In this document: piece by piece, positions 1 to 64,000 of the stretch
Position numbering within the stretch: the stretch's first letter is position 1
How the letters are laid out: the number at the start of each line of letters is the position of its first letter
Assembly (NCBI GenBank): GCA_017404545.1
Contig: JAFRCC010000006.1
Location: 8-64,007, forward strand
From: Clostridia bacterium
GTDB taxonomy: Bacteria > Bacillota > Clostridia > TANB77 > CAG-508
Direction: 5' to 3'
DNA length: 64,000 bases
The notes under the pieces: model-generated
What the model was told of the DNA's origin: nothing
The model's input: the letters and a program-made list of their open reading frames with translations, nothing else
Databases searched by the model: none
Made by a program: the position numbers and the translations under genes

Positions 1-18
1 AACAACGAATCATTCAGA

Positions 19-222
19 ATGGATCAAATAAATGTCCTAAATAAAAAGGAAACCGTAAAATTCATGGGAAATTACAGAGTTTATGACAGGAAAAATTACA
101 ACTCCATTTCAAGAGAAATCAATACTTTTCTAAAAGAATACGGTGACGTTGACATAAAATCTAAAAAAATCAGAGATAGCGGCATGAAATTTACAGCAGT
201 AAGCTTTAATTTTGAGCTATGA
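19..222 (+). CDS. hypothetical small protein
   Basis: 67-aa ORF at the window edge with no recognisable motif; context unclear. Confidence 0.3.
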   Translation: MDQINVLNKKETVKFMGNYRVYDRKNYNSISREINTFLKEYGDVDIKSKKIRDSGMKFTAVSFNFEL

Positions 223-404
223 AAAGTTTCATTATATACATATAATTCAAAATTTAACAATACCCACCATATTTAAGTATTAGAAAATAATCTCAAATAC
301 AAATAACATACAACTAAAACATAAATGATATAAATTCTTAATTTTAACAATAAATGACGGATATTACCCATATTAATAAATTAAATGATGAAATAAATAA
401 AATA

Positions 405-465
405 AAGCATTATTAATATGAAAAATAAAAGATTAAAGAAATTAATTTTTAATAACTTTTAGTAA
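405..465. repeat. about 58-bp direct repeat, copy A (second copy at 2943-3000, roughly 88% identical)
   Basis: Both copies read ATTATTAATATGAAAAAT(A/C)AAAGATTAAA...TTTTAA(A)TAACTTTTAGT when aligned by eye. Confidence 0.6.
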
Positions 466-667
466 ATTTAATCGAAATATTTATATACTAACAAAAGGGA
501 AATCAACAAAAAATTGTATAGTTACCATTTTATCTGTATTTAAGTGATTAAATAGTATAGTTTGGAAGTAACTATGTTTTTAAAATCTTATTTACAAACA
601 GTGAATAATCAAATTTTTGAATAGTTACCAAATTCCCAAAGAAAATTAAAATAAATTTTTTCACAAA

Positions 668-803
668 ACATTAATCATCAACCGTAATCATCAACCAACT
701 TGATTTTTTTATTTTTAATTAAAATTGTTTAAATCATAAAATAAGTAATTTAAAGAGTTTTTAAAAATTAATCATCAACCAAAAAATATGTTAATCATCA
801 ACC
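668..803. repeat. about 135-bp iteron block upstream of fic with 4 copies of TTAATCATCAACC (671-683, 685-696, 768-780, 791-803)
   Basis: Nearly identical block repeated at 1864-1998 immediately after the fic stop codon. Confidence 0.7.
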
Positions 804-843
804 ACATATAGTATAGTAATTAAGAAAAATAAAAGTTGATACT

Positions 844-1863
844 ATGTTTGAACCTAAATTTACATATACTGATAAAATTGTAAATTACATTGCAGAAATC
901 GCTTCAGCTAAAGAAGTTATCAACAATGCTAAAATAATCCCATTATACGATACCAAATTAAAACAGGACGCTCTTATTAGATCTTCACATTACTCAACAT
1001 CAATTGAAGGAAATCCTTTAAATTTAGACGAAGTAGAAACATTAATCAAAAACAATCAGAAACCAACTACAAAAGCAGAACTGGAAGTATTAAATTATTT
1101 CAATGTATTAAATCATTTAGACCAATATTCAGATAAAACTATTACCCAAAACACAATTTTATCCGTGCATAAAGATCTGACTAAAGATTTATTAAGAAAT
1201 CCAGAATATGAAGGTAAATTTAGGGATACTCGAGTATTTATCGGCAATCTGCATGCTCAAAAAATAAATTACGTGCCACCAGATGCTTATAAAGTGCCTT
1301 ATTTGGTAGAGGAATTATTAGACTGGTTGAACAATTCAACAGATGAAATGTATCCCGTCATTATCGCAGGAATTCTTCATTATGAATTAGTACGTATCCA
1401 CCCATTTGTTGATGGAAATGGGCGTACCAGCAGACTTATGGCAACATTAATTCTATCAGTTCACAAATTTAATATCAATAACTACTTCACTTTAGATGAA
1501 TATTATAATCAGGACAGGCAGGCTTATGTTGATGCCCTACACAGTGCTGATAAAAACCATGACTTGACTAATTGGCTGGAATATTTCTGTGGAGGAGTAT
1601 TATACTCAATTAATAAAGTTAAATCAGAAGTATTGAAATTAGGTGAAATCACATCAAAATATGATAAAACAATTCAATTAACTCCAAATGAAATTTCTGT
1701 ATTAACACTTCTTGAAGAAAAAGGACATATCCAAAACAAAGATATTCAAGAGATGTTAAAAATTACTCCCCAAGCCAGCTATAAAATTATTAGAAAACTA
1801 AAAAATAATGAATTAATTGAAAGTAGAGGAAAAGGTAGAAATACAGAATATATTTTGAAATAA
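844..1863 (+). CDS. fic: Fic/Doc family protein with C-terminal winged-helix domain
   Basis: Canonical Fic motif HPFVDGNGRTSRL. C-terminal region resembles a wHTH (LTPNEISVLTLLEEKGHIQNKDIQEMLKIT...). Confidence 0.85.
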   Translation: MFEPKFTYTDKIVNYIAEIASAKEVINNAKIIPLYDTKLKQDALIRSSHYSTSIEGNPLNLDEVETLIKNNQKPTTKAELEVLNYFNVLNHLDQYSDKTITQNTILSVHKDLTKDLLRNPEYEGKFRDTRVFIGNLHAQKINYVPPDAYKVPYLVEELLDWLNNSTDEMYPVIIAGILHYELVRIHPFVDGNGRTSRLMATLILSVHKFNINNYFTLDEYYNQDRQAYVDALHSADKNHDLTNWLEYFCGGVLYSINKVKSEVLKLGEITSKYDKTIQLTPNEISVLTLLEEKGHIQNKDIQEMLKITPQASYKIIRKLKNNELIESRGKGRNTEYILK

Positions 1864-1998
1864 AACATTAATCATCAACCTTAATCATCAACCATCATGA
1901 ATTTTTTATTTTTAATTAAAATGATTTAATTAATGAAATAAGTAATTTAATGAATTTTAAAAAATTAATCATCAACCAAAAAATATCCTAATCACCAA
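1864..1998. repeat. second copy of the iteron block (TTAATCATCAACC at 1868-1880, 1881-1893, 1965-1977, degenerate copy 1987-1998)
   Basis: Direct repeat of the 668-803 block including the AT-rich internal spacer. Confidence 0.7.
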
Positions 1999-2092
1999 CT
2001 ACAAATATCTTAAATCGAATGCTATGAAGAATATTCAAAACATTTTTATTAAGAAAAACATAATATAATTCTGAAGTGAATGGGGGAAAAAT

Positions 2093-2395
2093 ATGGATTC
2101 TTATTATAAGAGTAAAAAATTAATAATTTATTATTTTATTTCATATATTGCATGTTTTTTCCTTTTTCTAACTTTGTATATTATTTATCAGAATAATATC
2201 TTAATTTTAATCCAGTTAATTGTTTATGCGGGAATTATGAAGATATTTAGTATTAAATTTAGTGACTTAGATTGGAAATTTGAATGCATTAAAAAAGAAT
2301 ATAATGACCTATTTTTTCATGTTACACAAATAATGCCTTTTTTCATGATTTTCTTATGTTACATATCTGTAAAATTACTTAATTATCTCCCATAA
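2093..2395 (+). CDS. small hydrophobic membrane protein
   Basis: ORF with several predicted TM helices and an RBS-like GGGGGAAAAATATG upstream. Confidence 0.4.
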   Translation: MDSYYKSKKLIIYYFISYIACFFLFLTLYIIYQNNILILIQLIVYAGIMKIFSIKFSDLDWKFECIKKEYNDLFFHVTQIMPFFMIFLCYISVKLLNYLP

Positions 2396-2418
2396 TAACA
2401 TAACATTAAATAAATCGA

Positions 2419-2754
2419 ATGTCAATATTCAAAACTAAAAGGAGTGAGATTATGGGATTTTTAGAAAATCGAAGAAAAATTTTTATAACAACAATTTTAC
2501 TTCAAATCTTCACATATCTAATTACATTAGCATTAACACTGACATTAGACAATATTCTTTATTTTGGTTGTAGTTTCCTAATTTATTGCATAATTGGCAG
2601 AATTATGCTTAACCAATTAAATAACTTATATTACAATGAAAAACATGAAGATTATACTGGAGAGTATGATTTTAAATTGGATTTACTTTTTCCATTTGAC
2701 ATTATAATGATTTTAATAAATATAGCTACACTTAAAGTTTTAGGAGTAATTTAA
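2419..2754 (+). CDS. small membrane protein
   Basis: ORF preceded by AAGGAGTGAG; hydrophobic segments. Confidence 0.45.
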   Translation: MSIFKTKRSEIMGFLENRRKIFITTILLQIFTYLITLALTLTLDNILYFGCSFLIYCIIGRIMLNQLNNLYYNEKHEDYTGEYDFKLDLLFPFDIIMILINIATLKVLGVI

Positions 2755-2942
2755 CATTGACGACCACCATTAACTATTGGAAATCTACTTTTGGAAACCA
2801 TTACCTATGTTAAAAAATAATATACTTACCATCCTAAACCAAAAATTAAAAAAATATGCAAATTTGATATTCAATAATTTTAACAATCAGATTATAACTA
2901 TTGCCAATATCAAGAAAATAACAACTGAATTTCATAAAATAA

Positions 2943-3000
2943 TCAATTATTAATATGAAAAATCAAAGATTAAAAGAATTTCTTTTTAAATAACTTTTAG
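2943..3000. repeat. about 58-bp direct repeat, copy B, 180 bp upstream of the integrase gene (candidate att-type sequence)
   Basis: See copy A at 405-465. Confidence 0.6.
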
Positions 3001-3177
3001 TTATAAAAATAGAAAACTTTAAATAGTAACAAAAAGTAACTAATACATATTTTTTAAAATATCTTAAACTTTTGGTGATTCAATAATTTGAAAAATCGGA
3101 TTACTTACCAAATGCTCTCTCTCAAATTATAATATATTTCATTAATATATTATACTTATTGTCAATTAGGTGATAAT

Positions 3178-4290
3178 ATGGATAACGAGCTAGTAAGTGA
3201 AGTGAATATGGTAAAAAATCATTCCGAAGCCACTAAAATTGTTTATGAAAGAGCGGTTAAAAAATATACTGATTTTTGGTCAATGTCTTTGGAAGAACTG
3301 TTAGAAGAGGCGGAAAATGAAGAAGATAAAGGCATAAAATGGAAAAAAAGAAAATTAAAAAGGAGATTGATTCAATATCGACAACATTTACTTGAAAATT
3401 TCTCTTTAAATACAGCGCACATCTATTTCAATCCCATAACAGTTATTTACAGATATTATGAAATAGAAATAATCGATTTACCTAAAATTAACGAAAAAAG
3501 TTTAAAAAAACCAGAACCTATCCAATTCAAAGATTTACCTGATAAAGAAATCATAAGACAAGCTATAAATATTGCAACTCCTACAATGAAAGCAATAATA
3601 TATTTTATGGCGTCTAGCGGTTGTGCTAGAACTGAAACCTTGAATTTAACTATCGGAGATTATATTGGAGCCCTATCAGAATATACAAACAAAACTAACA
3701 TATACGACATAATAAATGAATTAAACGAAAATAATAATATTATTCCAACATTTAGTATTTTAAGACAAAAAACGGGAAAATATTACACTACCTATTGTAG
3801 TCCTGAAGCAGTAAAGGCTATAAATTTATATTTGCTCGATAGAACTGACTATTTAACAGATTATAAACCTTTATTCAGAATAAATTCAATTTATTTTAAT
3901 GCCAAATTTATAGAAATAAATAATAAACTAGGATTAGGAAAAGTAGGCTCTTATAATCGATTTAGAAGCCATATGTTACGTAAGTTTCACGCCTCCGCAC
4001 TATATAACGACGGTATGAGCTTAGATAAAGTCAATGACTTGCAGGGAAAAGCTAAAAACAAAACCGACCAAGCTTATTTTATGACTAATCCCGAAGATTT
4101 AAAACACGAATATATCAAACATCTTCCGGCTGTAACTATAAATCAAGATGTTGAAAAGCTATCTATCAAATCTCCGGAATTTATTCATATGGAAAATGAG
4201 AATAAAGAGTTAAAATCAGATTTAGACGAACTTAAAAGCAAAATTAAAAATATTGAAAATTTCGTTAAAAATTCCGGAGATGTCTTGTAG
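3178..4290 (+). CDS. int: tyrosine recombinase / phage integrase
   Basis: ARTETL region (first Arg). C-terminal HMLRKFHAS...LQGKA...AYF gives the H-x-x-R...H...Y catalytic pattern. Sits at the element boundary. Confidence 0.8.
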   Translation: MDNELVSEVNMVKNHSEATKIVYERAVKKYTDFWSMSLEELLEEAENEEDKGIKWKKRKLKRRLIQYRQHLLENFSLNTAHIYFNPITVIYRYYEIEIIDLPKINEKSLKKPEPIQFKDLPDKEIIRQAINIATPTMKAIIYFMASSGCARTETLNLTIGDYIGALSEYTNKTNIYDIINELNENNNIIPTFSILRQKTGKYYTTYCSPEAVKAINLYLLDRTDYLTDYKPLFRINSIYFNAKFIEINNKLGLGKVGSYNRFRSHMLRKFHASALYNDGMSLDKVNDLQGKAKNKTDQAYFMTNPEDLKHEYIKHLPAVTINQDVEKLSIKSPEFIHMENENKELKSDLDELKSKIKNIENFVKNSGDVL

Positions 4291-4438
4291 ACACAACTTG
4301 AGTTTTTATACATTTCCCTATTTTTTCTATTTTTTTATTTTAAATAACATTTAATAATACAATATATATTCATTAAACATAATTTATATTAGTAAAAACT
4401 TAAATATGTATTATTAACGAATATTAGGAGAAATAATT

Positions 4439-5728
4439 ATGAGTAATAAGAAATCACTAATGTTAATAATATTATCGATTTTTATGATTAGTGTTGTTAT
4501 AGGAGCGGTTTCTGCAAACTCTTCATTTGAAGAAAATTATTCTATAACTGAAACCGATAATACCGTTGCTCCATTGTCCGATATGAACTATTTGACTGAA
4601 TATAGTTCTTATTCAGACGAATCAGATTATAGTTCCGACAATGTTGAAACTACTGTTGATGATGGTACTTCAGACAGCAGTTCTGATGATGATAATGAGA
4701 ATATTGATGAAGAAACTCCTGAATATGACGGAGAATTCATTGTTGAAAATATAACTCAAAAATATGACGGATGGGGGTCTGACATATCCGTCTGGTTACA
4801 AGACAATGATGAAAATCCGCTTATTTTAGGAGATGGAGTTGTAACTCTTCATTGGAGTGATGGGACAATATCAAAACAATATGATAATGATTGGTATAAT
4901 CTCGAAATAATTGCTGATGAAATAAATTACGGCGTTGTTGATTATTCCGTATATGATTACTGGTTGTATGATGATGACGAATACGAGTGGGAAGGATATT
5001 ATTCAATTTTTAACAAGCCGGTAGGAACTTATACTGTAACGGCTGTTTGCAATGATGATGTTTACAATATTAAACCTGCAACATTTACAGTTAAAATTAA
5101 TAAAGGAACAGTTAAATTAACTCCCAAAGCTTATCATTGTGCTAAAGGAGATTATGCTACTTTAAAATGTAACGTCGTCGATTCTTACGGCCAATTTGTC
5201 GATGAAGGTACAGTAACTTTCAAAATTGATGGAAAAGAATACAAAGTAAAAGTATCCCGTGGAGTTGCTACTAAAAAAATAAAATTGTCAAAAGCTAAGA
5301 CTTATAAATATACAGCTACATTCAACGGAGACAATTATGTTTCAAAATCAGGGTCTAGTAGTATATACGTTTATAAAATCACTAAAAAAGCTAGAACTTT
5401 CAAAATTGGAAAATATAAAGCTGTAGTTCCATTAGCCAAATATAAAAAATTGATTAATGCTAAAAATACTAATAAACGTATTAGTTTTCATAACATCTAT
5501 ACTGGTAAAAAAATCACTCAAAAGGTTAAAGTAAACGGAAAATGGAAAACTATGAGAAACGTAAAAGTTTACTTTAATATTGCTTATGGTGGTAAAACTG
5601 GAGGGCAAGATTGCAATCCTAATAAATATTGCATTTATCTAGGAACTAAATATCAAAATCCCGGTTATGATGATTTTAAACCTTGGGTAGACGGGTATAA
5701 AACTAAAACATTACTTACTGATTTTTAA
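4439..5728 (+). CDS. secreted adhesin-like protein with Ig-like domain and Lys/Tyr-rich C-terminus
   Basis: N-terminal signal/TM helix, acidic D/S-rich region, Big-like segment (TVTAVCNDD...KVKVSRGVATKKIKL). Paralogous to 55374-56384. Confidence 0.6.
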   Translation: MSNKKSLMLIILSIFMISVVIGAVSANSSFEENYSITETDNTVAPLSDMNYLTEYSSYSDESDYSSDNVETTVDDGTSDSSSDDDNENIDEETPEYDGEFIVENITQKYDGWGSDISVWLQDNDENPLILGDGVVTLHWSDGTISKQYDNDWYNLEIIADEINYGVVDYSVYDYWLYDDDEYEWEGYYSIFNKPVGTYTVTAVCNDDVYNIKPATFTVKINKGTVKLTPKAYHCAKGDYATLKCNVVDSYGQFVDEGTVTFKIDGKEYKVKVSRGVATKKIKLSKAKTYKYTATFNGDNYVSKSGSSSIYVYKITKKARTFKIGKYKAVVPLAKYKKLINAKNTNKRISFHNIYTGKKITQKVKVNGKWKTMRNVKVYFNIAYGGKTGGQDCNPNKYCIYLGTKYQNPGYDDFKPWVDGYKTKTLLTDF

Positions 5729-5744
5729 TTATTAAATTAAGTAT

Positions 5745-5788
5745 AATCTGTTGAGATTATATCTTAACAGATTTTTTAATCTTTTTTT
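5745..5788 (+). terminator. hairpin (12-bp stem AATCTGTTGAGA/TCTTAACAGATT, loop TTATA) plus T-tract
   Basis: Starts 17 nt after the 4439-5728 stop and is followed by TTTTTTAATCTTTTTTT. Confidence 0.6.
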
Positions 5789-6657
5789 ATAGAGATTTTT
5801 TGAAGGTCGAAATTTACTACTTCTAAGATTTTCAATTATTATACGTTTCCCTATTTTTTTTCTATTTTTTTGAAAACATACGCCATGTGTTTTTGGACTT
5901 TTTGGTGTTCAAACTAACAAAAATTAATTTTATTATTGAATATTGTTCATTAAATCAAAAAGATAACATTTAAATATTCAAATGACAAATCTATAATTGA
6001 CCTTCACTAAAATACTTGAATTGATTTCAAAACGTTATTTTAGGGAAGGTAAAAAAAGTATCAATAGGAGTTTCAAATAAGTTAGAAATTGTTAAAAATC
6101 AGTAAAATTACAAAAAAAGACTGGATTCATAAATAAGGATTATAAAAGTAAAAAAGATATTTACTTTTTGAACAACGAGCTGATAAATATGTTTTTTATT
6201 TATAATCCTCGTAATGGGGTCAGTTAAGAAAGATAAAAAGAGTTAAACGGAGTCGCAAAACCATGTTTAATGCCTTTACTGTTCAAAACTTAACCCAATA
6301 ACTAGTTTATCTTTATAAATATATAAAGATTTGCACTAATATTAGGTTTTTTGAATAGAAAATAAGGTAAACAAATGTATTCAACTTTTTTTATTTTTCG
6401 TTATTTTTTTGTAGGTACTTGAGTTTAGATCAAGAATTACCTCATTACTTGGTTTTATTATTGATATTTTTGAGAGATATGAGAAGGGCTTTTGTTATTT
6501 AAATAACAATTAGTCCTCAATATCGGTATATTTATATGTATAGCGATATAAATTAAGAATTAGATTAATAATTTTTAGTTAAATATTAATCTGCTAGTGA
6601 ATAACGCTCCAATGAGTTATTCGGAGAATGATGAGGAGTTAAGATGGAGTCGCAACC

Positions 6658-6852
6658 ATGTACGAAATAAGAAAATGGGTAATTAAACCAGTCTTGAATG
6701 AGGTTATATATTCTAACCTCAACTTTCAAGCTCTGGAGGAAATACTCGGAGAACTCTCTGATAATATGAGTGAAAAAGAGTTCTTTGATTTATACGAAAT
6801 TGAAGAGCTAGAAACTGGATTAAAGAACAACGAAGTATTATGTTCAATTTAA
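6658..6852 (+). CDS. hypothetical early protein
   Basis: ORF preceded by the conserved GGAGTCGCAACCATG translation-initiation motif. Confidence 0.5.
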   Translation: MYEIRKWVIKPVLNEVIYSNLNFQALEEILGELSDNMSEKEFFDLYEIEELETGLKNNEVLCSI

Positions 6853-6904
6853 TCCTTTAGTTTGTCGAATTTTAAAACAAAAAATAACATTAGGAGTCGC
6901 AACC

Positions 6905-7015
6905 ATGTTAAAAGAAGAAGTTATTGACGGGAAACCTCACGTTCTTGTACCTAAAGAGGTATGGAATGAGATTTGGTCTATATTTGATAAAATTACTGAA
7001 ATGGGGGAGTAAATA
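6905..7015 (+). CDS. small hypothetical protein (36 aa)
   Basis: Third copy of GGAGTCGCAACCATG initiates this ORF (MLKEEVIDGKPHVLVPKEVWNEIWSIFDKITEMGE). Confidence 0.3.
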
Positions 7016-7033
7016 TGAGTATTTACTCTCCAT

Positions 7034-7441
7034 ATGAAGTATATCCTTCTTGGATTGATGAAGTTGAATTATCTTTGTGTGAGAATTGCACTTTTGACTG
7101 CGATATTCACCAATACTGCATTAACGAGGTGGATACTAATGACTAAATCAGTAAATCCTTTTATAGATAACACTGATGGCATTTTAACTCACAGCGGTGA
7201 GATTAAAGTTGCCAAATCAAATGTAGAACAAAAGATTTTAGATATAAGTGATGAAGGTAGCGTTTTAGTGAAAGGTAGAACTAAATCATATCACGCTTTA
7301 GTTCACGTGGAACTGTTACCTTTAATCCAATATGCAGAAAAAGGCGATACTGGCTTTATTAAATTCAGAAACGGTGAAGCCTTTATTGTCGGATTTAGAA
7401 AAAACCTAAAACGAGCTGATAAATATGAGAGATTTAATTAA
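7034..7441 (+). CDS. hypothetical protein
   Basis: ORF in the + strand early operon. Confidence 0.45.
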   Translation: MKYILLGLMKLNYLCVRIALLTAIFTNTALTRWILMTKSVNPFIDNTDGILTHSGEIKVAKSNVEQKILDISDEGSVLVKGRTKSYHALVHVELLPLIQYAEKGDTGFIKFRNGEAFIVGFRKNLKRADKYERFN

Positions 7442-7649
7442 GAATTTGCAAGCTAATTGTCCGGAAAATCATTTCATACAATTAGAAACCGTAAAAGACG
7501 AAACCAAATTTAAAATCCGTAAAAATGATAAACTCGGATTTAAAGGGAAACTAATTTGCATTCACTCTAACGGAGTGGTATCTTGCGTTATTAACCAAGA
7601 TTATATAGTCGCTATTTGTTATTGTAAGGAGTTGCCTAAAAATGAGTAA
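7425..7649 (+). CDS. hypothetical protein
   Basis: ATG embedded in the GAGCTGATAAATATG motif. Confidence 0.5.
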   Translation: MRDLIKNLQANCPENHFIQLETVKDETKFKIRKNDKLGFKGKLICIHSNGVVSCVINQDYIVAICYCKELPKNE

Positions 7650-7779
7650 ACCTGCTAGATTATACCCGAAACCAGAACCGATTGTAATAAACCCTAAAAT
7701 AATTTGGATAGGAAGCTTTATTTTTGCCTTAGTGATGGGTTGGATTGGAATTTCAACTTTATTTTACGGGGTGTTATAA
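7642..7779 (+). CDS. small membrane peptide (45 aa)
   Basis: Strong RBS AAGGAG. Hydrophobic peptide (IWIGSFIFALVMGWIGISTLFYGVL). Its stop overlaps the next start as TAATG. Confidence 0.45.
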   Translation: MSKPARLYPKPEPIVINPKIIWIGSFIFALVMGWIGISTLFYGVL

Positions 7780-8189
7780 TGGGTTTAGATATGTATTTAT
7801 ACGGCGCCACAATTACCTTCGAAGGTGAATCATCTAAAATGAAAATTCAACTTGAAGAGGTCGCTTATTGGAGAAAGCAAAACGCAATCCACAACTGGTT
7901 TGTTAATACCGTTCAAGAAGGCGTAGACAATTGCGCTTTATACGGCGTAAGTGAACGTCATCTCAAAAAGCTCCTAGTCGAATGTAAGAAAGTTCTTGAA
8001 AATCCGACTCCGGAAAATGCTATGAAAATTTTACCAACTCTTGGCGGATTCTTTTTTGGTGGAACTGACTTAACTAATGAATATGAGTTAGAATACTATT
8101 TAGGTGGTTTAAAATACACCGTTGAGCGTATACGTGAATTATTGAAAGAAGATGAATTTGAATACTATTATTATAGTTCAAGTTGGTGA
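7779..8189 (+). CDS. hypothetical protein (start taken at the internal ATG of ORF 7704-8189)
   Basis: ORF. Translational coupling to the upstream peptide suggests 7779 as the start. Confidence 0.45.
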   Translation: MGLDMYLYGATITFEGESSKMKIQLEEVAYWRKQNAIHNWFVNTVQEGVDNCALYGVSERHLKKLLVECKKVLENPTPENAMKILPTLGGFFFGGTDLTNEYELEYYLGGLKYTVERIRELLKEDEFEYYYYSSSW

Positions 8190-8193
8190 TTAG

Positions 8194-8454
8194 ATGGAAA
8201 GTAATGTGATTTTAGAAAATTTTGATAAATTAAACGATGATAACGCAATGTTTGTTGAATTTAAAAACGGAGGTTCATTATTGGTCGATAATACTGATAT
8301 AATCCATGCGACTGGCGATTTAATTGAGATTAAAGCAACTGCTGGAACCTACATAACCAAAGTAGATAATGTAATTGGTTTAAAAATCCTTAATCGTGTA
8401 GATATTGTTAAAAAAGCCCTCTTAGGAGAATTAGTAAGTGAAATAGGTGATTAA
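8194..8454 (+). CDS. hypothetical protein
   Basis: ORF with RBS GGTGAT upstream. Confidence 0.45.
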   Translation: MESNVILENFDKLNDDNAMFVEFKNGGSLLVDNTDIIHATGDLIEIKATAGTYITKVDNVIGLKILNRVDIVKKALLGELVSEIGD

Positions 8455-8456
8455 AT

Positions 8457-9017
8457 ATGGTTAAAGCTGAATTAATGGAAAACACTCCAGTAACTCATGA
8501 AACTGGATTAGTGAATGTAGATAACGTTCCTGATGTAGATACTGCATTAGAACAATGGAACGCTTATCAAGCACTTTGTAAAGGTCTTTTAAATGAAACC
8601 GATTATCAAGACATCGTAGTTAAAGAAAAAGACGCTGACGGAAATTACGTCAAAGTAACTAGGAAATTCAAAAAGAAATCCGCTTGGCAAAAATTGTCTA
8701 GAGCTTTTAATGTTGATACTCACATCGTAGACCGTGAACTTGAAAGAACCAAAATGGGTAGAGTCAGAGAAGCTTATTATTGTGTTCGCGCAACTCTCCC
8801 CAACGGTAGAAGTGTAGAATCAGACGCTTTATGCTCTAGAAGTGAAAGAGGCAAAGACAAAGTCTCCGACCACACTATTATGAGTACTGCTAAAACCCGT
8901 GCTACTAATCGTGCTATTGCTGAATTAATCGGAGCGGGCGAAGTTTCTGCTGAAGAAATGGGAGCTGAAAAAAGACTCGTTGAAAGTCAATCTAAATTTC
9001 TAAAAGAGGGTGAATAA
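8457..9017 (+). CDS. putative single-strand annealing protein (Erf/Rad52-like)
   Basis: C-terminal STAKTRATNRAIAELIGAG resembles the Rad52/Erf hallmark (A.T.A.KRA...G.G). Lies next to the replication genes. Confidence 0.4.
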   Translation: MVKAELMENTPVTHETGLVNVDNVPDVDTALEQWNAYQALCKGLLNETDYQDIVVKEKDADGNYVKVTRKFKKKSAWQKLSRAFNVDTHIVDRELERTKMGRVREAYYCVRATLPNGRSVESDALCSRSERGKDKVSDHTIMSTAKTRATNRAIAELIGAGEVSAEEMGAEKRLVESQSKFLKEGE

Positions 9018-9056
9018 ATATATATTCCCTTCTAATTTTTTTATGAGCTGATAAAT

Positions 9057-9434
9057 ATGATTGAGGAAATTACCAAAGCTGAAGAAAATACTACACCCAA
9101 AATAACCTATCCAGCGTTATTTTACATGGGTTTGAAAGAATTAATACAGACAAAATCTGTTGCATTATTCGAACTAAGGAAACTTGAAAATGATTTGAAC
9201 GACGCTGAAAGAAAGCTATCTCACAAAGAATCTAAGCTCATCTTAACAACTGATTTCAAAGAACTAGGATTAACCAATGAAAAAATGAGGAAATCCTACA
9301 TCTATGACGAGTTATATGATGATAAATGTGATATTGCTGTTATGAAAGGCGATGTTGAAGAAAAAAGAGACACTATTGAAATAATCAACCACTTAATTAG
9401 ACTAAGTGAAATTAAATTGCAAGGAGCGTTATAA
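9057..9434 (+). CDS. hypothetical protein
   Basis: ATG embedded in GAGCTGATAAATATG. Confidence 0.5.
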   Translation: MIEEITKAEENTTPKITYPALFYMGLKELIQTKSVALFELRKLENDLNDAERKLSHKESKLILTTDFKELGLTNEKMRKSYIYDELYDDKCDIAVMKGDVEEKRDTIEIINHLIRLSEIKLQGAL

Positions 9435-9435
9435 A

Positions 9436-9936
9436 ATGAGTTTTAATGACAAACAAAGTATTTTTACTAGCACTGAATTAGATTATGAAGAAATTGTAGA
9501 CATTCCGGACGGATACGAAAAAGCTGAATTGAAAGATTTTGAAGATGGAACTTTAATCACCGGCAGACCTGAAATGTCCTCTGTAACTTCCTACACCTTC
9601 GATGATGATGGTGAGGAAAAAACTGTTAATAGGTTCAAATTATTCATTTTCAAAGATGCAGAACAATTATACGTCGAAATTAATGTAAATCTTAAAAATG
9701 ATGGTGATATTCACAAGAATATACGTAAAGGAAGTGTTTTATTTGACTTCTTAACTAGTATTCTTGAGTTAGAAAATGCCGGGTCAGTCGGAAGATCAAA
9801 TATCATCAGAAACGCCAACTTAGCTGAATATCGTGAGTTCGTAAACAGATTAAGTGAAATGACTATCGAAGTTAAAGAAAAAACTGGAACTTATGTATTC
9901 TACAGTTTTGTAATTAGAGATGTACAAATTGAATAA
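9436..9936 (+). CDS. hypothetical protein (start at ATG 9436 behind AAGGAG, not 9406)
   Basis: ORF. Confidence 0.45.
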   Translation: MSFNDKQSIFTSTELDYEEIVDIPDGYEKAELKDFEDGTLITGRPEMSSVTSYTFDDDGEEKTVNRFKLFIFKDAEQLYVEINVNLKNDGDIHKNIRKGSVLFDFLTSILELENAGSVGRSNIIRNANLAEYREFVNRLSEMTIEVKEKTGTYVFYSFVIRDVQIE

Positions 9937-9956
9937 ATGAACTATTGGAGTAGAAA

Positions 9957-11936
9957 ATGGCTTATAATCCAAAAGGACTGTTAAAAAAGTTCATCGAAGA
10001 TAATTATTCAGATGAAATTGAAGAATGCAAGTCATTACACCGACAGTCCAAAGTTAGTATTGATTTTGTAAAATTGAATCAATACCTCTTAGATGAAAGC
10101 GGTAAAGATTTTTTTCATTGGCGGATGTATTCATTCATTCCCGCTATTGAAGAATTTTACAATACTAACTTAACTCCAAAAGAACATATCAGTTTTAAAT
10201 TCATTAATGTACCTGAAACAGTTGAATTGCATAACTTAGACGCTACTAACAACAAAGAATGGATTTCTTGTAAAGCGATGGTTAAAAACATCACAGATAT
10301 TCGAGTAGACTTGAAACAAGCCGTTTATGAATGTCAAGAATGTCTTAAATTAACCGTCGTTAATGTGGCTGATAGTAATAATATTTTAATTCCGACTGTT
10401 TGTGAAAAATGTCAAGGAAAAAGGTTGAAACTTCTGAAAGATAGTAGCAATTACAGAGATTATCGACTGGTTAAGCTTGAAGAACCTTTAGAACTGCGAA
10501 AGGGAGGCAGTACAAGAGAATTAAAAGGCTATATGCAGGATTATCTTGCGAGCCCTTATCATAATATCAAAGCGGGAGATGTTGTCGATGTTACTGGAGA
10601 ATTTAGGGTTGAACCTCGTAAAGTACGGGGAAAATCAGACGGCTTTGAATTTCTAATCGATATTCATAATATAACTCCCGTTGATGATGCTTTTGAAGAT
10701 TACCGTTTGACTGAATCTGATAAAGAGATGATAATTGAGTTATCTAAAAGGGACGATATTTATGATTTGTTAGTTAATACTCTTGCTCCTGAAATCTTCG
10801 GTCATAAAACTGTCAAAGAAGGCTTAATTTTGCAGTTATTTGAAGGAAGCAGACCGGTCGATGATGTTTTCAAGAATAATAGTATGGAGAGATGGACTTC
10901 TCATATCCTTTTGATAGGTGACCCGGGAATTGGAAAATCTCAATTGGTAACTGCTGTTAATAAAAGAGCTCCTAAAATCATCAGTATTGCAGGAACTAAT
11001 ACAAGCCAATCCGGACTTACAACAAGCGCCGTAAAAGACGAACTAACGGGGACTTGGACGATGGAAGCCGGCGGTGTAATCCTTGCAGATACTGGTTTAT
11101 TGTGTATTGACGAGTTCGACAAATTAACTCCTTCAGCTCAAAAAAGTCTTAATGAACCGATGGAGCAATTATCAGTATCATCTGCTAAAGCCGGTTTGGT
11201 TCAAACTATGACTGCTAGAACCAGTATATTGGCAGTAGCCAATCCTAAGTATTCTAAATTCATGGATTCAAAACCTATGAAAGAACAATTGGATATTGCC
11301 GATTCTACGCTATCTAGGTTTGATTTAATATTTGTTCTAAGGGACAATGTTAATGAAACTAAGGATAGAAATTTGGCTAAAACTCTATTGACTAAAAATT
11401 CTATTGATAATGATGTAGAAACTCTATCTGACGATTGTTTTAAAAAATATATTACTTATATGAAGGCTAATTGCTTTCCAGTTTTGACTGACGAAGTAAT
11501 TGATATTTTATCGGAGTTCTATGTAGAGGTAAGACAACAAGCTAGCAAAAGTTACGATGGCAAACCGATTACTGCAAGGGACTTGAAATCTTTAGAGCGT
11601 TTAACAATTGCCCGTGCTAAATGCGAGGGCAGAACTACAACGAAAGTTGAAGATGCTAAAGAAGCTATACGGATTTATAGTGAAAGTTTATACAGCTTAG
11701 GTTTGGACTTAACAACAGCGGGCGAGCTTGTAGGTGTTGCCTCTAACAAAGAAATGGATATAATTTTGGAAGTTGATAAAATGGTGAAAGCTAAAGCTGA
11801 ATATGAAGGACTTCCTTTGTCTAGTGAAAGTATACAGAATTTAAAACACGAATGCGGAGTATTATGTCAAGGTACTAATCTGGACTATAATGTCGTTGTG
11901 GAAGATGCAATAACGAAATTCGAAAAAAGACTATAA
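9957..11936 (+). CDS. mcm: MCM-family replicative helicase
   Basis: C4 zinc finger (CQEC...CEKC), Walker A ILLIGDPGIGKSQL, Walker B LLCIDEFDKL, arginine finger SRFDLIFVL. Confidence 0.9.
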   Translation: MAYNPKGLLKKFIEDNYSDEIEECKSLHRQSKVSIDFVKLNQYLLDESGKDFFHWRMYSFIPAIEEFYNTNLTPKEHISFKFINVPETVELHNLDATNNKEWISCKAMVKNITDIRVDLKQAVYECQECLKLTVVNVADSNNILIPTVCEKCQGKRLKLLKDSSNYRDYRLVKLEEPLELRKGGSTRELKGYMQDYLASPYHNIKAGDVVDVTGEFRVEPRKVRGKSDGFEFLIDIHNITPVDDAFEDYRLTESDKEMIIELSKRDDIYDLLVNTLAPEIFGHKTVKEGLILQLFEGSRPVDDVFKNNSMERWTSHILLIGDPGIGKSQLVTAVNKRAPKIISIAGTNTSQSGLTTSAVKDELTGTWTMEAGGVILADTGLLCIDEFDKLTPSAQKSLNEPMEQLSVSSAKAGLVQTMTARTSILAVANPKYSKFMDSKPMKEQLDIADSTLSRFDLIFVLRDNVNETKDRNLAKTLLTKNSIDNDVETLSDDCFKKYITYMKANCFPVLTDEVIDILSEFYVEVRQQASKSYDGKPITARDLKSLERLTIARAKCEGRTTTKVEDAKEAIRIYSESLYSLGLDLTTAGELVGVASNKEMDIILEVDKMVKAKAEYEGLPLSSESIQNLKHECGVLCQGTNLDYNVVVEDAITKFEKRL

Positions 11937-11951
11937 GGAGTACTATAATTA

Positions 11952-11990
11952 TTACACGTGTACACGGGTTACACGGGTACCCGTGTAATA
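11952..11990. promoter_or_regulatory. GC-rich palindromic element: ACACGTGT (11954-11961) plus a 20-bp perfect palindrome TTACACGGGTACCCGTGTAA (11969-11988)
   Basis: Read directly. Lies between the mcm stop and the RHH gene start. GC-rich in an AT-rich genome. Confidence 0.6.
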
Positions 11991-12038
11991 TTTACGGACG
12001 GGTGATGCCCTTTTAGAAAAAAAGTATTATTAATCGAG

Positions 12039-12506
12039 GTGGTAAGTATTACTAAAAAGAATTTTACTATAACTGTCGATGAAGATTTGGTAAAAAAGGC
12101 TAAAAAGCAAATACCTAATATAAGTAAATTTGTTGAAGATTGCTTAAAATGTTTCTTAGGTATGGGAAACAAGCAAGTTTCAACAAGTAGACAATACGAA
12201 CTGATACAAACTATAAGTAAATGTCAATTAGAACTGCATTTAATGAATGAGAAAAGTAACATTGAAAAATCTAGAAAAGAAGCTGAAACTGAAGAAATTA
12301 ATCTTGTTTGGAGGAAATTATACGCCGAGTATAGAGATACAAGAAAAATTGACTCTGCTAAGCTAAAAGAGGCTGAAAAAATATTAGGAGTTTCTAGTGA
12401 GGAGCTAACTGATATTATTGAAGTCTTATTTGTCTATCACAACGAAACTGAAATAGACATTACAGATTGGTTCGAGGTTTACAATGAATACGGGTACGGT
12501 GATTGA
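12039..12506 (+). CDS. ribbon-helix-helix (CopG-like) DNA-binding protein with a C-terminal acidic domain; GTG start
   Basis: N-terminus KKNFTITVDEDLVKKAKK...ISKFVEDCLKCFL fits the RHH beta-alpha-alpha pattern. RBS CGAGGTG. Confidence 0.5.
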   Translation: MVSITKKNFTITVDEDLVKKAKKQIPNISKFVEDCLKCFLGMGNKQVSTSRQYELIQTISKCQLELHLMNEKSNIEKSRKEAETEEINLVWRKLYAEYRDTRKIDSAKLKEAEKILGVSSEELTDIIEVLFVYHNETEIDITDWFEVYNEYGYGD

Positions 12507-12584
12507 TAAAATAAGAAACGTTACAACCTAAATAGTCGAATATTATTCAAATTAATCAAAATATCAAAAAACGAGCTGATAAAT

Positions 12585-13118
12585 ATGATTAGTATATATG
12601 AAGATTTTGTAAAGGATTATAATAATCCTAATATCACTGGAGAAGACATTAGGAGATTGAATCACCTAAACGCTCATCAGTATAGCAAATTAAGAGCTAA
12701 AGCATTAGATAATGGTGATATTTCAACTCCTAGACATATGAACACCACCGGCGCTAAATTCTACACTAAAACTAAACGTGGAGATTTTATTGTAAAGAAA
12801 CAATACGGCAACAAGACTGTTTTAGTCGGCAGATTTCCTGATCAAGCTACAGCAGAGATGATAGTATCTTTGTGTAAAAGAGTAAATTGGGATTTAAAAC
12901 AAATATCTAGCGTCATCGACGAAAATAAAGTCAAACCTAAAAACTACACCTACGTCAATGGATATTATATTGTAGAAAAACGAATAAACGGGAAAAGGAT
13001 TGTTTTCTATCGTGGGAAACACGAGGCTGAAGCAATCCATCTAGTAAATGAGCTAAGAAAAAACGATTGGGACAAATCGAAGGTGAATTTAATACTTGAT
13101 GAAATGAGTTTGAACTAA
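12585..13118 (+). CDS. tandem AP2-like DNA-binding domain protein
   Basis: Two repeats resembling AP2/integrase-type DNA-binding domains (GDFIVKKQYGNKTVLVGRFPDQATAEMIV; NGYYIVEKRINGKRIVFYRGKHEAEAIHLV). Start carries the GAGCTGATAAATATG motif. Confidence 0.4.
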   Translation: MISIYEDFVKDYNNPNITGEDIRRLNHLNAHQYSKLRAKALDNGDISTPRHMNTTGAKFYTKTKRGDFIVKKQYGNKTVLVGRFPDQATAEMIVSLCKRVNWDLKQISSVIDENKVKPKNYTYVNGYYIVEKRINGKRIVFYRGKHEAEAIHLVNELRKNDWDKSKVNLILDEMSLN

Positions 13119-13304
13119 TCTATATATCGTGGTGGAACTTTACTAGGAAAAACCAGTTGAATAAATCTCTCAAAGGTCTGATAAATCTAACAGCAAGAGG
13201 TGTAAGCCTCTGTTGTTAAATTTAATCAATCCTTTGATAATTCAATTTTGAAATTTTTTTGAAAATCTAGACGAAAACAACCAAACCATTAGGAGAATGA
13301 TAAA

Positions 13305-13502
13305 ATGATGGATTTAGAAGCCTACGGAATATTAGGATACATAGTTTTAATAGTTTTTATAATTTTAGTGCGTATTGTTGCAGTTATGATAGTAGCAGGC
13401 GCTATTGCTACTTATATTGGCTTAAACGGTCTTTTATGGTGGTGCAGTGCTATTGTAATATTTCTATTAATAAACGCCGTAATAAGTGGATTGAGCAAAT
13501 GA
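13305..13502 (+). CDS. small two-TM membrane protein
   Basis: ORF with RBS AGGAG; strongly hydrophobic. Confidence 0.45.
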   Translation: MMDLEAYGILGYIVLIVFIILVRIVAVMIVAGAIATYIGLNGLLWWCSAIVIFLLINAVISGLSK

Positions 13503-13638
13503 GGAGGGACGATGTTAAATTATATCTTAATAGGAGTTTTATTTTCCTATTTTTTTATTGTAATCTACGCAGGAATTGAAATATTATTTGAGAACTTAAA
13601 CGAATCTGATGAGTAAATAGTAAAGAAGGTGATTAGCA

Positions 13639-14307
13639 ATGAACGTAACAATCGATACTAGGGAAACAGACAGAATACGTCCGGCAATATTTTTCTTTTC
13701 TATTCGTAATAACGTTTCAGTTGAAGAATTGGAAACTGGGGACTATATATTTGAGGACAAGGGAAAACAAGCCGTTTTTGAATATAAAACCATGTCTGAT
13801 TTTATTAATTCAGTTTCAGAAGGTCGAGTGTTTAATCAAGCGATTGATCAAAGTAATGAGTTTATCAATCATTTCGTCATTATAGAAGGCACCGATGAGG
13901 ACAGAAAAAAGGAGTCAGAACGAAAGTATTGGACTAGTGGTGTAAATTTCACTAAAAAACAATTCTACGGTGCAATTGCTAGATTAAATACGTTTACAAC
14001 TGTTCTACGTGTTCCGGATAGAAAAACCGCTTTTGAGGTGATGGAGCAACAAGCTAAAAAATGTTTTGACGACAAAGTGCTCGCTAAGACATTTCCCAAA
14101 TCCGAAGGCAATTCAGCATTCAGATATTTGAGTTATTGTTGTCGAGGAGTGGGCGCTAAAACTGCTGAAAAAATTGTTCAAGAGTTAAAATTAAACAATC
14201 TAGAGGACATTTTAAATCTTAAAAAAGAGGATTTGATGAGCATTCATCGTATCGGTGCGACTACCGCAGATAATATACTTTCGCAAATACGTACGGACAT
14301 TTCATAA
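13639..14307 (+). CDS. XPF/ERCC4-family nuclease-like protein with C-terminal HhH2 domain
   Basis: GDY...EYKTMSDFINS resembles the ERCC4 GDY...ERK...DL motif, with Tyr replacing Arg. C-terminal GVGAKTAEKIVQEL...IHRIGATTADNIL is a tandem helix-hairpin-helix. Confidence 0.5.
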   Translation: MNVTIDTRETDRIRPAIFFFSIRNNVSVEELETGDYIFEDKGKQAVFEYKTMSDFINSVSEGRVFNQAIDQSNEFINHFVIIEGTDEDRKKESERKYWTSGVNFTKKQFYGAIARLNTFTTVLRVPDRKTAFEVMEQQAKKCFDDKVLAKTFPKSEGNSAFRYLSYCCRGVGAKTAEKIVQELKLNNLEDILNLKKEDLMSIHRIGATTADNILSQIRTDIS

Positions 14308-14341
14308 GATTTCAAGCGCTGAAACGTTTAAAAAAAGCATA

Positions 14342-14377
14342 TACATATATGTAACCCCGCTAAATCTATAATTAACG
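14342..14377 (+). promoter_or_regulatory. promoter-like bipartite element TACATATATGTA-N12-CTATAATTAACG
   Basis: Same architecture and spacing as the elements at 53433-53468 and 54212-54247. ATG of the next gene 20 nt downstream. Confidence 0.5.
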
Positions 14378-14396
14378 ACTTATGGAGATGTAAATT

Positions 14397-14873
14397 ATGA
14401 TTCTAGTAAAAAGCGAAATTGAAAACATGAACGTGACTGTAGAAATCGATGAAAACGGAGACCACCACAAATGGAGCGGTTGTCCTTCTATTAACTGTGA
14501 AGGAAACTCTTATCTTTTTGAGTCCTGTGATGTTTTAGCTGTAGTTAAAGCGGTTAAAACCTCCGAAACTGTTGAAGAATTTATCGAAAAAGTTTCTGGA
14601 GATAAGACTTGGAAAAAAGAAAGACTTGCAGAACCAATTATTAAAGCAATTAACAAAAGAGAAGTTGATAAAGTGAAATCCGAAGTAATTAAAGTGTTAG
14701 ATTACAGCTTTACCGACGACAACAAAGAATTATTCGAGTTCAACTCTGAAGATAACGACTGCTTAGACTGTTGCTTAAAACACTACGCTAACGCTTATGA
14801 TGGTAGATTTGATAAACTTGACGAATGCGAACAAATTAGATACTTAGTGCAATCAGCTTTAGCTGATTGCTAA
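14397..14873 (+). CDS. hypothetical Cys-rich protein
   Basis: ORF with RBS GGAGATG. Confidence 0.45.
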   Translation: MILVKSEIENMNVTVEIDENGDHHKWSGCPSINCEGNSYLFESCDVLAVVKAVKTSETVEEFIEKVSGDKTWKKERLAEPIIKAINKREVDKVKSEVIKVLDYSFTDDNKELFEFNSEDNDCLDCCLKHYANAYDGRFDKLDECEQIRYLVQSALADC

Positions 14874-14895
14874 ATTCTTTTATTATGGTGATATT

Positions 14896-15117
14896 ATGTA
14901 CGTTAAAGATTTAAAACAACTCTTGGCTAAATGTGATGAGAACGACGAAATTACTTTCATCTTTGATGAAAGCGAAAGCGTTTCATGGGATAGAGGCAAC
15001 GGCTTGAAAGAAGCAACTCAAGTTAATGTTACCGGCTACAAAATTAACGGTAAAATTGCATTAACCAATGGATTTAGCGCTAAATTGCTTAAAGGAGATG
15101 AAGCTCCTATATTTTAA
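14896..15117 (+). CDS. hypothetical protein
   Basis: ORF with RBS GGTGAT. Confidence 0.4.
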   Translation: MYVKDLKQLLAKCDENDEITFIFDESESVSWDRGNGLKEATQVNVTGYKINGKIALTNGFSAKLLKGDEAPIF

Positions 15118-15378
15118 ATTTTTTAAAAAAGTGGTGATATTATGTTTATCAGTGAAATAGATGTTGTTAAAGAATTTATAGGTGAATACGGGGTTGATTT
15201 AACTTTAGGTGAATTGTTAGAAACCTTAGAGGAAAATGCTGAAATGAACGGGTGGATTGTATGTTAAATGATTTAGTAGTCTACGATATTGATTTATCTG
15301 AAGAGGAATATGGGCTTTTGTTAGAAGATGAAGAATTATGTGAGGAATTTTACGAGGAATTGTTAGAATTGTATTTAG

Positions 15379-15675
15379 GTGATTAAAATGAGTTATTTAG
15401 ATTGGAATACTGAATGTAATGTAATAGATATGCTTAATCGTGAAGCTTATTATGCTTTCAACAGAACTATCGGTTTTAGAGATTCTGAAGTTGTAGATTA
15501 TGAAAGCGACGAAATAATCGAATGCTTTGAGCTAAATTTCATCAATAAGAGCAAAAACATGGAAATCGTCGAGTATTTGAAAAACAAAATGGGTGAATTT
15601 GGTTTGAGTTTCTACAGATTAGATAAAGGAACTTGGCTAGGTGAAGTGCAATACAAACTATACTTCACTAAATAA
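15379..15675 (+). CDS. hypothetical protein
   Basis: ORF with RBS AGGTGAT. Confidence 0.4.
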   Translation: MIKMSYLDWNTECNVIDMLNREAYYAFNRTIGFRDSEVVDYESDEIIECFELNFINKSKNMEIVEYLKNKMGEFGLSFYRLDKGTWLGEVQYKLYFTK

Positions 15676-15703
15676 ATTTATTTTTACGGATAGGTGATTT
15701 AAA

Positions 15704-15931
15704 ATGGTAAGACGTTATTTGAAAACAATTTTGAAAGAACAGAACATCGACTTTGAAGAGGACGAGAACAGCTTTATTATATATTGCGAAGGAAATGAAG
15801 CCAAATTCATGAAGATGTTTGATATAGTGAGTAAACGCATAGAAAATTGGACTTATTATTTGGAACTTCCTTTAAACATCAAAATCGACACTACAACTGA
15901 AAAGATTGTAATAGAGTATTGGGAGGCTTAA
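15704..15931 (+). CDS. hypothetical protein
   Basis: ORF with RBS AGGTGAT. Confidence 0.4.
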   Translation: MVRRYLKTILKEQNIDFEEDENSFIIYCEGNEAKFMKMFDIVSKRIENWTYYLELPLNIKIDTTTEKIVIEYWEA

Positions 15932-16242
15932 AAATGGTTTGGAGAGGAGATATTGAAAAACACTACGAAAATGTTGATAAAACCTACGCTGTCCTCGACC
16001 TCATAGATAATGATCAGATAACAGCAAAAAATGAGTTACGTGAGGTAATCCGTAGAGAACTACAATTATCATGTGAGTGCATCATCGATTGGCTAGATGA
16101 CTCCAATAATGAAAATTCCCGTAAATCCAAAAGATACCTCGAGAGTCTAGAACTAGGATATGATATTTGCGTAGTCCTCGAGGTTAGAACTTTTATTTAT
16201 CAATTACTCGATAAATCATTCTCTGATTTGATTAATTCCTAA
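15919..16242 (+). CDS. hypothetical protein
   Basis: ORF. Confidence 0.4.
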   Translation: MGGLKMVWRGDIEKHYENVDKTYAVLDLIDNDQITAKNELREVIRRELQLSCECIIDWLDDSNNENSRKSKRYLESLELGYDICVVLEVRTFIYQLLDKSFSDLINS

Positions 16243-16537
16243 GATTACTATTTTTTTTCAATGAATTTTACTTTAGAACTATTTTTAATTTTCCGATTAC
16301 ATAACAAATGCTCTCTCGGAAAAAGCGTATATTTTATATTTGTACTAATATACAACTAGGAGTCACATATTTCAGTTCGACTTTTTTTTATTTGTGAAAA
16401 GTTGGTTTTATTGGTGATGGTTGAGAACCTGAAAATGTGACTTCTTACTCTATTTTTAAATTTAGAACGTGCAGATTTTGTTTTATGTTAATAAAAAATC
16501 AAAATTATCCTTTTAAGAAAAATCCGAATAGGATATA

Positions 16538-16945
16538 TTAATATTTGCTATTTATTTTATAAATATCGAATTCTTCAAATATTAATCCAAAAGGCATATT
16601 TAAAAAAATACACCTAGCGCAATTTTCATTAATAAATTCATAAAAGATGGAAGTAATTCTTTTATCTAATCCCCAATCATTTATTCTAGTTGTAAATTTA
16701 TCATCAATTAAATATTTGATAATAAAACTATCTTTTTTAAAATTAATCTGAAATTGAAAGACTTCCCCGTTATATACTAATTCATAATCAATTGTTTTAG
16801 TAACGTAATTATTTTTTAATTCTAATTCAATGAGTTGTTCTAATACTTCATCAAAAGTACAATTTTGCTTTTCTTTGATTTGTTTTAATATATTATAAGT
16901 TTTTATCGGAACTGTAGTGTTGGTTTGATTTATAGGGTTAGGCAT
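16538..16945 (-). CDS. hypothetical protein, downstream partner of a small RHH gene
   Basis: ORF on the minus strand directly abutting a 43-aa RHH-like ORF. Confidence 0.4.
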   Translation of the reverse strand: MPNPINQTNTTVPIKTYNILKQIKEKQNCTFDEVLEQLIELELKNNYVTKTIDYELVYNGEVFQFQINFKKDSFIIKYLIDDKFTTRINDWGLDKRITSIFYEFINENCARCIFLNMPFGLIFEEFDIYKINSKY

Positions 16946-17077
16946 TCATAACAACTCTTTATAATAGGTTTCGGTTAATCGAGTAATTACTTCAGAAATA
17001 GTTTCACTATTATTTATTTTGCATTGCTCTAATTTGTTTTTTGTATTTTTTTTGAAAACTATTGTTTTTCTATTCAT
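16946..17077 (-). CDS. small ribbon-helix-helix-like protein (43 aa; possible antitoxin or regulator)
   Basis: MNRKTIVFKKNTKNKLEQCKINNSETISEVITRLTETYYKELL: beta-strand then two short helices. No gap before the 16538-16945 gene. Confidence 0.35.
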   Translation of the reverse strand: MNRKTIVFKKNTKNKLEQCKINNSETISEVITRLTETYYKELL

Positions 17078-17215
17078 ATTTTATAGATTTATTCTTTCAA
17101 GTTTTTAAATTATCGTTTTGTATAATTCAATAATAAGATTAATCCAACTCATTAACGAAATAAGGCGCTAAGTAATTATTAACCTTCAATAAGGTTGTTG
17201 TTTAATCTTCAGTTG

Positions 17216-18307
17216 TTAATTTTCCATTAAACTTTCTTTTTCGGAGATATAATTTGAATAAATTTGTTTTTGAATATGTTTTTTATATTTAGTTAATTGT
17301 TCTATCTCTAAATTTATCATATATTGTTCCATATACTCATAATCTGGTTCGCCTTTATTGTCAGTAGGAACTAATATTATTTGTTCTCTCATTCTTTTAG
17401 CATTAAATTTATATCCATACATATATTTTACTTTTTGTTTCAGAATTATGGTTTTAAAGAATAATAACACGTGTTTATTGTCAGCATAGTTTTTTAAGTG
17501 AAATCTTTTTACATCATCGCTGAATAAGCAAGTATAAGGATGATAAAAGTTTTCTACTACGCTTCCATTATAATTAACACCTAATACATTTTTATCAATT
17601 GAATTATTGGAATTACTAACGTAATTAGTAATTCCATTGTTTAAATATGTTGCACCAATAAATGGAGTTGAGCCTGGGCTCATATTTGCTTTAGTTAATC
17701 TTTTTCCAGATGAAATTTTAAATAAATCTCGGATATAAAACTGACTCCAATTTTTATTCTCTAATGGTTCTAAGTCCTTATAAGTTAATTTATTTATTTT
17801 TTGATTTAAGTATTCTAAGTATTTATTTAACTTTTCTTGTTCTAAATTTAACATATAATTTCTCATTAAGTCCCAATCAGGATATCCATCGCTTAAAATA
17901 GGTAATTGGATTGTAAGTTCTTCAAATCTAGTTTTTGTTAATCCATACCCGTGGTTGAATATCCCATGATATTTGTTCAGAAGAGATACTATGAAAATCA
18001 TATGGTATTTTGTTAATTCTATAATTGGTCTTAAAACAAAAACGGTACTTTTATTTGCAAAAACTGTGGGCTGATAATAGGATAATCCAGCTCCCCCATC
18101 TCCTTGTTTATTCCAAGTAATAGCATGTTTATCATTAAGTTTTTCAATATTTACAAAAGCATCTACTCCGTTTTTCATCTTTTTTGCAGATATTAGTGGA
18201 TAAGCTCCTTCAGGTAAGTTTTGTGAATCGGAAATATCATTTTCAGTTTCTAATGAAAATATATCAGATACTTTAAAAGTTCCCCAATCTTTATTATAAA
18301 TGTCCAT
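17216..18307 (-). CDS. hsdS: type I restriction-modification specificity subunit (two target-recognition domains)
   Basis: 363 aa with duplicated halves and conserved coiled-coil spacers (LEQEKLNKYLEYLNQKI; LEIEQLTKYKKHIQKQI). Immediately downstream of hsdM. Confidence 0.7.
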   Translation of the reverse strand: MDIYNKDWGTFKVSDIFSLETENDISDSQNLPEGAYPLISAKKMKNGVDAFVNIEKLNDKHAITWNKQGDGGAGLSYYQPTVFANKSTVFVLRPIIELTKYHMIFIVSLLNKYHGIFNHGYGLTKTRFEELTIQLPILSDGYPDWDLMRNYMLNLEQEKLNKYLEYLNQKINKLTYKDLEPLENKNWSQFYIRDLFKISSGKRLTKANMSPGSTPFIGATYLNNGITNYVSNSNNSIDKNVLGVNYNGSVVENFYHPYTCLFSDDVKRFHLKNYADNKHVLLFFKTIILKQKVKYMYGYKFNAKRMREQIILVPTDNKGEPDYEYMEQYMINLEIEQLTKYKKHIQKQIYSNYISEKESLMEN

Positions 18308-20197
18308 TTAATCATCCTCAAAAAGATACTCTTTTCCATGAGATATGAAATCAAATTCAAAGGTTAAATAATCAGCCATTACATTTTCTAATTCATTTTT
18401 ACTAGGAATTTCATCATTAAAATAATAATAAGAGTGTAACCATTCATCATCATCTTTAACTGTTGATTTGACCATAAATTTGCTTTCAGCGTCTTTTTCA
18501 TCTCTCCAACATTGCAATAAATGTTTTCTTCTTTCAGCAACCCTATCGGTTTCGACAATTCCAGTATGCTTTTTCAATCTGTATCCGTCATCTTTAAAAT
18601 TAATAAATTTGCTTCGTTTTTCTGGGGGGTGAGGATTATGAGCTGTGAAAATTGCTATAACTGGATTTACTCCCCGCCTACGAAATACATGTTTTGGATT
18701 GAGAGTAATAACTCCTTCTAAAGTATGCTCTTTCAAAATTTGTTTTTTAATTTCTTTATCATCATCATTTGTCCCGACCATTACTGATTGAGGAACTATA
18801 ACTGCACATTTACCATTATCTCCTAAAGAATCCAGCAATCGTTTGATAAAATTTATTTCAGACGTATCTTGAGAATATGGAGGGTTCATCAAACCAACAG
18901 TATAATTTTCTTTTTTCAAATCATCAACTTCACATCTAAAGAAATCTCTTAATTTAAGATTACTTTTACCATCTCCTCTTAAAATCATATTTGTTGTTGC
19001 TATGGTAAATAAATGAGGTCTTAATTCAATACCGTGTAAATTATTTAATTTTATATTTCTTTTTTCGCCCTCATCTGTTGTCTGAGATATCATTTTATTC
19101 ATTCCAGCAATTAAAAAACTTCCCGTACCACAACAAGGGTCAAATATTTTGTCTGTTGGTTTAATTTCTAATAATTCACAAAATAATTCAGTAATATGTT
19201 TGGGAGTCAATACAATTCCTAATGAACTACCGTCAACTCCACTATATTTAATAAATTCGGTGTAAAAATATCCTAAAATATCGACATTAACGGTAGTTAT
19301 CGATGGGAAAATTTTATTTCTTATAAATTCTGCGAAATATTTGAGGGGTGTTTTTTTTAAGGTTGGGTCTATTGTATTTAATGTTTCATCATCTTTTATT
19401 AATGTAAATTGGTTTAATATGATTTCTTCTTTATCTCCAACTTCACTACTTTGAAGGTTGTCTTTCATTGCTTCGTAGATTTTTTTTCCATCAGTTCCAC
19501 CTTTACGTTTTCCTTTTAAATCATCTAAATTTAAACCTTCATTTAGTGCTAATAATATTGCAGAAACTACTAATGGTTTTTGAGTATCACCTAATTGACC
19601 ATAGTTTCTTAAATGTTTGTTTAATTCTTTTGATTTTTTTATAACTAGTTCTAATTCCAATTCTTTTTGAGAAGGCTCCCCTAATACTTCTTCTTTATAA
19701 TAATCGTTAATATTATCCTCATTAAAATTTTCAAAATCATCTACTTCTTCCAATAATTTATAAGAATTTTCATCAACAAAGATGGGTCTTATAGTAAAAT
19801 TTTCAGTTCCACTACAACCAAAAGCAAAAGCTTTTTTATAAGAGGATTTTTTAAGAATATGGTTTGCGTAGTGCAAAGCTCCATTTTCTGCATAATTTTT
19901 AATAGCATTTTCACTAGATAAATCTAAATTCTTCTGATTATCGTCGAGGTAAAGGGCTTGTTTTGAGGATTCTCTTTTATCTTCGATGACTATTACAAAT
20001 TCTCCAACTAATCCTATAAATTCAGGAAACCCTTTGTTTTCTCCGGGATTACTTTCGATATTTTTTGTCGCTCCGTTTAATGCTTCATCAATTTCAGGAT
20101 TGCTACTTATTTGTTCATCATATTCTATATCAGCGTCCTTTAATAATCCTCGCACTATATCATCAGTCTTTCTCTCACTAACCATTTTCCCACTCAA
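18308..20197 (-). CDS. hsdM: type I N6-adenine DNA methyltransferase subunit, N-terminally extended
   Basis: Motif I DPCCGTGSFL and motif IV LMNPPYS. 629 aa. Confidence 0.8.
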   Translation of the reverse strand: MSGKMVSERKTDDIVRGLLKDADIEYDEQISSNPEIDEALNGATKNIESNPGENKGFPEFIGLVGEFVIVIEDKRESSKQALYLDDNQKNLDLSSENAIKNYAENGALHYANHILKKSSYKKAFAFGCSGTENFTIRPIFVDENSYKLLEEVDDFENFNEDNINDYYKEEVLGEPSQKELELELVIKKSKELNKHLRNYGQLGDTQKPLVVSAILLALNEGLNLDDLKGKRKGGTDGKKIYEAMKDNLQSSEVGDKEEIILNQFTLIKDDETLNTIDPTLKKTPLKYFAEFIRNKIFPSITTVNVDILGYFYTEFIKYSGVDGSSLGIVLTPKHITELFCELLEIKPTDKIFDPCCGTGSFLIAGMNKMISQTTDEGEKRNIKLNNLHGIELRPHLFTIATTNMILRGDGKSNLKLRDFFRCEVDDLKKENYTVGLMNPPYSQDTSEINFIKRLLDSLGDNGKCAVIVPQSVMVGTNDDDKEIKKQILKEHTLEGVITLNPKHVFRRRGVNPVIAIFTAHNPHPPEKRSKFINFKDDGYRLKKHTGIVETDRVAERRKHLLQCWRDEKDAESKFMVKSTVKDDDEWLHSYYYFNDEIPSKNELENVMADYLTFEFDFISHGKEYLFEDD

Positions 20198-20628
20198 AAT
20201 AATAATTCCTTGAGTAAATTTTTATTTATACTATTATTTATAGATGTTTAAAAAGAGATTATATGCATTTAATATTTAATTAAACTAATTTTAAGAGATT
20301 AATATTCAAAATTAATGATTATTAAAGCTTATTTAAAAAATAATTCTAGTATATAAATTTAGGTTTTATGTAAATTAGTTCTTATTTTCAATTATATATA
20401 GTATAATTCCCTAATATTGTATTGGAAACTAAATTTTATAGTTTTCAAACGGAAAATAAGTCAGCAAAACCTAATAGATATTTGTTCAAGTTTTAACCCT
20501 AGTAACTTTATAATTCTTGACTTATTTTCCTTTATTCCTTCCGTTCCTTTTTTTAGTGCCGATGAAATGAATAACGAGTCGGTGAAATTATGAGTATTAA
20601 GATTATTTTTAAGTGAGGTGTCTATTGT

Positions 20629-21426
20629 ATGGCTCTTCACATTGCTTTAGACGGCGTTAATGGCGTTGGAAAAACAACAATGATTGAAAAACTGAAAGAA
20701 TTTTTAGTCAATAAATCATATAACGTCAAGACACTAACCCAACCCGGTTTTAATCCTATCGTATCTATATTAGAAGATTATAATTTAACAATTTCCGAAA
20801 AGGAACTGTTGTTAGCTGTAGACAGAAGTATAACATTTAATTTTGAAAATCTTGATCAATACGATGTCGTTTTGTGGGATAGGAGCATCTTAACAAGTTA
20901 CGCTTATCACACAGACGGAATCGTAAAACCGTCATTTATTCACAATATTAACAAATTTACGCCGGAAATGGATATCATCATCGTCATTACTCATTACGAG
21001 TACACCCAAGAGCAAGATTTTACTAATCGAGTTTGTTATGACCTAATCAAAAAATACGACGTACTCATCGAAGAGTTCAGTAATGCCTTCGAGGTCAAAT
21101 ATCTAGCTGATGATCCAGATAAGATGTTGGAAAATATTGTGGAAATTATTTTTCGTGAACTTCCCACTTGCAGTTGGTGCGGTAGACTGTTTAGAAAATC
21201 CGTTTCAAATAAGAAATATTGTTGTGATAACTGCAAGAAGTTCGCTAAAGAGGAGCAAAACAGAGATAACTTCAGAAATTATTATAATCGTTACAAAGAT
21301 ACAATGAGCGAGTCAAAAAAAGGAGCTTTAGGAAGTAAAGGTGCAAACCTACACGGGAAGGCAAATAAAGACCCCGAAATTGAAGCTCGTTTGATTAACC
21401 GTGAGAAAATGAGATTGGGATTATAA
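20629..21426 (+). CDS. thymidylate (dNMP) kinase-like protein with C-terminal zinc ribbon
   Basis: P-loop LDGVNGVGKTT. TMPK-like WDRSILTSYAYH (DRY...AY motif). C-terminal CSWCG...CCDNCKK. Confidence 0.55.
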   Translation: MALHIALDGVNGVGKTTMIEKLKEFLVNKSYNVKTLTQPGFNPIVSILEDYNLTISEKELLLAVDRSITFNFENLDQYDVVLWDRSILTSYAYHTDGIVKPSFIHNINKFTPEMDIIIVITHYEYTQEQDFTNRVCYDLIKKYDVLIEEFSNAFEVKYLADDPDKMLENIVEIIFRELPTCSWCGRLFRKSVSNKKYCCDNCKKFAKEEQNRDNFRNYYNRYKDTMSESKKGALGSKGANLHGKANKDPEIEARLINREKMRLGL

Positions 21427-21481
21427 AATATCTAATAAGAATACCTTCACCAAATCGAGATGATTTTTATTATAGTTTTTT

Positions 21482-21751
21482 ATGAAGAGGATTGAAGTTA
21501 AAATGTCTAATAAACCTTATTCAAATCTAATCTGTCCGAATTGTGAAAATAAGGGAGATTATGAGCTAGATGATAATGAGGAAATAGTTTGTATTCATTG
21601 CGGACTAGTTATCAAATCTCCATATCCCTATTCAGCAGGTATTAGGTTTAAGACATTAACGGAGATTCTAGACGATAAAAGAAATGAAAGAAAAGAAAAT
21701 AAACGTTGGAGGAGAGAGAATGAGCGACGTAAAAAGTTTCAAAAAATATAG
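21482..21751 (+). CDS. zinc-ribbon protein
   Basis: CPNCEN...CIHCG four-Cys ribbon; basic C-terminus. Confidence 0.45.
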   Translation: MKRIEVKMSNKPYSNLICPNCENKGDYELDDNEEIVCIHCGLVIKSPYPYSAGIRFKTLTEILDDKRNERKENKRWRRENERRKKFQKI

Positions 21752-21953
21752 TTGGTTAATAAGTGCAATATTTGCAGTAATTGTTTTAATTAGCGGTTTA
21801 ACTGCTAATGATATCAGTTTTTTACCGGTAGAACTTCAAGCAAAAGCCGTCGGAGTTATAGGTGCTTGCGCTTTGATTGTAAAAATTTTACCTGAAAATT
21901 ATAGAGTTTATATTGCCGAAAATCTCGTAAGAAACGAATATGAAGGAGAATGA
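21720..21953 (+). CDS. small membrane protein (start at the internal ATG behind GGAGAGAGA)
   Basis: Hydrophobic ORF. Confidence 0.4.
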   Translation: MSDVKSFKKYSWLISAIFAVIVLISGLTANDISFLPVELQAKAVGVIGACALIVKILPENYRVYIAENLVRNEYEGE

Positions 21954-22177
21954 TTATGTCTAATGAGAGAACTCCATATTTACAAGAATTAATCAGATTA
22001 TCTTCAAAAGCAACATTAGTAATTGCTAGCCACCTCTTTAATGAGGAATACGACCCCGAAGATACTTATAAAGATATAAGAGAGGCTTTAAAATTCTTGA
22101 AAAATGACGATAAATTAATCGTGAATGAAAAGGAAATCGATGAGGAATTTATTGAAATAAGTATTGAATTGAGATGA
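21950..22177 (+). CDS. hypothetical protein
   Basis: ORF. Confidence 0.4.
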   Translation: MIMSNERTPYLQELIRLSSKATLVIASHLFNEEYDPEDTYKDIREALKFLKNDDKLIVNEKEIDEEFIEISIELR

Positions 22178-22521
22178 TAAAAATGAGCAAACCTTTAACA
22201 GAAATAATTCCTTGGAGGCGTACAATTTGGACTTACGGGTTTGTAAAGACTACTTTGTCCGGTTCCTTAATATCTACCGGCGTTGTACTAATCTTTAACG
22301 GAGTTACAAATCATCCGTTGTTTCACGGAATTAACGAAATTGCTATAATTTGCGGGTTCATTGCTATAATTCTCGCAATAGCGGTTATAACTAGTATAGA
22401 TAAGTACAAGGAAAAGACCAAAAGAGAGGAGCTTGAAGCGATAGATAAACAAATTGACGATAGAGCACATGAGATAGCTGAACAGAAGGTCTTAGAATAT
22501 CTTGATAGAATGAGTAAATAA
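22174..22521 (+). CDS. membrane protein
   Basis: ORF with TM helices. Confidence 0.4.
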   Translation: MIKMSKPLTEIIPWRRTIWTYGFVKTTLSGSLISTGVVLIFNGVTNHPLFHGINEIAIICGFIAIILAIAVITSIDKYKEKTKREELEAIDKQIDDRAHEIAEQKVLEYLDRMSK

Positions 22522-22536
22522 AGGAGGCTTCAAATT

Positions 22537-23190
22537 ATGGCTGAAGTTGGTAAAATTAATATTAATGAATTGGTATCTCCGGAATGGAATCCACGGGAAA
22601 TTTCCGACGACGAAATGGAAAAGTTAAAAACTAGTTTAAAAGAGTTCGGTTATGTAGATTACTTAGTCGTTAATAAGGTCAATAATCATATAGTCGGTGG
22701 AAACCAAAGGTATCATGCTCTAAAAGAGATGGGATTTGAGGAACTTGATGTAATATTTATTGAAGAAAGTGATTTAAATAGGGAAAAGACACTCAACATC
22801 GCACTCAATAAAATTTCCGGAGATTGGGACAACGAAAGACTTGAAGAATTATTAAATGAGTTAAATACTGCGGATATTGAATTAATCCTTACAGGGTTTG
22901 ACGAATTTGAATTAGAAGGATTATTATTTGATACTGACGAGGACTTAGACGACGAAGTTGTAGATAGAAGTATTGAAGAGGCTTTTAATAATATTTATGA
23001 AGGTTTAAGCGAGAATGAGGAACTAAACGACGCCAAATCAGACAATCGTATTATTAGTTTCTATACGGCTGATGAAGATTTGTATTATAAGTTCCTAAAC
23101 TATTTAGGATTAAATTCAATAAAGCTCGATAAAAAAAGAAATGTACGTTTGGAGGACTTAGAATGTTTAAAAGAACCGGTCATGGACTAA
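22537..23190 (+). CDS. ParB-like nuclease domain protein (possible small terminase or DNA-binding function)
   Basis: NPREIS...L..SL.EFGYVDYLVVNKVNNHIVGGNQRYHALKEMGFEELDVIF matches the ParB N-terminal/sulfiredoxin-like fold. Confidence 0.6.
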   Translation: MAEVGKININELVSPEWNPREISDDEMEKLKTSLKEFGYVDYLVVNKVNNHIVGGNQRYHALKEMGFEELDVIFIEESDLNREKTLNIALNKISGDWDNERLEELLNELNTADIELILTGFDEFELEGLLFDTDEDLDDEVVDRSIEEAFNNIYEGLSENEELNDAKSDNRIISFYTADEDLYYKFLNYLGLNSIKLDKKRNVRLEDLECLKEPVMD

Positions 23191-24395
23191 ATCTCACTAG
23201 TATATTTTTAATTTGCCCTATTCCAGTAAGCATGGACGTTTATCCGGTTTGTACTTTTAATTGTCTTTATTGCTTTGGAAAGGCTTCAGTCTCAAAGAAA
23301 AACAGAACTCAACTGAATACTCCTAAGCCTGAAACTCTCGATAATTTCTTAACAAAGCATCTCGCTGAAGCTCCTAAAGAATTAAATCAAGAGGAAAAAT
23401 TTGTAAAATGGTACATTCATAACAGAAAAGCAGTTCAAATAGGTGTGGTTAGTGATCCTTTTGACTTCTTAGAGTATAAATACGGATATACTTATGATAT
23501 TCTACAAGTTTTCAGCAAGCATCACTATCCTATCAGATTAAGTACAAAAGGTGTACTTTACGCTAAAAATAAATATCTGAAACTGTTCCGGGAAAATAGG
23601 GACGTTTGGAAACTCGGAGTAAGTCTGTTTACTAAAGATGAGGAAACTCTCACCAATGTAGAAAAAAACGGGTTTTCATACAATAAGAGATTAAAAGCAA
23701 TACGTAAAGCGGTAAATAATAGTATCGATGTTGTAGTACGTTTCGGACCATATATTCCGGGAATTAATGAGGATTATGAGGAAATAATGGCTGATTTGCA
23801 TGACGCTGGAGTTAAAGATTTTCAGCTAAGGAACTTTGAAAAGTCTCCGTTTTTAACTAACGCTGAAAAGAAAAATTACGAAAAACTAAATCAAATCAGT
23901 AAAATCGATTTAAACAAATTCTGTAAAAATCACATGAGTAAAGAGCGCCACGGTGAATTAAGTTACACTAAAAGCGTAGAATACACTAAGAAGTTCAGGA
24001 AAATAGCAGAAAAATACGGTATGAACTTCTATACTCAAAATGACCCGGCTAGAGTTCACGGATTAAGTGAGAATTGTTGTGCAGTTAAAGAGGACTTTAT
24101 TTTGAAGGATTACAATTTGTGTTCTGCACTGTTCGTTGCTAAAGAAAAAGGTGAGGTTCACTATGAAGATGTCGCTAAGAATTTTAACCATTTGTTAGGT
24201 GATATTCCAACAGCGAACACTTGTTTTTTCACTGAATCTAAGAAATTAGTTCATCTTAAAGATTTATTCCAAAACGCTTGGAACAATCCAAAATCCCGTA
24301 GAGGATTATGTAAAAGATTTGGTTATCATCTTTTACCAGACAGAGTAGATGAAAACGGAAACATAGTATACAAGATTGATGAAAAACGCTTATAA
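23163..24395 (+). CDS. radical SAM protein, SplB-like (COG1533 DNA-repair-photolyase-like)
   Basis: CTFNCLYC gives the CxxxCxxC cluster motif, embedded in VYPVCTFNCLYCFG as in SplB-like radical SAM proteins. Confidence 0.55.
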   Translation: MFKRTGHGLNLTSIFLICPIPVSMDVYPVCTFNCLYCFGKASVSKKNRTQLNTPKPETLDNFLTKHLAEAPKELNQEEKFVKWYIHNRKAVQIGVVSDPFDFLEYKYGYTYDILQVFSKHHYPIRLSTKGVLYAKNKYLKLFRENRDVWKLGVSLFTKDEETLTNVEKNGFSYNKRLKAIRKAVNNSIDVVVRFGPYIPGINEDYEEIMADLHDAGVKDFQLRNFEKSPFLTNAEKKNYEKLNQISKIDLNKFCKNHMSKERHGELSYTKSVEYTKKFRKIAEKYGMNFYTQNDPARVHGLSENCCAVKEDFILKDYNLCSALFVAKEKGEVHYEDVAKNFNHLLGDIPTANTCFFTESKKLVHLKDLFQNAWNNPKSRRGLCKRFGYHLLPDRVDENGNIVYKIDEKRL

Positions 24396-24418
24396 AAATT
24401 GAGGGAGGTGAGTATACT

Positions 24419-25048
24419 TTGAAAACTGATGAGGAATATCTACAATTGGCTGAAAAATACGAGAGTTTACAAAAATTGCCTCGTGAAAAGGTTCCTTCTT
24501 GGAGAAAAAGATGCTGTTACCTCCTTGCCGGAGCTAAAAGGAGCTTAGCCTATGTTGCAGAAAATGAAATGGGAGTGACCCAAGATGACCCGGATTTTCC
24601 CAAAGCGATTAGTTCCCTAAAGAATCTATCCTCAAAGCACGAGTGGGTAATGTGGAGTCAGTTATTCGATATTGAAGAGCAATCAATTAAGCTAGAAAAA
24701 AGGCAAAACAAATTCGATGAGCTAGAGGACGTTGAACTGAAGATGCTTGAGATTGTAATTAAATCTTTAAGTAAGTTCATTGCCGAGTTCGTCCGGAACC
24801 CCGTTAAAAAGGACGGTGATGAGTATAGTCTTATGAGTAAGATTGATTTGTATAATAAGATTTTATCAGCGTTTGATAAGGCTGATGTTATTTTACGCCG
24901 TTTAACAGGACAACCTTTGGAATATACTAGAATTGATAGTAATAATGTTATCGATGTTAAAGCTAAGGTTAGTGAGGTTAAGACTCTAAAAGATGAAGAG
25001 GCTGAAGCTGAAGAATACTTTAAAAAATTAGAATCTGAAATGAAATAA
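24419..25048 (+). CDS. hypothetical protein (possible small terminase subunit by position)
   Basis: ORF immediately upstream of the large terminase. Confidence 0.3.
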   Translation: MKTDEEYLQLAEKYESLQKLPREKVPSWRKRCCYLLAGAKRSLAYVAENEMGVTQDDPDFPKAISSLKNLSSKHEWVMWSQLFDIEEQSIKLEKRQNKFDELEDVELKMLEIVIKSLSKFIAEFVRNPVKKDGDEYSLMSKIDLYNKILSAFDKADVILRRLTGQPLEYTRIDSNNVIDVKAKVSEVKTLKDEEAEAEEYFKKLESEMK

Positions 25049-25218
25049 ATAGAAATTGTTTTTTTATTTTAGTTTAATGTTACTAAGGCGATGAATTAAT
25101 TTTAGGTTTCATCGACACTTTGAGAATTATTACAATATGACTTAATATTTTTTAGTTGAACTGATTTTAGTGTTTGAATTATTAGGTCAGAAGTTAATTA
25201 AAACCTATTGATTTTGAG

Positions 25219-26598
25219 TTGGATATTATGAATATTGCAGAGAGTACGGATTGGGACGGAATTTGGCACAACCAAAGAAACCACTTCAAAGCAACTATTT
25301 ATAATAACGACTTTATACCTCATAAACCATTCACTAATCAAGTAAAATTTCTTATTTATCCTTCTGAAGAACTCTTTTATGGAGGACAGGCTGGAGGAGG
25401 CAAGAGCGATTGTTTACTCATGTCTGCATTGCAATACGTTGAGGACAAGCATATTCCCGAAGGTGAGAACAAATTAAATTATAATGCTTTAATCATTAGG
25501 CGTACTTTAGAGGACTTAGATATGCCTAATGCTATTATGGATAGGGCTAAACAATGGTTATTACCTCTTGAAGATAAATTAGGCGTAGTTTGGAAAGAAA
25601 AAAAGAAACGTTTCATATTTCCAAGCGGTGCAACTTTAACTTTCAGATACCTCTCTCATAATAAACACTTGAACAGCTATCAGGGAGCTGAATTGCAATT
25701 TGTTGGCTTTGATGAGCTGACACAATTTCCGGAAAATCAATATCAATACTTACATTCTAGACTAAGGAAATTGGAGGACAGCGATATTCCAATTAGAATG
25801 AGAAGTGCAAGCAATCCCGGTGGAATAGGTCATGATTGGGTGAAAAAAAGATTTATCGATGAGGAAAGTTCATTACCATTCATTCCCTCATCTTATACTG
25901 ATAATAAATACCTAAATCAAAAAGAGTACGTAAAGCAATTAGATAAGCTAGACGAACTAACAAAACTTCAACTCAAATACGGTGATTGGAACGCTATATT
26001 AAAAGAAGGTTTGTTAATTAATCGAGACGGATTGAAATCAGCGTTAATATCCTACAATATCTATAAGGATTGGCAACCGGCGTTTTGTAGTATCGGAATC
26101 GACCCCGCTAGTACTGGAAACGATAAATTTGCTATGAGTTGTCTAGTATATTTTAACAATGGAAATATTGTATTAGTTGATCTAGACGCCACCCCTTCTG
26201 CGTTTCCTGAAGAAAGACTTAAAAACTTCATAATTCGCAACGCTAAGTGGAATCCTTACGTCGTTAATTTCGAACAAGAGCCCGGAAGTGATTCAACTTA
26301 CGCTTTAAAACATTGGCAAGGCGTACTAAAGGATTTAGTCAGTAAATACGGAATTATAGTCAAAAAAACTCAATCTAGTAACAGCAAATACAATAGAGCA
26401 AGACCTACCGCTAATTTAATCAGACAAAATAGATTATTCTTTGATGATAGAATAAATCCTGAAAGATTAAGAGCTTTATTCAATCAATATGTTTATATTC
26501 ACCCCGATAAAGAAGTAATGAAAGAATATCCGAGCCCTGATGAATTAGATAGTTTAGGATATGGATTTATGGAGATACAGAATATTATTAGATTATAA
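25219..26598 (+). CDS. terL: terminase large subunit
   Basis: Walker A GGQAGGGKSD, Walker B VGFDELTQF; size and position. Confidence 0.85.
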   Translation: MDIMNIAESTDWDGIWHNQRNHFKATIYNNDFIPHKPFTNQVKFLIYPSEELFYGGQAGGGKSDCLLMSALQYVEDKHIPEGENKLNYNALIIRRTLEDLDMPNAIMDRAKQWLLPLEDKLGVVWKEKKKRFIFPSGATLTFRYLSHNKHLNSYQGAELQFVGFDELTQFPENQYQYLHSRLRKLEDSDIPIRMRSASNPGGIGHDWVKKRFIDEESSLPFIPSSYTDNKYLNQKEYVKQLDKLDELTKLQLKYGDWNAILKEGLLINRDGLKSALISYNIYKDWQPAFCSIGIDPASTGNDKFAMSCLVYFNNGNIVLVDLDATPSAFPEERLKNFIIRNAKWNPYVVNFEQEPGSDSTYALKHWQGVLKDLVSKYGIIVKKTQSSNSKYNRARPTANLIRQNRLFFDDRINPERLRALFNQYVYIHPDKEVMKEYPSPDELDSLGYGFMEIQNIIRL

Positions 26599-26652
26599 TA
26601 ATTTGTTATTAAATAGTTATAACTAAATATAACAAAATAAATAATCTATTTC

Positions 26653-27405
26653 ATGAGCGATAACAATAAAGTTCAAGAATTAAACAAAAATGAAATAATC
26701 CAAAAAGAAAAACCTCAAAAGGTAATTAAAACTGAAAATAAAGCATTAAAATTTGTTGAAGATAAACTAAATAATTTCATTAATGATGGTAATGATTCTC
26801 CTAAGGAAATTATAACCGAACCAAAGAAAATTAAAAAAGATAATGAGGAATATGATTTTTCTTGTAGTATAGATGAAGTAAGAACTAATTGGAGAGGTAT
26901 AGAAAAAGAAGATAGGAGAAAATGTTATGTAAAAGTTTTAAATGATAGATTAATTCTTGATAAAACCGGTATAATGATTCAAAGCGATTTAGGAAGCAGA
27001 ACAATTTATTATTCAGATATAAGTAGCATAGATTTTGATAAATCCGGCGTATTTCACGTTACTAATTCTGTTAAAATTATTATGAGAGGTGGAGAATTTA
27101 TTACTTTAATACATGTAAATCAGTTAAAATATAATTTAATCAATAGAAAATGGAAAAAATATAAAGAAAATAAAGATAATGTGAAAAATTCTAATTTAGA
27201 TGAATCTCAAAGCCTCGCTGATGAACTAATTAAATATTCAGAATTATACGAAAAAGGATTTATTTCTGAAGATGAATTTAATACTTTAAAACAAAAATTA
27301 ATAAATTCTCCTACAGAGTCCTCAAATAACTATTGTGGAAATTGTGGTGCGGAGATTGTAGATGATTCTAATTTCTGTACTAATTGCGGAAATAAAATTA
27401 AATAA
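26653..27405 (+). CDS. hypothetical protein with SHOCT-like motif and C-terminal zinc ribbon
   Basis: LIKYSELYEKGFISEDEFNTLKQKLI followed by CGNCG...CTNCG. Confidence 0.4.
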   Translation: MSDNNKVQELNKNEIIQKEKPQKVIKTENKALKFVEDKLNNFINDGNDSPKEIITEPKKIKKDNEEYDFSCSIDEVRTNWRGIEKEDRRKCYVKVLNDRLILDKTGIMIQSDLGSRTIYYSDISSIDFDKSGVFHVTNSVKIIMRGGEFITLIHVNQLKYNLINRKWKKYKENKDNVKNSNLDESQSLADELIKYSELYEKGFISEDEFNTLKQKLINSPTESSNNYCGNCGAEIVDDSNFCTNCGNKIK

Positions 27406-27416
27406 GATTTATAATA

Positions 27417-27517
27417 GCAGATGCTAATCAAAGATGGAGTGAAAATTTCCTTTAAACATCAGTATCATAATTATTGAGCTTTTGAATTTAACTTCTAATG
27501 TTCAAATTAGCATCTGC
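27417..27517. terminator. large hairpin (12-bp perfect inverted repeat GCAGATGCTAAT / ATTAGCATCTGC) between convergent genes
   Basis: Read directly; lies between the 26653-27405 (+) stop and the 27578-28147 (-) stop. Confidence 0.4.
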
Positions 27518-27577
27518 AATAATAGGTTTTTATTCCGAGATTAATTAATTTATCTACTTTTTTATGGAATTTTTTTG

Positions 27578-28147
27578 TTATTCCCATCCGTCATCGATTT
27601 TTCCACATTTATTTTCATTTACAATATTATAAAACAAACTAGCCAATTCTTTTTTATCAAATAAAACATTATATCTAACCGTATTACAAGTTATTAAAAC
27701 TTTTTTCTGGTTTAATTCAACATCAGTGATTGTATCCCAAGCTATTCTCATATCTTCTGATTTATTTAAAGCTTTTTTAAATACTAATCCATTATCCGGA
27801 ATATATAATTCAGATTTCACTCTTAATTGTTTTTTAGAAGTTTTAGTGTGCCCGCTACCATATAAATTATATCCGTGTATTTCATAGACAGTTTCAGGCA
27901 AAGTAACATAAACCGGAACAGTTAATTTATATAATAAATGAGGTCTTTGATTAAAGAATTCATCTACTAAATCAAATGTAGTGTCAGTAATCGGGTTCAA
28001 CCCCTTACTTTCGACAAATTCCTGAAAATAATTAAAAGAAATTCCAAATTCTTTACTTTTTTTTCTAGCGACTGCAAATGGATTTCCATCACCCATTATG
28101 TCATTTTTAGCTTTTTTCAATTTTTTAAACATATTCGGTTCCTTCAC
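27578..28147 (-). CDS. hypothetical protein encoded on the opposite strand inside the packaging module (moron-like)
   Basis: Only minus-strand gene between 20.6 and 56.4 kb; followed by a 270-bp AT-rich intergenic region. Confidence 0.5.
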   Translation of the reverse strand: MKEPNMFKKLKKAKNDIMGDGNPFAVARKKSKEFGISFNYFQEFVESKGLNPITDTTFDLVDEFFNQRPHLLYKLTVPVYVTLPETVYEIHGYNLYGSGHTKTSKKQLRVKSELYIPDNGLVFKKALNKSEDMRIAWDTITDVELNQKKVLITCNTVRYNVLFDKKELASLFYNIVNENKCGKIDDGWE

Positions 28148-28417
28148 TACAATTATTATCTAAATATATATCGATAATAAATTATAATTTTATCTATCTA
28201 TTTTTATCAATTTATTTTATTTTTTCTAATACTTTTGTTTTAATCAGCTCTTGCTATTTTTATTAGAGTATATATTGAAGGTACGTTTAATTTAACTAAT
28301 TTAACTTTTGAGAAAAATGTTACTTCATCTTGTGCGAATTTTAGTGAATTATCTTACCATTTTGTTTTTCCTTCGATAATGTACCTTCATCATTCCTTTA
28401 TTTAGAGCTGATTTATT

Positions 28418-29755
28418 ATGAAAATTAATTATACTCCGTTGAATAGTAGTTTAGATATTAACAAAAGACAAATTCAAATGAGTATAGCTCCAAAAACCAC
28501 TAAGGAGGACAAGGATTACAAATACCGCATTGATCCTATTGTCCCCGTTAGTATAGCTCAAAACTTAATCTTGCAGAACAATCGTCTTGATAAATCTATT
28601 CGTATCTTAGCTCAAGATGTAATCTTAAATGAGTTTACTTATTTATCTGATACGGAAAATGAGATTGAAAATACTGTTTCTAGCTTTTGGAAAAATAATA
28701 TAAACGAACTCTATAAACAATTGCAAGAATATTATTCTTACGGTTTCGGAGCTTCAGAGATAATATTTGATGAAAAAACCGGATTGCCTAAAGAGTTGTA
28801 TCAAATTCCCGCCGAAACCTTATTCATCAAACAAGAATCTAATAGAGATGGAACTTACAGTTATTACGCCATTCAAAAGATTGACGGAAAATCAGACGTT
28901 AAGATGAAACTCAGTCGTTTCGAGTATGATCAAGAGGACGATGACTTACCAGTTTGCTTTTGGTTAGGTGGTGGTAAGACCAGTGAGTTTTATGAGATTC
29001 CTTATTGGTTACCTGCATTTAACAGTATATCTGCTAAAGTAGCTTTGGACGAGTTAAATGCTAAAAAAATCAATGAAGGGAACTTAATGAGTGGAATACT
29101 TGTTATAAGACGTCCGCCTGCTTTTGAGGGTCAAAAAGAAAAAACTAAAAAAGACCTCGAAGACCAAATGACTGACGCCGGAACTGGTATTTTAGTAATG
29201 GACTTAGAGAGCTTCAACGCTGATATTCCTTTAGAAGTTCAATATGTTCCGATTAGTGAGCAAAATTATTCCTATTTATCAGAATTGGCTGACCGTTGCG
29301 ATGAGGACATTTTGGCTTGTTTTAGTATTCCTAAAGTCCGATTAATGATTGATGACGTTACAGAGTCAATGAATAGTCAAAAATCCAATACTATTTATGA
29401 AATTTATACTAAGAGTTTGGAAAATGAACAATTACCTTTCGAGATTGAAATCAACAAATTCAACAGGAAATACTTCAAGTACACTGGCGTAATCGATATA
29501 GAAACCCCAATTTTTAGTGATAAAAAGGACGTTGAAGTTACATCAATATTAAATCTCTTCAATAACGGCATATTAACGTTAGGAGAGACCATTAAAGCAG
29601 TTAGCGTTTATTATCCAAAACTAGCCTTGGAGTATAATGAGACTAATCCATTATTTAATGAGCGTTATTACAATGGAAGGTTATTAGGTACAAACGAATA
29701 TTCTAGTGAAGAATTTAGTGAGATTGAAGGTGTTATGAAATGGTTTCAACCTTGA
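28418..29755 (+). CDS. portal protein (by position and size)
   Basis: 445-aa ORF immediately after terminase; acidic C-terminus. Confidence 0.5.
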   Translation: MKINYTPLNSSLDINKRQIQMSIAPKTTKEDKDYKYRIDPIVPVSIAQNLILQNNRLDKSIRILAQDVILNEFTYLSDTENEIENTVSSFWKNNINELYKQLQEYYSYGFGASEIIFDEKTGLPKELYQIPAETLFIKQESNRDGTYSYYAIQKIDGKSDVKMKLSRFEYDQEDDDLPVCFWLGGGKTSEFYEIPYWLPAFNSISAKVALDELNAKKINEGNLMSGILVIRRPPAFEGQKEKTKKDLEDQMTDAGTGILVMDLESFNADIPLEVQYVPISEQNYSYLSELADRCDEDILACFSIPKVRLMIDDVTESMNSQKSNTIYEIYTKSLENEQLPFEIEINKFNRKYFKYTGVIDIETPIFSDKKDVEVTSILNLFNNGILTLGETIKAVSVYYPKLALEYNETNPLFNERYYNGRLLGTNEYSSEEFSEIEGVMKWFQP

Positions 29756-30579
29756 GCCGTAAATACTGGGAACGTAAATCTCTCATAGAAAAAAGACAGA
29801 ATAGGCTGTCCGCTTATTATATTCAAGTCTACAATAATAACGTCATTGATAAGTTCATTAAAGATTATCTTAATGATGAAAACGCTCCTAGACCAACTCA
29901 AGCAATGTTATATGGTGATTTATACGTATTGAATAAACCGGAAGTTTATAAACAATACAATAGAATCATCAACTCAAAGTATACTAGCGATTCTGCATTG
30001 CAAAATATGATATTACGTAATAAGGCTGATGCTCGTTTGAATACTATTGTAGAAACTGAACTAAAGCGTATTAATAAGAATTTAGATTATACTGAAAAGG
30101 TTTTAGGAACTCATGAATTGAATTTAAAAGAGTATCAGAAAATTGCTCAACGTGAAAAAGCAATTGCTAATCGTAAAAATATCATGGAAAGGAGCGTTAA
30201 AGATGTAGATTTCATTAGGAGCAAATTTGGAATAAATATTGATTCTAATGTATTTACTTACAGAGATTTGGATATAACTGCCGAAGCTCTCAATAGACAA
30301 ACTCAAATGGGTTCTAGCTTTGACGAATACGACGCTATCAATCAAGAAGCAAGGCTTAATGGATTACCTGACGTTTATACTGAAAAAGAGTGGATTTGGA
30401 CTAACGAAGGTCAAACTACAAGGCATTCAAGTAACGACGGTCAAACCGTTGGATTTTATGATTACTTTCAATGTATACATGACGTTACTGGCGATGTTGA
30501 ACCCTTAATGTATCCTTGCGACCCTAACGGTAGTTTTGAGAACACTTGGATTTGTTATTGTCAATTCAGAGCATTTTAA
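29740..30579 (+). CDS. minor head / head morphogenesis protein (by position)
   Basis: ORF overlapping the portal stop. Confidence 0.35.
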   Translation: MVSTLSRKYWERKSLIEKRQNRLSAYYIQVYNNNVIDKFIKDYLNDENAPRPTQAMLYGDLYVLNKPEVYKQYNRIINSKYTSDSALQNMILRNKADARLNTIVETELKRINKNLDYTEKVLGTHELNLKEYQKIAQREKAIANRKNIMERSVKDVDFIRSKFGINIDSNVFTYRDLDITAEALNRQTQMGSSFDEYDAINQEARLNGLPDVYTEKEWIWTNEGQTTRHSSNDGQTVGFYDYFQCIHDVTGDVEPLMYPCDPNGSFENTWICYCQFRAF

Positions 30580-30760
30580 TATATATTCCTTTATTAATTT
30601 TTATACCATAAATTCACCAATCTAATTATTCCAATTGGACTGATTAATCTTAAATCAGTTCAATTGTTCTTTTTGTTTATTTTAATCAGTCCATAGTGGT
30701 ATTTTTATCTAGTTCGAGTCTAGACGCTATGATTTAGAAAAATGAAAGAGAGGCATTTAA

Positions 30761-31756
30761 TTGAACGAAGCAACTTATGTTACTGGTGTTGTAATTGCTA
30801 ACGGTGTCCCGGATTCCGACGGGGATTGCCTTGATAAAAAAGACATCAAAACAATCTTTACAAAATATCTCAATCGAGATACCGATGTAATGCACACTAG
30901 AATCAAAAATGAAGGTGTAGAGGTTTTAGCTAACTGGATTACTGAAACAGACACCGAAATTAACGGAAAAATTGTTCCTTCAGGTTCTTGGATGGCTACT
31001 TTCGCAGTAACGAATGAAGAACTATTATCTTCAATAAAAGATGGTAGTATTTCAGGAATAAGTCTTGGAAGTGTATCTGAAGAGGCGATGACTAAGAAAT
31101 ATTGGTTTATTAACAAATCAATACACTACGAGGACTTAGATGATATGGAAGAAGTAATCCCGTTGTTTATATCTTTCGTAGACAAAGGAGCAAATCAATA
31201 TGGTTTGCAGATTGAGGATTACAACATTTATATTAATAAAAACGATAAAACTGGTGGAAATATGACTAATGAAGATAAAACTGAAGATGCAATGATTCCA
31301 ATATCAGCGCTCGGTAAATTAAAAGATATTTTCAGTATCAACAAAAATCAAGACGATACTGACGAAAAACCCGATGATGTTGATATTAATAAAGACGAAA
31401 CTATTGATGATACAGCTCCGGAAGGAGATGTTACCAATAAAGAATTATTAGAACAATTACCTGCATTATTAAAAACCGCTGTTGTAGAAGCATTCAAAGA
31501 AGTCGCAGAAACAAAAACCGATGATTCTACAATCGATAAAGCTGACGATAATGACGAGGACGATGATGACTCTGATGATGTAGAAATTAATAAAAACGAA
31601 GATAAAGATGACGATTCTACTGAAGATGAAACTGACGACGTTGAGATTAACAAAAGGCAAACTAGTATGACTGACGTTGTTGTAGATACTACTTCCTCAT
31701 CTGATTTCTACAAAAGAACCGGTAGAGATCACTTAGGTAGAAAAATTAGAAGTTAA
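30761..31756 (+). CDS. prohead protease / scaffold-like protein with a highly acidic C-terminal half (TTG start)
   Basis: Position before the capsid gene. D/E-rich low-complexity tail typical of scaffolds. Confidence 0.4.
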   Translation: MNEATYVTGVVIANGVPDSDGDCLDKKDIKTIFTKYLNRDTDVMHTRIKNEGVEVLANWITETDTEINGKIVPSGSWMATFAVTNEELLSSIKDGSISGISLGSVSEEAMTKKYWFINKSIHYEDLDDMEEVIPLFISFVDKGANQYGLQIEDYNIYINKNDKTGGNMTNEDKTEDAMIPISALGKLKDIFSINKNQDDTDEKPDDVDINKDETIDDTAPEGDVTNKELLEQLPALLKTAVVEAFKEVAETKTDDSTIDKADDNDEDDDDSDDVEINKNEDKDDDSTEDETDDVEINKRQTSMTDVVVDTTSSSDFYKRTGRDHLGRKIRS

Positions 31757-31786
31757 ACTTACAAATTATTTGAAGAGCTGATAAAT

Positions 31787-33184
31787 ATGTCTGTAGAAGT
31801 TGTAACAAAAGAGACAATTGATAAAAATTTGCCATTTATTTTAAAATGGTCTAAAAATCCTAAAACTAACGGAGGCGCTATCAATCCGGGTTGGAAACAA
31901 CAAACTGAAATTGATAGGTTCCTTGAATTAGTTGAAAATACTCCTAGTATATTAAACGATGCTAGATTTATCCAAATGGAAAGTATAGAACACGATATTT
32001 CATACTTACGTGTTAAAGCTAGATTGCAATCAATGAAAAAACTTAGCGGTGATAATAAAGGTGCTCCTTTACAAAAAGAATATACTACTGATTTAGACGA
32101 AGTTGTACCTGAATTTAGCCGTTCTAAACTCGAAGCTGAACCATTTTCAATATTCACTTACACTAGTAAATTGTTCTTAAAAACTAATATTGAAAAAGAG
32201 TCCTTTTTACCACACATGGAAGCAATCTTAGCTGAAAGAGCCGGTTATTCTGCCGAAAATATTGGTATGTACGGTATTAAAAACGACAATACAACCAGTA
32301 CCGACGGAATACATCAAATTAACGGTGTTTTCAAACAATTACAAGACATCGCAAGTACCTACGAAACCAACGTAGCAATCGACCGTAAAGCTCCGATGGG
32401 TTATTTCAAAGACATCGACGCCTCAAAAGATTTAGTAAAACAAATCAAAAGAATGATTACTCAATTTACTAAACAAAGAGGTAAAAGGTCTAAAGCTAAA
32501 ATCTACGTTTCTACTGAATTAGAAGGTCTTTTAATTGAAGAAGCAGACCAAAGACCAACCGAACGTGGAGATAACCTTTATTTCGATGATAACGGACAAT
32601 TAACCTTATGGGGCGTTCCTATTGCTCAAGCTGATTTCTTAGACGAACCCGACAACGGATTTGATGAACAAATCTTAATGGCTGACCCAGATTCTATTGT
32701 ATTTGGTTTCTTAAATGAAATTGAATCTGAAAACGATTATGAGTTATCCGCAAAAGCTTACTTGTCTACTGTGGACGTCTACTTCGATGTATTAATCTTG
32801 TATAATAAAGACGTTCTCGCTGCTAGAATCATTAATATTCCTTCCGCAGTTATAGACGATGAGGAAACTGAAGAAGAAAATACTTCTTCTCAAACCTCAA
32901 CTCAAGAAGATACATCTTCCCAAACTTCTAATGAAATAGAAACTCCAACAACCCGTAACATTAATTTTGTAATTAATGACGGAACTGACGCAATACAAGG
33001 CGCTACTGTAACTATCGGTGAGATAACTGGTACTACTGGTAGTCAAGGCGGTTGTACATTACAAGGAGTAAGCGATGGTGAAAATTCCGTAACTGTTGAA
33101 GCTGAAGGTTATACTACCAAAACTGAAACTATCACTGTTTCCGAGTCTGATACTTCATTTACCATCAGTTTAGTGAGTGCATAA
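31787..33184 (+). CDS. major capsid protein with C-terminal Ser/Thr linker and Ig-like domain
   Basis: Position after protease/scaffold. Start carries GAGCTGATAAATATG. C-terminal Big-like segment (GATVTIGEITGTTGSQGGCTLQGVSDGENSVTVEAEGYTTKTETITV). Confidence 0.55.
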   Translation: MSVEVVTKETIDKNLPFILKWSKNPKTNGGAINPGWKQQTEIDRFLELVENTPSILNDARFIQMESIEHDISYLRVKARLQSMKKLSGDNKGAPLQKEYTTDLDEVVPEFSRSKLEAEPFSIFTYTSKLFLKTNIEKESFLPHMEAILAERAGYSAENIGMYGIKNDNTTSTDGIHQINGVFKQLQDIASTYETNVAIDRKAPMGYFKDIDASKDLVKQIKRMITQFTKQRGKRSKAKIYVSTELEGLLIEEADQRPTERGDNLYFDDNGQLTLWGVPIAQADFLDEPDNGFDEQILMADPDSIVFGFLNEIESENDYELSAKAYLSTVDVYFDVLILYNKDVLAARIINIPSAVIDDEETEEENTSSQTSTQEDTSSQTSNEIETPTTRNINFVINDGTDAIQGATVTIGEITGTTGSQGGCTLQGVSDGENSVTVEAEGYTTKTETITVSESDTSFTISLVSA

Positions 33185-33271
33185 ATATTTTCTTAGAGAT
33201 TGGTTTTTCTCAACTGATTTTACCTATTGAATAATCAATCTCTTGAGTAATTATTTCGACATCTTTTTCTG

Positions 33272-33682
33272 TTGGTGGTGTTTAGAATGGATGAAGAGAC
33301 AATAATTAAAGAGGTGTTATTTAAACTCGATAATTGGATTGTAGGCGATGTAGATAATAGCGAGGATTTACTTGAAAGTAATTCGGATTTATACGATGAT
33401 ATGACTTATAACAAGAAAACATCAACTGAAGAAATCCTACATTTCTACGACGTAGCGACAAATTATGCTCGCTCCTATACTCAATTAACTGATTTTTCAG
33501 ACATTCCTATTAGCGATACTGCTTTAATATTGTGGACTGCCGGTTTATTATGGCGTAAATACGACGTAAGACCTAATGAACAAATTGATGAATCATATCC
33601 TATCGGTTACGGAGACTCATTAATTATTCAAGCTAAAGAGATGTTAAAACCTTATAAAAAATATAGTTTCAATATTTTCTAG
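33272..33682 (+). CDS. head-tail connector/completion protein (by position)
   Basis: ORF. Confidence 0.3.
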   Translation: MVVFRMDEETIIKEVLFKLDNWIVGDVDNSEDLLESNSDLYDDMTYNKKTSTEEILHFYDVATNYARSYTQLTDFSDIPISDTALILWTAGLLWRKYDVRPNEQIDESYPIGYGDSLIIQAKEMLKPYKKYSFNIF

Positions 33683-33696
33683 TTTTAGGTGATAAT

Positions 33697-34224
33697 ATGG
33701 GTGCTTGGGACGAATTAGATACAAAAGTCAATATAAATCTCAATACTGATGAATTAGACGAGTTTATTGAGTTTTTAGAGTCCGACCCCATATTTGAACC
33801 GGCGGTGGAACTCGCTCATAAATATAGAAACGGAATTGTAGAAGGTTCTAAAATAGGAGCTAAAAGAGTTTCTGAAACTAATAAATCCTTACAAGAATTA
33901 GCGATAGCAACTAACGCTACATTTACTTCAACCAGTAATGGAAGTTTATTGCGTAGTATTGAAATCGAAGAGGAATCTGAAACTTCTTTTATCATCGGAA
34001 CTAATATTGCTCATTTTTATCCATTATGCGTTGAAAAAGGAAGGCGTGAAGTTAGACCAGTTTATAAGAAAGTTCTGCATTGGTATACCTTATCGGGCGA
34101 TGAGGTATTCAGTAAATATAGTTCACCGGCTCCTCCTAGACCTTTTGTAAAACCGGCTTTTGAGGAAACTACTAGCAGAGCTGTAGATATTGTTAAAGAG
34201 GCGATTTATGATGCTACAATCTGA
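33697..34224 (+). CDS. head-tail joining protein (by position)
   Basis: ORF with RBS AGGTGAT. Confidence 0.3.
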   Translation: MGAWDELDTKVNINLNTDELDEFIEFLESDPIFEPAVELAHKYRNGIVEGSKIGAKRVSETNKSLQELAIATNATFTSTSNGSLLRSIEIEEESETSFIIGTNIAHFYPLCVEKGRREVRPVYKKVLHWYTLSGDEVFSKYSSPAPPRPFVKPAFEETTSRAVDIVKEAIYDATI

Positions 34225-34681
34225 TGAAATCATATTAAGAATATTATTAAAAGCTAAAAGCGAGGGAAATTCCATATTACAGCATTTTAAAATTGGATTT
34301 CCCTCTAAACAAGTTGTTCAAGAAAGCAATAGTATATTCATCGGAGCTGTGGATAGTGAGTCTAACATTGAGGGCTTTGAGTTTTCCAGTTTTACTGATC
34401 TAGTTGAAGTGCTTATTGTTACTAAGAACCGAGATTATTTGGAATCTATCAAAATCATCAAAATAGTATCAAAAGAAATTACTAAACTAATCTATGAAAA
34501 TGTAGATTTATTTGATAATAAGCCAATTATACGTAATTTAACACCTGAATACAACCGAGATTTTGTTTTAACTAGAGGTCATTTGAGAGTTCAAGTTAAA
34601 TCACAACCAGAGTCATTAGTTCCAACGGAAGATGAATATACTTTATGCAATATTCTATTAGAAAAAATTGAAGAAAAGTGA
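34190..34681 (+). CDS. tail completion protein (by position)
   Basis: ORF. Confidence 0.3.
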   Translation: MLKRRFMMLQSDEIILRILLKAKSEGNSILQHFKIGFPSKQVVQESNSIFIGAVDSESNIEGFEFSSFTDLVEVLIVTKNRDYLESIKIIKIVSKEITKLIYENVDLFDNKPIIRNLTPEYNRDFVLTRGHLRVQVKSQPESLVPTEDEYTLCNILLEKIEEK

Positions 34682-34687
34682 GTTTTT

Positions 34688-34852
34688 ATGTCAAAATTTG
34701 ATTTAGAAAAAGAATTAGATGATTTACTTTGTCCTAATATGTTTAAATCCGGTTTGAAGTATTACATTTCATCTAATAATCTGAAGATTACTAATAAAAA
34801 AGAATTTGAAAAAGTGATTAAAGAATACGCTAATTTGAAAATAGGAGGTTAA
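34688..34852 (+). CDS. small hypothetical protein (54 aa)
   Basis: ORF MSKFDLEKELDDLLCPNMFKSGLKYY... filling the gap before the major tail gene. Confidence 0.3.
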   Translation: MSKFDLEKELDDLLCPNMFKSGLKYYISSNNLKITNKKEFEKVIKEYANLKIGG

Positions 34853-34855
34853 AAA

Positions 34856-35890
34856 ATGGGAGTTTTACCTAAAGTTCAAGTTTATATGAAGAAAAATCCT
34901 GTAAAAAGCCGTTCCGGAGTAGCATCTAAAATTGCAGTAATTGGAGCTTTTGAGAATATTTCTGAAAATCCTATTTTATGTAATGGTCTTGATGAAGCTT
35001 ACGAGCTTTTAGGTGATGATACTGAAAATTATATTGGTAACGATTGTCTAGAAGTATTGTTTTACGGAGCTTCAAGCGTTTTAGCAGTAAATATTACAAC
35101 TAGTTCCGGTTCCGGTGAAAATATAACTATTAATAAAGATTTAACCACTGCTAAATTGACTTCTGCTTTAGCTAAAATAAGTGGTGAAGATTTTGACATG
35201 TTATACGTTTGTGGAGTTATAGACAATAATACTATTCCGATTATTACCGGATTTTTAGATACAAGATTTTTAAATAAACAACCCGCCGGATACGTAGCTT
35301 ATTATGATGGAAATCCTGAATTAGCCGGAGATTTCTGTTACGGATTGTTAAAGCAACAATTAACTATTAATGATACTTTATTATCTCAAATTAAAAGTGG
35401 AGCTTATTATTGTGCTATTTTAGCGAGTTTAAACGTTGGAAACAGTATGACTATGAAAGTTGTACCTCAAGTAACTGCCGTTACTCCGGAATTAACATTT
35501 GAAACTGGAAGTACTGGTTTAAGTTACTTAACTTCAGGAATAACTGTTTTTAGATGTTTAGACCGTGGAAATAACAAATACGTAGTTGTTAATAGTGAAC
35601 AACCTAACGGATTGGATTTATATATTAATCGTGTTCGTGATTACGTAGTTAAAGAAATGGCGTTACATCAATTCTTAGGTAATAGAAACCGCAAAGCAAG
35701 TTTAAATGAAATTAAACAAGAAGTAGACAGAGTTAAAGACAGATGCGTTAATACTCTTGATTTGCTTGAAGATATTGAATATGACGTCGTAAAGAAAAAT
35801 GCAAAATGCGTTGATATTAACATCACTAAATTGTTATTTGCTGATATTATTACAGAAATTGACGTTTACATTACAATTGAGGTGGAATAG
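34856..35890 (+). CDS. major tail protein (tube or sheath-like)
   Basis: 344-aa ORF upstream of the chaperone-like ORFs and the tape measure; RBS AGGAGG. Confidence 0.4.
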   Translation: MGVLPKVQVYMKKNPVKSRSGVASKIAVIGAFENISENPILCNGLDEAYELLGDDTENYIGNDCLEVLFYGASSVLAVNITTSSGSGENITINKDLTTAKLTSALAKISGEDFDMLYVCGVIDNNTIPIITGFLDTRFLNKQPAGYVAYYDGNPELAGDFCYGLLKQQLTINDTLLSQIKSGAYYCAILASLNVGNSMTMKVVPQVTAVTPELTFETGSTGLSYLTSGITVFRCLDRGNNKYVVVNSEQPNGLDLYINRVRDYVVKEMALHQFLGNRNRKASLNEIKQEVDRVKDRCVNTLDLLEDIEYDVVKKNAKCVDINITKLLFADIITEIDVYITIEVE

Positions 35891-36286
35891 ATGGCTAATA
35901 AGGAAGTTATTATTGATGGTAAAAAGATGATGTACGGAACATCAGCTAAAGCAAGCCCGGAGACCAATACTTCCACTACTTCAACTTTTGATGGAGTTAT
36001 CAATGAGGGATTAGACGACGTCCCTTGGAGTCTTGAGTTTTCAAAATTAAGATACGAAGGTTTGGCGTCTCATAGAGAGATGTCTGAAACCTTAGACCAA
36101 ATGATTAGTATTCCTAAAATGATTACTATTCGTGAAACTGTTATTAGCGCTGATGAAACCTATACTATTGTTGATAACTACTTCGATTGTCTAGTTAATG
36201 GTAATGACTACGAAGTAAAACCGGAAGATAAGACTGTTGAAAATCTTAAGTTTAAATCAAGTCGTCGTGAAAGGAAATATGAATAA
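35891..36286 (+). CDS. tail assembly chaperone-like protein (by position)
   Basis: Small ORF between the major tail gene and the tape measure. Confidence 0.3.
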   Translation: MANKEVIIDGKKMMYGTSAKASPETNTSTTSTFDGVINEGLDDVPWSLEFSKLRYEGLASHREMSETLDQMISIPKMITIRETVISADETYTIVDNYFDCLVNGNDYEVKPEDKTVENLKFKSSRRERKYE

Positions 36287-36396
36287 AAACGGTACCAACT
36301 GTTTTTATTCATTCTTTTTTTTTAAATTTTTATTCAATTTAATTTTTTAAGAGAATTTTAATGTTTATAGTTATATTAAACTAGGAGGATTTTATA

Positions 36397-36810
36397 ATGT
36401 CCGTAAAAGATGAAAAAGAAAAGGAATTAGAACATTTAAGTCAAGAAACTGAAATCTTCGAGTTGGATCAAGTAATTAGTGAAGGGGTTAATGCTAAAAT
36501 TCCGTTTACCTTTACCTATCCAAATACTAACAAAAAAGTCGGAGTCTTAGTCAGGCCTTTGTCTACTAATGAATATCAGAGAGCAATTTTATCCAGTAAA
36601 AAACTAAAAACTAACTTTTTAATCGAGTTAGCTAAATTAGGTGTTTATAGAATGGACGAATCCAGATTTCCTGAAGAGTTAATAATGGATTTACCTGCCG
36701 GAGTAATTACTATGATTACTAATGAAATTAACCGTATTAGCGGTGTAGAATTAGTTGATGGTTCTGAAGAAGTCCAACAACAAATATTCGACGACTTAAT
36801 GGGGTTTTAA
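36397..36810 (+). CDS. tail assembly protein (by position)
   Basis: ORF with RBS AGGAGG. Confidence 0.3.
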   Translation: MSVKDEKEKELEHLSQETEIFELDQVISEGVNAKIPFTFTYPNTNKKVGVLVRPLSTNEYQRAILSSKKLKTNFLIELAKLGVYRMDESRFPEELIMDLPAGVITMITNEINRISGVELVDGSEEVQQQIFDDLMGF

Positions 36811-36985
36811 ACCTAGAAAATGGAAAATTAAGACACTTAACTCAATTATACATAGCCGGATACAAACTAAACAACGGCAATATTGAAAACCTAACAAATT
36901 TACAAAAAATAGCGATAATTTGTATGAAAGAAATTAGCAGAAATCACAGTTTAAAAAATAAAGCATTTTTCGTAGTTGATTAAAA

Positions 36986-39247
36986 ATGGCAGAAAATAAC
37001 TTAGATATCAATGTTAGAGCTAAAGCTGACAAAACCGAAGTAGAGGACTTGTCAGATGCAATAAATACTCTAAAAGAAAAAGACAATAATGTAGATATTG
37101 CCGTTAATGTTGATAATTCTGAAATTGATGATGCTGAAGAGTCTAGCGAAAATCTAAGCGATTCAATGGAAAATGCTTCAGATAGCGCTGATAATCTAAG
37201 TTCTTCAATAGGGAATGTTGATAGTTCACCTATCGATGACGTCTCAAGTTCCGCGGGAGATGCTGATGAGAATTTGGATAGCGCTAGCGGTTCTGCTGAA
37301 AATCTACAAGTCAGTATTTCAAATATCGACCCTTCAATTTTTGAACAATTAGTCGATTCAATAAGGGCGTCTGCTGAAGAGATGGAGAATTTAAAGAATA
37401 ATACTGACGACGCTAACACTAGCATGACTATGGTTGATGCTATGGCTAGTGCAACATTATCGGCTGGAGTAACTAGTGGGTTTATGTCCGCTTCAAATTC
37501 CGCCGGAAATTATACTGATACTATGGTTCGTTTAGGCTACGCATTGAGCGATACTAGTATGACTGCGGAACAAGCTGAACAAAGATACGGAAGTTTAATT
37601 TCAACTATGGTTTCTGAAACCGGTAGAGGTGCTGGAGCTGTACGTTCTCATTTAATTAGTTTAGGAAATGTAGGAATTACAAATGAGCAAATATTAAAAG
37701 ACAGTTTTGAAGGAATTTCTAAAGCGTCTTTTCAAATGGGTGAAAATCTCGAAACTATGGAGATGAAATTTCAAGCAATTGCACTCACTGGTATGGCAGG
37801 TAAAAGACAATTAAAGTCTTTTGGTCTTGAAACTAAAGATTTAGCTGACGTTATGGGAGTTTCTGTTGATGAGGTTTCAGATAAATTCAAGAATTTAGAT
37901 GCCGAGTCTAGAGCTTCAATTTTATCTACAGCTTTGAATATGAAATACGGTTCAGAAGTAACTGAAAATTACAAAAACAGTTATGAACATCTCATCGATT
38001 CTCTAAATAGGGCAAAAGATTATTTCATCAGAGTTGTAGGTGAGGCGTTATTACCTATTTTAATTCCGACTATTCAAAATACTGCAAATATTATCAATAC
38101 TCTAGCGGGAGCGTTTCGAGGACTTCCTGACCCAATCAAGGGAGTAATTGGTTCTGCTCTTAGTTTAGTTGCGGGAGTTACTGCTATTGGTTTGGGAATA
38201 TCAGCGACTACTAAGTTTATTTCAGCAGCGATTGGCCCTTTCCTCAAATTAGCTCAATCCGAGCGTGCCGTAGCGATAGCCCAATGGTTACTCAATGCGG
38301 CGATGGACGCTAACCCTATCGTGTTAATTACAATTGCGATAATTGCTTTAATTGCGATTCTAGCTTATTTGTATTTCAACAACGAACAAGTAAGACAAGC
38401 GATTGATAATTTAGGTCAAAGCTTTATTAACGCCGGTCAAATAATCTATTCTAGCGTTTTAAACTTTGTAAATTGGGTAGTTAGTCAATTACAATTTCTT
38501 TATAATTATATTATGACTTTAGGCGGTTTATTAGATTCCAACGTTTCAATTACGGGAAATAATATTATAGATAGCGTTATAGCAGTCATGTATTTTATTG
38601 CAACTTTGCCTTATCAATTATCGGTTATTTTCATTAATATGATTGCTAAAACTTTGGGCTTTGGGAATAACTTTGTTCAAAGAATGTTTAGTGCTGGATT
38701 AAATTCAGTTACTAGATTTATGGGTCAAATAACAACCCTTCCGTCTAGATTTATGACTGAATTAAATAAAATGTTATCGGCGGTTAATACGTGGGCGTCT
38801 ACTTTGCCTGCTAAATTTTGGGAAGCGGGAGTAAACGCTGTTAAAAACTTCTTATCAGCATTAGGAATTAATTCTCCCGGAACTATGCAAAAGAAATTGA
38901 TTAAAGAGATGGAAGATACCGGCTCAAGAATACCAATTGCTAGTGAAGGAATTATCAAAAACTTAGGAGTTGTTGCTAAAAACGCTGTTAAATCCTTTGG
39001 AAATCCTAAATTTGATGTAGGATTTAATACGGGTGATTTAAATGAGATAAAATCCGGTAATTTAGAGATATCCAATACCAGTTTATTAGAGTTATTATCA
39101 TCTAGCGGTAATAACGGCAATGGAAAAACAATTAATCTTACTCTAAATGTCGGTACTGTTGATAAAAGGGAGAGAGTTGATGAAATTATTGATGCTGTTC
39201 GTGAATATTTCTTATGGGATAATACAACAGCAGGGAGGACTGTATGA
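36986..39247 (+). CDS. tail tape measure protein
   Basis: 753 aa with an acidic N-terminal region, central hydrophobic TM segments (VIGSALSLVAGVTAIGLGI...IVLITIAIIALIAILAYLYF), and a position typical of tape measure proteins. Confidence 0.7.
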   Translation: MAENNLDINVRAKADKTEVEDLSDAINTLKEKDNNVDIAVNVDNSEIDDAEESSENLSDSMENASDSADNLSSSIGNVDSSPIDDVSSSAGDADENLDSASGSAENLQVSISNIDPSIFEQLVDSIRASAEEMENLKNNTDDANTSMTMVDAMASATLSAGVTSGFMSASNSAGNYTDTMVRLGYALSDTSMTAEQAEQRYGSLISTMVSETGRGAGAVRSHLISLGNVGITNEQILKDSFEGISKASFQMGENLETMEMKFQAIALTGMAGKRQLKSFGLETKDLADVMGVSVDEVSDKFKNLDAESRASILSTALNMKYGSEVTENYKNSYEHLIDSLNRAKDYFIRVVGEALLPILIPTIQNTANIINTLAGAFRGLPDPIKGVIGSALSLVAGVTAIGLGISATTKFISAAIGPFLKLAQSERAVAIAQWLLNAAMDANPIVLITIAIIALIAILAYLYFNNEQVRQAIDNLGQSFINAGQIIYSSVLNFVNWVVSQLQFLYNYIMTLGGLLDSNVSITGNNIIDSVIAVMYFIATLPYQLSVIFINMIAKTLGFGNNFVQRMFSAGLNSVTRFMGQITTLPSRFMTELNKMLSAVNTWASTLPAKFWEAGVNAVKNFLSALGINSPGTMQKKLIKEMEDTGSRIPIASEGIIKNLGVVAKNAVKSFGNPKFDVGFNTGDLNEIKSGNLEISNTSLLELLSSSGNNGNGKTINLTLNVGTVDKRERVDEIIDAVREYFLWDNTTAGRTV

Positions 39248-40098
39248 GCTTTTTTAGTATAATTAGTGCTGAAGAAATTGATTATGGTTCTAGTCCAATG
39301 AATTTAAAGGTTATTCAAGGAACCGGTGTTGAGGTCATTCCTGATCTGAATATTAATGTTAATTCCCTCAATAACGGGAATAAATATTTCTTAAATAATG
39401 GATACGGTGGAATAACCTTCAAAATCGACGTTATAATCAATAAAAATGATATATTCACTACTTATAGGTCTGAATCAATTCCATTAACTTTTTCAATAAC
39501 AAATGGCGTAGGTTCTTACTTGGGCGGTGGAGTTCAAATTTCTCAAATCCGTACGTCAGTTATTGATAAATTACATGAGTGGATTACAACTATGACTCCG
39601 GTTTATGTCGTAACTGATGCAATTGATATTCCTAACGGAAGATATATCATTTCAAAAAACAGTAGCAGAAAACAAACTTATCGTGAAAATACTGTTTGGA
39701 CGTTGGAATTTACTGAATTTAAAGGAATTAACATCACTAAATATAAAAATGACAATAAATACGTTGATAAGGCTAAAAAGAATTACGCTAAAGCCAAAGC
39801 AAAAGCTAAAAAAGCTCAAAGTAAGAAGGCTAAGGCTAACAACGCAAACAAAAATAAGCTAAAAAAATGCAAATTGGCTAATCTGAAATATGGTCTTAAA
39901 AAGAGTAATTGTGTCAAATATATGCAAACGGTGTTATATAAGAAGGGTTATTTGACTAAAAAACAAGTAGACGGTTGGTTCGGGCCAATAACCAAGAATG
40001 CACTCAAAAAATTTCAAAAAAAGTATCAAAAGAAATACAAACTAAAAATCAATGGAAAAGTCGATAAGGCAACTTTAAAAGCATTAATAAACGTATAA
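39244..40098 (+). CDS. tail/baseplate protein with C-terminal peptidoglycan-binding-like (PG_binding_1) domain
   Basis: C-terminal LKYGLKKSNCVKYMQTVLYKKGYL...DGWFGPITKNALKKFQKKY...INGKVDKATLKAL matches the PG_binding_1 pattern. Confidence 0.5.
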   Translation: MSFFSIISAEEIDYGSSPMNLKVIQGTGVEVIPDLNINVNSLNNGNKYFLNNGYGGITFKIDVIINKNDIFTTYRSESIPLTFSITNGVGSYLGGGVQISQIRTSVIDKLHEWITTMTPVYVVTDAIDIPNGRYIISKNSSRKQTYRENTVWTLEFTEFKGINITKYKNDNKYVDKAKKNYAKAKAKAKKAQSKKAKANNANKNKLKKCKLANLKYGLKKSNCVKYMQTVLYKKGYLTKKQVDGWFGPITKNALKKFQKKYQKKYKLKINGKVDKATLKALINV

Positions 40099-40113
40099 TG
40101 GAGGTTAATATCA

Positions 40114-42462
40114 ATGGCAGTCGGAAGCGTTGTCGAGAAAGTGTATTATGATGTTAATCTCGTGCAAAACCAATCATTTATTTACGTTGGACGTATGAAA
40201 AACGCTAAGGCTATGGCTCTTAGTAAAGATTATTGGAATAATAGTATTACTATCTATTGGTCTAAATATCAAATTAAAGAAACGGACATGAGGCAAAAAA
40301 CCGCCTCCTTCACTAGTCCTCATTATTTTGATTTAACTAGCGGTTTACACTGCGTATTAATAACCTCACCTTATCACGAGGACTTCGGAGGCATCATATT
40401 ATCAGTAAGTTACGATAAATCAACCGGATTATATGAATACCAATGTCAAGATTTCAGTAGAAAATACCAAAGTAAATTTAACCTAATTTCAGTAAATAAC
40501 AATTTTTACGATTTATTAAGATTATTCCTCACTCAATTCGGTTGTAGTAACGGAAAAGGTAGAGTTTCAACAAGTAAATTAAAAAATTTCAAATATAACC
40601 TTACTGGATTGAGGCCTAAGCTTTATTACGACCAAGAAATTTGGGAAAATGGAATTAAATTTAATCCGATGACTTATACCAAACAAATGGTTTTCAAAGA
40701 CGTATCTTATATTGAGGCAATACGTGATTTAGTATTCAGTACCGGAGCATATATCGATGTATATTTCAATAAATACGGCGTACTACAAATACAACCATTT
40801 AGCAAACAAGATTGGTTAAGAAATGGTATTTATTTAACTACTCCTGAATTGGCTAGTAGGAAGTTCAAATTTGATACAACCAATATTATTACTGGAGTTG
40901 TAGTTAATTCTGAAGACCGTTTAAGTTCCGGACGTTACTATTCAAGTAATAAAATTGTAAGGCTAGACTTATCAGCATTTTTCGGTGATTTAACTACTAC
41001 AATTGATAACCCTAATAAATCTTCAAGTTCATCATCTACAAGCTCCGTTTCTACTAAAAAATCAACCAATACTAAGAAAAAAGAGGGAACCGGAATAACA
41101 GTTTTCATGAATATTGATAATATCCATTCTAAATCAAGAGATATGAAACTAATGAAGGATATTGCAGGATATCTCAAGAAAAGAGGTTATAAAGTAGAAA
41201 TCGGAGGTATCGGGCCAGGTTATCATTATTCCCAAATTAATCGTGTTAAGAAAAATGGAATTTATTTGTGTATTTACGGCGGTGCTTGTGCCGGAACTCT
41301 AAGAGAACATTGGACTAGTAACCATTACAAAAGCGTTCTTAAAAAGAAAAATGCTAAAATGGTAGTTGCATTTTTATCTCCGCCTAGTACCAATATTCAC
41401 AATTTAAAATGGTTACCTCGTGCTCATGATGATAATTTCAGTCCTAGAAGTTTTAAAGGTGTAAGTAATCCGGAAAAACAATTGTTGAATGCCGGAATTG
41501 GAGTTGTAATTGGTAAAAACGCTAAGGAAATAGCAACCAAATTCCCTAATTTTAAATCCTCAACCACTAAGAAAACTACAACTTCAGCATCTCCTATTAA
41601 CACTTCAACAGCTACCTATATCAATAATGAGATGACTAGTGCTCGAAATAGAATGACTGAAAGTATCCGTGATTTATTAAGCTTTAAATTAACATTACCT
41701 CTAGGAAATCCATTGTTAAAAAAATTACATACAAATATGTTTCTTTACACTGAATTACCGGACGAATTTGTTTTAGAGAACTTCTCAACAATAGCGGAAG
41801 TTTTAAACTCAACTTATAATCGTTACGTTGGTTATTCATTGAATAGATGGTATGTTGAAGCGGTTACTATTACTAATGATGGTTCTAAATTCGACGCTGA
41901 AGTTGAACTTAATCCGTTTCCTAGTAGCGTTAAAAAATATCGTGAAAGCAGAGTTAAATTGGAAGATGACTATAAATCAGCCTCCAAATCAACTAGTAAA
42001 AAATCAACCACCTCTACAAAAAATACTACTCTAAAAGGTGGAGAGGGCAAAACAATCGATAATCTTGTTAAAAAGATTATTGGTTCCGAAACCGATGATT
42101 TGAAAAAAGCTAAATTAATTCACGAATGGCTACGTAAAAACGTCAGATATGCTAGATATGAGTGTACTAAGTACAATACGCCGGAAAAATGTTATAAAAA
42201 TAGAAGGCATCTTAATTGTGCAGATACTGCAAGATTAACCGCTAGTATGATGAGAAGTGCAGGCTTAAAATGTTATGTCGTTCACCGTACTTATAACGGC
42301 GGTCATTTCTGGACTATTATTGAAATTAACGGTAAAAAGTACGCTAGTGATCAAACCGGCAACGGTTCAGCATTTAATACAGTATGGGCAAAATCCGGAA
42401 GGGTAAAAGTGTCTAACGGTGGAACTTATTCAAGGAAAAATGGAAAAGTTCCGGATTGTTAA
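40114..42462 (+). CDS. tail-associated (Tal/hub-like) protein with C-terminal transglutaminase-like cysteine peptidase domain
   Basis: C-terminal NCADTARLTASMMRSAGLKCYVVH...GHFWTIIEINGKKYASDQTG fits the transglutaminase-core Cys/His/Asp pattern. Ser/Thr-rich linkers. Confidence 0.55.
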   Translation: MAVGSVVEKVYYDVNLVQNQSFIYVGRMKNAKAMALSKDYWNNSITIYWSKYQIKETDMRQKTASFTSPHYFDLTSGLHCVLITSPYHEDFGGIILSVSYDKSTGLYEYQCQDFSRKYQSKFNLISVNNNFYDLLRLFLTQFGCSNGKGRVSTSKLKNFKYNLTGLRPKLYYDQEIWENGIKFNPMTYTKQMVFKDVSYIEAIRDLVFSTGAYIDVYFNKYGVLQIQPFSKQDWLRNGIYLTTPELASRKFKFDTTNIITGVVVNSEDRLSSGRYYSSNKIVRLDLSAFFGDLTTTIDNPNKSSSSSSTSSVSTKKSTNTKKKEGTGITVFMNIDNIHSKSRDMKLMKDIAGYLKKRGYKVEIGGIGPGYHYSQINRVKKNGIYLCIYGGACAGTLREHWTSNHYKSVLKKKNAKMVVAFLSPPSTNIHNLKWLPRAHDDNFSPRSFKGVSNPEKQLLNAGIGVVIGKNAKEIATKFPNFKSSTTKKTTTSASPINTSTATYINNEMTSARNRMTESIRDLLSFKLTLPLGNPLLKKLHTNMFLYTELPDEFVLENFSTIAEVLNSTYNRYVGYSLNRWYVEAVTITNDGSKFDAEVELNPFPSSVKKYRESRVKLEDDYKSASKSTSKKSTTSTKNTTLKGGEGKTIDNLVKKIIGSETDDLKKAKLIHEWLRKNVRYARYECTKYNTPEKCYKNRRHLNCADTARLTASMMRSAGLKCYVVHRTYNGGHFWTIIEINGKKYASDQTGNGSAFNTVWAKSGRVKVSNGGTYSRKNGKVPDC

Positions 42463-42881
42463 AGGAGGTTGAGTCATTTATGGAACAAATAGTAGAATTA
42501 GGAGCTGATTTAAACTGCAATTGGGAATTTAAAGACGGAGATTTACAAATTGTTGAAAATAAAGAGAATTTAGTTCAGGCAATTTTAAATCGATTAAATT
42601 GTTCATATGATAGTTTGGATTTGTTCTATTATGATTACGGTAGTGTAATATCCAATTTTCTAGGTTGGAAAAAGTCAGATAAAACTTTAGAGTTCATAAG
42701 ATTGGAAGTTGAAAACACTTTAGGTCAAGAACCTCGATTAAACAATTTTAACGTTGAAGTGTCCTATAAAAGTGATGGTAAAGTTTTAATCGAATTATAC
42801 GTTGTTTTTGATGATGAAACTGATTTAACTATGAGTTTAGTGTTAGAAAAAGGAGGCGAAGTCATTGCCACTGGAGAATGA
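42456..42881 (+). CDS. gp25/GPW-like baseplate wedge protein
   Basis: LVQAILNRLNCSYDSLDLFYYDYGS...LGQEPRL matches the GPW/gp25 pattern, including the EPR motif. Confidence 0.5.
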   Translation: MLKEVESFMEQIVELGADLNCNWEFKDGDLQIVENKENLVQAILNRLNCSYDSLDLFYYDYGSVISNFLGWKKSDKTLEFIRLEVENTLGQEPRLNNFNVEVSYKSDGKVLIELYVVFDDETDLTMSLVLEKGGEVIATGE

Positions 42882-44031
42882 AAGCTTTTATAATTTACTC
42901 GGAGATGAAATTTCACGTGAAAGTATCGTAGAAAAAATGATTGAATATTACAATCAGAAGCTCGAAATTGGGGAGACAAAAGTTACAGACTTCAACGAAG
43001 GTTCTGAAATAAGAAACCTCTTAGAATCCTTTGCTGTTGATTTATATGATTTGATGGAAGATAATTATGAGGCTACTAAAATTGCTTTTATTTCAACCGC
43101 TTACGGAGAATGGCTTGATTTACACGGGGAAAATCCATTAGTCAATTTAGCACGTGATACTGGTTCTGAAGCCGTTGGATTGGTAACTTTTACTATTCCC
43201 GATGCTAGAGCGGTTGATATTATAATTCCTGAAGAAACTATTTTGCTTTGTGAAGAAAATGATTTAGAATACATTACTGATTCAGAAGCAATCATAGTTT
43301 CCGGAGATACAAGCGTAGATGTTTATTGTACTTGCTTAACTGTTGGAGAGGACGGAAATTGTGGAGCAAATACAATAACTACAATTGATGATGATAATAT
43401 TGATGATACTGTTGAAGTAAACAACCCCGAAGCTTTTAGTGAAGGTAGCGACTATGAGGAAGATGACGAGTACAGAGAACGTCTTTTAAGTGCTATTAGA
43501 ATTGATAATTTCGGCAGTATTGGTTATTATCAAGAGTTAGGAACTAATATTGACGGAGTTCATGACATTTTACTAATCGAAGATGAAACATATACTCGTA
43601 AAATCCTTGTAAACGGAGATGAAAAACCCGTCTCTGATGAAGTTCTAGTGAATGTTTTAAAAGAGTTCACCCGACCGGAAAATATAGTGTTGGGGCACAA
43701 TTTTATTGTTGATTCTCCGGATTATCTGACTTTAAATTTGAATTTAGATTTGATAGTTGAATATGAATTTGAAGATGAATTAATTATCGATAGATTAAAC
43801 TCATTTTTCAACGGCGGTATAACTAGCGACGGTTATGATTTCAGCGGTTGTTTTATCGGTGAGAATTTAAATGAAACTCATTTATATTCTTGTTTGGAAA
43901 GCTTAGATGGAATTATAAGAGCCTCTGCAACAACCGATGAAGATGCTCCTTTAAGTTCTCTAACTGTTAATAGTAACGAAGTCATAAAACTCGGTGAAAT
44001 TACAATTAATCAGACAATTTATGAGGAATAA
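42865..44031 (+). CDS. baseplate J-like protein
   Basis: 388-aa ORF directly after the gp25-like gene, matching the W-J order of Mu/P2-type baseplates. Confidence 0.4.
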   Translation: MPLENESFYNLLGDEISRESIVEKMIEYYNQKLEIGETKVTDFNEGSEIRNLLESFAVDLYDLMEDNYEATKIAFISTAYGEWLDLHGENPLVNLARDTGSEAVGLVTFTIPDARAVDIIIPEETILLCEENDLEYITDSEAIIVSGDTSVDVYCTCLTVGEDGNCGANTITTIDDDNIDDTVEVNNPEAFSEGSDYEEDDEYRERLLSAIRIDNFGSIGYYQELGTNIDGVHDILLIEDETYTRKILVNGDEKPVSDEVLVNVLKEFTRPENIVLGHNFIVDSPDYLTLNLNLDLIVEYEFEDELIIDRLNSFFNGGITSDGYDFSGCFIGENLNETHLYSCLESLDGIIRASATTDEDAPLSSLTVNSNEVIKLGEITINQTIYEE

Positions 44032-44039
44032 GAGGTGAA

Positions 44040-44513
44040 ATGATGTCTAATTATGGAGAGGAAATTTTAGATAGATTACCTGAAAATTCTAACTTGAAAA
44101 TAAGCAATAATCCGGCTCGTAAAGTTATTGATTATACTTTAGGTGAATGGTTAGACAATTTTGTAGATGAAGATATTTTTGAGGAATTGTTTTTAAATGA
44201 GTCTAAAGGAAGGTATATTGATTGCCACGGTCGAGAATATGGAGTTTATCGTAAGCTCAATGAAAGCGATGACGATTACAAAAGACGGATTATTTATCAA
44301 ATTATGGGTCATTTAACCGTCGATTATTTGATTAATATTTATGGTGTTGATTTATACGTAAATATTCCAAATTATAATCCTAATTCTAATGTATTAACTA
44401 GTGATAATTATTATATTCACGGGGAAAATGGATTTATGGCGTCCGCTGATGAAATTACTAAATCAATATTGAATAAGAAATTTGTTTTGGGAAGTGGTAT
44501 TAGATGGCTTTAA
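44040..44513 (+). CDS. baseplate/tail protein (gpI-like by position)
   Basis: ORF. Confidence 0.25.
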   Translation: MMSNYGEEILDRLPENSNLKISNNPARKVIDYTLGEWLDNFVDEDIFEELFLNESKGRYIDCHGREYGVYRKLNESDDDYKRRIIYQIMGHLTVDYLINIYGVDLYVNIPNYNPNSNVLTSDNYYIHGENGFMASADEITKSILNKKFVLGSGIRWL

Positions 44514-44707
44514 GTCCGTATTTTACTGATGAGGAATTGATAAGTCAAATCAGACTTCAATTTGATTATGAGGATATGTGGGATATTGATTTTACTACTA
44601 TTTTTCAAACTATTGAAGATATAGGAGATTATTTTAGTCTTAATTTTAGAAATAGGTGTTTCCGTATTGATAAGATTACGGGAATTGTTATTGAGGTGGA
44701 ATCATGA
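44504..44707 (+). CDS. hypothetical small tail protein
   Basis: ORF. Confidence 0.25.
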   Translation: MALSPYFTDEELISQIRLQFDYEDMWDIDFTTIFQTIEDIGDYFSLNFRNRCFRIDKITGIVIEVES

Positions 44708-46530
44708 GCTTTTTAACCGTCGAAGATGTAAATTCAACCCTAATAAAATATCATAATATCAACCTATTTCATACAATAAACACTAGAAATATCGATATAG
44801 ATGAGTTTGAAGGGGTAAAATATGATTTTTGCATCGTAAATCATGGTATTAGTGGTAATAACCACACCTTTGAGTTCAATATTGTTAATAGTAATTGGAC
44901 GGGCGCTTATTACTTTTTAGATGAAAATGACAATTATTTAGATTTAGACGCTACATATGACAGTAACGATAATGTTTTAACATTTACTACCACCCACGAA
45001 AGCGTAAAATTGATTTTATATTGTTCTAGTCTTGCCGATGAGTTTAATATTGTTAGATTAACTTGGAGACCAATCTCACTTAATACTCTTGTAACTTCAT
45101 CTATTGAAAATATAATTGAAGATATTCCAGTTATGAGTTTGAATAATGAAGATTTATACGGTAAAAGATATGTAATTCAAAATACTAATGAAACTCACGG
45201 AGAATATTTCAATTTAAATAGTGATAATCAGCCTACATTTGCCCAAACGGCAAATTCTAATTCTAATAAAACTGCAATAAGTTATAACGGAGCTAAATTT
45301 TACTATGATTGTTTTGTTAAAAAGATTGCTCCAAATATTGAAATTAACAACGATTTAACAGTGGGGAAAATAAACCGTGTAGAATTATCAGTTTCTTATG
45401 ATCTTACTGACGTAAATAATGTTATCTCAATACCTTCTTTGGCCGGATATGTTTATTATGAAGATAAAACAATCCCGATTCAATTAGACTCAAATACTGG
45501 GAACTATTATTTTGATTTAGATTTATTGGAAAAATCTAATAATAATCACGTTAAATTGTCATTAGAGATTTTAGAAACGGATTATGTTCAAGGAAAACTT
45601 TATAATTTCGTTATAGCCTCTGAATATGTTTCTGTTGATAACGTTTCTGACTTTATTAGGGAGCTCGGAAGTAATGGTTGTAAGATTATCGAGCTAGCAA
45701 ATGACTTTACTTTGTTTGATGACGTTACTGTTTATCATGATATAATTATATACGGTAAAGACCATTCATTGAATTTAAACGAACATTCTTTTATTTTAAA
45801 CGAGGGTTTGACTTTAAAAGTAAATAAGATATCCTTTAATAACGGGGACAACGCCATTATTCAAAACGATAATACAAATTTAGAACTAACTGATTGTACT
45901 TTTTACAATTGTAAATCTAGGAACTATAACAATATAGGTTCTTGTATTTTCTGTGATGTGAACTTGGAAAGTTTGTCTGTCGATGATGATTTCACTACTA
46001 ATTTGTATAATTGTACCTTTATCAACAATCATTCAGCGATTCTACACGGAGGACAATTAACAGTAGATAATTGTAAATTCCTCAACAATATTTTAGAGGT
46101 TGTTGATATGAATAATCCGGCGTTCCTTTATCAAGTAAGCGGGGACGCTTCAATTTCAAATAGTATTTTTGATATTGATTATTCAAATAAAAATGGATTA
46201 TGTACTAATAGTCAAAATATTGGTTTTGCTCAAGCCTTATTCATGTGCGGTCAGTTAGCAACAATTAACAGAGCTAATTATACTTATTTACAATCCGATG
46301 ATACTTTACCATTCTTCGAATCACCTTATAACAATAAAGCTCATTTATTCGTGAAATATTATTATTCCCAAATTAGCGCTTGCGTATTTGCTAGTCCCGT
46401 TCTTAATTATGAAGATAAATCTTGTTGTCATGCAGTTAGCGGGGTTGATTGGGTTTTCAAAAATAATGTTCAAATTACTCGTGCAGACTGGGAAAGTGAG
46501 AATAATATAAATAAAATTGATTGGGAGTGA
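44704..46530 (+). CDS. tail fiber/spike protein with right-handed parallel beta-helix repeats
   Basis: Repeated N-x-T/C motifs typical of beta-helix/pectate-lyase-like folds (LTDCTFYNCKS, NCTFINNHSAILHGGQLTVDNCKFLNN). Confidence 0.5.
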   Translation: MSFLTVEDVNSTLIKYHNINLFHTINTRNIDIDEFEGVKYDFCIVNHGISGNNHTFEFNIVNSNWTGAYYFLDENDNYLDLDATYDSNDNVLTFTTTHESVKLILYCSSLADEFNIVRLTWRPISLNTLVTSSIENIIEDIPVMSLNNEDLYGKRYVIQNTNETHGEYFNLNSDNQPTFAQTANSNSNKTAISYNGAKFYYDCFVKKIAPNIEINNDLTVGKINRVELSVSYDLTDVNNVISIPSLAGYVYYEDKTIPIQLDSNTGNYYFDLDLLEKSNNNHVKLSLEILETDYVQGKLYNFVIASEYVSVDNVSDFIRELGSNGCKIIELANDFTLFDDVTVYHDIIIYGKDHSLNLNEHSFILNEGLTLKVNKISFNNGDNAIIQNDNTNLELTDCTFYNCKSRNYNNIGSCIFCDVNLESLSVDDDFTTNLYNCTFINNHSAILHGGQLTVDNCKFLNNILEVVDMNNPAFLYQVSGDASISNSIFDIDYSNKNGLCTNSQNIGFAQALFMCGQLATINRANYTYLQSDDTLPFFESPYNNKAHLFVKYYYSQISACVFASPVLNYEDKSCCHAVSGVDWVFKNNVQITRADWESENNINKIDWE

Positions 46531-46538
46531 ATAGAAAA

Positions 46539-48122
46539 ATGTATTTTTCAAATATTAATAATCCGGAGTTAAAACAATTTCATAAAGTTATCCCTTATAA
46601 TTTCAATATGAGTTTAACAGACGCTTTATCATCTGATTTGTTCTATATTGAAACAGTAATTCCTAATTCAATATATCGTATTTATTTACTGTTTTATTGT
46701 GATAAAATAACTTCTAGTAACGTTAATGATGTGATTTTGGAAAATAAATGTATTATCTGTAATAAGACTAGTGAAGAAACCTATTTTAATTTCGTTTCTA
46801 ACGATAATGATAAGTTTATCTTAAATCAAAAAACCGGATACTACTCATTTGAGGATACTTTAAGCGATGAGGATTATAACGCTATTGTTCAGTTATTGAG
46901 AGCAAATAATTCTTTTGAAGAAAATATCCAAATTAATAACAGTATTGTAAACGGAGATTATGGAACTTATATTTTCAATCTAAAATCAACTACTATCGTT
47001 GATAATGGAGTTTTGATCACTAACGAGACATTATCTAGTATAGGTACTGTTAAACTAATGAGCCCTACATTTAAAAACAGCAGTTATCAATTAAAATTAA
47101 CAGTATACAGTTTATCCGACGTTAATGTTTGTAATGAGTCTAATGATGATAATATTGAAAAAACTGAACTAATAATTGATTTAGTTGAAGGTTCAGAGGT
47201 AAATATTCCTTTTAATACCTTAGATTTGAATTGTATTGTAGGATTTAACGCCGTTGTTAATATTGCTCATGATTTACCCGTTATCACTTATTCTCAAGAT
47301 ATAATTTTAACTAGCGATAAATCACAGTGCGTTATTGGAGATACTCTCAATTTAAACGCTTTATACTTGGAAGATGATTCTCCATTGGAAAATGAAGTAA
47401 TTACCTTTAAAAACGGAACTGAAATATTGGGAACTGGAACAACCGATTCTAACGGGATTGCAAATTTCCAATATACAATTTTAAACGATTCTACATTGAA
47501 TATTGTTGCAATTAACAGTGCAGGAAAGATTATTTCAAATAATATAGAAATAGATGTATCTAATAAACTAAGTACCATCTCTTTGGAAGTTTCTAAAAGT
47601 CTTGTTAATGTAGGTGATGTAGTCGTTATTTCCGGTTATCTTCTTAGTGGTTCAGAACCATTATCAAATTATGAAGTTAAAATCTTAAACGGTGATGAAT
47701 TATTTGTAAATCGTACAACCGACGCTAACGGAAGATATTATATAAATTTAAGTGTTGGTAACGTATTAGATTATGATTTAAAAGCTGTTTTTGATGGGGA
47801 TTCAACATATAGTAGCTCTCAAAGTCAATATGTTCACGTCAGAAGCGCTAAATTAGCCGTTAGTTTTCAAGCTATTAGGTGGGGTATAACTGAATACGCA
47901 TTTATTACTGGAAAAATGATTTCTTCAGATGGTAATTTATTAACTAATGCCCCTATCTCTATTTATTGGAAGGGCTCGTCTTATGAAGATGTTTCTGAAA
48001 CTAGAACTGCTACTGACGGAACTTTTGCCGGAAGGCGTCTTAGTAATGGGCAAATTGAATATATTGTTGTTGTATTTGAGGGAGACGAAACTCACCAACC
48101 AGTTACAGCAGTTTGGGGGTGA
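46539..48122 (+). CDS. tail fiber / adhesin-like protein with Ig-like repeats (ATG 46539 preferred over TTG 46521)
   Basis: RBS GGGAGTGA. Repeated Big-like segments (e.g. VISGYLLSGSEPLSNYEVKILNGDELFVNRTTDANGRYYINLSV). Confidence 0.45.
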   Translation: MYFSNINNPELKQFHKVIPYNFNMSLTDALSSDLFYIETVIPNSIYRIYLLFYCDKITSSNVNDVILENKCIICNKTSEETYFNFVSNDNDKFILNQKTGYYSFEDTLSDEDYNAIVQLLRANNSFEENIQINNSIVNGDYGTYIFNLKSTTIVDNGVLITNETLSSIGTVKLMSPTFKNSSYQLKLTVYSLSDVNVCNESNDDNIEKTELIIDLVEGSEVNIPFNTLDLNCIVGFNAVVNIAHDLPVITYSQDIILTSDKSQCVIGDTLNLNALYLEDDSPLENEVITFKNGTEILGTGTTDSNGIANFQYTILNDSTLNIVAINSAGKIISNNIEIDVSNKLSTISLEVSKSLVNVGDVVVISGYLLSGSEPLSNYEVKILNGDELFVNRTTDANGRYYINLSVGNVLDYDLKAVFDGDSTYSSSQSQYVHVRSAKLAVSFQAIRWGITEYAFITGKMISSDGNLLTNAPISIYWKGSSYEDVSETRTATDGTFAGRRLSNGQIEYIVVVFEGDETHQPVTAVWG

Positions 48123-48126
48123 ATAA

Positions 48127-50799
48127 ATGAGTAAAAGAACCTTAGCTGATGAAATGATAACTTTAATTCAAAGTGAATCAAATAACAATCCCGCTCCTAA
48201 ACCCTGCAAAATAGTTGGCAATTATGGAACTAATCCTTATTGCGACGTAGAAGTTGAAGATTTAGGTAAATTAATCCATAAAAAAACAATAGGCAGTACA
48301 GAAATAGGTTCAGAAGGTATTATTTGCTTTTTAAACGGAGATTTAAATCAAGGAATTGTAATAACTCACGATGAAACAGCTCCAATAATTGAATGGTTTA
48401 ATCAAAATAATATAATCGATTTATTGTACTATCTCGAAAATTACGGTAAAAAGTCAGATAAATCCTATTATTTGTTTAGAGGTGATTGTTGGACTATTAA
48501 CAATAATTTCGAATCTAGCGCCTCAATTACTAGTAAAACCGACAAGGATTTTACCGTTACTGGAACATTCCGAACTAGAAATGATATTGTAGGTATTTAT
48601 TGGAACTCGGAAGATGTTATTCAACACCCGTATATCAGTTATGGTTCTATAACTGATTATTCTGACGTAATCTTAGAGTTTGATTATGAAATGAGCGGTT
48701 GTAAAGATTTTTCTAATGGAGTTATAAGTATTACTGTCGGAATGAATGACGGTTCAACATATTATATGACTATGAACCGTTTTATTGAAGATAATCATGT
48801 TACTCTTGATTTTAATAATCTTACTTTACTAGCTGGAAATGTTTATATTGATTCTGAAGGTGAGGAAATAGAGATTACAGAAACAACTCCCTTAGACGTA
48901 ACTGATGTAAAATATATTATGTTTGTTATAGTTCCTTCTAACTATGTAGAAAACAAAGAACAATATACAATTATTAGAAATACGGACTTTACTTGTAAGA
49001 TAAGCAATATTGAAGTTACTAATGGTGAAATTTGTAAAGAGTATATACCGTTAGACCCTCAAGAATATCGATTGTGTGAAGGTTATGACGATTTTTATGA
49101 TTTGAACCCTTATAGAGTTTGTAGGGAAATGAGGAAACTAGGATATGTAAATTGGATTGATTTATATATCGGCGCCTCTCATTTTTACGAAAAAAGCGGG
49201 ACTGTTGGAGATTTAATAACTATATCTGAAACTTTGAATCATACTCAAACAGAAAAAATGGTTTTAAATCAAAAAGTACCCTTGAATAGAGCTTTTACTA
49301 CTTGGTTGGATTGTTATTCTCGTGAATTAAAAGCTAACGGTAGTGATAAGCTTGTTGTTAGTGTATCTATGGAGAATTTGCAGTGCCCTACTAGTTGGAG
49401 ACAAAAAGCCTGTAATGGAAATTACGCTTTAACCGGTTGGGTTCCCTCTACTTTCTTTTATAGTCCTTGTAATCCGGAAGTATTGTCTTATATGCAGTCC
49501 GTTAGTGAAGCTTGTCTTGATATAGTTGTAGCTAATGATTTACAACCTATTCTTCAGATGGGTGAGGCTTGGTGGTGGTGGAATGAAAACGATAAACCTA
49601 ATCAACCGCCTTGTTTTTATGACGATTCTACTAGAAACAGTTATTATAAAGAGTTCGGTGAGAATATTCCGGAATATTCGTCATCTTGGGAAAATTACGA
49701 TAATAAACTCACTTCTTGGCTCAATAAACAATTAGTTAAATATAGTGATGGGTTAAGAGAGGTTGTAAAAGATTCTAAGTATAAAAACGGCTTGTATATG
49801 GCTTTATTTTTCCCTCCTTCCGTTACTGATGTTGATAGGGTTCCGGCTATGATGAGAGAGGTTAATTTTTTGAAAGATGCTTATACTCCTTTGAAATTAG
49901 ATGTTTTACAGCTAGAAGATTATGATTGGGTTACTGGCGAGAGCGTACATCATGATGAAGTCTACTCGTTAGGTCAAGAATTAGGATTTAGTGAGGATAG
50001 ATTACATTATTTTGGAGGTTTTGTTCAGTATCCTGAAGATGCGCCTAAGTTTTGGAATTTAATCTCTAAATCAATGGAAACTGCAATAAATAAGAAATTT
50101 AAAGAAGTCTTTGTTTGGGCGGGTTCTCAAGTAAGACGGGACGGAAAATTCATAGGTCATTACGCTTATGAGCTAATACAAAGATTGTTAGATAAAATTC
50201 CGGACGTTAAAGCTTATGATGATTCTGATTTGGTTTCTAGAATAACTAGTGCTGAAGGACAAATTACTACGATGGGAGGGCGAGTTTCTACTTTAAATGG
50301 AGAATTAACTACTCTAGACGGCAAAGTAACTACTTTAGAAGGTCAAGTATCAACTTTAGATGGAGAACTGACTACTTTGGAGGGTCAAGTTTCTACTTTA
50401 GATGGTGAAGTAACAACCTTAGAAGGTCAAATAACACCAATAGTTGATAGTGGGTGGGTTAATTTGAGTTTAACCGGTAATTTTTACAATTTTGATTCTA
50501 CTAATAGTGTAAAATACCGTAAATATGGAAGTGAGGTTCAAATTACTGGACTTCCAGTGTTAAATGCCTATCCTTCTGCGCTAACTGAATTAATCATTGG
50601 AACGTTGCCTAGTGGTTTTAGACCAATCCGTGACGTATCTTTTGTTTGTGAGTTAAAAGACGATGATAAGCTGTGGACTTGTACCGTAAAGTCTAACGGA
50701 GAGGTTACTTTCAACCGTTTGAGAGATAATACTGGTTTTGTTGCCGGAACTGCTTTTGCAGACGTTTTAAAATTAAATGTTAATTTCTTAATTGACTAA
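48127..50799 (+). CDS. large tail fiber protein with trimeric coiled-coil stalk and C-terminal receptor-binding-like head
   Basis: 890 aa containing seven TLxGxxT heptads and a central Trp-rich region (GEAWWWWNEND). Confidence 0.55.
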   Translation: MSKRTLADEMITLIQSESNNNPAPKPCKIVGNYGTNPYCDVEVEDLGKLIHKKTIGSTEIGSEGIICFLNGDLNQGIVITHDETAPIIEWFNQNNIIDLLYYLENYGKKSDKSYYLFRGDCWTINNNFESSASITSKTDKDFTVTGTFRTRNDIVGIYWNSEDVIQHPYISYGSITDYSDVILEFDYEMSGCKDFSNGVISITVGMNDGSTYYMTMNRFIEDNHVTLDFNNLTLLAGNVYIDSEGEEIEITETTPLDVTDVKYIMFVIVPSNYVENKEQYTIIRNTDFTCKISNIEVTNGEICKEYIPLDPQEYRLCEGYDDFYDLNPYRVCREMRKLGYVNWIDLYIGASHFYEKSGTVGDLITISETLNHTQTEKMVLNQKVPLNRAFTTWLDCYSRELKANGSDKLVVSVSMENLQCPTSWRQKACNGNYALTGWVPSTFFYSPCNPEVLSYMQSVSEACLDIVVANDLQPILQMGEAWWWWNENDKPNQPPCFYDDSTRNSYYKEFGENIPEYSSSWENYDNKLTSWLNKQLVKYSDGLREVVKDSKYKNGLYMALFFPPSVTDVDRVPAMMREVNFLKDAYTPLKLDVLQLEDYDWVTGESVHHDEVYSLGQELGFSEDRLHYFGGFVQYPEDAPKFWNLISKSMETAINKKFKEVFVWAGSQVRRDGKFIGHYAYELIQRLLDKIPDVKAYDDSDLVSRITSAEGQITTMGGRVSTLNGELTTLDGKVTTLEGQVSTLDGELTTLEGQVSTLDGEVTTLEGQITPIVDSGWVNLSLTGNFYNFDSTNSVKYRKYGSEVQITGLPVLNAYPSALTELIIGTLPSGFRPIRDVSFVCELKDDDKLWTCTVKSNGEVTFNRLRDNTGFVAGTAFADVLKLNVNFLID
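50284..50430 (+). repeat. 7 x 21-bp tandem repeat inside the tail fiber gene, encoding the heptad stalk
   Basis: gtttctactttaaatggagaa / ttaactactctagacggcaaa / gtaactactttagaaggtcaa ... read directly. Confidence 0.8.
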
Positions 50800-50813
50800 A
50801 AGAGCTGATAAAT

Positions 50814-51800
50814 ATGATAAAGAAAAGCGAAATTAAGCTAATTGCTGAAAAAATCAAAGAATATGTAGAAAAAAATAAGGAAATACCCAATTCAATAGAA
50901 GTAAATAAGAAAAAATACTCAAAAACCGAGTGTTTATACATTTTAGGATATGCTATTGATCATCTAAATGAAAATTTTGATTTTAAAAGCGGTAAAGTAG
51001 CAAGTAATCCTGTAATTACTGTCATTAATGAAGATATTTATGAGTCTGATTATAAAGACCAATCTAAAAGATTATGCCAATATTTAAATCAAAACGGTAA
51101 AGCTCCGAATTACATTAAATCAGTTAAATCCTCAACTAAGATTTCGCCGGATTTGGAGTTGTACGCTTTTGCTAAAATAATCGATTATTATTACAAAAAT
51201 AAAAGATTGCCTAATTATTGCAATTATAATTCTAGCGTATTGGCTAGCGTTAAGTCCAGTAAAAACAATTGCAGTAATCCTTATAAATCATCTCCTCACC
51301 CTACTAAAAAGGGTTGCGATGCTATGGGTCAAAATACTGGTTATTTTTGTGCAATTTGTGCACTGCAACATTCTTTATTCAAATTCGGTATCTACGTTTC
51401 TCAAAGCCAATTAGCAAAATGGGCGGGGACAACTAGCTCCGGAACTTCTCATCAAGGAATCCGTACTGCCGTTGCAATGGTAAACAGTAAATATCACGTT
51501 AATATTTCCGTAGATGAGAAAAACTTCAGTGATTTAGGTTTAGAAGGGTTGGCAAAACTTATCTGTAAAAGTAACGTTGATGTGATAATTCATTTGTTAT
51601 ATCGTCTTAAATACGGTCATTATGAGTCAATTAACGAAATTGACGTGAAAAATAAGATGTTTAAGATTTTAAACTCACTTGGAAACAAATGCTCTGGTGG
51701 TTGCTATTGCGGTTACGTTGAGGATAGATCATTAGCTGTAGAAAAATCATATATCGGTGGAATTAGTCAGAAATCCATCATTATTTTAACTAAAAATTAG
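50814..51800 (+). CDS. pei: pseudomurein endoisopeptidase (Pei-like lysin) with two N-terminal pseudomurein-binding repeats
   Basis: Two PMBR-like repeats (IKLIAEKIKEYVEKNKEIPNSIEVNKKKYSKTECLYILGYAI; LCQYLNQNGKAPNYIKS...LELYAFAKIIDYYYKNKRLPNYCNY). C-terminal Cys/His peptidase-like domain (GYFCAICALQHS...HLLYRLKYGHYESIN). Start in GAGCTGATAAATATG. Confidence 0.75.
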   Translation: MIKKSEIKLIAEKIKEYVEKNKEIPNSIEVNKKKYSKTECLYILGYAIDHLNENFDFKSGKVASNPVITVINEDIYESDYKDQSKRLCQYLNQNGKAPNYIKSVKSSTKISPDLELYAFAKIIDYYYKNKRLPNYCNYNSSVLASVKSSKNNCSNPYKSSPHPTKKGCDAMGQNTGYFCAICALQHSLFKFGIYVSQSQLAKWAGTTSSGTSHQGIRTAVAMVNSKYHVNISVDEKNFSDLGLEGLAKLICKSNVDVIIHLLYRLKYGHYESINEIDVKNKMFKILNSLGNKCSGGCYCGYVEDRSLAVEKSYIGGISQKSIIILTKN

Positions 51801-51808
51801 GTGAAAAT

Positions 51809-51997
51809 ATGAACGTTATTGTTAAAAAAATACATGAAATCCATTTAGATTATCAACAAAGGCAAGTTTCTAAGTTGTATAAGTCAGAAGGATTAACAAA
51901 AAGAGTCTTAAATAAGCAAAGAAAGATTAATGAAAAAAGAAATGAGCTAGATTTACCTGATAGGTATGAGAGGCAATATAAAAGGTTTGTACAATGA
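51809..51997 (+). CDS. hypothetical basic protein
   Basis: ORF with RBS AGGTGAAAATATG. Confidence 0.35.
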   Translation: MNVIVKKIHEIHLDYQQRQVSKLYKSEGLTKRVLNKQRKINEKRNELDLPDRYERQYKRFVQ

Positions 51998-52278
51998 ATA
52001 TTTTAGTTTTGATTAAAGAATTAGATTCTACGCCTTTAGATAGGGAAATAAGAAACGGAGGAGGTCATGGTGATATAATTAGTTTCTATAATGAAACTGG
52101 TAATGACTATGATTTAATCATAGAGGGTGTTGAATATTCAAGAGTAGTTCAGGCATGTGTTATTTTTAAAGACCGTTCTTATTATCTCTACATTCAACAC
52201 GGTGAAAATCCTAACTTAATTAAGTTAGATGTAGATAGTATAGAAGAAATTAATTGTATTCCGTCATTAGTTGAATAA
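51994..52278 (+). CDS. hypothetical protein
   Basis: ORF. Confidence 0.35.
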   Translation: MNILVLIKELDSTPLDREIRNGGGHGDIISFYNETGNDYDLIIEGVEYSRVVQACVIFKDRSYYLYIQHGENPNLIKLDVDSIEEINCIPSLVE

Positions 52279-52369
52279 CTCCCTCCCGTATTTTTGAATA
52301 AAAATATTTAAAATGTATAAAAACAAATTTATACCCATATTGCTATCAAAATATGCGCGAGGGTCAATT

Positions 52370-53242
52370 ATGAAAAACACTAAAAAGCTGATATTGCTAT
52401 TAGTATTGTCTATTTTTCTTGTGGGTATGTTGATGGGGTCAGCAACAGCAACTCATACAGTTAAAGTAGGTAAATATACTGGAACAATATCGGATAATGA
52501 TTATAAAAAATTACAAAATGCTAAAAGTAAAAATAAGGATTGTTCCGTTCTTAATGTTAAATCTAATAATAAAGGATATAGTATGGCAATTTACTATAAC
52601 ACCTTTTCGGGTTATGAGCCAATGTCCGGAATTACATTTGAAAAAGGATTTTTGGGTAGTGTATGGAAAAACGGTGAAGAATCTCCGATAATTGCTTATA
52701 AAAAAGCCACTATATCATCTAAAACCACAACAAATACTAAAAAAAATACTGTTTACACAAAACCACATACTTACAATCTGGGAGGATATAAAGTAACAGT
52801 TTCAGCTAAACAATATACTCAATTGAAGAAACATAAGAATACAAATACTTTATATATTGCTTATAAGAATATTGGCAATAAAAATGTTAAAGTTCCTAAG
52901 TATAAGACTGTGAAAAAGAAAGTATGGGAGACTAAATTAGTATTGGATGAAAAATTAGTTTATAGTTCCGATTGGTCTGATTCTACTTGGTATGAATATC
53001 ATGCTGATAGATACAGTAAAGCCGGTTGGAAATATTATGGAAGTAAAACTGTAGAATCCAATAATGGCCATGTTATTAAATATTATCAGAAATATAAAAA
53101 ACAAGTAACTAAAAACGTTAAAGTTAAAAATGGTTATAAAACGGTTAAAGTTCCAATTAAAGCTGAAATTTGGTCTAATGGAATGTATAAATTATATGAT
53201 AAGAACGGATATTTCTATAAATCCGGTAAAGTAAATATTTAA
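52370..53242 (+). CDS. secreted Lys/Tyr-rich protein (start at ATG 52370; the ORF track extends it to 52313)
   Basis: Signal/TM helix MKNTKKLILLLVLSIFLVGMLMGSATA. C-terminus K/Y-rich like 4439-5728 and 55374-56384. Confidence 0.5.
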   Translation: MKNTKKLILLLVLSIFLVGMLMGSATATHTVKVGKYTGTISDNDYKKLQNAKSKNKDCSVLNVKSNNKGYSMAIYYNTFSGYEPMSGITFEKGFLGSVWKNGEESPIIAYKKATISSKTTTNTKKNTVYTKPHTYNLGGYKVTVSAKQYTQLKKHKNTNTLYIAYKNIGNKNVKVPKYKTVKKKVWETKLVLDEKLVYSSDWSDSTWYEYHADRYSKAGWKYYGSKTVESNNGHVIKYYQKYKKQVTKNVKVKNGYKTVKVPIKAEIWSNGMYKLYDKNGYFYKSGKVNI

Positions 53243-53278
53243 ACCAATAGCTAAGCTATTGGTCTTTTTTTGTTTTTT
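53243..53278 (+). terminator. perfect hairpin ACCAATAGCT-A-AGCTATTGGT followed by TCTTTTTTTGTTTTTTG
   Basis: Read directly; begins at the stop codon of the upstream gene. Confidence 0.7.
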
Positions 53279-53432
53279 GTCTAATTTTTTCAAGTGTATG
53301 AAATAGTTTATTTTAACTTTTTTTCTATTGATTATTTTCATTAATTAATTTAACTAATTGTTCTCTGATTAAATACTGCTTAACTAACTCACTTATTTTT
53401 TTTATTAAATTTAAGCATTTACAACGTCGTAA

Positions 53433-53468
53433 TACATATATGTACTAGAGTTCTATCTATAACTATCG
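53433..53468 (+). promoter_or_regulatory. promoter-like bipartite element TACATATATGTA-N12-CTATAACTATCG, followed by a small hairpin CGGA-TTACG-TCCG
   Basis: Identical architecture at 14342-14377 and 54212-54247. Confidence 0.5.
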
Positions 53469-53543
53469 GATTACGTCCGGTGAGAACTTGAATTTATTTA
53501 TAACTTCAAGTGAACTGTTAAAAATGATGGAGAATTGATTTAA

Positions 53544-53708
53544 ATGATTGACGTATATGTAAAAAACTATAACGAAACTTTTGCTATAATCATCGACGGA
53601 GTAATTGTTGATTTTACTACTGTTTATGATGAAGTTGAAAATTTAATCTTAGAAGTTTGTGATGAATTAGGAATTGATACTTGGGATATTAACGTTCAAG
53701 AAAATTAA
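53544..53708 (+). CDS. small hypothetical protein (54 aa)
   Basis: ORF MIDVYVKNYNETFAIIIDGVIVDF... downstream of the promoter-like element. Confidence 0.3.
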   Translation: MIDVYVKNYNETFAIIIDGVIVDFTTVYDEVENLILEVCDELGIDTWDINVQEN

Positions 53709-53726
53709 GAATAACGAGCTGATAAT

Positions 53727-54116
53727 ATGAACAGAGCTGAATACTTAACTGAATTAATGAAAAGAGATGTGGAATCTATTGTAACTGCTGAAGAAGATGT
53801 TAAAGATATGGAGTTAAAATTAATCGTAGAGCTTAAAAAAGCTGAAGAAAAATGTGATGCTTATGAGGAAATGTACGAAGATGACGAAGGACTTATAATG
53901 TCTGCTTATACTGAATACGAAAGAGTTAGAAGTCCTATAACTCAATTAGAGTCTTTAGTTCAAGACTTCAAAATTAGCTTAATCGACCACTACGAACAAT
54001 TGTTAATAGAAAAAAGAGCCTATAATGAGGAAATCCGCAAAGCTTTGGCTACTGCTAAATATAATGTCGTTAAAATGGACGAAACTGTAGAAATTATTAA
54101 AGGTGTTTTAATCTAA
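53727..54116 (+). CDS. hypothetical acidic protein
   Basis: ATG in the 14-nt variant motif GAGCTGATAATATG. Confidence 0.45.
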   Translation: MNRAEYLTELMKRDVESIVTAEEDVKDMELKLIVELKKAEEKCDAYEEMYEDDEGLIMSAYTEYERVRSPITQLESLVQDFKISLIDHYEQLLIEKRAYNEEIRKALATAKYNVVKMDETVEIIKGVLI

Positions 54117-54211
54117 ACACCTATTATTTTTTTTCAATAAAATCCGTTGAATTATTGTAAAACCTCACCAAATATTATGATTTTAAAATTCAATCATTTA
54201 CGTTGGAGTAA

Positions 54212-54247
54212 TACATATATGTAGCGCTGTCCTAACTATAACTATCG
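54212..54247 (+). promoter_or_regulatory. promoter-like bipartite element TACATATATGTA-N12-CTATAACTATCG, followed by a hairpin CGAGA-N9-TCTCG
   Basis: Third copy of the conserved element. Confidence 0.5.
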
Positions 54248-54289
54248 AGAGTTAAATTATCTCGTGAAATAATTAAGGAGCTGATAAAT

Positions 54290-54604
54290 ATGAAAAACTT
54301 TGTTAAAATTATGGAAAACGTTGAAAACCTTGTAAAAGGCTGTGAAGGATATGTTGAATACGGATTTATTCCTGACGAAAATGTCGTTAGTGTAAGAGTA
54401 TTTGAATATGATGATTACGCTGAATATTGCGATGATTTAGAATACTACAACTTTACTCTCGTATTTTCCGAGTTATTCGAACAAATCAAAACCCAATGCA
54501 ATGACCTTGCAGAAAACATAAAATCCTACGTACCAACTGATGCGGATAAAATGTGCTACGGATATTTCAACTACCGTGAAATTCTCATAACTCCTCGTGA
54601 CTAG
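54290..54604 (+). CDS. hypothetical protein
   Basis: ATG in AGGAGCTGATAAATATG. Confidence 0.45.
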   Translation: MKNFVKIMENVENLVKGCEGYVEYGFIPDENVVSVRVFEYDDYAEYCDDLEYYNFTLVFSELFEQIKTQCNDLAENIKSYVPTDADKMCYGYFNYREILITPRD

Positions 54605-54613
54605 GTGATCTAA

Positions 54614-54850
54614 ATGTATGGATTTAACTTTATTATCAGAAATGATATGAAAGTATCTTTTTTCATTGATAAAAATGACGAATTTTACCATTGGCAATAT
54701 ATTAATGGATTTAATTATGATTTGGACGACTTTGAAAGGGATTTGATTAATAAATTTGGTAAAGATTTCTTAATCCGGACGGTTAAAGAGATGGCGGTTT
54801 ATGAAACTAAGAGATTAAACGGTCATATTGAATTGGTGAGGTTTGAATAA
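54614..54850 (+). CDS. hypothetical protein
   Basis: ORF with RBS AGGTGAT. Confidence 0.4.
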   Translation: MYGFNFIIRNDMKVSFFIDKNDEFYHWQYINGFNYDLDDFERDLINKFGKDFLIRTVKEMAVYETKRLNGHIELVRFE

Positions 54851-55280
54851 GATGTCCGATTATACTACTGTGAGGATTAAAAAATCCTCACTCGAAAAAA
54901 TCAATAAAATGAAAGGGGAACACGGGTCAGTTGCCGATGTTGTTGAAAAACTTCTAAGTTCTGTAGGAGGTTGTAGTATTGACGATATTCTTGAGATTAA
55001 CAGAGATAGCGTTGCTATAACTTTAGAATACTTATTTTTTGATGGAAAAAGTTTTCATCTAGCCAATGAGTATTATATTACTTTTCAAGAACTAAGATTA
55101 AGCAAAGTTGGTGATACTTTCACTGCAAATCAAAATCCGGCTGATGATAGTTATTCCCTCGATACCGCTGAAGTTTTATTTGTTGATGAACGTTCCGTCT
55201 TAGTTAGAGTAACTGAAACTTTGAAAAGTGAAAATCAGGAAACTTCCGTTGTTCATATGGAGCATGTGGATTTGTTTTAA
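54843..55280 (+). CDS. hypothetical protein
   Basis: ORF. Confidence 0.4.
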   Translation: MNKMSDYTTVRIKKSSLEKINKMKGEHGSVADVVEKLLSSVGGCSIDDILEINRDSVAITLEYLFFDGKSFHLANEYYITFQELRLSKVGDTFTANQNPADDSYSLDTAEVLFVDERSVLVRVTETLKSENQETSVVHMEHVDLF

Positions 55281-55373
55281 TTTTATCTATTTTTTATTCG
55301 AAGTCAAGAAATAATCTTGACATTTTTCTATTTTTAATAAATTATTTTAATAACAAAATATATACCTTTATTC

Positions 55374-56384
55374 ATGAAATATAATAGATTGGTTGTGTTG
55401 GGACTTGTTTTAATTGTTCTATTTTTAAGTATTGGAGTAACAACTGCAAATGAAAATACTACTTTAGAAGGTGTAGAATCTAATGTAGAGGATACTTTAA
55501 TGAGTTATGATGAAAATTTAGGGGAATATGGGGATTATGGGGAAAACTATAATGCTAGAATCATAGCTAACAACGTAACAGTAGAATATGATGATGAATA
55601 TGAACTATCAATCTATATTGTTGATAATAACAATAATCCAATAGAAATGGCGGAACCTTATTTTGAAGATTATTTAAATTCATGGTACGATTCTAACGGA
55701 TATTATTATTTTTATCCAAGTAATTATGATGTAGGAACTCATAATGTTACATTTACTCTTGACGACGGTCTTTATAAAGCAGAACCCGTTTCAATTAATA
55801 TGAAAATTGTTAAATCTGTATTTTATGGCGAAATTACTTGTAAATCTTATTGGGGAACTACTAAAAGCACTTTAACAATGAAAGCAACCGTTTATAATCC
55901 TTATGGAAGTTTTTATGAAGAGGGTTATGTTACTTTTAAAGTTAATGGAAAATCTTATAAAGTTAAAACTAAAGGTGGCGTAGCAACTAAAACAATAAAA
56001 ATTAAAAAATCCGGAACTTATACCTATACTGCAAAATTTATTAATAACAATTACAAATCATCAGGAGTAACTGGTAAAGCCAAATTATATGTTAAAAAAT
56101 ATAAAAAATATTATACATTTACAGCAAAAGATTATGATAAACATAAAACTACTGGTAAATTGATATATAAATTACCTTATAAGTATTATCTGAAATTATT
56201 AACTGCAAAAAGTAAAGGAAAAACTTGTTATTTGAATTTCAAAAGTAAAGTCAAAGTTTATGGAAATAAATGGTATAAAACCAGATGTGGATTTGATTTA
56301 AATAAAAAAGGTAAATTAACATTTACTTATGAGGTAGATACTTATTCCCATCCTGTTTTTGCATATAAAGTATATAATTTGTAG
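55374..56384 (+). CDS. secreted adhesin-like protein with Ig-like domain and Lys/Tyr-rich C-terminus (paralog of 4439-5728)
   Basis: Signal/TM helix. Big-like segment GEITCKSYWGTTKSTLTMKATVYNPYGSFYEEGYVTFKVNGKSYKVKTKGGVATKTIKIKK aligns with the 4439-5728 protein. Confidence 0.55.
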   Translation: MKYNRLVVLGLVLIVLFLSIGVTTANENTTLEGVESNVEDTLMSYDENLGEYGDYGENYNARIIANNVTVEYDDEYELSIYIVDNNNNPIEMAEPYFEDYLNSWYDSNGYYYFYPSNYDVGTHNVTFTLDDGLYKAEPVSINMKIVKSVFYGEITCKSYWGTTKSTLTMKATVYNPYGSFYEEGYVTFKVNGKSYKVKTKGGVATKTIKIKKSGTYTYTAKFINNNYKSSGVTGKAKLYVKKYKKYYTFTAKDYDKHKTTGKLIYKLPYKYYLKLLTAKSKGKTCYLNFKSKVKVYGNKWYKTRCGFDLNKKGKLTFTYEVDTYSHPVFAYKVYNL

Positions 56385-56653
56385 ATTTAGATAAATTCAA
56401 ATGAAAATACTTATATTAGTCCATTGAAATAATTTATTTTAAGTTCATTGATTATTCTACTCATTGGCTTGATTATTTTAATAACTGGAACTTAATTAAC
56501 TGTTGTTTAACTCAATCAATCTTTTGTTTATTCAATATTGAAATTGAATATCTCCGAGAGCCAATCCAAATTTTGAGTTTGAAGAGATTCTGAAGAGGTT
56601 CCGAAGATGTACTGAAATTCAATTTATATAGGGAATTTTATAAACTAATATTC

Positions 56654-56809
56654 ATGACTACAATAACAATCGAAGTATTAAAGAAAATAATTGAAAACCT
56701 CCCCGACGATTATAATGTTGAATTTGACAACGGGAAAAACAAACTTCAAATTGCTGATAAAGTAGAAATTGATGTTGGTTTGAAAAAGTTGATTTTAAAA
56801 AAGTATTAA
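56654..56809 (+). CDS. small hypothetical protein (51 aa)
   Basis: MTTITIEVLKKIIENLPDDYNVEFDNGKNKLQIADKVEIDVGLKKLILKKY has balanced composition, unlike the overlapping minus-strand ORF. Confidence 0.25.
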   Translation: MTTITIEVLKKIIENLPDDYNVEFDNGKNKLQIADKVEIDVGLKKLILKKY

Positions 56810-56884
56810 AATAGTTCTTAATTTCAATTATATATACTATTAACGCCCATAGTTCTAAATAGGCACAAAAAGGAATTTGGTTCA

Positions 56885-56908
56885 TTGTGGAGATATGATT
56901 CTCCACAA
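56885..56908. promoter_or_regulatory. perfect inverted repeat TTGTGGAGA-TATGAT-TCTCCACAA upstream of hsp20
   Basis: Read directly. A related GTGGA...TCCAC hairpin sits at the hsp20 stop. Confidence 0.4.
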
Positions 56909-57229
56909 TTTTATGATCACTATTTTGATTTTTCGTGTAGCTCGTTGATGGTTCTTGGTGTTATAAAAAATGGTTTAATGAACTTTTATTTTATTTGCAT
57001 TTTACCTTTTTGTGTCTGTTTATTTTCCTCCGAGATTTTTATTATATTGTTTATTATTTATTTAAAATTGTTGAATAATTATTTAATATTTCTACATTGA
57101 ACGATATTGAATAAATTTAAAAACAATTAAATACAAAGTATTAACAATAGAGAAAGTATAAGTATAGGATATTTTGAAATATATCTAATACATACTTATA
57201 GAAAATTCATCTATAGGAGTGTGAAAAAT

Positions 57230-57823
57230 ATGGTAGATTCTGAAACCATTGAAGCAAAAATTTCTGATAAAAAAGAAGAATTTGAAGAAAAAGTAGATGA
57301 AAAAGTCGAAGAAGGAAAAGAAAAATTCGAAGAGAAAAAAGAAAAATACGAAGAAAGAAAAGAAAAAGGAAAAAATATTGCTGATAATGTAATTAACGAT
57401 TTATACAGAACCATTGATGAGGTCAAAGACAACCTCAAAAACATGCAAAAATCTGCTGATGAAAGATATGCCAACTACAAAAAATCAACTGTCCAAACAT
57501 TAGACGTTGATCTTGTTGAAACCAAAGATATCTACTACATCAAAGCAGCAGTACCTGGTGCTGAAAAAGAAGATGTGTTGATTGAAGCTGGTGACAACGA
57601 CATTACTATTGAAACCACTTTCAAACCATACATTGAAGAATTCGCAGAAGATGAAGAAGCTGAATTAATCGCTTCTAGCATCAAAGCCGGAAGATGTGTT
57701 AAAACAATCAGATTCGAAAACAGCCTTGATTTAGAAAACATCACTGCAAAATTCGCAAACGGAATCGTTACTATAACCATTCCAAAACTAATCATACCAA
57801 AACATAAAATCAATGTGGAATAG
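57230..57823 (+). CDS. hsp20: small heat-shock protein Hsp20/alpha-crystallin family (ATG 57230 preferred over GTG 57221)
   Basis: K/E-rich N-terminus then alpha-crystallin domain (DVDLVETKDIYYIKAAVPGAEKEDVLIEA...GIVTITIPK). RBS AGGAGTG. Confidence 0.8.
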   Translation: MVDSETIEAKISDKKEEFEEKVDEKVEEGKEKFEEKKEKYEERKEKGKNIADNVINDLYRTIDEVKDNLKNMQKSADERYANYKKSTVQTLDVDLVETKDIYYIKAAVPGAEKEDVLIEAGDNDITIETTFKPYIEEFAEDEEAELIASSIKAGRCVKTIRFENSLDLENITAKFANGIVTITIPKLIIPKHKINVE

Positions 57824-57850
57824 TCTCCACATTTTATCCCTTTTTTTAAA
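57813..57850 (+). terminator. hairpin ATGTGGA-ATAGTC-TCCACAT plus T-tract at the hsp20 stop
   Basis: Read directly. Confidence 0.45.
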
Positions 57851-58102
57851 AATTAATATCTTACTTAATGATTTAAGAAGTTTTAATTTCTTTTTCAATC
57901 ATTACAATTTAATCATCCATGAAAAATTAATTAGACCATTTTCTTTGTAAATCATTATCATTATACTTGATTTTTTCCTGGCATTCACTATATTTTGATA
58001 CTCCTTCCTCAAACCATTTTAAACACATGTCTTTATTTTTGTTATAATGTTCGCAGTCCAAATGGATGTTTTCTTCAGCCATATTAAAACACTTCCTTAT
58101 TT

Positions 58103-59113
58103 TTAATATCTTACTTTACCAATGTGTCTTGTTGCACCAGGATCTTCACCATTGAAGTGAGCCAAGTAATATACAAACCATTCAAGTGGAATTACAAAGA
58201 TGAATGGAGACAATAACTTATCAACATCAGCATAATCCTTTAAGTCATAGATTATTGATTTGGCTTCAAGGTTTTTACAGAAATCAATAGCTTTTTGTGT
58301 GATTTCATCAGATTTTAAATCAGATGTTAAAAAGATTACCGGAACATCCTTTTCTGCCCTTTCAATCAGACCATGTCTGAATTCTGCTGAATATTCAGGA
58401 CAAGCATGTTTGATTGCTCCTTCCATAAGCATGGTCATGGCCAATTTGTATGAAAGACCAAAGTTAGGTCCACTTCCCAAACAGTAGAAAATGTCTTCAT
58501 CTTTAAACTCTTCGGCCAACACTTTATTTTCATCTTCAGTTGCAACCAAAAGTTTTTCAAGCATTTTAGGCATTTCAGCTAATTGTGCCAGCAGCTCTGA
58601 TTTTTCCTCATAATCTGATGCCTTAAATAAGATTTGATATAAACAGGCAAGCTGGGTAATGTATGTTTTAGTACCTAAAATTGCAGTTTCTCTTTCACAT
58701 CTTGTAACAATTGGAGTTTTTGCTTCTTTAATCATGGAACTGTCAGGCTCGTTTGAAATGGATACTGTGTGTATTCCAAATTCATTGCATCTTCTTAAAG
58801 ATGCAAGAGTATCAGCAGTTTCACCTGACTGAGAAGTAAAAATAGCTATGGAGTTTTCATCATTTACCAATTTCTTGTTGTAGTAAAATTCATAACCAGT
58901 ATAGACTTCTATGTTCATGTTAGTACTGGACATCCTAATTGCATCCCTAACACTGTAACAAGTTGAAATAGAACTACCGCAACCAATTAAATAGATTTTA
59001 TCCACTTGTGAAATTAAATCAGACACGTCATCCATCTTTGGCATTTCACTTTCAAATGTTTTTTTAAGTGAATCAGGTTGTTCCATCATTTCGTCATACA
59101 TTTTATATTTCAT
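58103..59113 (-). CDS. SIS-domain sugar-phosphate isomerase/aminotransferase-like protein (two SIS domains)
   Basis: [10 protein letters not shown]...[11 protein letters not shown] and [19 protein letters not shown] are SIS-fold phosphosugar-binding motifs. Confidence 0.6.
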
Positions 59114-59204
59114 AGCTAAAACTCCTTTAAATTTAATAAATAATATTAATATATTGTTAATAGATATATAAAAATGTTTTTTAGAAAATAATTAAAATGA
59201 TATT

Positions 59205-59831
59205 ATGGAAATAGATTTAGCTTTAATTGGAATGGAAAAAGGAAAACAATATGAAACAATTATTACTACAAAAAATAGTGACAATATTCAAAATGCAGCA
59301 CCTATTGGAGTAATATGCTCCGGAAAGGATAAAGTTTTATGCCGAATTTTCAAAGGAGGAAAAACTTTAGAAAATATATGTAATCAAAAAGAGTTTACTG
59401 TAAATATCACTCATGACCCAGAATTATTTATGTTATCGACTTTAGGAAATCTTCCAGAAGAGTATTTTAACCAAGATAACTCAATTAAAGACATTGATGC
59501 TTATTTTAAATGCAAAGTTGTTTCTTTTAAAGAAGCTGTTAAACAAAGTGACCCCATTAAAAAGAAAGGTGAAGCGATTGTTATCAAATCAGAAGTTACA
59601 GAATTGATTATAAATAACGATATCAAAGCGTTCAACCGTGGTTTTGGATATGTTATCGAATCATTATCAAATTATTCCCGTTTTGATTTGGTGGATGAAG
59701 ATAAAAAACAGGAATACATTAAAACATTTAGAGAAGCCAACAGAATTGTTAGAAAAATAGGGTATAAAAAAGACATTGCATCAATGAATGCAATAAAAAA
59801 TAAAATAAAAGAAAAAGGATATGATGTTTAA
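59205..59831 (+). CDS. DUF447-family protein (split-barrel, flavin-reductase-like)
   Basis: Sequence family recognised from memory; 208 aa. Confidence 0.4.
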
Positions 59832-61549
59832 TTTTTAATAACATCAATAAATTCAAATGAATCTCCATCAAACAAACCTTGATCTGAAATTTTTAATGAT
59901 GGAATAACTAAAAGCGCCATAAATGCCATTGTCATAAATGGTGCATCAAGTGTACATCCTAAAGCAGCAGCCATCTTATGTAAGGTATCTAACTTTTCTG
60001 CAACAACAAAAGCGTCTTCATTGCTCATAAGCCCTGCGATTGGAAGTGAAAGTGAATCTCTAAAGTCTTCACTTACAACGGCAAATCCACCTTTATTGTC
60101 AATGACTTCATTTACAGCTTCAGCCATCATTTCAGAGTCATATCCAACTACAACAATATTGTGTGAGTCATGAGCTACAGAAGAAGCGATGGCGCCTTTT
60201 TTAAGATTGAAACCAGTTATGAATGCATTGGTTATTGCTTCACCACCATATCTTTCAACAACAGCTATTTTCAATACATCCTGATAAATGTCTGACTGAA
60301 CTTTGCCCTCTTTAACTTTCAGCTTTGCAGTTGTCTTTTTGGTTAGAAGTTCACCATTATAACATTTGATTACATTGACTTCACATTCATTGCCATCGAA
60401 ATAAACATCAAAGTCTTCAGGTGATTTTTGAGAAACGTTCATTGAATTTGTGGTTTCAACATCCTCAACATCAAACAATACTTCTTCACCGTCAAATACA
60501 CATTGCCCGTCAATGTATGTTTTTAAGACATTCAAATCGCGTAAACTGTCAATTACTACAAAATCAGCTTTGCCCCCAGTTACGATAGCTCCGCCTTCAA
60601 GGCCAAAATGATTTGCAGGATTAATAGTTACCATTTCAATTGCCTGAATAACATCAATTCCAAGTTCTGCTGCCTTTTTGATTGATTTGTTTAAATGTCC
60701 ATCAATTAAGTCGTTAGGATGCTTGTCATCACTTACAATAAAGTCAAATATTGGGGAGTGCAATCTTCTCTCGATTATCTCAGTTGGTATGATACTGAAA
60801 CCATCCTGTTTTTTCAGGTGGTTTAACTTCTCTGAAAAATCAAAGAGAGCTTCCATATTTTTAGCAGATGATCCATCACGAACCATAATTTTCATACCTT
60901 TCTGCTTTTTCTCCATAGCTTCATTGAAATTACTGCATTCGTGATCAGTTACTATACGTTGAGCGATATATTTATCCAAATCTCTACCAGTTACAAGTGG
61001 CGCATGACCATCAATAGGTTTTCCAGACTGTCTTGCAAGCTCAAGTTTTCTTAAGACTTCCTCATCCCCTCCGATAACACCAGGGAAGTTCATCATCTCA
61101 GCAAGACCGACAACCTCATCCTTTTGAAGCAAATAGCTAATATCTTCAGCATCCAAAACAGCGCCTGATGTTTCAAATGCAGTTGCCGGAACACAGGAAG
61201 GTGCTGTAAAATAAAAGTTGAATGGAACTTTTGAAGCATTGTCAATCATGAATTCAATACCGTCGATTCCTGAAACGTTTGCAATTTCATGAGGATCACA
61301 TACAACTGCAGTGGTACCGTGTCTTACAGCAATTTTTGCAAATTGCTGCGGTGTAATCATACTGCTTTCAATATGAATGTGAGAATCAATAAAACCTGGA
61401 ACCAATAATCCATCCACATCAATTTTTGTCTCTTCAGTAACAACAATCGGAAGTATTTCCTTAAAAATACCTTCTTCAATTGTTATTCTTGCCGGATAAA
61501 TAGATTCTGTTAAAACATCTAAAATATAAGCTGTAAATTTCATTTTCAT
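59828..61549 (-). CDS. ade: adenine deaminase
   Basis: [14 protein letters not shown] metal-binding motif as in bacterial AdeC; about 570 aa; amidohydrolase fold. Confidence 0.8.
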
Positions 61550-62769
61550 TCCTCATGCAAAGCGTTATAAAGAAGTGGCAGAAATGTACCAATGTCTGTA
61601 ACAATACCCACTACCTGAGCACTACCCCTATCAGACAGTTTAGTAACTGTAGATGGATTGATATCCACACAGATACTTTTAACTCTAGATGGGAGCAGAT
61701 TACCTGTAGCGATTGAATGAAGCATTGTTGCAATCATAATTACCATATCAACTTCTTGAGCATAATGACGCATTAACTTTTGTGACTCTGCAGTATCAGT
61801 TATAACATCAGGAAGAGGCCCATCATCACGAATAGACCCTGCAAGAACATAAGGAACATTGTTTTTAATACACTCATACATGATTCCACCAGTCAAAGTT
61901 CCATCTTCAACTGCATTTTTAATAGAACCTGAATTGTTAATCCTATTAATGGCCCTCATGTGGTGAGTGTGTCCATGTGCTACGATTTTACCGGTTTCAA
62001 CTTCAATACCTAATGAAGTACCAAACAAATTAGATTCAATGTCGTGAGTAGCTAAAGCATTTCCCGCCATAATGACATCAATGTATCCTTCCCTAACCAA
62101 AGCAGCTAAGAATTTACCTGAACCAGTGTGTACAATAGCTGGTCCTCCAACAATACCTATTTTTCCACCTTTAGCCTTGATTTCCTTCATTTCACGAGCA
62201 ATACCATTAATTAAGTTCATTAATGGTTTTTCAGAAGACACTTCACTGTTCATGAACTCGAATACCTGCTGTTCATCTCTTGATCTGTGAGGAGGTGTAA
62301 CTTTAACACCATCAAGACCAACGACGATCTTATCTCCAGCTTTAATTTCTGCAATTGGCTTTACAAAAGCTCTTTTTTCATCTTCATCAACTACAACCAA
62401 ACAGTCCATTTCAATTTCTTCAACAGGAATCCAATTCCCATCATAGAAAATATGAGTAGTATGATTAGATGAGGAATAAAAACCTTCAGGAGCAACTTTA
62501 TCTTTAGTTGATGCAACAAGATTAACTTCTTTAATATCATCGATTGATGCACCAAGAACAGACAATTCATCTAAAATAGACTCTAATAATTCGGGAGAAT
62601 CTGCTGAAACTTCAATTTTTGCATGACTTACATCTGATTTTTTACGCCCAACATCGATTTCCAATATGTCAAATTCTCCGCCTTTGTCCATAATTATGCC
62701 CATTGTTTTAGTTAAAGTCAATGAGTCAATAATATGGCCAGAAAGCTCTATAGTTCTTTTATTATCCAT
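61546..62769 (-). CDS. conserved archaeal protein (TIGR00300 / LOR-SDH-like Rossmann protein; function uncertain)
   Basis: 407 aa with glycine-rich [15 protein letters not shown]. Family recalled from memory only. Confidence 0.35.
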
Positions 62770-62897
62770 AATATTTGCTCCAATTAGTTAATATTATAGA
62801 TATATGTTTTGGTGATATTTAATGGTATTGAAAATATGAAATTTGCTAAAAAAAGAAATCTATAAAAATAAAAAAAAGTTAGACTCAAATATTGAGC

Positions 62898-63986
62898 CTA
62901 AAGTCCAAAGAACAGGTATATTATAAATACAATAACCATTAACCAGATTCCCCAACTTAACTCTTTTGATTTTCCACTAGCTAAGCTTGCAATTGCGTAA
63001 ACAACGAATCCCCAAGCGATACCTAATGAAATGGAGTAAGTTAAAATCATCATGATAATGGTCATGAATACGGAAGCTGCAACAACAAGACTGTCCCATT
63101 GAATTTCTTTTAATTGTACAATCATTAAAATACCAACAATTACTAATGCAGCACAAGTAACAGGAGAGGTAAATAAACCTAAAATCAATGGTGTGAAGAA
63201 TATTGATAAAATAAATAAGATACCAGTAACGATAGCAGTTAAACCGGTTTTACCACCTAAACCAATACCAGTTGCACTTTCTACATATGCGGTTACTGTA
63301 CTGGTACCGAATATTGCACCGACAATACCACCAACAGCATCTGCTAAAAATGCGTTTTCAATTCCAACAGCCTGACCTTCCTCATCGATGAAACCACATT
63401 GTCTACCTAATGCCATTAAAGTTCCTGTTGTATCGAAAAATGTAACAAATACAAGTGAGAACAACATCATGATTAAGTTTGGAATATTAGTAAACAATTG
63501 TCCGAATCCATTTACAAATCCACCGAACAGGGATAAGTCAAAAGTAGTGGTAATGAATTCTGAAGGAACTGTAGGCATTAACATATCTCCTGCACCAAAT
63601 CCGAGTGCAGTAAATATTACACCGATTATGGCGGTAACAACTAATCCTACAAATACTGCAGCAGGGAATTCTCTTACATATAAAATTAAAGTAATTACAA
63701 TACCGATTAATGCAAGAAGAGCTGGAGCAGCCACAAGGTTACCCATTGAAACAAATGTTGATGGATCAGCTACAATAATTCCCGCACCTTTTAAACCTAA
63801 AAATGCCAAGAAGAATCCGATTGCAGCACCAATACCTAGTTTTAAGTCAAGAGGTATGATGTTTAAAATAGCTTCCCTTAATCCTGAAACAGTAATAATT
63901 AAAAAGATTATACTTGAAATGAATACTGCTGCGAGTGCAGTTTCCCAAGTGTTTCCCATTGTTAAAATGATTGTATATGTAAACAA
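62898..63986 (-). CDS. NCS2-family purine permease (AzgA/PbuG-like), N-terminus likely beyond the window
   Basis: Many TM helices and NCS2-like motifs; adjacent to adenine deaminase. Confidence 0.7.
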   Translation of the reverse strand: MFTYTIILTMGNTWETALAAVFISSIIFLIITVSGLREAILNIIPLDLKLGIGAAIGFFLAFLGLKGAGIIVADPSTFVSMGNLVAAPALLALIGIVITLILYVREFPAAVFVGLVVTAIIGVIFTALGFGAGDMLMPTVPSEFITTTFDLSLFGGFVNGFGQLFTNIPNLIMMLFSLVFVTFFDTTGTLMALGRQCGFIDEEGQAVGIENAFLADAVGGIVGAIFGTSTVTAYVESATGIGLGGKTGLTAIVTGILFILSIFFTPLILGLFTSPVTCAALVIVGILMIVQLKEIQWDSLVVAASVFMTIIMMILTYSISLGIAWGFVVYAIASLASGKSKELSWGIWLMVIVFIIYLFFGL

Positions 63987-64000
63987 TGCATTTAGTCCCA

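Follow-up and report, generated by a model that had tools for sequence, protein, structure and literature searches.

Direct repeats that bound a small gene cluster beside an integrase gene raise the question of whether that cluster is an integrated element in its own right. In the 64-kb stretch of DNA analysed here (the window), such repeats enclose a fic gene and two genes for small membrane proteins, immediately to the left of the integrase gene of a provirus. The original prediction suggested that the repeats might be attachment sites of the provirus and the segment between them a second small element, or the remnant of one, sharing that site. Two issues have to be kept apart: where the repeats come from, and where the provirus recombined. 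All genes, repeat units and attachment-site features are given on the + strand.

Origin of the repeat pair

The repeats had been described as direct copies of about 58 bp with about 88% identity, and this has been confirmed. Positions 405-465 and 2943-3000 share 49 identical positions over 58-61 nt, and the core of the match is 89.3% identical over 56 nt (409-463 vs 2946-3001; blastn-short, E 1e-10). A longer alignment covers 136 nt at 77% (362-496 vs 2899-3034; blastn, E 1.5e-24), and the longest blastn extent is ~160 nt at 76%. An nhmmer profile made from 22 copies, all from other species, was searched against the window and matched exactly two places, 342-496 and 2876-3034 (E ~2e-24 each), the next-best match having an E value of 0.12. 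The region has only ~25% G+C and the repeat search returned many short spurious repeats, but chance similarity in AT-rich intergenic DNA has practically no probability as the origin of the pair, being refuted by the blastn E value between the copies and by the independent profile from other species.

Copy A, the distal hsp20-type promoter unit, spans 339-496 and was delimited by blastn against copy B, by the profile, and by alignment with 24 copies from other loci. Copy B, the hsp20-proximal unit, spans 2875-3034; it was delimited by the same searches, the alignment of copies and the empty sites of four provirus-free contigs (L003, L017, L019, L020). It ends 144-178 nt before the start of the integrase gene at 3178, a distance originally given as 180 bp. 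Searches of the 64-kb window with blastn, blastn-short and the profile detected no third copy near 57.2 kb, where the provirus ends on the right; inspection by eye had not found one either.

Paralogous copies of the upstream region of the host hsp20 gene make up the repeat pair. Repeat homologues were found directly 5' of hsp20 in 18 of 20 Methanobrevibacter species representatives and in 14 of 21 metagenome matches. Besides a TAAC-N5-GTTA palindrome and a BRE/TATA box, the unit comprises ~100 nt of conserved sequence farther upstream. In copy A the palindrome is TAAC-TTTTA-GTAA (453-465) and the TATA box TTTATATA (480-487); in copy B they are TAAC-TTTTA-GTTA (2991-3003) and TTTAAATA (3018-3025). 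Both motifs form the best-conserved portion of the repeat, and they are kept, together with the distance to the hsp20 start codon, across the aligned copies (26 in the alignment). A palindrome of this type beside a BRE/TATA box, located 5' of hsp20 and conserved among relatives, is what a heat-shock promoter would present. The promoter and operator functions and the transcription start of the copies are predicted from sequence. In the empty sites, copy B is followed by a 10-bp core, a 35-nt leader and hsp20, and it is the predicted promoter driving hsp20 in provirus-free strains.

Ends and attachment site of the provirus

Comparison with provirus-free contigs from the same species delimits the provirus to 3050-57184, with a size of 54,145 bp. 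It is bounded by an exact 10-bp core, CTAATACATA, found at 3040-3049 (attL, the left crossover site) and 57185-57194 (attR) and nowhere else in the window; the attL core begins 5 nt beyond the right-hand end of copy B. The comparison with provirus-free strains, which had been proposed as a way to define attB, yielded this core. In the empty site of L003, positions 9158-12209 correspond to window 1-3052 at 99.97% and positions 12194-13200 to window 57182-58188. These junction alignments overlap by 16 nt, of which 10 nt form the exact shared core. The junctions of L017, L019 and L020 are identical to that of L003.

The 58-mer is not the att repeat of the provirus. It shows no similarity to the right end of the provirus, and the two ends share only CTAATACATA. 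The two copies of the lysogen do not collapse to one in the empty site: both copies and the whole fic segment persist in the provirus-free strains L003/L011, L017, L019 and L020, and the empty sites of L003/L011 contain two 58-mers (L003 9496-9653 and 12032-12191) and a single CTAATACATA. Copy A has ATCAACAAAA at the position equivalent to the core, without CTAATACATA, and reads GGGAAATCAACAAAA where GTAACTAATACATA comes after copy B. The original prediction had named, as the result that would speak against it, a different repeat pair at the provirus ends with the 58-mer absent from empty sites; the different pair has been found, but the 58-mer is present in those sites.

The reconstructed attP is an inverted repeat. 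Its right arm (P' side, 3047-3071) and its left arm (P side, 57160-57184, the right end of the provirus), located by arm comparison and, for the latter, also by the empty sites, match at 21/25 positions around the 7-bp CTAATAC. Over a wider span, 3034-3071 and the reverse complement of 57160-57197 are identical at 30/38 positions, and in one of three scoring schemes only a single match elsewhere in the window ranks higher. The 8-nt arms agree at 7/8 positions in attP (background frequency 0.001) and at 6/8 in attB (background frequency 0.009). Inverted arms around a 6-8-bp overlap identical in attP and attB, the hallmark of tyrosine-recombinase core sites, are displayed by the CTAATACATA site. 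The provirus integrase would have recombined the palindromic attP with attB through the 10-bp identical core. A free-virus attP junction was absent from IMG/VR.

The tyrosine integrase gene (int; 3178-4290, Pfam PF00589) shares 69% nucleotide identity with the integrase gene of MSTV1, and 1095 homologues of it were found. A conserved motif, GATTACTTACCAAATGCTCTCTC, is located upstream of it at 3099-3121, followed by a TATA-like box. The motif is kept upstream of int in L043, L046, L049 and MSTV1 and has a second copy in the window at 16295-16317; this region is probably the own promoter and operator of int. Integrases 68-73% identical to int are encoded at unrelated chromosomal sites. The three families of integrase homologues that were examined adjoin an aminotransferase gene, a DUF308 gene and CbiC instead of hsp20. 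Around hsp20, no integrase homologue was detected at distances of up to 10 kb in any of the 20 species, and no integrase relatives were detected in IMG/VR by peptide patterns.

Insertion of the provirus was probably an event separate from that of the fic cassette. Judged by the predicted promoter elements, the crossover falls after the TATA box and before the leader of hsp20 (57230-57823; Pfam PF00011), a gene that the empty-site comparison reveals to be cut off from its native promoter by the provirus. In lysogens, the host heat-shock promoter would read toward int, and the right end of the provirus would have to supply a promoter for hsp20. Because of this position between TATA box and leader, lysogeny probably rewires the expression of both hsp20 and int.

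The fic segment and its genus-wide setting

The segment between the copies encodes Fic and two proteins of ~100 aa with three hydrophobic segments each. The fic gene (844-1863) has a Fic/Doc domain (PF02661, E 3.4e-22), the motif HPFVDGNGRTSR in its translation, of the catalytic form HxFx(D/E)GNGRxxR, and a C-terminal MarR-like winged helix (PF01047, E 8.7e-07). The translations of the membrane-protein genes comprise 100 aa for the first (2093-2395) and 100 aa for the second (2452-2754; 111 aa if the start is at 2419). The two have the same hydrophobic layout, with a weak sequence similarity to which no significance value is attached. A 171-nt repeat occurs twice at 85% identity: D1a (640-810) upstream of fic, and D1b (1837-2007; repeat search), which begins within the 3' end of fic and precedes both membrane-protein genes. 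D1a contains four TAATCATCAACC motifs arranged as two pairs around an AT-rich spacer; seven motifs were observed against 0.55 expected. D1a has homologues in L016, L024, L025, L027, L039, L054, L064 and L066, and from its sequence it looks like a promoter-operator module.

Most distal promoter copies are followed by a conserved element of ~125 nt, located at 505-634 in the window and recognized by its identity to elements of other loci. The window element is 80-91% identical to those in L025, L039, L054, L057, L060, L063 (two copies), L064 and L016, with different cargo after each. It consists of two internal units ending in TTG(T/A)ATAGTTACC, with an internal repeat at 486-527 and 589-630. 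It could not be explained as a structured RNA (RNAalifold -5.2 kcal/mol, compensatory changes in 0/27 pairs, no Rfam match at E <= 1), nor as derived from a P' arm or an int promoter like those of the provirus, since in local alignments 102/500 shuffles score equally high and 26-185 of 3642 window chunks score higher. On viral contigs the promoter unit had no match; two 18-mer matches to the promoter unit or the element fall on unrelated contigs, consistent with chance. The 2.9-kb circular DNA known from M. smithii was considered as a relative and also rejected, since it belongs to a different locus where its authors found no flanking direct repeats (PMC12134362).

The gap that separates the NOG1 GTPase gene from hsp20, in which the fic segment lies, is hypervariable across the genus. 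In other species, two or three units occur in tandem with a repeat copy at the end of each: three promoter copies in L025 and L063, and two each in L027, L032 and L039. The cargo between copies includes Fic, MNT/HepT, Cas1-Cas2, ATPases and polysaccharide genes, and behind the 125-nt element it often has the opposite orientation, as in L027, L032, L039 and L063. Serving as expression platforms is thus not all that the extra promoter copies do. At the minimal loci L023 and L040, NOG1 lies ~80-110 nt from hsp20. L016 and L018 are within-species alleles that differ upstream of the core. From the core onward, L016, an alternative-cargo allele in the species of the window, matches L003 at 100% over ~560 nt; upstream of the core, the identity is 74-92%. 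Independent homology breakpoints, including the junctions of L064 and L066, fall within ~15 nt of the provirus crossover. The comparison sequences are mostly metagenome contigs or MAGs, and some of these junctions could be misassembled. No integrase homologue or integrase Pfam match was found in the cassettes examined, in the window or in other species. Searches likewise yielded no excised circle, no precise cassette-free allele (o97 gene, single copy, hsp20) and no integrase-bearing version of a cassette. A search of the other loci for same-species pairs that could reveal a precise presence/absence polymorphism found none beyond the cluster of the window itself.

Diverse tandem cargo without a detected integrase, together with the conserved ~125-nt element, leads to the interpretation of the fic segment as an accessory cassette lacking an integrase, lodged in a hot spot common to the genus. 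The repeats would then be duplicated host hsp20 promoters that bracket the cassette, while the provirus uses the separate, adjoining 10-bp site. This account is probably correct. Its direct support comes from the repeat itself, its identity with the hsp20 upstream region, the empty site with its core, the arrays of other species, and the absence of a detected integrase in the cassettes examined. Copy A and the 505-634 element would form the left boundary of a 2.5-kb cassette with the order promoter-operator repeat, fic, second promoter-operator repeat and two small membrane-protein genes. Such cassettes would arrive as DNA bearing its own promoter copy, enter close to this spot through site-specific recombination or through one homologous crossover inside the ~160-nt homology, and accumulate in tandem across Methanobrevibacter, each bounded by a promoter copy. 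A simple model with a proximal copy that is always element-borne sits uneasily with one observation: in the closest cassette-free relative, L021, the promoter is more like copy B than copy A.

A more specific and clearly speculative proposal is an undescribed Methanobrevibacter family of integrase-less cassettes, with conserved ends: a left one of ~125 nt (505-634 in the window) and a right one of ~160 nt that carries a replacement heat-shock promoter. These would use a specific insertion site, flanked by the TATA box and the transcription start of hsp20, stack there as in an array, and depend on a recombinase encoded elsewhere. Proviruses at the adjacent core would place int behind the host heat-shock promoter and operator and might couple excision to stress.

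An origin of the fic segment as another integrative element, or as a cis-mobilizable remnant, at the provirus att site is unlikely; the 58-mer would then be the att repeat, and the provirus integrase could excise or mobilize the segment in trans, as happens in accretion-mobilization of CIME-type elements. Such an origin would account for direct repeats immediately beside attL and int and for the tandem units of other species. The homology between distal and proximal copies, which ends within ~5-10 nt of the provirus core and does not include it, also points that way, as does the heptamer GTAACTA/TAGTTAC, which overlaps the left edge of the core and occurs three times in 505-634 vs 11 times in 64 kb. 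It is opposed by the lack of the core in copy A, the absence of the 58-mer from both attR and the reconstructed attP, the intact segment with both copies in provirus-free strains, the unrelated sites of the integrases with 68-73% identity, the failure to detect integrase homologues around hsp20 in the 20 species, and the background-level similarity of 505-634 to the P' arm. The notion of a second small element survives as a separable, repeat-bounded accessory unit (0.5-3.0 kb) with tandem counterparts elsewhere, though one that does not share the provirus att core and has no detected integrase.

A purely regulatory segmental duplication, placing fic and its neighbors under heat-shock control without any mobile element, is equally improbable. 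It would explain why palindrome and TATA box are the most constant part of the repeat, and in the window copy A does face the 505-634 element, D1a and fic. However, the cargo behind extra copies in other species is diverse and frequently reversed, the 125-nt element follows the copies regardless of cargo, arrays reach three copies, and alleles of one species differ sharply at the core. These features indicate recombination-driven turnover and not a single duplication.

The true ends and attachment site of the 54-kb Methanobrevibacter provirus are now fixed. The NOG1-hsp20 gap can be regarded as a genus-wide hot spot for the probable exchange of promoter-bounded units with toxin-antitoxin, defence-like and surface-polysaccharide genes. 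Both points are relevant to strain variation in rumen and gut methanogens, and to the delimitation of proviruses and islands in such AT-rich genomes by repeat searches alone.

Comparison with known systems

Integrative elements and their integrase-less derivatives can accumulate in tandem at a shared att site, as the CIMEs next to ICEs in Streptococcus thermophilus do. The locus resembles them in its small integrase-less units, bounded by direct repeats and stacked beside an intact integrase-bearing element at one chromosomal site. In contrast to CIMEs, the repeats do not carry the core of the co-resident integrase, as the divergent sequence of copy A at that position demonstrates, and the repeated unit is a functional-looking host promoter and not part of a tRNA gene. 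In archaea, tandem integration and integrase loss have been noted (PMC8371274). The pTN3-like integrases of Thermococcales target the 5' half of tRNA genes, and these elements likewise insert between a host gene and its own promoter and supply a replacement (PMC8371274), since transcription signals for the displaced gene have to come from the element end. Here, the target is the TATA-to-leader spacer of a heat-shock gene that encodes a protein, and the integrase gene is unsplit; the right end of the provirus has a putative replacement promoter activity.

Among the MSTV1-like tailed proviruses of Methanobrevibacter (PP537965.1; PMC11375127), MSTV1 has the related integrase mentioned above, with int at the left end beside attL and the upstream motif in common. 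It differs in its integration site, its size (38.8 kb vs 54 kb here) and its gene content, with Orc1/Cdc6 where the present provirus has an MCM helicase. The palindrome upstream of hsp20, kept genus-wide here, recalls the HSR1/Phr-type operators, of which the HSR1 operator CTAAC-N5-GTTAG has been described in Archaeoglobus fulgidus (PMC9133787); in Methanobrevibacter the candidate operator lies upstream of the TATA box. Integron cassette arrays offer a further likeness, with small tandem units of diverse cargo at one site beside a promoter and a conserved sequence at every junction. Unlike integrons, the arrays described here have no integron integrase and no attC-like folded sites; their units contain several genes in either orientation with their own predicted promoters, and the junction repeat measures ~160 + 125 nt.

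The repeat as probable hsp20 promoter region

The window is AT-rich (G+C 24-37%). Its provirus integrase gene, int (3178-4290), shares ~69% nucleotide identity with the integrase of Methanobrevibacter smithii tailed virus 1 (MSTV1), and the related loci from genome collections are all Methanobrevibacter MAGs. Judging from these relationships, the window is a piece of Methanobrevibacter chromosome carrying a large tailed provirus.

The direct repeat of the original prediction, at 405-465 and 2943-3000, is real. The two copies have 49 identical positions over 58-61 nt, and blastn-short aligns 409-463 with 2946-3001 at 89% over 56 nt. The match lengthens in blastn to 136 nt (77%, E 1.5e-24) and reaches, at its longest, ~160 nt at 76% (copy A, 339-496; copy B, 2875-3034). 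A profile made from 22 homologous copies, from other species only, has exactly two matches in the 64-kb window, copies A and B (E ~2e-24 each; next E 0.12). As had been noticed by eye, no third copy lies near the provirus right end, according to blastn, blastn-short and profile searches. The gene content proposed between the copies was also confirmed: a Fic protein that combines the catalytic motif HPFVDGNGRTSR with a C-terminal winged helix, and two ~100-aa proteins with three hydrophobic segments in each.

Homologues of the repeat occur immediately 5' of hsp20 in 18 of the 20 Methanobrevibacter loci obtained from an Hsp20 scan with one genome per species. A degenerate promoter pattern, run against metagenomes, gave 21 matches, 14 of them immediately 5' of hsp20. 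In the alignment of the copies, a moderately conserved 5' part of ~100 nt is followed by a conserved palindrome, T(A/T)AC-N5-GT(A/T)A (453-465 in copy A, 2991-3003 in copy B), and a BRE/TATA-like box, GAAAACTTTATATA (480-487 and 3018-3025); then come ~14 nt, the provirus crossover site (att core), a ~35-nt leader and the hsp20 start, GGAGTGTGAAAAATATG. The palindrome matches CTAAC-N5-GTTAG, the operator of the Archaeoglobus heat-shock regulator HSR1 (PMC9133787). Position, conserved layout and likeness to HSR1 identify the repeat, as judged from sequence and position only, as the hsp20 promoter region, in which the palindrome is a probable heat-shock operator.

Provirus ends and attachment site

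Exact-protein look-ups with Fic and Hsp20 retrieved same-species contigs, some carrying the provirus and some lacking it. One contig that lacks it, L003, matches window 1-3052 (99.97%) with its positions 9158-12209 and window 57182-58188 with 12194-13200; the same empty-site junction is found in L017, L019 and L020. attL, attR and attB share an att core of exactly 10 bp, CTAATACATA, with identity stopping at both edges. It occurs in the window only at 3040-3049 and 57185-57194, giving a provirus length of 54,145 bp. The 58-mer lies outside this core site. Copy B belongs to the host side and stops 5 nt short of the core's left edge. The original prediction had considered the 58-mer a possible provirus att repeat, a reading to be given up if another repeat pair defined the ends and the 58-mer was absent from empty sites. 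Another pair, the 10-bp one, does mark the ends, but both 58-mer copies are kept in the empty sites, together with the entire fic segment.

Joining the provirus ends rebuilds an attP in which 25-nt imperfect inverted arms (21/25 matching) surround a 7-bp CTAATAC. When 3034-3071 is compared with the reverse complement of 57160-57197, 30/38 positions are identical, a match that ranks second in the entire window by one of the three scoring schemes. The dyad symmetry of attB is weaker than that of attP (6/8 matches; background frequency 0.009). The crossover site is a conventional tyrosine-recombinase core site. A 49-nt direct repeat of ~78% identity was also observed on either side of copy B and attL, with one copy in host/cassette sequence (2846-2894) and the other in the provirus P' arm (3053-3103); among matches to the attL region it ranks first or joint first in the window in all three scoring schemes, but the cross-species profile does not support it.

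Integrases 68-73% identical to that of the window occupy other chromosomal sites, each 115-150 nt from a divergently oriented host gene, and the family thus has no fixed link to hsp20. These relatives and MSTV1 share the motif GATTACTTACCAAATGCTCTCTC upstream of int (3099-3121), followed by a TATA-like box, which are probably the promoter and operator of int itself. This int-upstream motif, GATTAC(T/A)TA(C/A)CAAATGCTCTCTC, has a second direct copy at 16295-16317, where the early gene block ends, 13.2 kb into the provirus.

Provirus insertion parts hsp20 from its palindrome and TATA box and places int 128 nt downstream of them. In the lysogen, transcription from the host heat-shock promoter may therefore extend into int, and hsp20 would need a promoter supplied by the provirus right end. 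A precedent exists in elements with pTN3-like integrases, which target the 5' part of a gene and provide a promoter for it (PMC8371274). Similar GTGGAGA/TCTCCAC hairpins followed by T-runs are located near the provirus right end (56886-56913) and at the hsp20 stop codon (57811-57835), and may be terminators that share an origin. Secreted proteins with Ig-like (Big) domains are encoded just within both provirus ends, right after int (4439-5728) and by the last large gene before attR (55374-56384).

Tandem cassettes upstream of hsp20

The gap separating hsp20 from the NOG1 GTPase gene measures ~80-110 nt in L023 and L040 and exceeds 9 kb at its widest. Two or three tandem promoter copies with cargo between them are present in L025, L027, L032, L039 and L063. 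Similarity between distal and proximal copies is lost just left of the att core position, and distal copies run into a conserved ~125-nt element (505-634 in the window; 80-91% identity) in the window, L025, L039, L054, L057, L060 and, twice, L063. What lies behind this element differs from locus to locus. Among the cargo of the tandem loci as a whole are Fic, MNT/HepT pairs, Cas1-Cas2 without an array, STAND-like and AAA ATPases with winged helices, flippase, O-antigen polymerase, alpha/beta hydrolase and CAAX protease. The Cas1-Cas2 pair of L063 (8796-10068) lies inside one tandem cassette beside a MNT/HepT pair, and Tandem Repeats Finder detected no CRISPR array in 7 kb. Two further metagenome contigs pass from a promoter copy into unrelated sequence, in L064 right after a core-like TAATACAT.

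At least three alleles exist upstream of the att core in the window's species cluster: the fic cassette, the L016 ATPase cassette, in which both fic and the second membrane-protein gene have left remnants, and L018. L016 (5956-6520) and L003 (12197-12760) are 100% identical over ~560 nt from exactly the att core, through the leader and most of hsp20, with only 74-92% identity upstream and renewed divergence after hsp20. A tract of recombination or transduction might account for this stretch, as might chimeric assembly.

Gap sizes, tandem copies, shared junction element, varied cargo and species alleles together single out the spacer between the hsp20 TATA box and leader as a recombination hot spot, and place the fic segment in a family of cassettes that lack an integrase and have promoter copies as their boundaries. 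The hsp20 cassette loci yielded no homologue of the window's integrase, and the larger ORFs scanned from them no integrase Pfam match. The proposed second integrated element holds up in part, as a separate accessory unit at a hot spot for insertion, not as one sharing the provirus att, its repeats being host promoter copies; neither an integrase nor excision evidence joins it to the provirus.

The layout to be explained is host flank, promoter, 505-634 element, cargo, promoter, hsp20. It would arise by site-specific integration of a circle whose attP was a promoter copy adjoining the 505-634 element, or by a single homologous crossover inside the ~160-nt homology. Two observations lean toward a site-specific process: breakpoints cluster, and the heptamer TAGTTAC/GTAACTA, with 11 occurrences in 64 kb, is enriched in the 505-634 element (519, 568 and 622, in alternating orientation) and at the core edge, where the occurrence at 3036 overlaps the left edge. 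Homologous exchange and gene conversion stay equally viable, since the distal junctions have no core in common, the two types of promoter sequence are scattered in a mosaic across positions and species, and the promoter of L021, the closest cassette-free relative, is closer to copy B than to copy A.

Inside the cassette, fic is bracketed by a 171-nt direct repeat (640-810 and 1837-2007; 85% identical), whose copies together hold seven exact TAATCATCAACC motifs (0.55 expected) in pairs on either side of an AT-rich spacer. Islands of other species have it as well (L016, L024, L025, L027, L039, L054, L064, L066). It may act as a promoter-operator module to which the Fic winged helix binds, or represent iterons.

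No published description of the promoter-bounded arrangement was found in the literature searched. Tandem islands at an integration hot spot are a kind already known, and the fic cassette arrangement is a variant of it.

Follow-up and report, generated by a model that had tools for sequence, protein, structure and literature searches.

A Fic AMPylase gene and its duplicated iteron block form a recombining cassette in gut methanogens

In the genomes of the methanogens Methanobrevibacter and Methanosphaera, a fic gene enclosed between two copies of an iteron-bearing block represents a discrete cassette, which is gained, lost, and stacked. The unit was followed up from one locus in a 64-kb stretch of DNA (called the window in the following), which is Methanobrevibacter DNA and hence derives from an archaeal gut methanogen. 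The block itself is a candidate operator of the gene it accompanies, and its interpretations as part of a cassette and as an operator bound by Fic are compatible rather than exclusive. Proteins of this kind are already known. New are the apparent operator with four boxes in direct repeat, the presence of a copy on either side of the gene, and the recombining cassette that results from this in gut methanogens.

Results and Discussion

Structure of the blocks flanking fic

The fic gene (844-1863, plus strand) is bracketed by two direct repeats of about 135 nt, which were recognized in a repeat search of the 64-kb window and are referred to as block A (upstream copy, 668-806) and block B (downstream copy, 1864-2003). 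The search pairs 640-810 with 1837-2007 at 85% identity, and in the alignment the sequence from 666 to about 806 is nearly identical to that from 1863 to about 2003. An earlier note on this DNA had described near-identical blocks tightly bracketing the gene, which is borne out: 40 nt separate block A from the ATG at 844, and 4 nt separate the stop codon (1861-1863) from block B. An assembly artefact is ruled out, as the same arrangement is present in dozens of independent assemblies; contig CAZOYH010000012.1 (L011) is 100% identical to positions 1-1756 of the window. The G+C content at the left end of the window is about 25%.

The iteron is a 13-mer, TTAATCATCAACC, which occurs on the same strand and in direct orientation throughout, with seven intact copies and one degenerate copy over both blocks. 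Four good copies are located in block A at 671-683, 684-696 (with a G at position 1), 768-780, and 791-803. Block B contains three good copies at 1868-1880, 1881-1893, and 1965-1977, followed by a degenerate fourth one at 1988-2000 (CTAATCACCAACT, three mismatches), so the four iterons previously claimed for each block are found in block A, but only in weakened form in block B. Both blocks share the same layout of two abutting 13-mers, an AT-rich spacer of 71 nt, and two further 13-mers 23 nt apart, with a start-to-start distance of 84 nt between the second and third iterons. Seven exact copies of the 12-mer TAATCATCAACC are present in the 64 kb (at 672, 685, 769, 792, 1869, 1882, and 1966), all of them on the plus strand and inside the two blocks. 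None was recovered in 100 dinucleotide-preserving shuffles, i.e., no copy is expected by chance. Allowing up to two mismatches to the iteron, the rest of the 64 kb yielded three hits only, which corresponds to chance level.

The first part of the spacer carries an oligo-T tract in either block, consisting of T7AT5 at 704-716 in block A and of T6AT5 at 1902-1913 in block B, about 40 nt past the fic stop codon. At 731-737, block A further contains AAATCAT as a degenerate central box. The leader from block A to the fic start codon (807-843), which presumably acts as promoter region, contains an AT-rich TATA-like stretch at 805-816, which overlaps the end of block A, and a Shine-Dalgarno-like GTTGAT at 835-840. 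A search of positions 1-3200 of the window against Rfam did not reveal any known family, and no tRNA target was found.

Direct iterons beside an AT-rich stretch have the classical look of an iteron-type origin or of parC of plasmid R1. A small integrated replicon might use the blocks as its origin, a possibility also considered in the earlier note, or for partitioning. However, the unit lacks any Rep, Orc/Cdc6, or Par gene and contains fic as its sole gene. Its blocks occur as two copies around a gene of 1 kb or as solo copies between ordinary chromosomal genes, with few blocks per genome, and DNA searches of IMG/VR viral contigs, PLSDB plasmids, and GenBank phages returned no block copies at all. 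An origin function is therefore regarded as extremely improbable.

Distribution of the blocks

A scan for the iteron dimer with one genome per species resulted in 27 loci, 23 of which are assigned to Methanobrevibacter, Methanosphaera, or Methanobacteriaceae. Bacterial bin names are attached to the remaining four, which are probably mis-binned, as judged from their G+C contents of 26-30%. A metagenome scan added 48 further loci. The census of blocks with a recognizable proximal box pair comprised 89 entries, of which 31 are located directly upstream of fic, 23 directly downstream, and one between two fic genes; nine are solo blocks, for which fic is absent over more than 1.15 kb on either side, and for another 25 no fic is in view within short flanks. 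At most three exact-dimer blocks were present in any assembly, which indicates a low-copy element rather than the common intergenic repeat that the earlier note had named as the contrary case. Of the 89 blocks, 55 directly adjoin fic. It should be added that an exact-dimer search misses fic cassettes with degenerate dimers, such as those of the P0038 type (see below). The Fic proteins share 87-94% identity among the closest Methanobrevibacter homologues and 81-84% with those of Methanosphaera (68% in one case), so the cassette has passed between the two genera.

The Fic protein and its relatives

[quoted passage not shown] The Fic catalytic motif HPFVDGNGRTSR is intact at aa 186-197, and so is the inhibitory (alpha-inh) motif STSIEG at aa 51-56, which is invariant in an alignment of 64 sequences and whose N-terminal position identifies the protein as a class II Fic. 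In the AlphaFold model (pLDDT 89.7), three helices and a beta wing are present at aa 281-338, and the MarR-type winged helix spans about aa 278-339, resembling that of AdcR/ZitR. A Foldseek search with the model returned full-length matches to 4RGL, 8CIL (CbFic2), 7XUX (which we take to be CccR), and 3EQX/3ZCN (SoFic). The gene is thereby identified as coding for a class II Fic AMPylase of the SoFic/CccR/CbFic2 type with a C-terminal winged helix.

The protein matches the PADLOC model of SoFic with E 5.1e-57 over aa 39-337, but scores only 62.5 against the NCBIfam SoFic equivalog with its cut-off of 550, and should therefore be regarded as a relative of the SoFic family rather than as an orthologue. 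SoFic of Shewanella oneidensis (SO_4266), which is listed by PADLOC/DefenseFinder as a single-gene anti-phage system, shows the same domain architecture and motifs, whereas its identity to the window Fic in a structural alignment is about 18%, and no conserved small AS1-like partner accompanies the cassette. We know of no repeat-flanked cassette described for SoFic, and searches of the literature yielded nothing relevant on the iteron sequence or on Fic cassettes of methanogens. The match to the SoFic model and the occurrence of the gene in defence islands fit the proposal of the earlier note that the locus is an addiction or defence module.

The dual role of SoFic, CccR, and CbFic2 as enzymes and DNA binders has been recognized only recently, and to our knowledge a single operator has been mapped so far in this family of winged-helix Fic toxins. 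CccR from Yersinia pseudotuberculosis is a Fic toxin which represses its own promoter, with a footprint of AGATAATCAT-N26-ATGATAATCT (PMC9755527). As a dimer, SoFic specifically recognizes the 100 bp in front of its own start codon, and it AMPylates EF-Tu (bioRxiv 10.64898/2026.07.09.737422); SoFic is toxic and works in abortive infection (PMC12249575). In the case of CbFic2, DNA binding switches the protein from an AMPylase to a deAMPylase (PMC10628234). Like the protein analysed here, CccR combines a class II Fic domain with a C-terminal DNA-binding domain, and its toxicity is caused by AMPylation. It differs in being a bacterial T6SS effector, whereas the window gene is archaeal and chromosomal.

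The block as candidate operator of fic

Over ten cassettes, the iterons reach a mean pairwise identity of 0.93, compared with 0.75 in the spacer and 0.66 at the 4-fold degenerate sites of fic, indicating strong purifying selection on the iterons and mild selection on the spacer. Per-column conservation was computed over 37 unique blocks, 35 of which contain an oligo-T tract of at least five T in the early spacer. Oligo-T tracts are a termination signal for archaeal RNA polymerase, and the tract of block B likely represents an archaeal terminator behind fic, while that of block A would halt read-through arriving from upstream. The leader at 807-843 moves along with the cassette, and its length is 37-41 nt in most full cassettes, apart from two loci which deviate through ORF calling.

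The binding partner of the iterons is suggested by three lines of evidence, the first being the family precedent for own-promoter binding by relatives with a winged helix. Second, the core of the iteron, TAATCAT, is identical to that of the repeated 10-bp boxes through which CccR represses its own promoter. We estimate the odds of a coincidence at roughly 1 in 100, and the overlap is suggestive only, because the winged helices of the window Fic and CccR do not share detectable sequence similarity. Third, box type and recognition helix differ together between Fic clades. A sister clade (P0271-P0274, 51-53% identical to the window Fic) has a similarly organized block, which consists of three boxes at a 23-nt period and, 86 nt later, two boxes 23 nt apart, but contains a different iteron, TTAATCATAAAGT, and the recognition helix reads VSSQSGYNYLNSLK instead of the ITPQASYKIIRKLK of the window clade. 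The box types partition perfectly by clade, with no CAAC-type box in seven sister loci, compared with 510 CAAC-type and no AAAG-type boxes in 111 other loci. As judged from these comparisons, the iterons are most likely bound by the winged helix of Fic, which is the best-supported reading, and the block probably serves as auto-operator of fic combined with an oligo-T terminator and probably a promoter. The suggestion in the earlier note that the C-terminal domain of Fic might occupy the repeats appears to be largely right, with the binding itself still deduced from relatives and sequence patterns.

The sister clade also indicates which of the two copies is derived. Its genes are found in a fixed housekeeping context (eRF1 / DUF655) with the block upstream only, from which it follows that the upstream block belongs to the gene and that the downstream copy was derived in the mobile clade. 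Such blocks are missing in Fic homologues that are further removed (about 39-50% identity), whose genes are located in operons or behind short intergenic regions.

Some observations count against the operator function. The boxes are arranged in direct orientation at 13- or 23-bp spacing, four of them around the 71-bp AT-rich spacer, whereas CccR binds two inverted boxes 36 bp apart and has no second operator copy behind its gene. Palindromes are the usual targets of MarR-type domains, and a symmetric dimer would require flexible winged-helix arms to bind direct boxes. Moreover, the covariation of boxes and clades is based on two clades only, M. intestini (CP187956.1) contains an intact fic gene with block B but without block A, and iterons are retained in solo and B blocks without a neighbouring fic. 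Behind solo or B blocks, about one gene in two is convergent, so the downstream copy has no obvious regulatory target, and the idea that block B generally drives the gene that follows was rejected for the same reason.

The retention of iterons away from fic could also be explained by a regulator other than Fic, encoded by the host or elsewhere in trans, which would bind the block as a portable terminator-promoter-operator of fic and some other genes. Solo blocks without adjacent fic indeed keep iterons with 0.83-0.98 identity to the consensus, blocks precede same-strand genes for a Bro-N protein, an AAA_14 ATPase, an adhesin-like protein, and orf100 of the window, and some genomes among the 27 hits yielded solo blocks only. 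The last point is doubtful, however, because the exact-dimer search overlooks cassettes with degenerate dimers. A regulator of this kind would further leave the strict correspondence of iteron type and Fic clade unexplained, as well as the direct adjacency of most blocks to fic, the convergent genes behind about half of the solo and B blocks, and the own-promoter binding demonstrated for related Fic proteins, and we consider it unlikely.

Layouts of the kind proposed for Fic and its boxes have parallels in other systems. Repeated operator clusters are present on either side of the cI regulator gene of phage lambda (OL/OR), and iterons lie on either side of the core promoter in parC of plasmid R1, which in both cases permits cooperative binding or looping and tight autoregulation. 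The analogy applies to the layout only, as those systems are not recombination cassettes.

Boundaries and states of the cassette

Between species, nucleotide homology extends from the first iteron of block A to the last iteron of block B, and the flanking sequences are unrelated. For example, positions 4876-6206 of locus L003 correspond to 668-2003 of the window, where homology with other species stops at about 2003, and the same boundaries are seen in L016, L021, and L025. An identical Fic protein (P0038) is encoded on 144 contigs within a defence island, next to genes for TIR, AAA_14/DUF4143, HTH_3-ImmA, DpnII, SLFN, AbiJ, DrmE_C, and radical SAM proteins. Upstream, its cassettes are joined to two types of flank, and downstream to at least three; four combinations of these were observed, and the breakpoints lie 24-43 nt beyond the block ends.

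Some loci were found both filled and empty. One locus is filled in L017 and empty, with a solo block, in L009 and L027, and L085 is filled compared to solo blocks in L075, L104, and L114, with flanks that are 99.1-99.6% identical, which is a polymorphism at the strain level. No Fic-less variant of the window locus itself was found in a look-up with orf100. L082 contains a tandem block-fic-block-fic array, whose two alleles are 96% identical over the first 183 nt. Cargo other than fic is present as well, namely a zeta-toxin gene between the first two of three blocks in L005 (b1-zeta-b2-fic-b3) and an AAA_14/DUF4143 ATPase gene between two blocks in L020 and L074. The cassette-like mobile unit, which the earlier note had put forward as one of its alternatives, is thereby largely confirmed.

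The solo blocks are chimeras of a left part from A and a right part from B, and the switch point varies by locus, being located in iteron 1 in the L015/L075 group (probably a single ancestral event), in the T-tract in L027, and at the right end near the fourth iteron in L009. These variable crossover points favour homologous recombination over a dedicated recombinase. Spacer identities of blocks A and B within a locus (0.78-0.95) exceed those of A-A or B-B pairs between loci (0.75), indicating gene conversion or repeated recombination. Against homologous recombination counts that the switch of the best-sampled locus class is confined to an 11-nt stretch at the far left, outside of the longest identical tract; this may hint at a preferred site or reflect the single ancestral event.

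In this respect, solo blocks resemble those left behind by solo-LTR formation, where recombination between direct terminal repeats leaves one repeat at the same locus, and the two repeats of one copy are likewise more alike than repeats across copies. Unlike LTR elements, the cassettes have repeats of 135 bp, involve neither reverse transcription nor an integrase, and appear to require a resident block for insertion.

Relation to integrases and integron cassettes

As an alternative to homologous recombination, the blocks may be attachment sites for a recombinase encoded elsewhere, with the iterons as arm-type sites, the AT-rich centre as crossover region, and fic as passive cargo in the manner of integrons or IMEX. 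The tight packing of the gene (40 nt before and 4 nt after fic), the other cargo in arrays such as b1-zeta-b2-fic-b3 of L005 or b1-ATPase-b2 of L020, the tandem array, the solo blocks, and the filled/empty pairs would all agree with this, as would the switch inside iteron 1 that is shared by seven solo blocks from a single locus class and, in L021, an apparent tyrosine recombinase gene, recognized by eye from its sequence, which precedes the cassette by about 300 nt. Yet a recombinase is not consistently encoded nearby, and tblastn with the integrase of the window gave no matches in the 27 loci. The switch points vary between loci, and the blocks lack hairpin or inverted-repeat structures: an attC-like hairpin was rejected after folding both strands of both blocks as ssDNA, with z-scores of -0.98 to +0.09 (rounded, -1.0 to +0.1). 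The upstream-only block of the sister clade in its housekeeping context also connects the iterons with the gene and not with mobility. Altogether, attachment sites are an improbable explanation compared with homologous recombination.

The integrase of the window belongs to a provirus of about 54 kb (approximately 3040-57194), which is inserted about 1 kb downstream of block B, is bounded by the core CTAATACATA at 3040 and 57185, and opens with the tyrosine recombinase gene at 3178-4290. Two loci of the same species (L039 and L048) lack the provirus and match the window contiguously over 1-3052 and 57182-62540. Since their fic cassette is identical to that of the window, the adjacency of fic and the integrase is incidental, contrary to the link between them suggested in the earlier note. 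With the provirus ends mapped and the cassette present in the provirus-free strain, an assignment of the fic cassette to the provirus as one of its modules was rejected, too.

Integron gene cassettes also consist of single, tightly packed genes with repeated sites of about 60-140 bp in the same orientation, form arrays, show presence/absence polymorphism, and carry defence or toxin genes. However, the methanogen blocks do not contain the inverted repeats and hairpins of attC, an adjacent IntI/attI is absent and the nearby tyrosine recombinase is provirus-borne, the crossover position is variable, and the repeat bears the regulatory boxes of the gene itself.

A combined explanation

These observations may be united as follows. 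Fic would be an auto-inhibited AMP-transferase toxin of the anti-virus defence kind, fused to a winged-helix DNA-binding domain, and the block would be the gene's own control module, consisting of an oligo-T terminator on the 5' side and four 13-bp boxes around an AT-rich promoter region. The boxes are most likely occupied by Fic dimers, which would thereby repress the potentially toxic expression of their own gene. A second copy of the module lies behind fic in Methanobrevibacter and Methanosphaera, yielding an insulated block-fic-block cassette whose two direct repeats of about 133-135 bp may serve as substrates for homologous recombination. Intramolecular exchange between them would delete fic and leave a solo block, and a cassette circle or a linear fragment with terminal repeats could recombine into any resident block, leading to insertions, tandem arrays, and exchange among strains, species, and the two genera. 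We regard this combination of operator and recombining cassette as reasonably probable, its weakest steps being the presumed binding of the boxes by Fic and the presumed recombination mechanism.

A bolder extension would regard block-fic-block as a minimal self-mobilizing element without a recombinase of its own, in which box-bound Fic dimers bridge the blocks, loop out the gene, and promote its excision and re-insertion by host recombination. If true, a single DNA-binding toxin would supply regulation, addiction, and mobility, but we give this extension only a slim chance. In a weaker version, the blocks, including the solo ones, might act as docking sites that keep Fic in an inactive DNA-bound dimer until it is released by infection.

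The locus offers a natural and strongly conserved candidate operator with four 13-bp boxes and a clade-specific variant, and a first view of the winged-helix Fic family in archaea. It also illustrates that a toxic defence gene can carry its insulation along, i.e., a putative terminator and operator at both ends, and that a pair of 135-bp repeats lets such a gene be lost, regained, and stacked among gut methanogens, which bears on the assembly of archaeal defence islands as well as on the differences between strains of methanogens from humans and ruminants.

Neighbouring insertion elements and short repeats

A transposable element of the IS or MITE type was rejected as explanation of the cassette, as the terminal repeats are direct, fic is the sole ORF, and a consistent target-site duplication is absent in the aligned flanks. 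An IS630-like element is located beside some blocks, but has its own terminal inverted repeats, which stop about 110 nt before the fic start and short of the block, and the block was accordingly rejected as part of this element. A 13-nt repeat, AATTAAGAAAAAT, flanks block A in some loci; it looks like a microhomology used for the deletion in M. intestini rather than a general target-site duplication.

Variation in the arrangement of fic and its blocks

Methanobrevibacter intestini CP187956.1 (locus L118), a complete isolate genome, is a natural deletion variant of the putative operator: in its fic region (4880-6170) the gene is intact and the downstream block B is present, while block A, the upstream copy of the iteron-bearing direct repeat, is absent. 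The upstream flank is joined there to the final 20 nt of the leader, which connects block A with the fic start codon in the window, and this junction falls at the 13-nt repeat AATTAAGAAAAAT. Immediately 5' lies an IS630-like element, whose terminal inverted repeats are located at 3514-3547 and 4858-4891 of the same locus. Fragments similar to IS630-type terminal inverted repeats are also found upstream of block A in the window, at approximately 517-536, 553-575, and 619-636.

Another of the compared loci (L082, 4676-6222) carries a tandem block-fic-block-fic array, in which the middle block doubles as the 3' block of the first fic and the 5' block of the second, the latter gene being a diverged allele. 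A Methanomicrobia contig (L062) codes for a distant Fic homologue with a winged helix, and three tandem 12-mers GTTGACGCAAGA (2831-2866) follow immediately 3' of the stop codon of its gene, which is surrounded by toxin-antitoxin pairs.

Sequences flanking the cassette

The window contains two copies of a non-coding repeat, R (73-82% identity), at 251-501 and 2748-3039, and a further copy occurs in locus L004 (4164-4478). R-like repeats flank the blocks on either side in other genomes as well. Two small hydrophobic ORFs are located 3' of block B, at 2093-2395 (100 aa) and 2419-2754 (111 aa), neither of which gave a match in family searches. Both lie outside the conserved cassette, and the second is replaced by a 100-aa ORF in some strains of the same species.

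The neighboring provirus

The second copy of R abuts, at its end, the att core CTAATACATA, which is present at both ends (3040-3049 and 57185-57194) of a provirus of about 54 kb (3040-57194) with an integrase gene at 3178-4290. The fic cassette is situated outside these bounds. The provirus is missing in two contigs of the same species (L039 and L048), where position 3052 is joined straight to 57182.

Seven provirus genes are preceded on the + strand by the exact 15-mer GAGCTGATAAATATG (6177, 7413, 9045, 12573, 31775, 50802, and 54278), the 3' end of which is the start codon. It did not occur in any of 100 shuffles and may represent a common ribosome-binding/start module of the virus. Tandem repeats with a period of 21 nt (50254-50435) within ORF 48127-50799 give rise to 7-residue repeats in its product, a provirus protein of 890 aa that may be a fibre or an adhesin. 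In addition, two 43-nt stretches form an imperfect direct repeat with 77% identity; one is located immediately 5' of the integrase gene (3084-3126) and the other at 16280-16322, where the gene orientation flips.

Follow-up and report, generated by a model that had tools for sequence, protein, structure and literature searches.

An integrated, apparently complete 54-kb virus genome encoding a predicted contractile (myovirus-type) tail in a rumen Methanobrevibacter chromosome

The window (the whole 64,000-nt stretch analysed, positions 8 to 64,007 of contig JAFRCC010000006.1) holds an inserted element bounded by two copies of a short repeat (Table 1). Three metagenome contigs (L002, L005 and L006) carry the flanks of the window at 99.9% identity or better and lack the insert. 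Because these insert-free contigs share both flanks, the provirus ends can be placed at the attL and attR cores, and the element is therefore 54,145 bp long. When L002 is aligned to the window, the left and right matches overlap by the 13 bp of the att core, and those of L005 and L006 overlap there too; the 10-bp core CTAATACATA occurs only twice in the whole window, and the integration core is 10–13 bp. Insertion was as a single piece, upstream of hsp20 in the intergenic spacer that separates it from a small membrane-protein gene, so that the Hsp20 gene (57221-57823) directly follows attR, just as in the empty site. A reading of the sequence alone had given the extent as 3000-56400 (~53 kb), which is near but inexact; the last ~800 bp that it omitted contain only small ORFs and attR, and 56385-57181 is provirus DNA that is mostly non-coding. 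The element has a G+C content of 0.313 and is ~88% coding, with none of its structural ORFs interrupted.

Table 1. Features of the provirus, in window coordinates
Feature	Position	Strand	Evidence or remark
attL core TAACTAATACATA	3037-3049	.	Left junction; empty-site contig alignment
Tyrosine integrase, 370 aa	3178-4290	+	Pfam Phage_integrase E 2.6e-9, above cut-off
Secreted adhesin-like protein 1 (signal peptide, Ig-like domain)	4439-5728	+	Big_3_5, Big_1 just below cut-off
Early block, small genes of unknown function	6658-9936	+	Includes 8457-9017
MCM replicative helicase, 659 aa	9957-11936	+	Pfam MCM E 7e-71, MCM_lid 3e-21, MCM_OB 1e-14
Small protein, N-terminal CcdA-type (ribbon-helix-helix) motif	12039-12506	+	Pfam CcdA E 8e-5
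XPF/ERCC4-type nuclease, C-terminal helix-hairpin-helix pair	13639-14307	+	Pfam ERCC4 E 8e-14, HHH_5 2.5e-8
BcgI-like type IIB/IIG restriction-modification pair	17216-20197	-	PADLOC
Specificity subunit, 363 aa	17216-18307	-	PADLOC Specificity_II PDLC03591 E 1e-85
Nuclease-methyltransferase, 629 aa	18308-20197	-	PADLOC REase_MTase_IIG PDLC03602 E 4e-165
Nucleotide/DNA-metabolism block	20629-24395	+	Kinase, small membrane proteins, ParB_N, radical SAM
dTMP-kinase-like protein	20629-21426	+	Thymidylate_kin E 1e-10
ParB_N protein	22537-23190	+	ParB_N 2e-8
Radical SAM protein	23163-24395	+	Radical_SAM 1e-11
Terminase small subunit (TerS)	24419-25048	+	phrog_6299 TerS E 6e-7
Terminase large subunit (TerL)	25219-26598	+	Terminase_6N 3.5e-13, Terminase_3 1.7e-10
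Head module	28418-33184	+	Portal, head morphogenesis, protease/scaffold, capsid
Probable portal	28418-29755	+	Phage_portal E 1e-6, below Pfam cut-off
Head-morphogenesis protein	29740-30579	+	Head module; PHROGs
XkdF-type protease/scaffold	30761-31756	+	Peptidase_S78_2 (XkdF) 2.7e-17
Major capsid protein, C-terminal Ig-like domain	31787-33184	+	Matches XkdG / major capsid proteins
Three head-tail connector / tail-completion candidates	33272-34681	+	Placed between capsid and sheath
Contractile tail sheath, 344 aa (predicted fold)	34856-35890	+	AlphaFold2 + Foldseek
Tail tube, 131 aa	35891-36286	+	Tube/Hcp fold; directly after sheath gene
Tail assembly chaperone candidate	36397-36810	+	Position only
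Tape measure protein, 753 aa	36986-39247	+	Six PHROGs tape-measure families, phrog_1272 among them; best E 3.6e-17
Baseplate block	39244-44513	+	Five genes
PG_binding_1 protein	39244-40098	+	PG_binding_1 1.9e-12
782-aa protein, C-terminal transglutaminase-like Cys-peptidase domain	40114-42462	+	Transglut_core 1.2e-11
gp25-like sheath initiator	42456-42881	+	phrog_975 7.8e-11
Baseplate_J	42865-44031	+	Pfam Baseplate_J 3.4e-26; phrog_6 2e-50
Small baseplate protein	44040-44513	+	Baseplate block
Three tail-fibre / receptor-binding proteins (608, 533, 890 aa)	44704-50799	+	
PeiR-like pseudomurein lysin: pseudomurein-binding repeats (PMBR), C39-type cysteine peptidase	50814-51800	+	PMBR 8e-15
Right-arm block, small accessory genes	51809-56384	+	Two secreted proteins, next two lines
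Secreted protein	52313-53242	+	N-terminal hydrophobic segment
Adhesin-like protein 2	55374-56384	+	Big_1 / Big_3_5; N-terminal hydrophobic segment
attR core TATCTAATACATA	57182-57194	.	Right junction; empty-site contig alignment

Gene calls came from profile scans with Pfam, PHROGs, PADLOC and NCBIfam, and folds from AlphaFold2 models then searched against PDB with Foldseek. The scans bore out the module order and most of the gene names of the sequence-only reading, among them the integrase, MCM helicase, XPF/ERCC4 nuclease, dNMP-kinase-like (here dTMP-kinase-like), ParB-like and radical SAM proteins, tape measure, gp25-like and J-like proteins and fibres. The integrase also matches an XerA-like NCBIfam model (E 5e-15, below cut-off) and contains ARTE (from residue 150), HMLRK (265) and AYF (299), which we interpret as its probable catalytic motifs. 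For the helicase (NCBIfam MCM 2e-129, below cut-off) we likewise read GDPGIGKS, DEFDK and SRFD as the likely Walker A, Walker B and arginine finger. The early block has no Pfam match. Its ORF 8457-9017 had been called Erf-like, and 12585-13118 AP2-like; neither name finds support in Pfam (even at E ≤ 5), PHROGs or NCBIfam, and the sole PHROGs match of the former is phrog_22961 (unknown function). The CcdA-type match (23.3 bits; cut-off 22.4) covers residues 6-37 only and makes its protein a candidate regulator. Adhesin-like protein 1 has a hydrophobic N-terminal segment and is a paralogue of adhesin-like protein 2 (29% identity, E 2e-25).

What had been taken for a type I M+S island is rather a complete BcgI-like nuclease-methylase with its specificity subunit. 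The PDLC03602 alignment spans protein residues 6-627 and model positions 2-631 of 637, and Pfam N6_Mtase begins only at residue 305. The G+C content of this island is 0.266, compared with 0.313 for the element, and a second dip lies around 26-28 kb. PHROGs matches in the nucleotide/DNA-metabolism block are phrog_2107 (thymidylate kinase) and phrog_13321; the nearest NCBIfam family to the radical SAM protein is PA0069/Rv2578c, below cut-off.

The best GenBank matches of TerL are in Methanobacterium virus PhiF3 (39%) and psiM100/psiM2 (35%). The capsid protein resembles XkdG and major capsid proteins of Clostridium and Bacillus phages, its closest GenBank matches including XkdG and the defective Bacillus phage PBP180; residues 395-462 match PEGA/CarboxypepD_reg. 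The head module also matches phrog_2468 (head morphogenesis, 5e-9) and phrog_1623 (9.5e-26). Profile matches are significant for terminase, capsid and tape measure and weak for the portal (E 1e-6), which has no PHROGs match and no PDB sequence match. Synteny across related loci places the terminase, portal, capsid and tape measure genes in a single element. The three connector candidates, one with a weak match to phrog_5 (tail completion; 33697-34224, E 0.002), keep their order in loci L017-L019.

The tape measure is also matched by Pfam TMP_2 (E 6e-4), and the baseplate block by phrog_7378 (2.4e-8). The 782-aa protein is placed in the baseplate by position; a candidate Cys, His and Asp can be read in its transglutaminase-like domain (CADTARL...GGHFW...ASDQT). 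Among the fibres, the 533-aa protein carries Big_3_5 / CarboxypepD_reg. The 890-aa protein, last of the three, combines a TIM barrel with a heptad coiled coil and a C-terminal domain (PF23845 5.6e-70, PF23844 1.6e-14). It is 24-29% identical to large E. coli myophage proteins, some of which carry a lateral tail fibre annotation; in PDB it matches Gp64 (9lc0_M, 1e-28), and the coiled coil resembles P22 gp26. A 21-bp tandem repeat (x7) lies at 50283-50436.

The "Pei lysin" of the sequence-only reading is a pseudomurein lysin of PeiR-like (C39) type. Peptidase_C39 matches at E 3e-5 (24.3 bits; cut-off 22), and residues 155-326 match PDB 22oc_A, 'P210 WT', at E 2e-33; PeiR-like endolysins have been placed in the Peptidase_C39 family (PMC11375127). 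The PeiW/PeiP (C71) type was rejected on the C39 match and on the lack of any Pfam Peptidase_C71 match even at E ≤ 5. No holin was identified beside the lysin, and the right-arm block has no family matches apart from adhesin-like protein 2. The proteins encoded in the flanks either have identical counterparts in Methanobrevibacter or share 90% clusters with proteins of that genus, M. gottschalkii among the species matched. Together with the PMBR-bearing lysin and the presence or absence of the insertion among contigs, they support a pseudomurein-walled methanogen as the host, and with it the earlier description of an integrated, modular and (apparently) complete tailed provirus.

The GenBank phage records include no close relative. 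Three Methanobrevibacter MAGs preserve the order TerL, portal, capsid, sheath, tube, tape measure, baseplate. On 46 IMG/VR contigs, structural genes reappear no more than 10 kb from related sheath genes; for these contigs we fetched 10 kb on each side of the sheath gene and so saw only the structural half. The 53.2-kb circular viral genome vir080 has homologues, in the same order, of the integrase (43% identity), an early gene (8457-9017, 39%), the ERCC4-type nuclease (41%), the tail transglutaminase-like domain and the lysin (45%).

We read the window as containing one temperate Caudoviricetes genome, self-integrated by its tyrosine recombinase and with everything expected of an autonomous virus, and put the probability of this at about 0.85. 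Should the element instead be a defective or domesticated PBSX-like one (a tailocin or host-DNA packager), it would be assembled and lytic without being infectious or self-propagating. This is improbable, though it is the alternative that we take most seriously, since its genes for capsid, protease and tail belong to the PBSX (Xkd) type, with the capsid matches named above, and the searches turned up neither an attP junction nor a free contig of this viral genome: every integrase-bearing contig is the integrated form, and a 40-nt attP probe had no match in JGI metagenomes or IMG/VR, neither of which appears to contain this virus. However, the element retains its own integrase, intact att sites, an MCM replication module and TerS/TerL. 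It is present or absent among near-identical host genomes, within the sample set and even within one sample (the source of both L002 and the attL-spanning contig L015), which fits recent mobility. Relatives are scattered over Methanobrevibacter species and IMG/VR contigs with modules swapped, as for circulating viruses.

The tail had been called siphovirus-like, with a tape measure and no recognised sheath, so that gp25-like and J-like baseplate genes beside it seemed unusual. A siphovirus-like provirus that had acquired these Mu/P2-type genes would match the characterised Methanobrevibacter virus MSTV1, a siphovirus (PMC11375127), and the sheath is near-invisible to sequence searches (Pfam Phage_sheath_1 E 0.009, below cut-off; phrog_279 E 0.0014; no match of its family profile to PDB sequences). 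The predicted fold contradicts that account, which we now consider very unlikely. The model of the 344-aa protein (pLDDT 82.9, pTM 0.82) has contractile-tail or injection-system entries, mostly named sheaths, as all 50 of its 50 listed Foldseek matches in PDB, including phiCD508 (best, E 4.8e-12), DSY3957, Lin1278, diffocin, AFP and R-pyocin, and PF04984 is present in many of its homologues. Directly after it comes the tube protein (pLDDT 76.8), whose top Foldseek matches are weak (E 3e-3 to 0.1, TM 0.5-0.56) and lie in tail-tube, Hcp and contractile-tail assemblies: tail entries of phage 812 and phiCD508, the Pam3 sheath-tube, Mu, diffocin and Flavobacterium Hcp1. Chaperone and tape-measure genes follow, in the standard myovirus order that relatives also keep. 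On its modelled fold, then, the ORF is a tail sheath, and gp25-like and J-like proteins are therefore to be expected, in a myovirus-type, PBSX-like tail; the oddity is gone. The contractile tail set is complete, with sheath, tube, chaperone, tape measure, wall-binding protein, 782-aa protein, gp25-like protein, Baseplate_J and three fibres, and the gene order of the morphogenetic block is, we take it, that of Bacillus PBSX (Xkd).

That at least two unrelated mobile elements lie side by side (e.g. a separate prophage remnant next to an integrative element that carries the MCM and restriction-modification genes) is the least credible alternative: the two G+C dips, a packaging gene like those of psiM-type viruses with a capsid and baseplate like those of Firmicutes myophages, and the structural-half view of the IMG/VR loci speak for it, but the whole 54.1 kb lies within one att repeat pair and is absent as a unit from the empty site, there is a single integrase, nearly all genes are co-oriented, vir080 joins early, tail and lysis genes, and it is usual for one phage genome to be mosaic and to carry inserted accessory genes.

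For the temperate virus, we infer a life cycle in which, upon induction, the element would excise, replicate with MCM and package its DNA via the terminase into particles. Their tails may be ~110 nm long, given a 753-aa tape measure and the rule of thumb of ~0.15 nm per residue. In infection, the fibres would attach to the cell surface and the sheath contract from the gp25/J baseplate, driving the tube through pseudomurein, perhaps aided by the PG_binding_1 protein and by the transglutaminase-like cysteine peptidase carried on the tail; release would depend on the PMBR-C39 lysin. A lysogenic host may be protected, and its surface altered, by accessory genes, namely the restriction-modification pair, if active, and those for the three secreted adhesin-like proteins. 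The element is one well-delimited addition to a kind already catalogued in hundreds.

The ends of the element were set by comparison with empty insertion sites and not by repeat search; an exact-repeat search between the ends (k = 12) did not distinguish the att core among many A/T-rich 13-mers. Exact lookup of the SIS-domain protein of the right flank in public assemblies gave 23 contigs. Among them, the provirus adjoins hsp20 in L001, L003, L004 and L008, and in L002, L005 and L006 hsp20 runs straight into two small membrane-protein genes and the Fic gene, with empty-site flanks at least 99.9% identical to the window. By BLASTN, L002 5114-11932 corresponds to window 64000-57182 and L002 11920-14968 to window 3049-1, both blocks being 99.87-99.96% identical to the window and overlapping by 13 bp. 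The overlap reads TAACTAATACATA in the empty site and at attL, and TATCTAATACATA at attR; the two att copies agree at 12 of 13 positions, 10 bp of them an exact run, and this 10-bp core, CTAATACATA, has no further copy in the window. Alignment of both ends to the empty site thus defines an inserted unit of 54,145 bp with 31.3% G+C. The sequence-only reading had placed the element at 3000-56400; the element is real, and its right end lies about 800 bp further out. The claim that it is an integrated temperate Caudoviricetes provirus is borne out by an integrase by one end (the gene begins 129 bp inside attL, and its assignment also stands), by the att repeats and by the empty attB in related genomes.

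Both flanks are ordinary archaeal chromosome, with a Fic protein and two small membrane proteins on the left and an Hsp20, a SIS-domain protein, an adenine deaminase, a TIGR00300-family protein and a permease on the right. The window is rich in A+T, its G+C content being about 24-37% per 2 kb, and the plus strand holds nearly all ORFs between about 3.2 kb and 56.4 kb. No tRNA gene and no Rfam family was found in the window, so integration was not into a tRNA gene. The left flank also holds pairs of intergenic repeats of about 160 bp, at 339-496 and 2875-3034 (76%) and at 650-810 and 1847-2007 (86%); one copy stops 2 bp short of the att core, and its partner has no core after it. The Fic/MarR-type protein of this flank matches the SoFic anti-phage defence model PDLC03963; its gene, 1.2 kb away from the integration site, is also found in the empty-site allele.

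One sample, ERZ28653819, yielded both the empty allele L002 and L015, a short contig that spans attL, so lysogenic and non-lysogenic genomes coexist, which fits recent mobility. Examples of samples with both alleles are SAMN15829906 and run SRR12529052. The attP junction is expected as …ATATTTTGAAATA-TAWCTAATACATA-TTTTTTAAAATATC…. No attP was found among 15 integrase-bearing contigs, and the attP 40-mer was absent from JGI metagenomes and IMG/VR, collections that seem not to hold this virus.

The proteins of the window are identical to GenBank MBQ3407933-MBQ3408004 (locus tags IJH12_*), labelled 'MAG: Clostridia bacterium'. The flanking TIGR00300 protein is, however, identical to one from a Methanobrevibacter MAG, with M. 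gottschalkii in its 90%-identity cluster, and the neighbours at the host site include eIF-5A and arginine-decarboxylase genes. Because of these flanking proteins and neighbours, this looks like a Methanobrevibacter contig binned into the wrong genome. The provirus is unrecognised in public annotation: its sheath and lysin are each a 'hypothetical protein' and its capsid a 'carboxypeptidase regulatory-like domain-containing protein'.

Features of the provirus and its flank in window coordinates
Feature	Position	Strand	Match or remark
Fic/MarR-type protein, host flank	844-1863		PDLC03963 E 5e-57
attL	3037-3049		
Tyrosine integrase	3178-4290	+	Phage_integrase E 2.6e-9, above cut-off
Secreted Ig-domain adhesin-like protein	4439-5728	+	paralogue of 55374-56384, opposite end of element
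Small early genes	6658-9936	+	no function assignable
ORF once taken as Erf-like	8457-9017		phrog_22961 (function unknown)
MCM helicase	9957-11936	+	MCM_OB, MCM, MCM_lid all above cut-off; OB, P-loop and lid domains
Protein with CcdA-type ribbon-helix-helix N-terminus	12039-12506	+	
ORF once taken as AP2-like	12585-13118		weak phrog_99, E 0.0015
Small membrane protein	13305-13502		
ERCC4 nuclease with helix-hairpin-helix pair	13639-14307	+	
Restriction-modification pair	17216-20197	-	629-aa and 363-aa proteins
dTMP-kinase-like protein	20629-21426	+	zinc-ribbon-like C-terminal tail
Small membrane protein	21684-21953		
Small membrane protein	22174-22521		
ParB_N protein	22537-23190	+	
Radical SAM protein	23163-24395	+	nearest PA0069/Rv2578c group, below cut-off
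TerS candidate	24419-25048	+	
TerL	25219-26598	+	Terminase_6N 3.5e-13
Probable portal	28418-29755	+	Phage_portal E 1e-6, below Pfam cut-off; position conserved
Major capsid protein	31787-33184	+	phrog_1623 E 9.5e-26; XkdG-type tblastn matches
Predicted tail sheath, 344 aa	34856-35890		
Predicted tail tube, 131 aa	35891-36286		
Chaperone-position ORF	36397-36810		
Open -1 frame	36768-36983		71 codons
Protein ending in PG_binding_1, 284 aa	39244-40098		
Protein ending in transglutaminase-like domain, 782 aa	40114-42462		
Tandem repeat in 890-aa fibre gene	50283-50436		21-bp unit, about seven times
Lysin	50814 (start)		
ORF	54290 (start)		
Adhesin-like paralogue	55374-56384		
attR	57182-57194		

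In the left arm, the MCM helicase claimed from the sequence is upheld by its three Pfam domains and by motif stretches in place; GDPGIGKS, DEFDK and SRFD can be read as Walker A, Walker B and arginine finger. Two other early assignments fell. The supposed Erf-like annealase has no Erf match in Pfam (E <= 5), PHROGs or NCBIfam and resembles, besides its PHROG, only an ORF of the human-gut virus genome Caudoviricetes sp. vir080. The supposed AP2-like protein has no AP2 match in Pfam even at E <= 5, and its sole lead is the phrog_99 match, to an HNH endonuclease family, over residues 114-162. A 15-mer, GAGCTGATAAATATG, occurs three times, at 6177, 50802 and 54278. The last two copies stop exactly at the start codons of the lysin and of the ORF at 54290, and the first falls between the gene of the first adhesin-like protein and the early block; the 15-mer may represent a common ribosome-binding or start context.

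The restriction-modification pair had been labelled as a type I methylase and specificity subunit, a label we replace. The 629-aa protein matches the type IIG nuclease-methyltransferase model PDLC03602 end to end (E 4e-165, residues 6-627 to positions 2-631 of 637), whereas its best type I methylase model reaches 3e-42 over the C-terminal half only. The 363-aa protein, which Methylase_S matches in two stretches, fits Specificity_II PDLC03591 (341 positions) at E 1e-85 against 0.002 for Specificity_I, and no HsdR is present. From the end-to-end type IIG match and the type II specificity match, the pair is predicted to be a complete BcgI-like type IIB system and not an orphan methylase. The likeness to BcgI lies in the two-gene arrangement of a fused nuclease-methyltransferase and a separate two-domain specificity subunit, and the protein sizes presumably correspond to BcgI subunits A and B. 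Unlike BcgI, the pair sits in an archaeal provirus, on the strand opposite to the viral genes. The G+C content of the island is low (0.266), as expected of an inserted accessory gene block.

The proposed terminase and capsid are well founded in their profile matches. The portal stands on its conserved position, with a profile match that falls below cut-off, and it has no match in PHROGs and no sequence match in PDB. Two accessory genes, one for a SHOCT/zinc-ribbon protein and one a minus-strand ORF, are inserted after TerL. A head-morphogenesis protein directly follows the portal, the virion module also includes an XkdF-type protease with an acidic, scaffold-like tail, and three connector candidates lie between the capsid and tail genes. 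Among GenBank phages the capsid matched only XkdG-type proteins, from phages of Clostridium and Bacillus and from a few of Pseudomonas. The C-terminal part of the capsid protein (residues ~350-465) consists of a Ser/Thr/Glu-rich linker followed by a PEGA/CarboxypepD_reg Ig-like domain. In vir080, unlike the provirus, the homologous domain is a separate 90-aa ORF straight after the capsid gene, and in the capsid's 90%-identity cluster most of the members listed measure 365-368 aa, short enough for the domain to be missing. This looks like a decoration domain found either fused to the capsid protein or on its own.

The tail genes run in the order 344-aa ORF, 131-aa ORF, 137-aa ORF, tape measure (753 aa), 284-aa protein ending in PG_binding_1, 782-aa protein ending in a transglutaminase-like domain, gp25-like protein, Baseplate_J, small baseplate protein, three fibres and lysin. 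By sequence the 344-aa ORF gives faint sheath matches (Pfam E 0.009, phrog_279 E 0.0014); 381 homologues are detectable, many with a precomputed PF04984. Its AlphaFold2 model, built on 32 homologues (pLDDT 82.9, pTM 0.82), matched contractile-tail and injection-system entries of the PDB throughout the 50 Foldseek matches listed, mostly sheaths, at probability 1.00. The best is phiCD508 (E 4.8e-12), and DSY3957, Lin1278, phage 812, diffocin, AFP, R-pyocin and the Streptomyces injection system are among the others. On this model, we identify the ORF as the contractile tail sheath. The 131-aa ORF after it is modelled as a beta-sandwich (pLDDT 76.8). Its best fold matches belong to assemblies of the tail-tube, Hcp and contractile-tail kinds (phage 812, phiCD508, Pam3, Mu, diffocin and Hcp1). 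These are modest (E 3e-3 upward, TM 0.5-0.56), and with such weak E values we take it as a probable Hcp/gp19-fold tail tube.

The two baseplate assignments made from the sequence hold. The gp25-like sheath initiator matches phrog_975 at 7.8e-11 (Pfam Sheath_initiator and GPW_gp25 at E 0.0014-0.0015 are below cut-off), and Baseplate_J matches Pfam at 3.4e-26 and phrog_6 at 2e-50. With sheath, tube, gp25-like protein and Baseplate_J, the element is predicted from its genes to encode a full contractile tail. The earlier view of a siphovirus-type tail, one without a sheath, fails on the sheath gene. Given sheath, tube, gp25-like and J proteins in a PBSX-like order, the pairing of a tape measure with gp25-like and J proteins that had been called unusual is the normal one for a contractile tail.

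A -1 frame overlaps the end of the chaperone-position ORF, and GGGTTTT lies at 36802 within the overlap region, in a heptamer register that is not canonical; this could be the programmed frameshift usual in tail assembly chaperones. The PG_binding_1 domain, of bacterial type, and the transglutaminase-like peptidase are borne by baseplate-region proteins of a virus whose host wall is pseudomurein, not murein. In the peptidase domain candidate Cys, His and Asp residues are legible in CADTARL...GGHFW...ASDQT, and tail proteins of this transglutaminase-like kind are also encoded by vir080 and at 28 IMG/VR loci.

The 890-aa protein matches Pfam families named 'non-contractile tail sheath' (E 5.6e-70), and one labelled phage homologue bears that very name. 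Most of its phage homologues bear no annotation; the functional labels that exist are mainly lateral tail fibre or tail fibre protein, in large E. coli myophages, and the gene lies among the fibre genes after the baseplate. We therefore rejected the Pfam name and read the protein as a probable receptor-binding fibre with a TIM-barrel domain. It also has a heptad coiled coil resembling the P22 gp26 needle and encoded by the 21-bp tandem repeat (heptads …TTLEGQVSTLDGE…), whose copy number could vary between strains.

The 328-aa lysin begins with two to three pseudomurein-binding repeats (PMBR E 8e-15). The catalytic half scores 24.3 bits with Peptidase_C39, whose cut-off is 22, and also matches PDB 22oc_A 'P210 WT' (E 2e-33), and Peptidase_C71 gives no Pfam match even at E <= 5. 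The lysin is 45% identical to that of vir080. PeiR-like endolysins of animal-gut Methanobrevibacter viruses are C39 and PeiW-like ones C71 (PMC11375127), and with this class assignment the C39 match makes the lysin a predicted PeiR-like enzyme. What had been called a Pei lysin thus shares the binding repeats of PeiW/PeiP but not their C71 catalytic domain. No holin candidate adjoins the lysin gene, and the sole small membrane proteins in the element are the three in the table.

A scan of 185,579 species-representative genomes gave three related loci, all in Methanobrevibacter MAGs from goat or roe-deer gut. All three keep the order portal, head-morphogenesis protein, XkdF-type protease, capsid, connectors, sheath, tube, chaperone, tape measure, PG-binding protein, transglutaminase protein, gp25-like protein, J and small baseplate protein; in two of them a homologue of TerL lies upstream of this block. 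In IMG/VR, 46 contigs carry a related sheath (23-72% identity), and the flanking structural genes recur in 16-37 of them. By megablast the structural half had no match in 50,697 GenBank phage records, and by tblastn the sheath and portal had none among GenBank phages. TerL varies independently of its neighbours: its identity is 33% against 61% for the portal in MAG locus L018, and 74% against 90% in L019. Its best GenBank phage matches, over 82-86% of the protein, are PhiF3 (39%), psiM100/psiM2 (35%) and vir323 (34%). A TerL out of step with its neighbours and closest to psiM-type siphoviruses points to exchange of the terminase module among Methanobacteriales viruses, and with a psiM-type TerL beside a PBSX-type head and tail the genome is a mosaic.

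The closest known layout is that of Bacillus subtilis PBSX (Xkd) and of PBSX-like myophages infecting Clostridium/Clostridioides and Bacillus, such as phiCD505, CDKM9, phiCD508, CPAS-15 and PBP180. The provirus shares what we take to be the Xkd morphogenetic order: XkdF protease/scaffold, XkdG capsid, connectors, short sheath, tube and chaperone. This order presumably continues alike through tape measure, XkdP-position wall-binding protein, hub-position protein, gp25-like protein, Baseplate_J, small baseplate protein and fibres. The capsid is 25-27% identical to XkdG / major capsid proteins, the J protein has its best matches (25%) in C. difficile myophages, and phiCD508 is the best structural match of the sheath. 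The differences are an archaeal host with pseudomurein, a wall-binding protein that bears PG_binding_1 where PBSX XkdP carries LysM, a transglutaminase-like peptidase on the hub-position protein, a PMBR-C39 isopeptidase as lysin, archaeal MCM replication and a psiM-type terminase. PBSX is defective, whereas the provirus, with integrase and att sites, looks autonomous.

The only GenBank virus sharing several genes with the provirus is vir080 (NC_133305 / BK063677; 53.2 kb, human-gut Methanobacteriales). It is similar in size and in order, from integrase, early genes, helicase, terminase and head to tail, baseplate J, fibres and lysin. Identities reach 43% in the integrase, 39% in an early ORF, 41% in ERCC4, 45% in the lysin catalytic domain, 30% in the tail transglutaminase-like domain and 44% in the PEGA/CarboxypepD_reg domain. 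It differs in having a DEAD/ResIII-type helicase in place of MCM, and BLAST-level similarity is absent in TerL, portal, capsid body, sheath, tube, tape measure and J. Profiles of the provirus sheath and tube did not match its 381-aa and 134-aa ORFs. It also has a transglutaminase-like tail protein, and because it has its own sheath-initiator-like protein and Baseplate_J (phrog_6) it probably has a contractile tail too.

The psiM2, psiM100 and PhiF3 siphoviruses (of Methanothermobacter and Methanobacterium) and vir323 resemble the provirus in TerL (34-39%); psiM-group viruses likewise have pseudomurein-walled hosts, which they lyse by pseudomurein endoisopeptidases (PMC10791045). Their genomes are, however, only 26-34 kb, the psiM lysins PeiW and PeiP are Peptidase_C71 (PMC11375127) and not C39-like, and the group is absent from the GenBank matches of the provirus portal, capsid, sheath, J protein and lysin. 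The phi-mru prophage of M. ruminantium M1 is likewise an integrated element, whose modules serve integration, replication, packaging, capsid formation, lysis and lysogenic conversion (PMC2812497); its published description (62 kb and 39% G+C, against 54 kb and 31%) sets it apart. MSTV1 of M. smithii, the one well-characterised Methanobrevibacter virus, is also an integrated provirus of this genus but a siphovirus of 38.8 kb whose long tail is non-contractile (PMC11375127), unlike that of the sheath-encoding provirus.

From its genes the virus would work as follows. The integrase would recombine at the CTAATACATA core, MCM would drive replication with help from the XPF-type nuclease, and TerS and TerL would fill an XkdG-type head. 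The tape measure would set a tail of about 110 nm, by the rule of thumb of 0.15 nm per residue. At entry the fibres would bind the cell surface and the sheath would contract from the gp25/J baseplate, while the PG_binding_1 protein and the transglutaminase-like cysteine peptidase may open the pseudomurein locally. For release the PMBR-C39 lysin would open the wall. A lysogenic cell would use the BcgI-like system to restrict DNA entering from outside, and its surface would be altered by three secreted adhesin-like proteins.

To our knowledge, only siphoviruses have been observed so far in pseudomurein-walled methanogens. The archaeal myovirus families in a 2024 review (PMC10791045) are, as far as we know, all haloarchaeal, which would make the provirus a candidate for the first case in which a contractile-tailed virus is demonstrated to infect a methanogen. 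Together with the three MAG loci and the 46 IMG/VR contigs it may represent a family-level lineage that lacks an isolate or a close GenBank genome and in which a PBSX-type machine has been refitted for an archaeal wall, a tentative reading to which we give a probability of about 30%. Equally tentative parts of it are that the PG_binding_1 protein takes the place of the phage LysM protein, and that the tail-borne transglutaminase-like cysteine peptidase is a candidate pseudomurein-cutting entry enzyme. This lineage may already have been classified by Medvedeva et al. 2023 (Nat Microbiol, doi 10.1038/s41564-023-01485-w).

For ruminant gut archaea, one catalogue counts 327 viral populations (PMC11542040); for the human gut, another counts 1,279 viral species (PMC9800368). 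The provirus leaves the overall picture unchanged: Methanobrevibacter proviruses are on record in the hundreds, and its layout is a standard myovirus one. It is also an example of a predicted complete restriction system in an archaeal provirus, and its occupied and empty alleles in the same samples offer a natural pair of lysogen and non-lysogen in which to seek induction. We regard it as useful, being a clean candidate for what would be the first contractile-tailed virus observed in a methanogen, yet unsurprising. Methanobrevibacter is the main rumen methane producer, and its viruses and lysins are considered as control tools; this cleanly delimited, apparently intact provirus offers a predicted contractile tail, a candidate wall-cutting enzyme and a PeiR-type lysin as proteins that can be tested against pseudomurein.

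Follow-up and report, generated by a model that had tools for sequence, protein, structure and literature searches.

Candidate host-derived genes for adhesin-like envelope proteins in a provirus of a Methanobrevibacter-type methanogen

Introduction

What are three genes for apparently exported, lysine- and tyrosine-rich proteins doing in a provirus of a gut methanogen? The question is posed by a 64,000-nucleotide stretch of DNA (the window), in which a preliminary description had noticed three such open reading frames, here called ORF1, ORF2 and ORF3, and had proposed that they are surface or adhesin genes acquired by the virus. No gene class of gut and rumen methanogens is more expanded or less well understood than that of the adhesin-like proteins, which are believed to bring these archaea into contact with partners that produce hydrogen. 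Should temperate viruses carry and move such genes, they would contribute to variation in the cell surface of methane-producing archaea, and might then serve as a lever on adhesion or on virus susceptibility. We consider it likely that ORF1-3 are host-derived accessory ('moron') genes for exported adhesin-like envelope proteins, and that ORF1 arrived as a cassette.

Results

The limits of the provirus are given by an empty-site allele from provirus-free strains, which matches the window up to position 3052 and resumes at 57182, with a 10-nt core at both junctions (Table 1). The element spans approximately positions 3040-57194 and is a 54-kb integrated tailed virus whose host is a Methanobrevibacter-type gut methanogen. 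Its first gene codes for an integrase with relatives at 46-71% identity in metagenomes, its second gene is ORF1, and its second-to-last gene is ORF3, which bears out the earlier placement of these genes at both provirus ends. ORF2 and ORF3 are not part of the portal-to-lysin module, but lie in the 5.4 kb that separate the lysin from attR. A related lysin is the last gene of another provirus (L024), and the genes found 3' of the lysin here are therefore probably optional.

Table 1. Features of the provirus discussed in the text (positions in the window).
Feature	Position	Strand	Evidence
attL core CTAATACATA, left provirus boundary	3040..3049	.	empty-site allele L044
Tyrosine integrase, gene 1 of provirus	3178..4290	+	Phage_integrase / XerA-like matches
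Repeat copy 1, directly 3' of integrase stop codon	4298..4336	+	homologous single copy after int in L065/L066
ORF1, 429 aa: signal peptide (aa 1-26), acidic linker, two Ig-like domains, basic K/Y module (aa ~313-429)	4439..5728	+	
Hairpin and T-run, ORF1's own terminator-like element	5745..5773	+	
Repeat copy 2, downstream of ORF1 terminator	5831..5871	+	
Signal-less Ig-type structural protein, C-terminal PEGA/CarboxypepD_reg	31787-33184		
Signal-less Ig-type structural protein, Big_3_5	46521-48122		
Lysin, last of late module: pseudomurein-binding repeats and cysteine peptidase	50814..51800	+	PMBR 8e-15, Peptidase_C39 3e-5
ORF2, 290 aa: signal peptide (aa 1-27), K/Y module copy A (28-117), full K/Y domain B (131-290), no Ig	52370..53242	+	
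Hairpin and T-run directly 3' of ORF2 stop codon	53243..53263	+	
Hairpin and TTTTTCTATTTTT between preceding 145-aa gene and ORF3	55303..55321	+	
ORF3, 336 aa: signal peptide (aa 1-25), acidic linker (26-58), Ig-like (59-146, 148-241), K/Y module (242-336)	55374..56384	+	
attR core CTAATACATA, right provirus boundary	57185..57194	.	empty-site allele L044

Each of the three proteins has a single hydrophobic segment (Kyte-Doolittle >1.6), located at the N-terminus and conserved in family alignments, and no segment beyond it rises above 0.7. After the helix comes a small-x-small site (VSA/N, ATA/T and TTA/N for ORF1, ORF2 and ORF3, the slash marking the predicted cut). Among 27 aligned family members, the cleavage-site Ala and the next residues N-E-N-T-T are conserved, and in the ORF2 family the helix leads into a conserved ASA/SHT signal-peptidase-like site. 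For ORF2, an ATG further upstream (52313) is ignored by gene callers and homologues. The C-terminal parts contain 20-23% K and 8-16% Y, with pI values of 9.9-10.1, as against 8.0% K and 4.7% Y in the 56 other listed window ORFs of at least 90 aa. Both the N-terminal helices and the K/Y-rich ends that had been read from the translations are thus present in all three proteins, and these sequence features suggest that ORF1-3 are exported envelope proteins.

ORF1 and ORF3 align over approximately 320 residues with 29% identity (E 2e-25). Strict Pfam membership is missed by both just under the curated cut-offs, with ORF1 scoring 34.7 against a gathering threshold of 35.5 for Big_3_5 (PF16640), and ORF3 scoring 29.0 against 34.9 for Big_1 (PF02369). 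An AlphaFold model of ORF3 (pLDDT 79) contains two Ig-like sandwiches that match tandem-Ig PDB structures of the invasin, InvD and FdeC type (E about 1e-6). Despite the sub-threshold scores, ORF1 and ORF3 carry two Ig-like (archaeal Big) domains, in agreement with the alignable segment first noticed between them. ORF2 has no Ig domain by Pfam search or in its model, and a right-handed beta-helix was found neither by Pfam in ORF1-3 nor in the models of ORF3 and ORF2.

The relationship of ORF2 to the other two proteins is more limited. Its pairwise similarity is confined to a 35-residue motif that occurs twice in ORF2 (E 2e-4 and 1e-3), and a profile-profile comparison (hhalign) joins the ORF2 family to the ORF1/ORF3 family across the C-terminal module (95% probability, E 4e-8). 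As a result, the original description of three paralogues is right for ORF1 and ORF3 and applies to ORF2 only in the C-terminal module. This K/Y module, of about 95-170 aa, begins with a beta-beta-alpha arrangement followed by long hairpins in the models, and matches no Pfam family and no solved fold. It is represented by 117 clusters among 1.8 billion representatives, and is apparently a small, lineage-restricted module with no entry in the domain databases searched. Longer relatives, which are Big_1/Big_3_5 proteins and one Chlam_PMP-repeat protein, have the ORF2-type domain at their C-terminal end.

All 22 genome matches come from Methanobrevibacter or Methanosphaera. The homologues, which occur in these two genera only, are mostly found at chromosomal, non-viral sites where genes for small Ig-like secreted proteins form clusters. 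A 70%-identical homologue of ORF1 adjoins a type I restriction-modification system where the provirus genes are absent; homologues of ORF3 with 47-55% identity are found in the clusters just described, and the ORF2-type domain also ends Ig-like surface proteins at host loci, one of them a defence island. Because the closest homologues occupy non-viral host loci, the distribution fits capture from the host, and the comparison with host adhesin-like families proposed at the outset holds, in that the proteins are Ig-like, of exported type and confined to these two genera. No family member was found among IMG/VR viral contigs, so the family is not a general viral trait. Nevertheless, ORF2-like genes recur in three different virus backgrounds, with homologues as lone genes in two other virus-like contigs (L017 and L072), on the strand opposite the lysin and its neighbours.

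Could the three proteins instead be virion components, that is, Ig-like decoration or fibre proteins that stick particles to mucus or to the host, a role already suggested for the Ig-like domains of gut phages and gut methanogen viruses? Ig folds do occur in gut-phage proteins and in MSTV1-like viruses of gut Methanobacteriales, whose reported enrichment in Ig-like domains has been read as capsid decoration (PMC11375127), and ORF2 and ORF3 share their strand with the tail and lysis genes that precede them. Virion-displayed Ig domains, however, lack a signal peptide and are joined to capsid proteins, either directly or through a frameshift (PMC11375127), whereas ORF1-3 are stand-alone proteins with host chromosomal homologues and cleavable-looking signal peptides, unfitting for virion assembly in the cytoplasm. 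All three genes also lie outside the portal-to-lysin block, with terminator-like hairpins between, and ORF1 is missing from related proviruses. Moreover, Ig-type structural proteins without a signal peptide are encoded elsewhere in the provirus, and neither of the two listed in Table 1 is similar to ORF1 or ORF3. A virion role is therefore very improbable.

A second alternative concerns ORF2 only, which might be part of the lysis system, either as a holin- or antiholin-like protein or as a wall-targeting helper of the pseudomurein endoisopeptidase. Holin T of phage T4, in which a single membrane helix at the N-terminus precedes a large external domain, offers a comparison. ORF2 begins 570 nt 3' of the lysin with no membrane-helix protein between, no holin was recognised, and one ORF2 homologue (L017) is located 2 kb from the Peptidase_C71 lysin of another virus, to which the lysin of our provirus is homologous. 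The very long beta-hairpins of the ORF2 model also bear a weak, non-significant likeness to beta-pore-forming toxins (E 0.2). Against this stand the opposite orientation of the L017 and L072 homologues, the use of the same domain as the end of surface proteins at host loci including the defence island, the signal-peptidase-like site after the helix, and the terminator hairpin that ORF2 has just 3' of its stop codon. We give a lysis function little credence, and favour for ORF2 too the reading as an envelope protein gene.

The terminator-like hairpins set the three genes apart, and the GAGCTGATAAATATG start context typical of the provirus, which occurs seven times elsewhere, is used by none of them. 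ORF1-3 are predicted to be separate units bounded by terminator-like elements, outside the structural module. The part of the 3' flank of ORF1 that holds its terminator-like element is partly alignable with a host paralogue (L021). AT-rich, TATA-like stretches lie upstream of the genes. Base composition differs among them: ORF3 has a GC content of 0.261 and a GC3 of 0.142, against provirus means of 0.325 +/- 0.032 and 0.263 +/- 0.049, and its GC3 is the lowest among the provirus ORFs listed; ORF2 is mildly low, and ORF1 lies within the provirus range. A T-run after the gene preceding ORF2 was read from the sequence by eye only.

ORF1 is bracketed by a direct repeat, which proved to be real and longer than the approximately 27 nt first claimed. 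The copies measure 39 and 41 nt and share 34 identities with one 2-nt gap; their composition-weighted score of 40.3 compares with 18.3 +/- 2.3 (maximum 30.6) in 800 Markov shuffles, and under plain +1/-1 scoring the match is not significant in such T-rich DNA. It had been conceded from the start that the repeat might simply be the general terminator consensus. This is partly so, since its T-rich half, TTTTTCTATTTTT, resembles a recurrent terminator-like element at gene ends (13 copies versus 3.5 expected), whereas the left half, TTATACRTTTCCC, is specific to the two copies. An att-site duplication by the integrase was rejected, as the att core is CTAATACATA and the repeat, which begins TTATACRTTTCCCTATTTTTT, has no copy near attR.

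In two related proviruses, L065 and L066 (integrase 62% identical, early genes 66-82%), the integrase gene is followed by a single repeat copy and this in turn by the conserved early region, at a spacing consistent with a 1.5-kb insertion. Because these relatives lack ORF1 and retain one repeat copy after the integrase, ORF1 is best described as an inserted cassette of roughly 1.5 kb. The comparison with relatives suggested in the preliminary description thus gave the expected outcome, and ORF1 separates, as a moron does, two genes that are neighbours in related viruses.

These observations also bear on whether ORF1-3 are functionless passengers, accidental recent captures on the way to decay, flanked by nothing more specific than a common T-rich terminator consensus. 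The many gene-end copies of TTTTTCTATTTTT and the lack of relatives in IMG/VR would agree with this, as would one contig on which a 1-nt deletion truncates ORF1; the deletion could stem from faulty assembly, or it could mean that ORF1 is dispensable. However, identical, intact reading frames of ORF1-3 occur on 13-17 independent contigs, drawn from several studies (ORF1 on 17, with the same context every time), ORF2-like genes recur in three virus backgrounds, and the repeat has a specific half that is not T-rich, a score far above shuffles and a single-copy homologue at the same place in relatives. We regard the passenger explanation as improbable.

Discussion

The absence of ORF1 from relatives, the homologues at host loci and the position outside the structural module all favour the moron designation, with insertion between neighbouring genes seen for ORF1. 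We envisage that ORF1-3 were captured from host chromosomal paralogues, and that the ORF1 cassette entered where the integrase gene has its terminator region, leaving about 40 nt duplicated, one copy on either side. Each gene would form its own small transcription unit for a Sec-exported envelope protein, presumably with transcription from the prophage that does not depend on the lytic programme. Once exported, the proteins could use the cationic module to stay on the pseudomurein wall and expose the Ig-like part. The surface of the lysogen would thereby change, affecting adhesion to partner microbes or gut glycans, or masking a virus receptor. That the virus alters its host's cell surface through ORF1-3 is plausible from sequence data, and lysogenic conversion, whether by adhesion or by superinfection exclusion, would be a possible result.

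It is the charge and architecture of the K/Y module that suggest wall binding. PMBR (PF09373) is the known wall-binding module of these organisms and is present in the provirus lysin; the K/Y module, which has no sequence similarity to it, is a candidate analogue in the role of attachment to pseudomurein. A bolder proposal, which we think possible but rather doubtful, is that the K/Y module is a previously undescribed pseudomurein-wall-binding domain, and that Methanobrevibacter viruses repeatedly capture host adhesin-like genes with it and so re-coat the lysogen. If true, methanogens would have their first example of surface lysogenic conversion, which would block adsorption of related viruses or change the hydrogen-producing partners or gut glycans to which the cell attaches. 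The empty site, the provirus with the cassette and the proviruses without it make a clean natural experiment, from which strains and metagenomes for expression studies can be selected.

Temperate phages are known to carry morons encoding surface proteins, such as lom and bor of lambda. ORF1-3 resemble these in coding for predicted envelope proteins rather than virion or replication functions, in being accompanied by terminator-like elements and, for ORF1, in being an extra gene between genes adjacent in related viruses. Unlike lom and bor, to which they have no sequence relationship, they occur as three related genes in one provirus of an archaeal host with a pseudomurein wall, and insertion is associated with a 40-nt duplication. 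Ltp of Streptococcus phage TP-J34 and Llp of T5 are superinfection-exclusion envelope proteins that act at the cell surface. The similarity here is one of analogy, namely small exported-type prophage proteins near the integrase or lysogeny region, and ORF1-3 have neither homology to them nor a lipobox.

The closest parallel among host proteins is with the adhesin-like proteins of Methanobrevibacter and Methanosphaera (PMC11532034; PMC2812497), which likewise have an N-terminal hydrophobic segment for export or anchoring, repeated archaeal Big domains with weak Big_3_5/Big_1 scores (as in ORF1 and ORF3), the same narrow taxonomic range and many paralogues in host genomes. The differences are that ORF1-3 are provirus-encoded and much shorter, at 290-430 aa against often >1000, that ORF2 has no Ig domain, and that ORF1-3 lack the right-handed beta-helix found in most, though not all, adhesin-like proteins (PMC11532034; PMC2812497). 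In turn, the basic Lys/Tyr-rich end module of ORF1-3 is missing from the published domain table of these proteins.

Limits, gene content and host of the provirus

The window carries an integrated tailed virus, whose genes were recognized with Pfam and NCBIfam (see the table of features). Its limits were obtained by looking up the neighbouring host SIS-domain gene, which led to contigs of that locus both with the provirus and without it. The match between the window and the empty-site allele (L044) ends at 3052 and picks up again at 57182, and a 10-nt core, CTAATACATA, is present at both junctions. The provirus is therefore approximately 54.1 kb long. The core is intergenic, lying between a 100-aa gene and hsp20 (window; L044 11000-13200), and no tRNA is involved. 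Provirus-free strains of the same host are present in the same and in related samples.

Within these limits, the integrase gene comes first and ORF1 second, ORF2 lies 570 nt downstream of the lysin gene, and only a 51-aa ORF separates ORF3 from attR. The preliminary description had placed these three genes at both provirus ends and after the lysin, and this placement is borne out by the empty-site limits and the gene order.

Features of the window and their positions
Feature	Position	Recognized by	Remark
att core, left and right	3040-3049; 57185-57194		10 nt
Tyrosine integrase	3178-4290	Pfam/NCBIfam	first provirus gene
Direct repeat around ORF1	4298-4336; 5831-5871		two copies
ORF1	4439-5728		429 aa
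ORF1 terminator-like hairpin	5745-5773		
MCM helicase	9957-11936	Pfam/NCBIfam	
Portal	28418-29755	Pfam/NCBIfam	
Tape-measure protein	36986-39247	Pfam/NCBIfam	
Transglutaminase-type tail protein	40114-42462	Pfam/NCBIfam	
Big_3_5 tail protein	46521-48122	Pfam/NCBIfam	
TIM-barrel 'non-contractile tail sheath'-type protein	48127-50799	Pfam/NCBIfam	
Lysin	50814-51800	Pfam/NCBIfam	pseudomurein-binding repeats and cysteine peptidase
ORF2	52370-53242		290 aa
ORF3	55374-56384		336 aa

From a GC content of about 30%, the pseudomurein-specific lysin, a flanking archaeal eIF-5A gene and the taxonomic placement of every homologue, we infer that the host is a Methanobrevibacter-type methanogen. 'Clostridia bacterium' is the NCBI label of the MAG that holds the provirus (proteins P0001, P0058 and P0070), its context is entirely Methanobacteriaceae-like, and the contig has probably been mis-binned. 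A megablast comparison of 41 kb of the provirus with 50,697 phage records gave no match, and an integrase scan of the IMG/VR viral contigs yielded no confirmed relatives.

ORF1 is a cassette inserted behind the integrase gene

ORF1 is flanked by the two copies of a direct repeat. Plain match/mismatch scoring of this repeat is not significant in such T-rich DNA, and composition-weighted scoring was needed, by which the pair scores 40.3 compared to 18.3 ± 2.3 in shuffles. It had been cautioned that the repeat might simply be the general terminator consensus. This caution applies to its right half, TTTTTCTATTTTT, which is a recurrent gene-end motif in the window (13 copies versus 3.5 expected) and is also found upstream of ORF3, but not to its left half, TTATACRTTTCCC, which in the window is confined to these two copies. 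ORF1 has its own terminator-like hairpin, so the second repeat copy lies beyond the 3′ end of the gene.

A metagenome scan with the integrase yielded two related proviruses (L065 and L066), in which the integrase is 62% identical to that of the window provirus and the early genes are 66-82% identical. Both have a single homologous repeat copy, ATTATACTTTCCACTATCTTTTCTTATTTTTTT, located 21 nt past the integrase stop codon, and both are without ORF1, an absence that the preliminary description had proposed to look for. Conserved early-region DNA follows ATTATACTTTCCACTATCTTTTCTTATTTTTTT at a spacing that fits a missing 1.5-kb cassette. Thus, ORF1 has been inserted between genes that lie side by side in relatives. 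Judged from these sequence comparisons, ORF1 can be classed as a moron in the operational sense of the term, and its insertion appears to have duplicated approximately 40 nt of the integrase terminator region. We regard the initial observation on the three genes as solid, and this evolutionary account of ORF1 as well supported.

Several other origins for the repeat were considered and rejected. It is not an att site, given that the att core differs and that no repeat copy is present at the right provirus end. It was not brought along from a host donor locus, as it is absent from the flanks of the host paralogues at L021 and L014. There is no trace before the second copy of an integrase remnant that would represent a second integrase gene. 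A repeat-pattern scan of the IMG/VR viral contigs gave one match, by chance, in a genome of 58% GC.

Among contigs with an identical integrase there is no variant lacking ORF1, only one with a 1-nt deletion. This deletion, at about position 1475 of a single metagenome contig (L059; window position about 4500), creates a stop codon in the signal-peptide region of ORF1, and may be either an assembly error or a natural knockout. The sample from which L059 derives also contains the empty site.

ORF1, ORF2 and ORF3 share an export-type N-terminus and a basic C-terminal module

Each of the three proteins has only one hydrophobic segment, an N-terminal helix, after which comes a small-x-small site. 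Their C-terminal parts are rich in lysine (20-23%) and tyrosine (8-16%) with a pI of about 10, compared to 8% lysine and 4.7% tyrosine in other ORFs; we call this part the K/Y module. ORF1 and ORF3 are homologous (E 2e-25), and searches with either retrieve approximately 60 proteins of 290-670 aa, the two sets largely overlapping. An alignment of 27 sequences reveals a common plan, wherein a signal peptide closing with a conserved A|NENTT is followed by an acidic low-complexity linker (D+E about 30%), two Ig-like domains, the junction motif KKARTFKIGKYKvvvPlxKYKKLxNAKNTNK, and a C-terminal part that exists in at least three variants, that of ORF1 differing from that of ORF3. In the ORF3 model (pLDDT 79), the linker is disordered and is followed by two Ig sandwiches and by a C-terminal domain with a beta-beta-alpha-beta4 arrangement; in full, the model matches tandem-Ig adhesins, for example invasin InvD, FdeC and RTX adhesin repeats. 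For ORF1 and ORF3, the Pfam scores against Big_1 and Big_3_5 are slightly below the curated cut-offs.

ORF2 has no Ig domain, and its first sub-module is present in an additional copy at the N-terminus. Most of its 12 indexed homologues are about 190 aa long and consist of a signal peptide and a K/Y-rich domain; in two of them (P0065 and P0067), the ORF2-type domain is fused to Big domains. In profile-profile comparison, the ORF1/ORF3 family is related through its C-terminal region to the ORF2 family (95% probability, E 4e-8). Across 1.84 billion representatives, a full HMM search found the ORF2-type domain in only 117 clusters, either as stand-alone proteins or as the C-terminus of proteins of 400-650 aa. 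Ten such longer proteins were scanned; eight of them contain Big/Ig-like domains, or a Chlam_PMP repeat in one instance. Neighbours of the host paralogues (309, 311 and 278 aa) were rejected as ORF2 homologues, being dissimilar save for one common RTFKIGKYK motif.

No Pfam family covers the K/Y module in any of the three proteins, and PHROGs, NCBIfam and PADLOC returned nothing meaningful for them. A Foldseek search of PDB and BFVD with the ORF2 model gave nothing below E 0.02, and hence no known fold for the K/Y domain, whose profile found only spurious matches to charged linkers among PDB sequences.

Distribution of the family and possible roles of the proteins

The ORF1/ORF3 family is host-restricted and mostly chromosomal. 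When one genome per species was scanned, all 22 loci were in rumen or faecal MAGs of Methanobrevibacter or Methanosphaera, and the family profile found no member among the IMG/VR viral contigs. ORF3-like genes (47-55% identity) reside in chromosomal gene clusters that encode small secreted proteins of Big_3_5 or pilin-N-like type, alongside TPR and zinc-ribbon genes. An ORF1 homologue at 70% identity adjoins a type I restriction-modification system in a neighbourhood free of virus genes, and the gene for the fused protein P0065 is located in a defence island.

ORF2-like genes recur in two other virus-like contigs, each time as a lone gene on the strand opposite to its neighbours: in L017, with a Peptidase_C71 lysin and tail genes 2 kb away, and in L072, within a series of small early-type genes accompanied by an AAA_24 ATPase. 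This opposite-strand arrangement, together with the fact that host surface proteins carry the same domain as a fusion, argues against a lysis role for ORF2, which we disfavour even though no holin was recognized in the provirus. In a further contig (L024), a related lysin gene is the final provirus gene and host genes come next, which suggests that whatever follows the lysin gene in the window is probably optional cargo.

Terminator-like hairpins bound all three genes, and ORF3 has the most deviant composition. None has the start context GAGCTGATAAATATG that is present at seven other provirus positions. Their genomic behaviour resembles that of bacterial phage morons such as lom and bor of lambda, and they differ from known systems in that three copies are resident in one archaeal provirus. 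The proteins would be most like small members of the Methanobrevibacter adhesin-like protein repertoire (PMC11532034, PMC2812497), from which their small size and lack of a beta-helix set them apart; their C-terminal module is in none of the domain libraries or structure sets searched.

Ig-like domains of gut methanogen viruses have been reported as virion decoration (PMC11375127), and the ORF1-3 proteins might likewise decorate virions. We disfavour this possibility, as these proteins carry signal peptides, their genes lie outside the structural block, and host paralogues exist. Furthermore, the provirus has separate Ig-type structural proteins without signals. Two genes in the portal-to-lysin block, 31787-33184 and the Big_3_5 tail protein gene, encode domains of Ig type or PEGA/CarboxypepD_reg type and more probably correspond to the reported decoration; the tail protein has no similarity to ORF1 or ORF3. 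Rather, it seems to us that ORF1-3 would be expressed from the prophage, and that their products would be kept on the pseudomurein wall by the cationic module, where they could affect adhesion or exclude related viruses.

Other features of the provirus and its flank

Exact copies of GAGCTGATAAATATG number seven versus zero expected (6177, 7413, 9045, 12573, 31775, 50802 and 54278). At least five (9045, 12573, 31775, 50802 and 54278) close with the start codon of a listed ORF; the lysin gene and a 465-aa gene at 31787 are among these ORFs. The motif may be an extended ribosome-binding or regulatory element. Only a 12-codon frame follows the copy at 6177, and the corresponding ATG is ATT in L065. 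An element of 42-75 nt with ATACATATATGTA...CTATAACTATCG, found upstream of three gene groups (53394-53468, 54173-54247 and 14341-14382), looks like a common provirus promoter or operator.

A minus-strand block (16280-20197) encodes an N6-adenine methyltransferase (18308-20197), a type I specificity subunit (17216-18307) and a 135-aa protein. The 43 nt at its downstream edge (16280-16322) are 77% identical to 3084-3126, just upstream of the integrase gene, and the pair may serve as common sites for regulation or recombination. The gene for the 890-aa tail protein contains about nine tandem 21-nt units (50254-50444); the encoded heptads, for example GQVSTLDGELTTLE, make up a coiled-coil or fibre-like segment with a DUF7310/SlaB-like match.

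Just left of attL are nested direct repeats (339-496 versus 2875-3034, about 160 nt, 76%; 650-810 versus 1847-2007, 161 nt, 86%) that bracket a host Fic gene and two paralogous 100-aa genes, the outer right copy stopping at the att core. These repeats are also present in provirus-free strains, and may have been left behind by a previous integration or duplication at this same site. The host gene at 844-1863, beside the attachment site, encodes a Fic domain and a C-terminal HTH, and matches the SoFic anti-phage defence model (PADLOC, E 5e-57).
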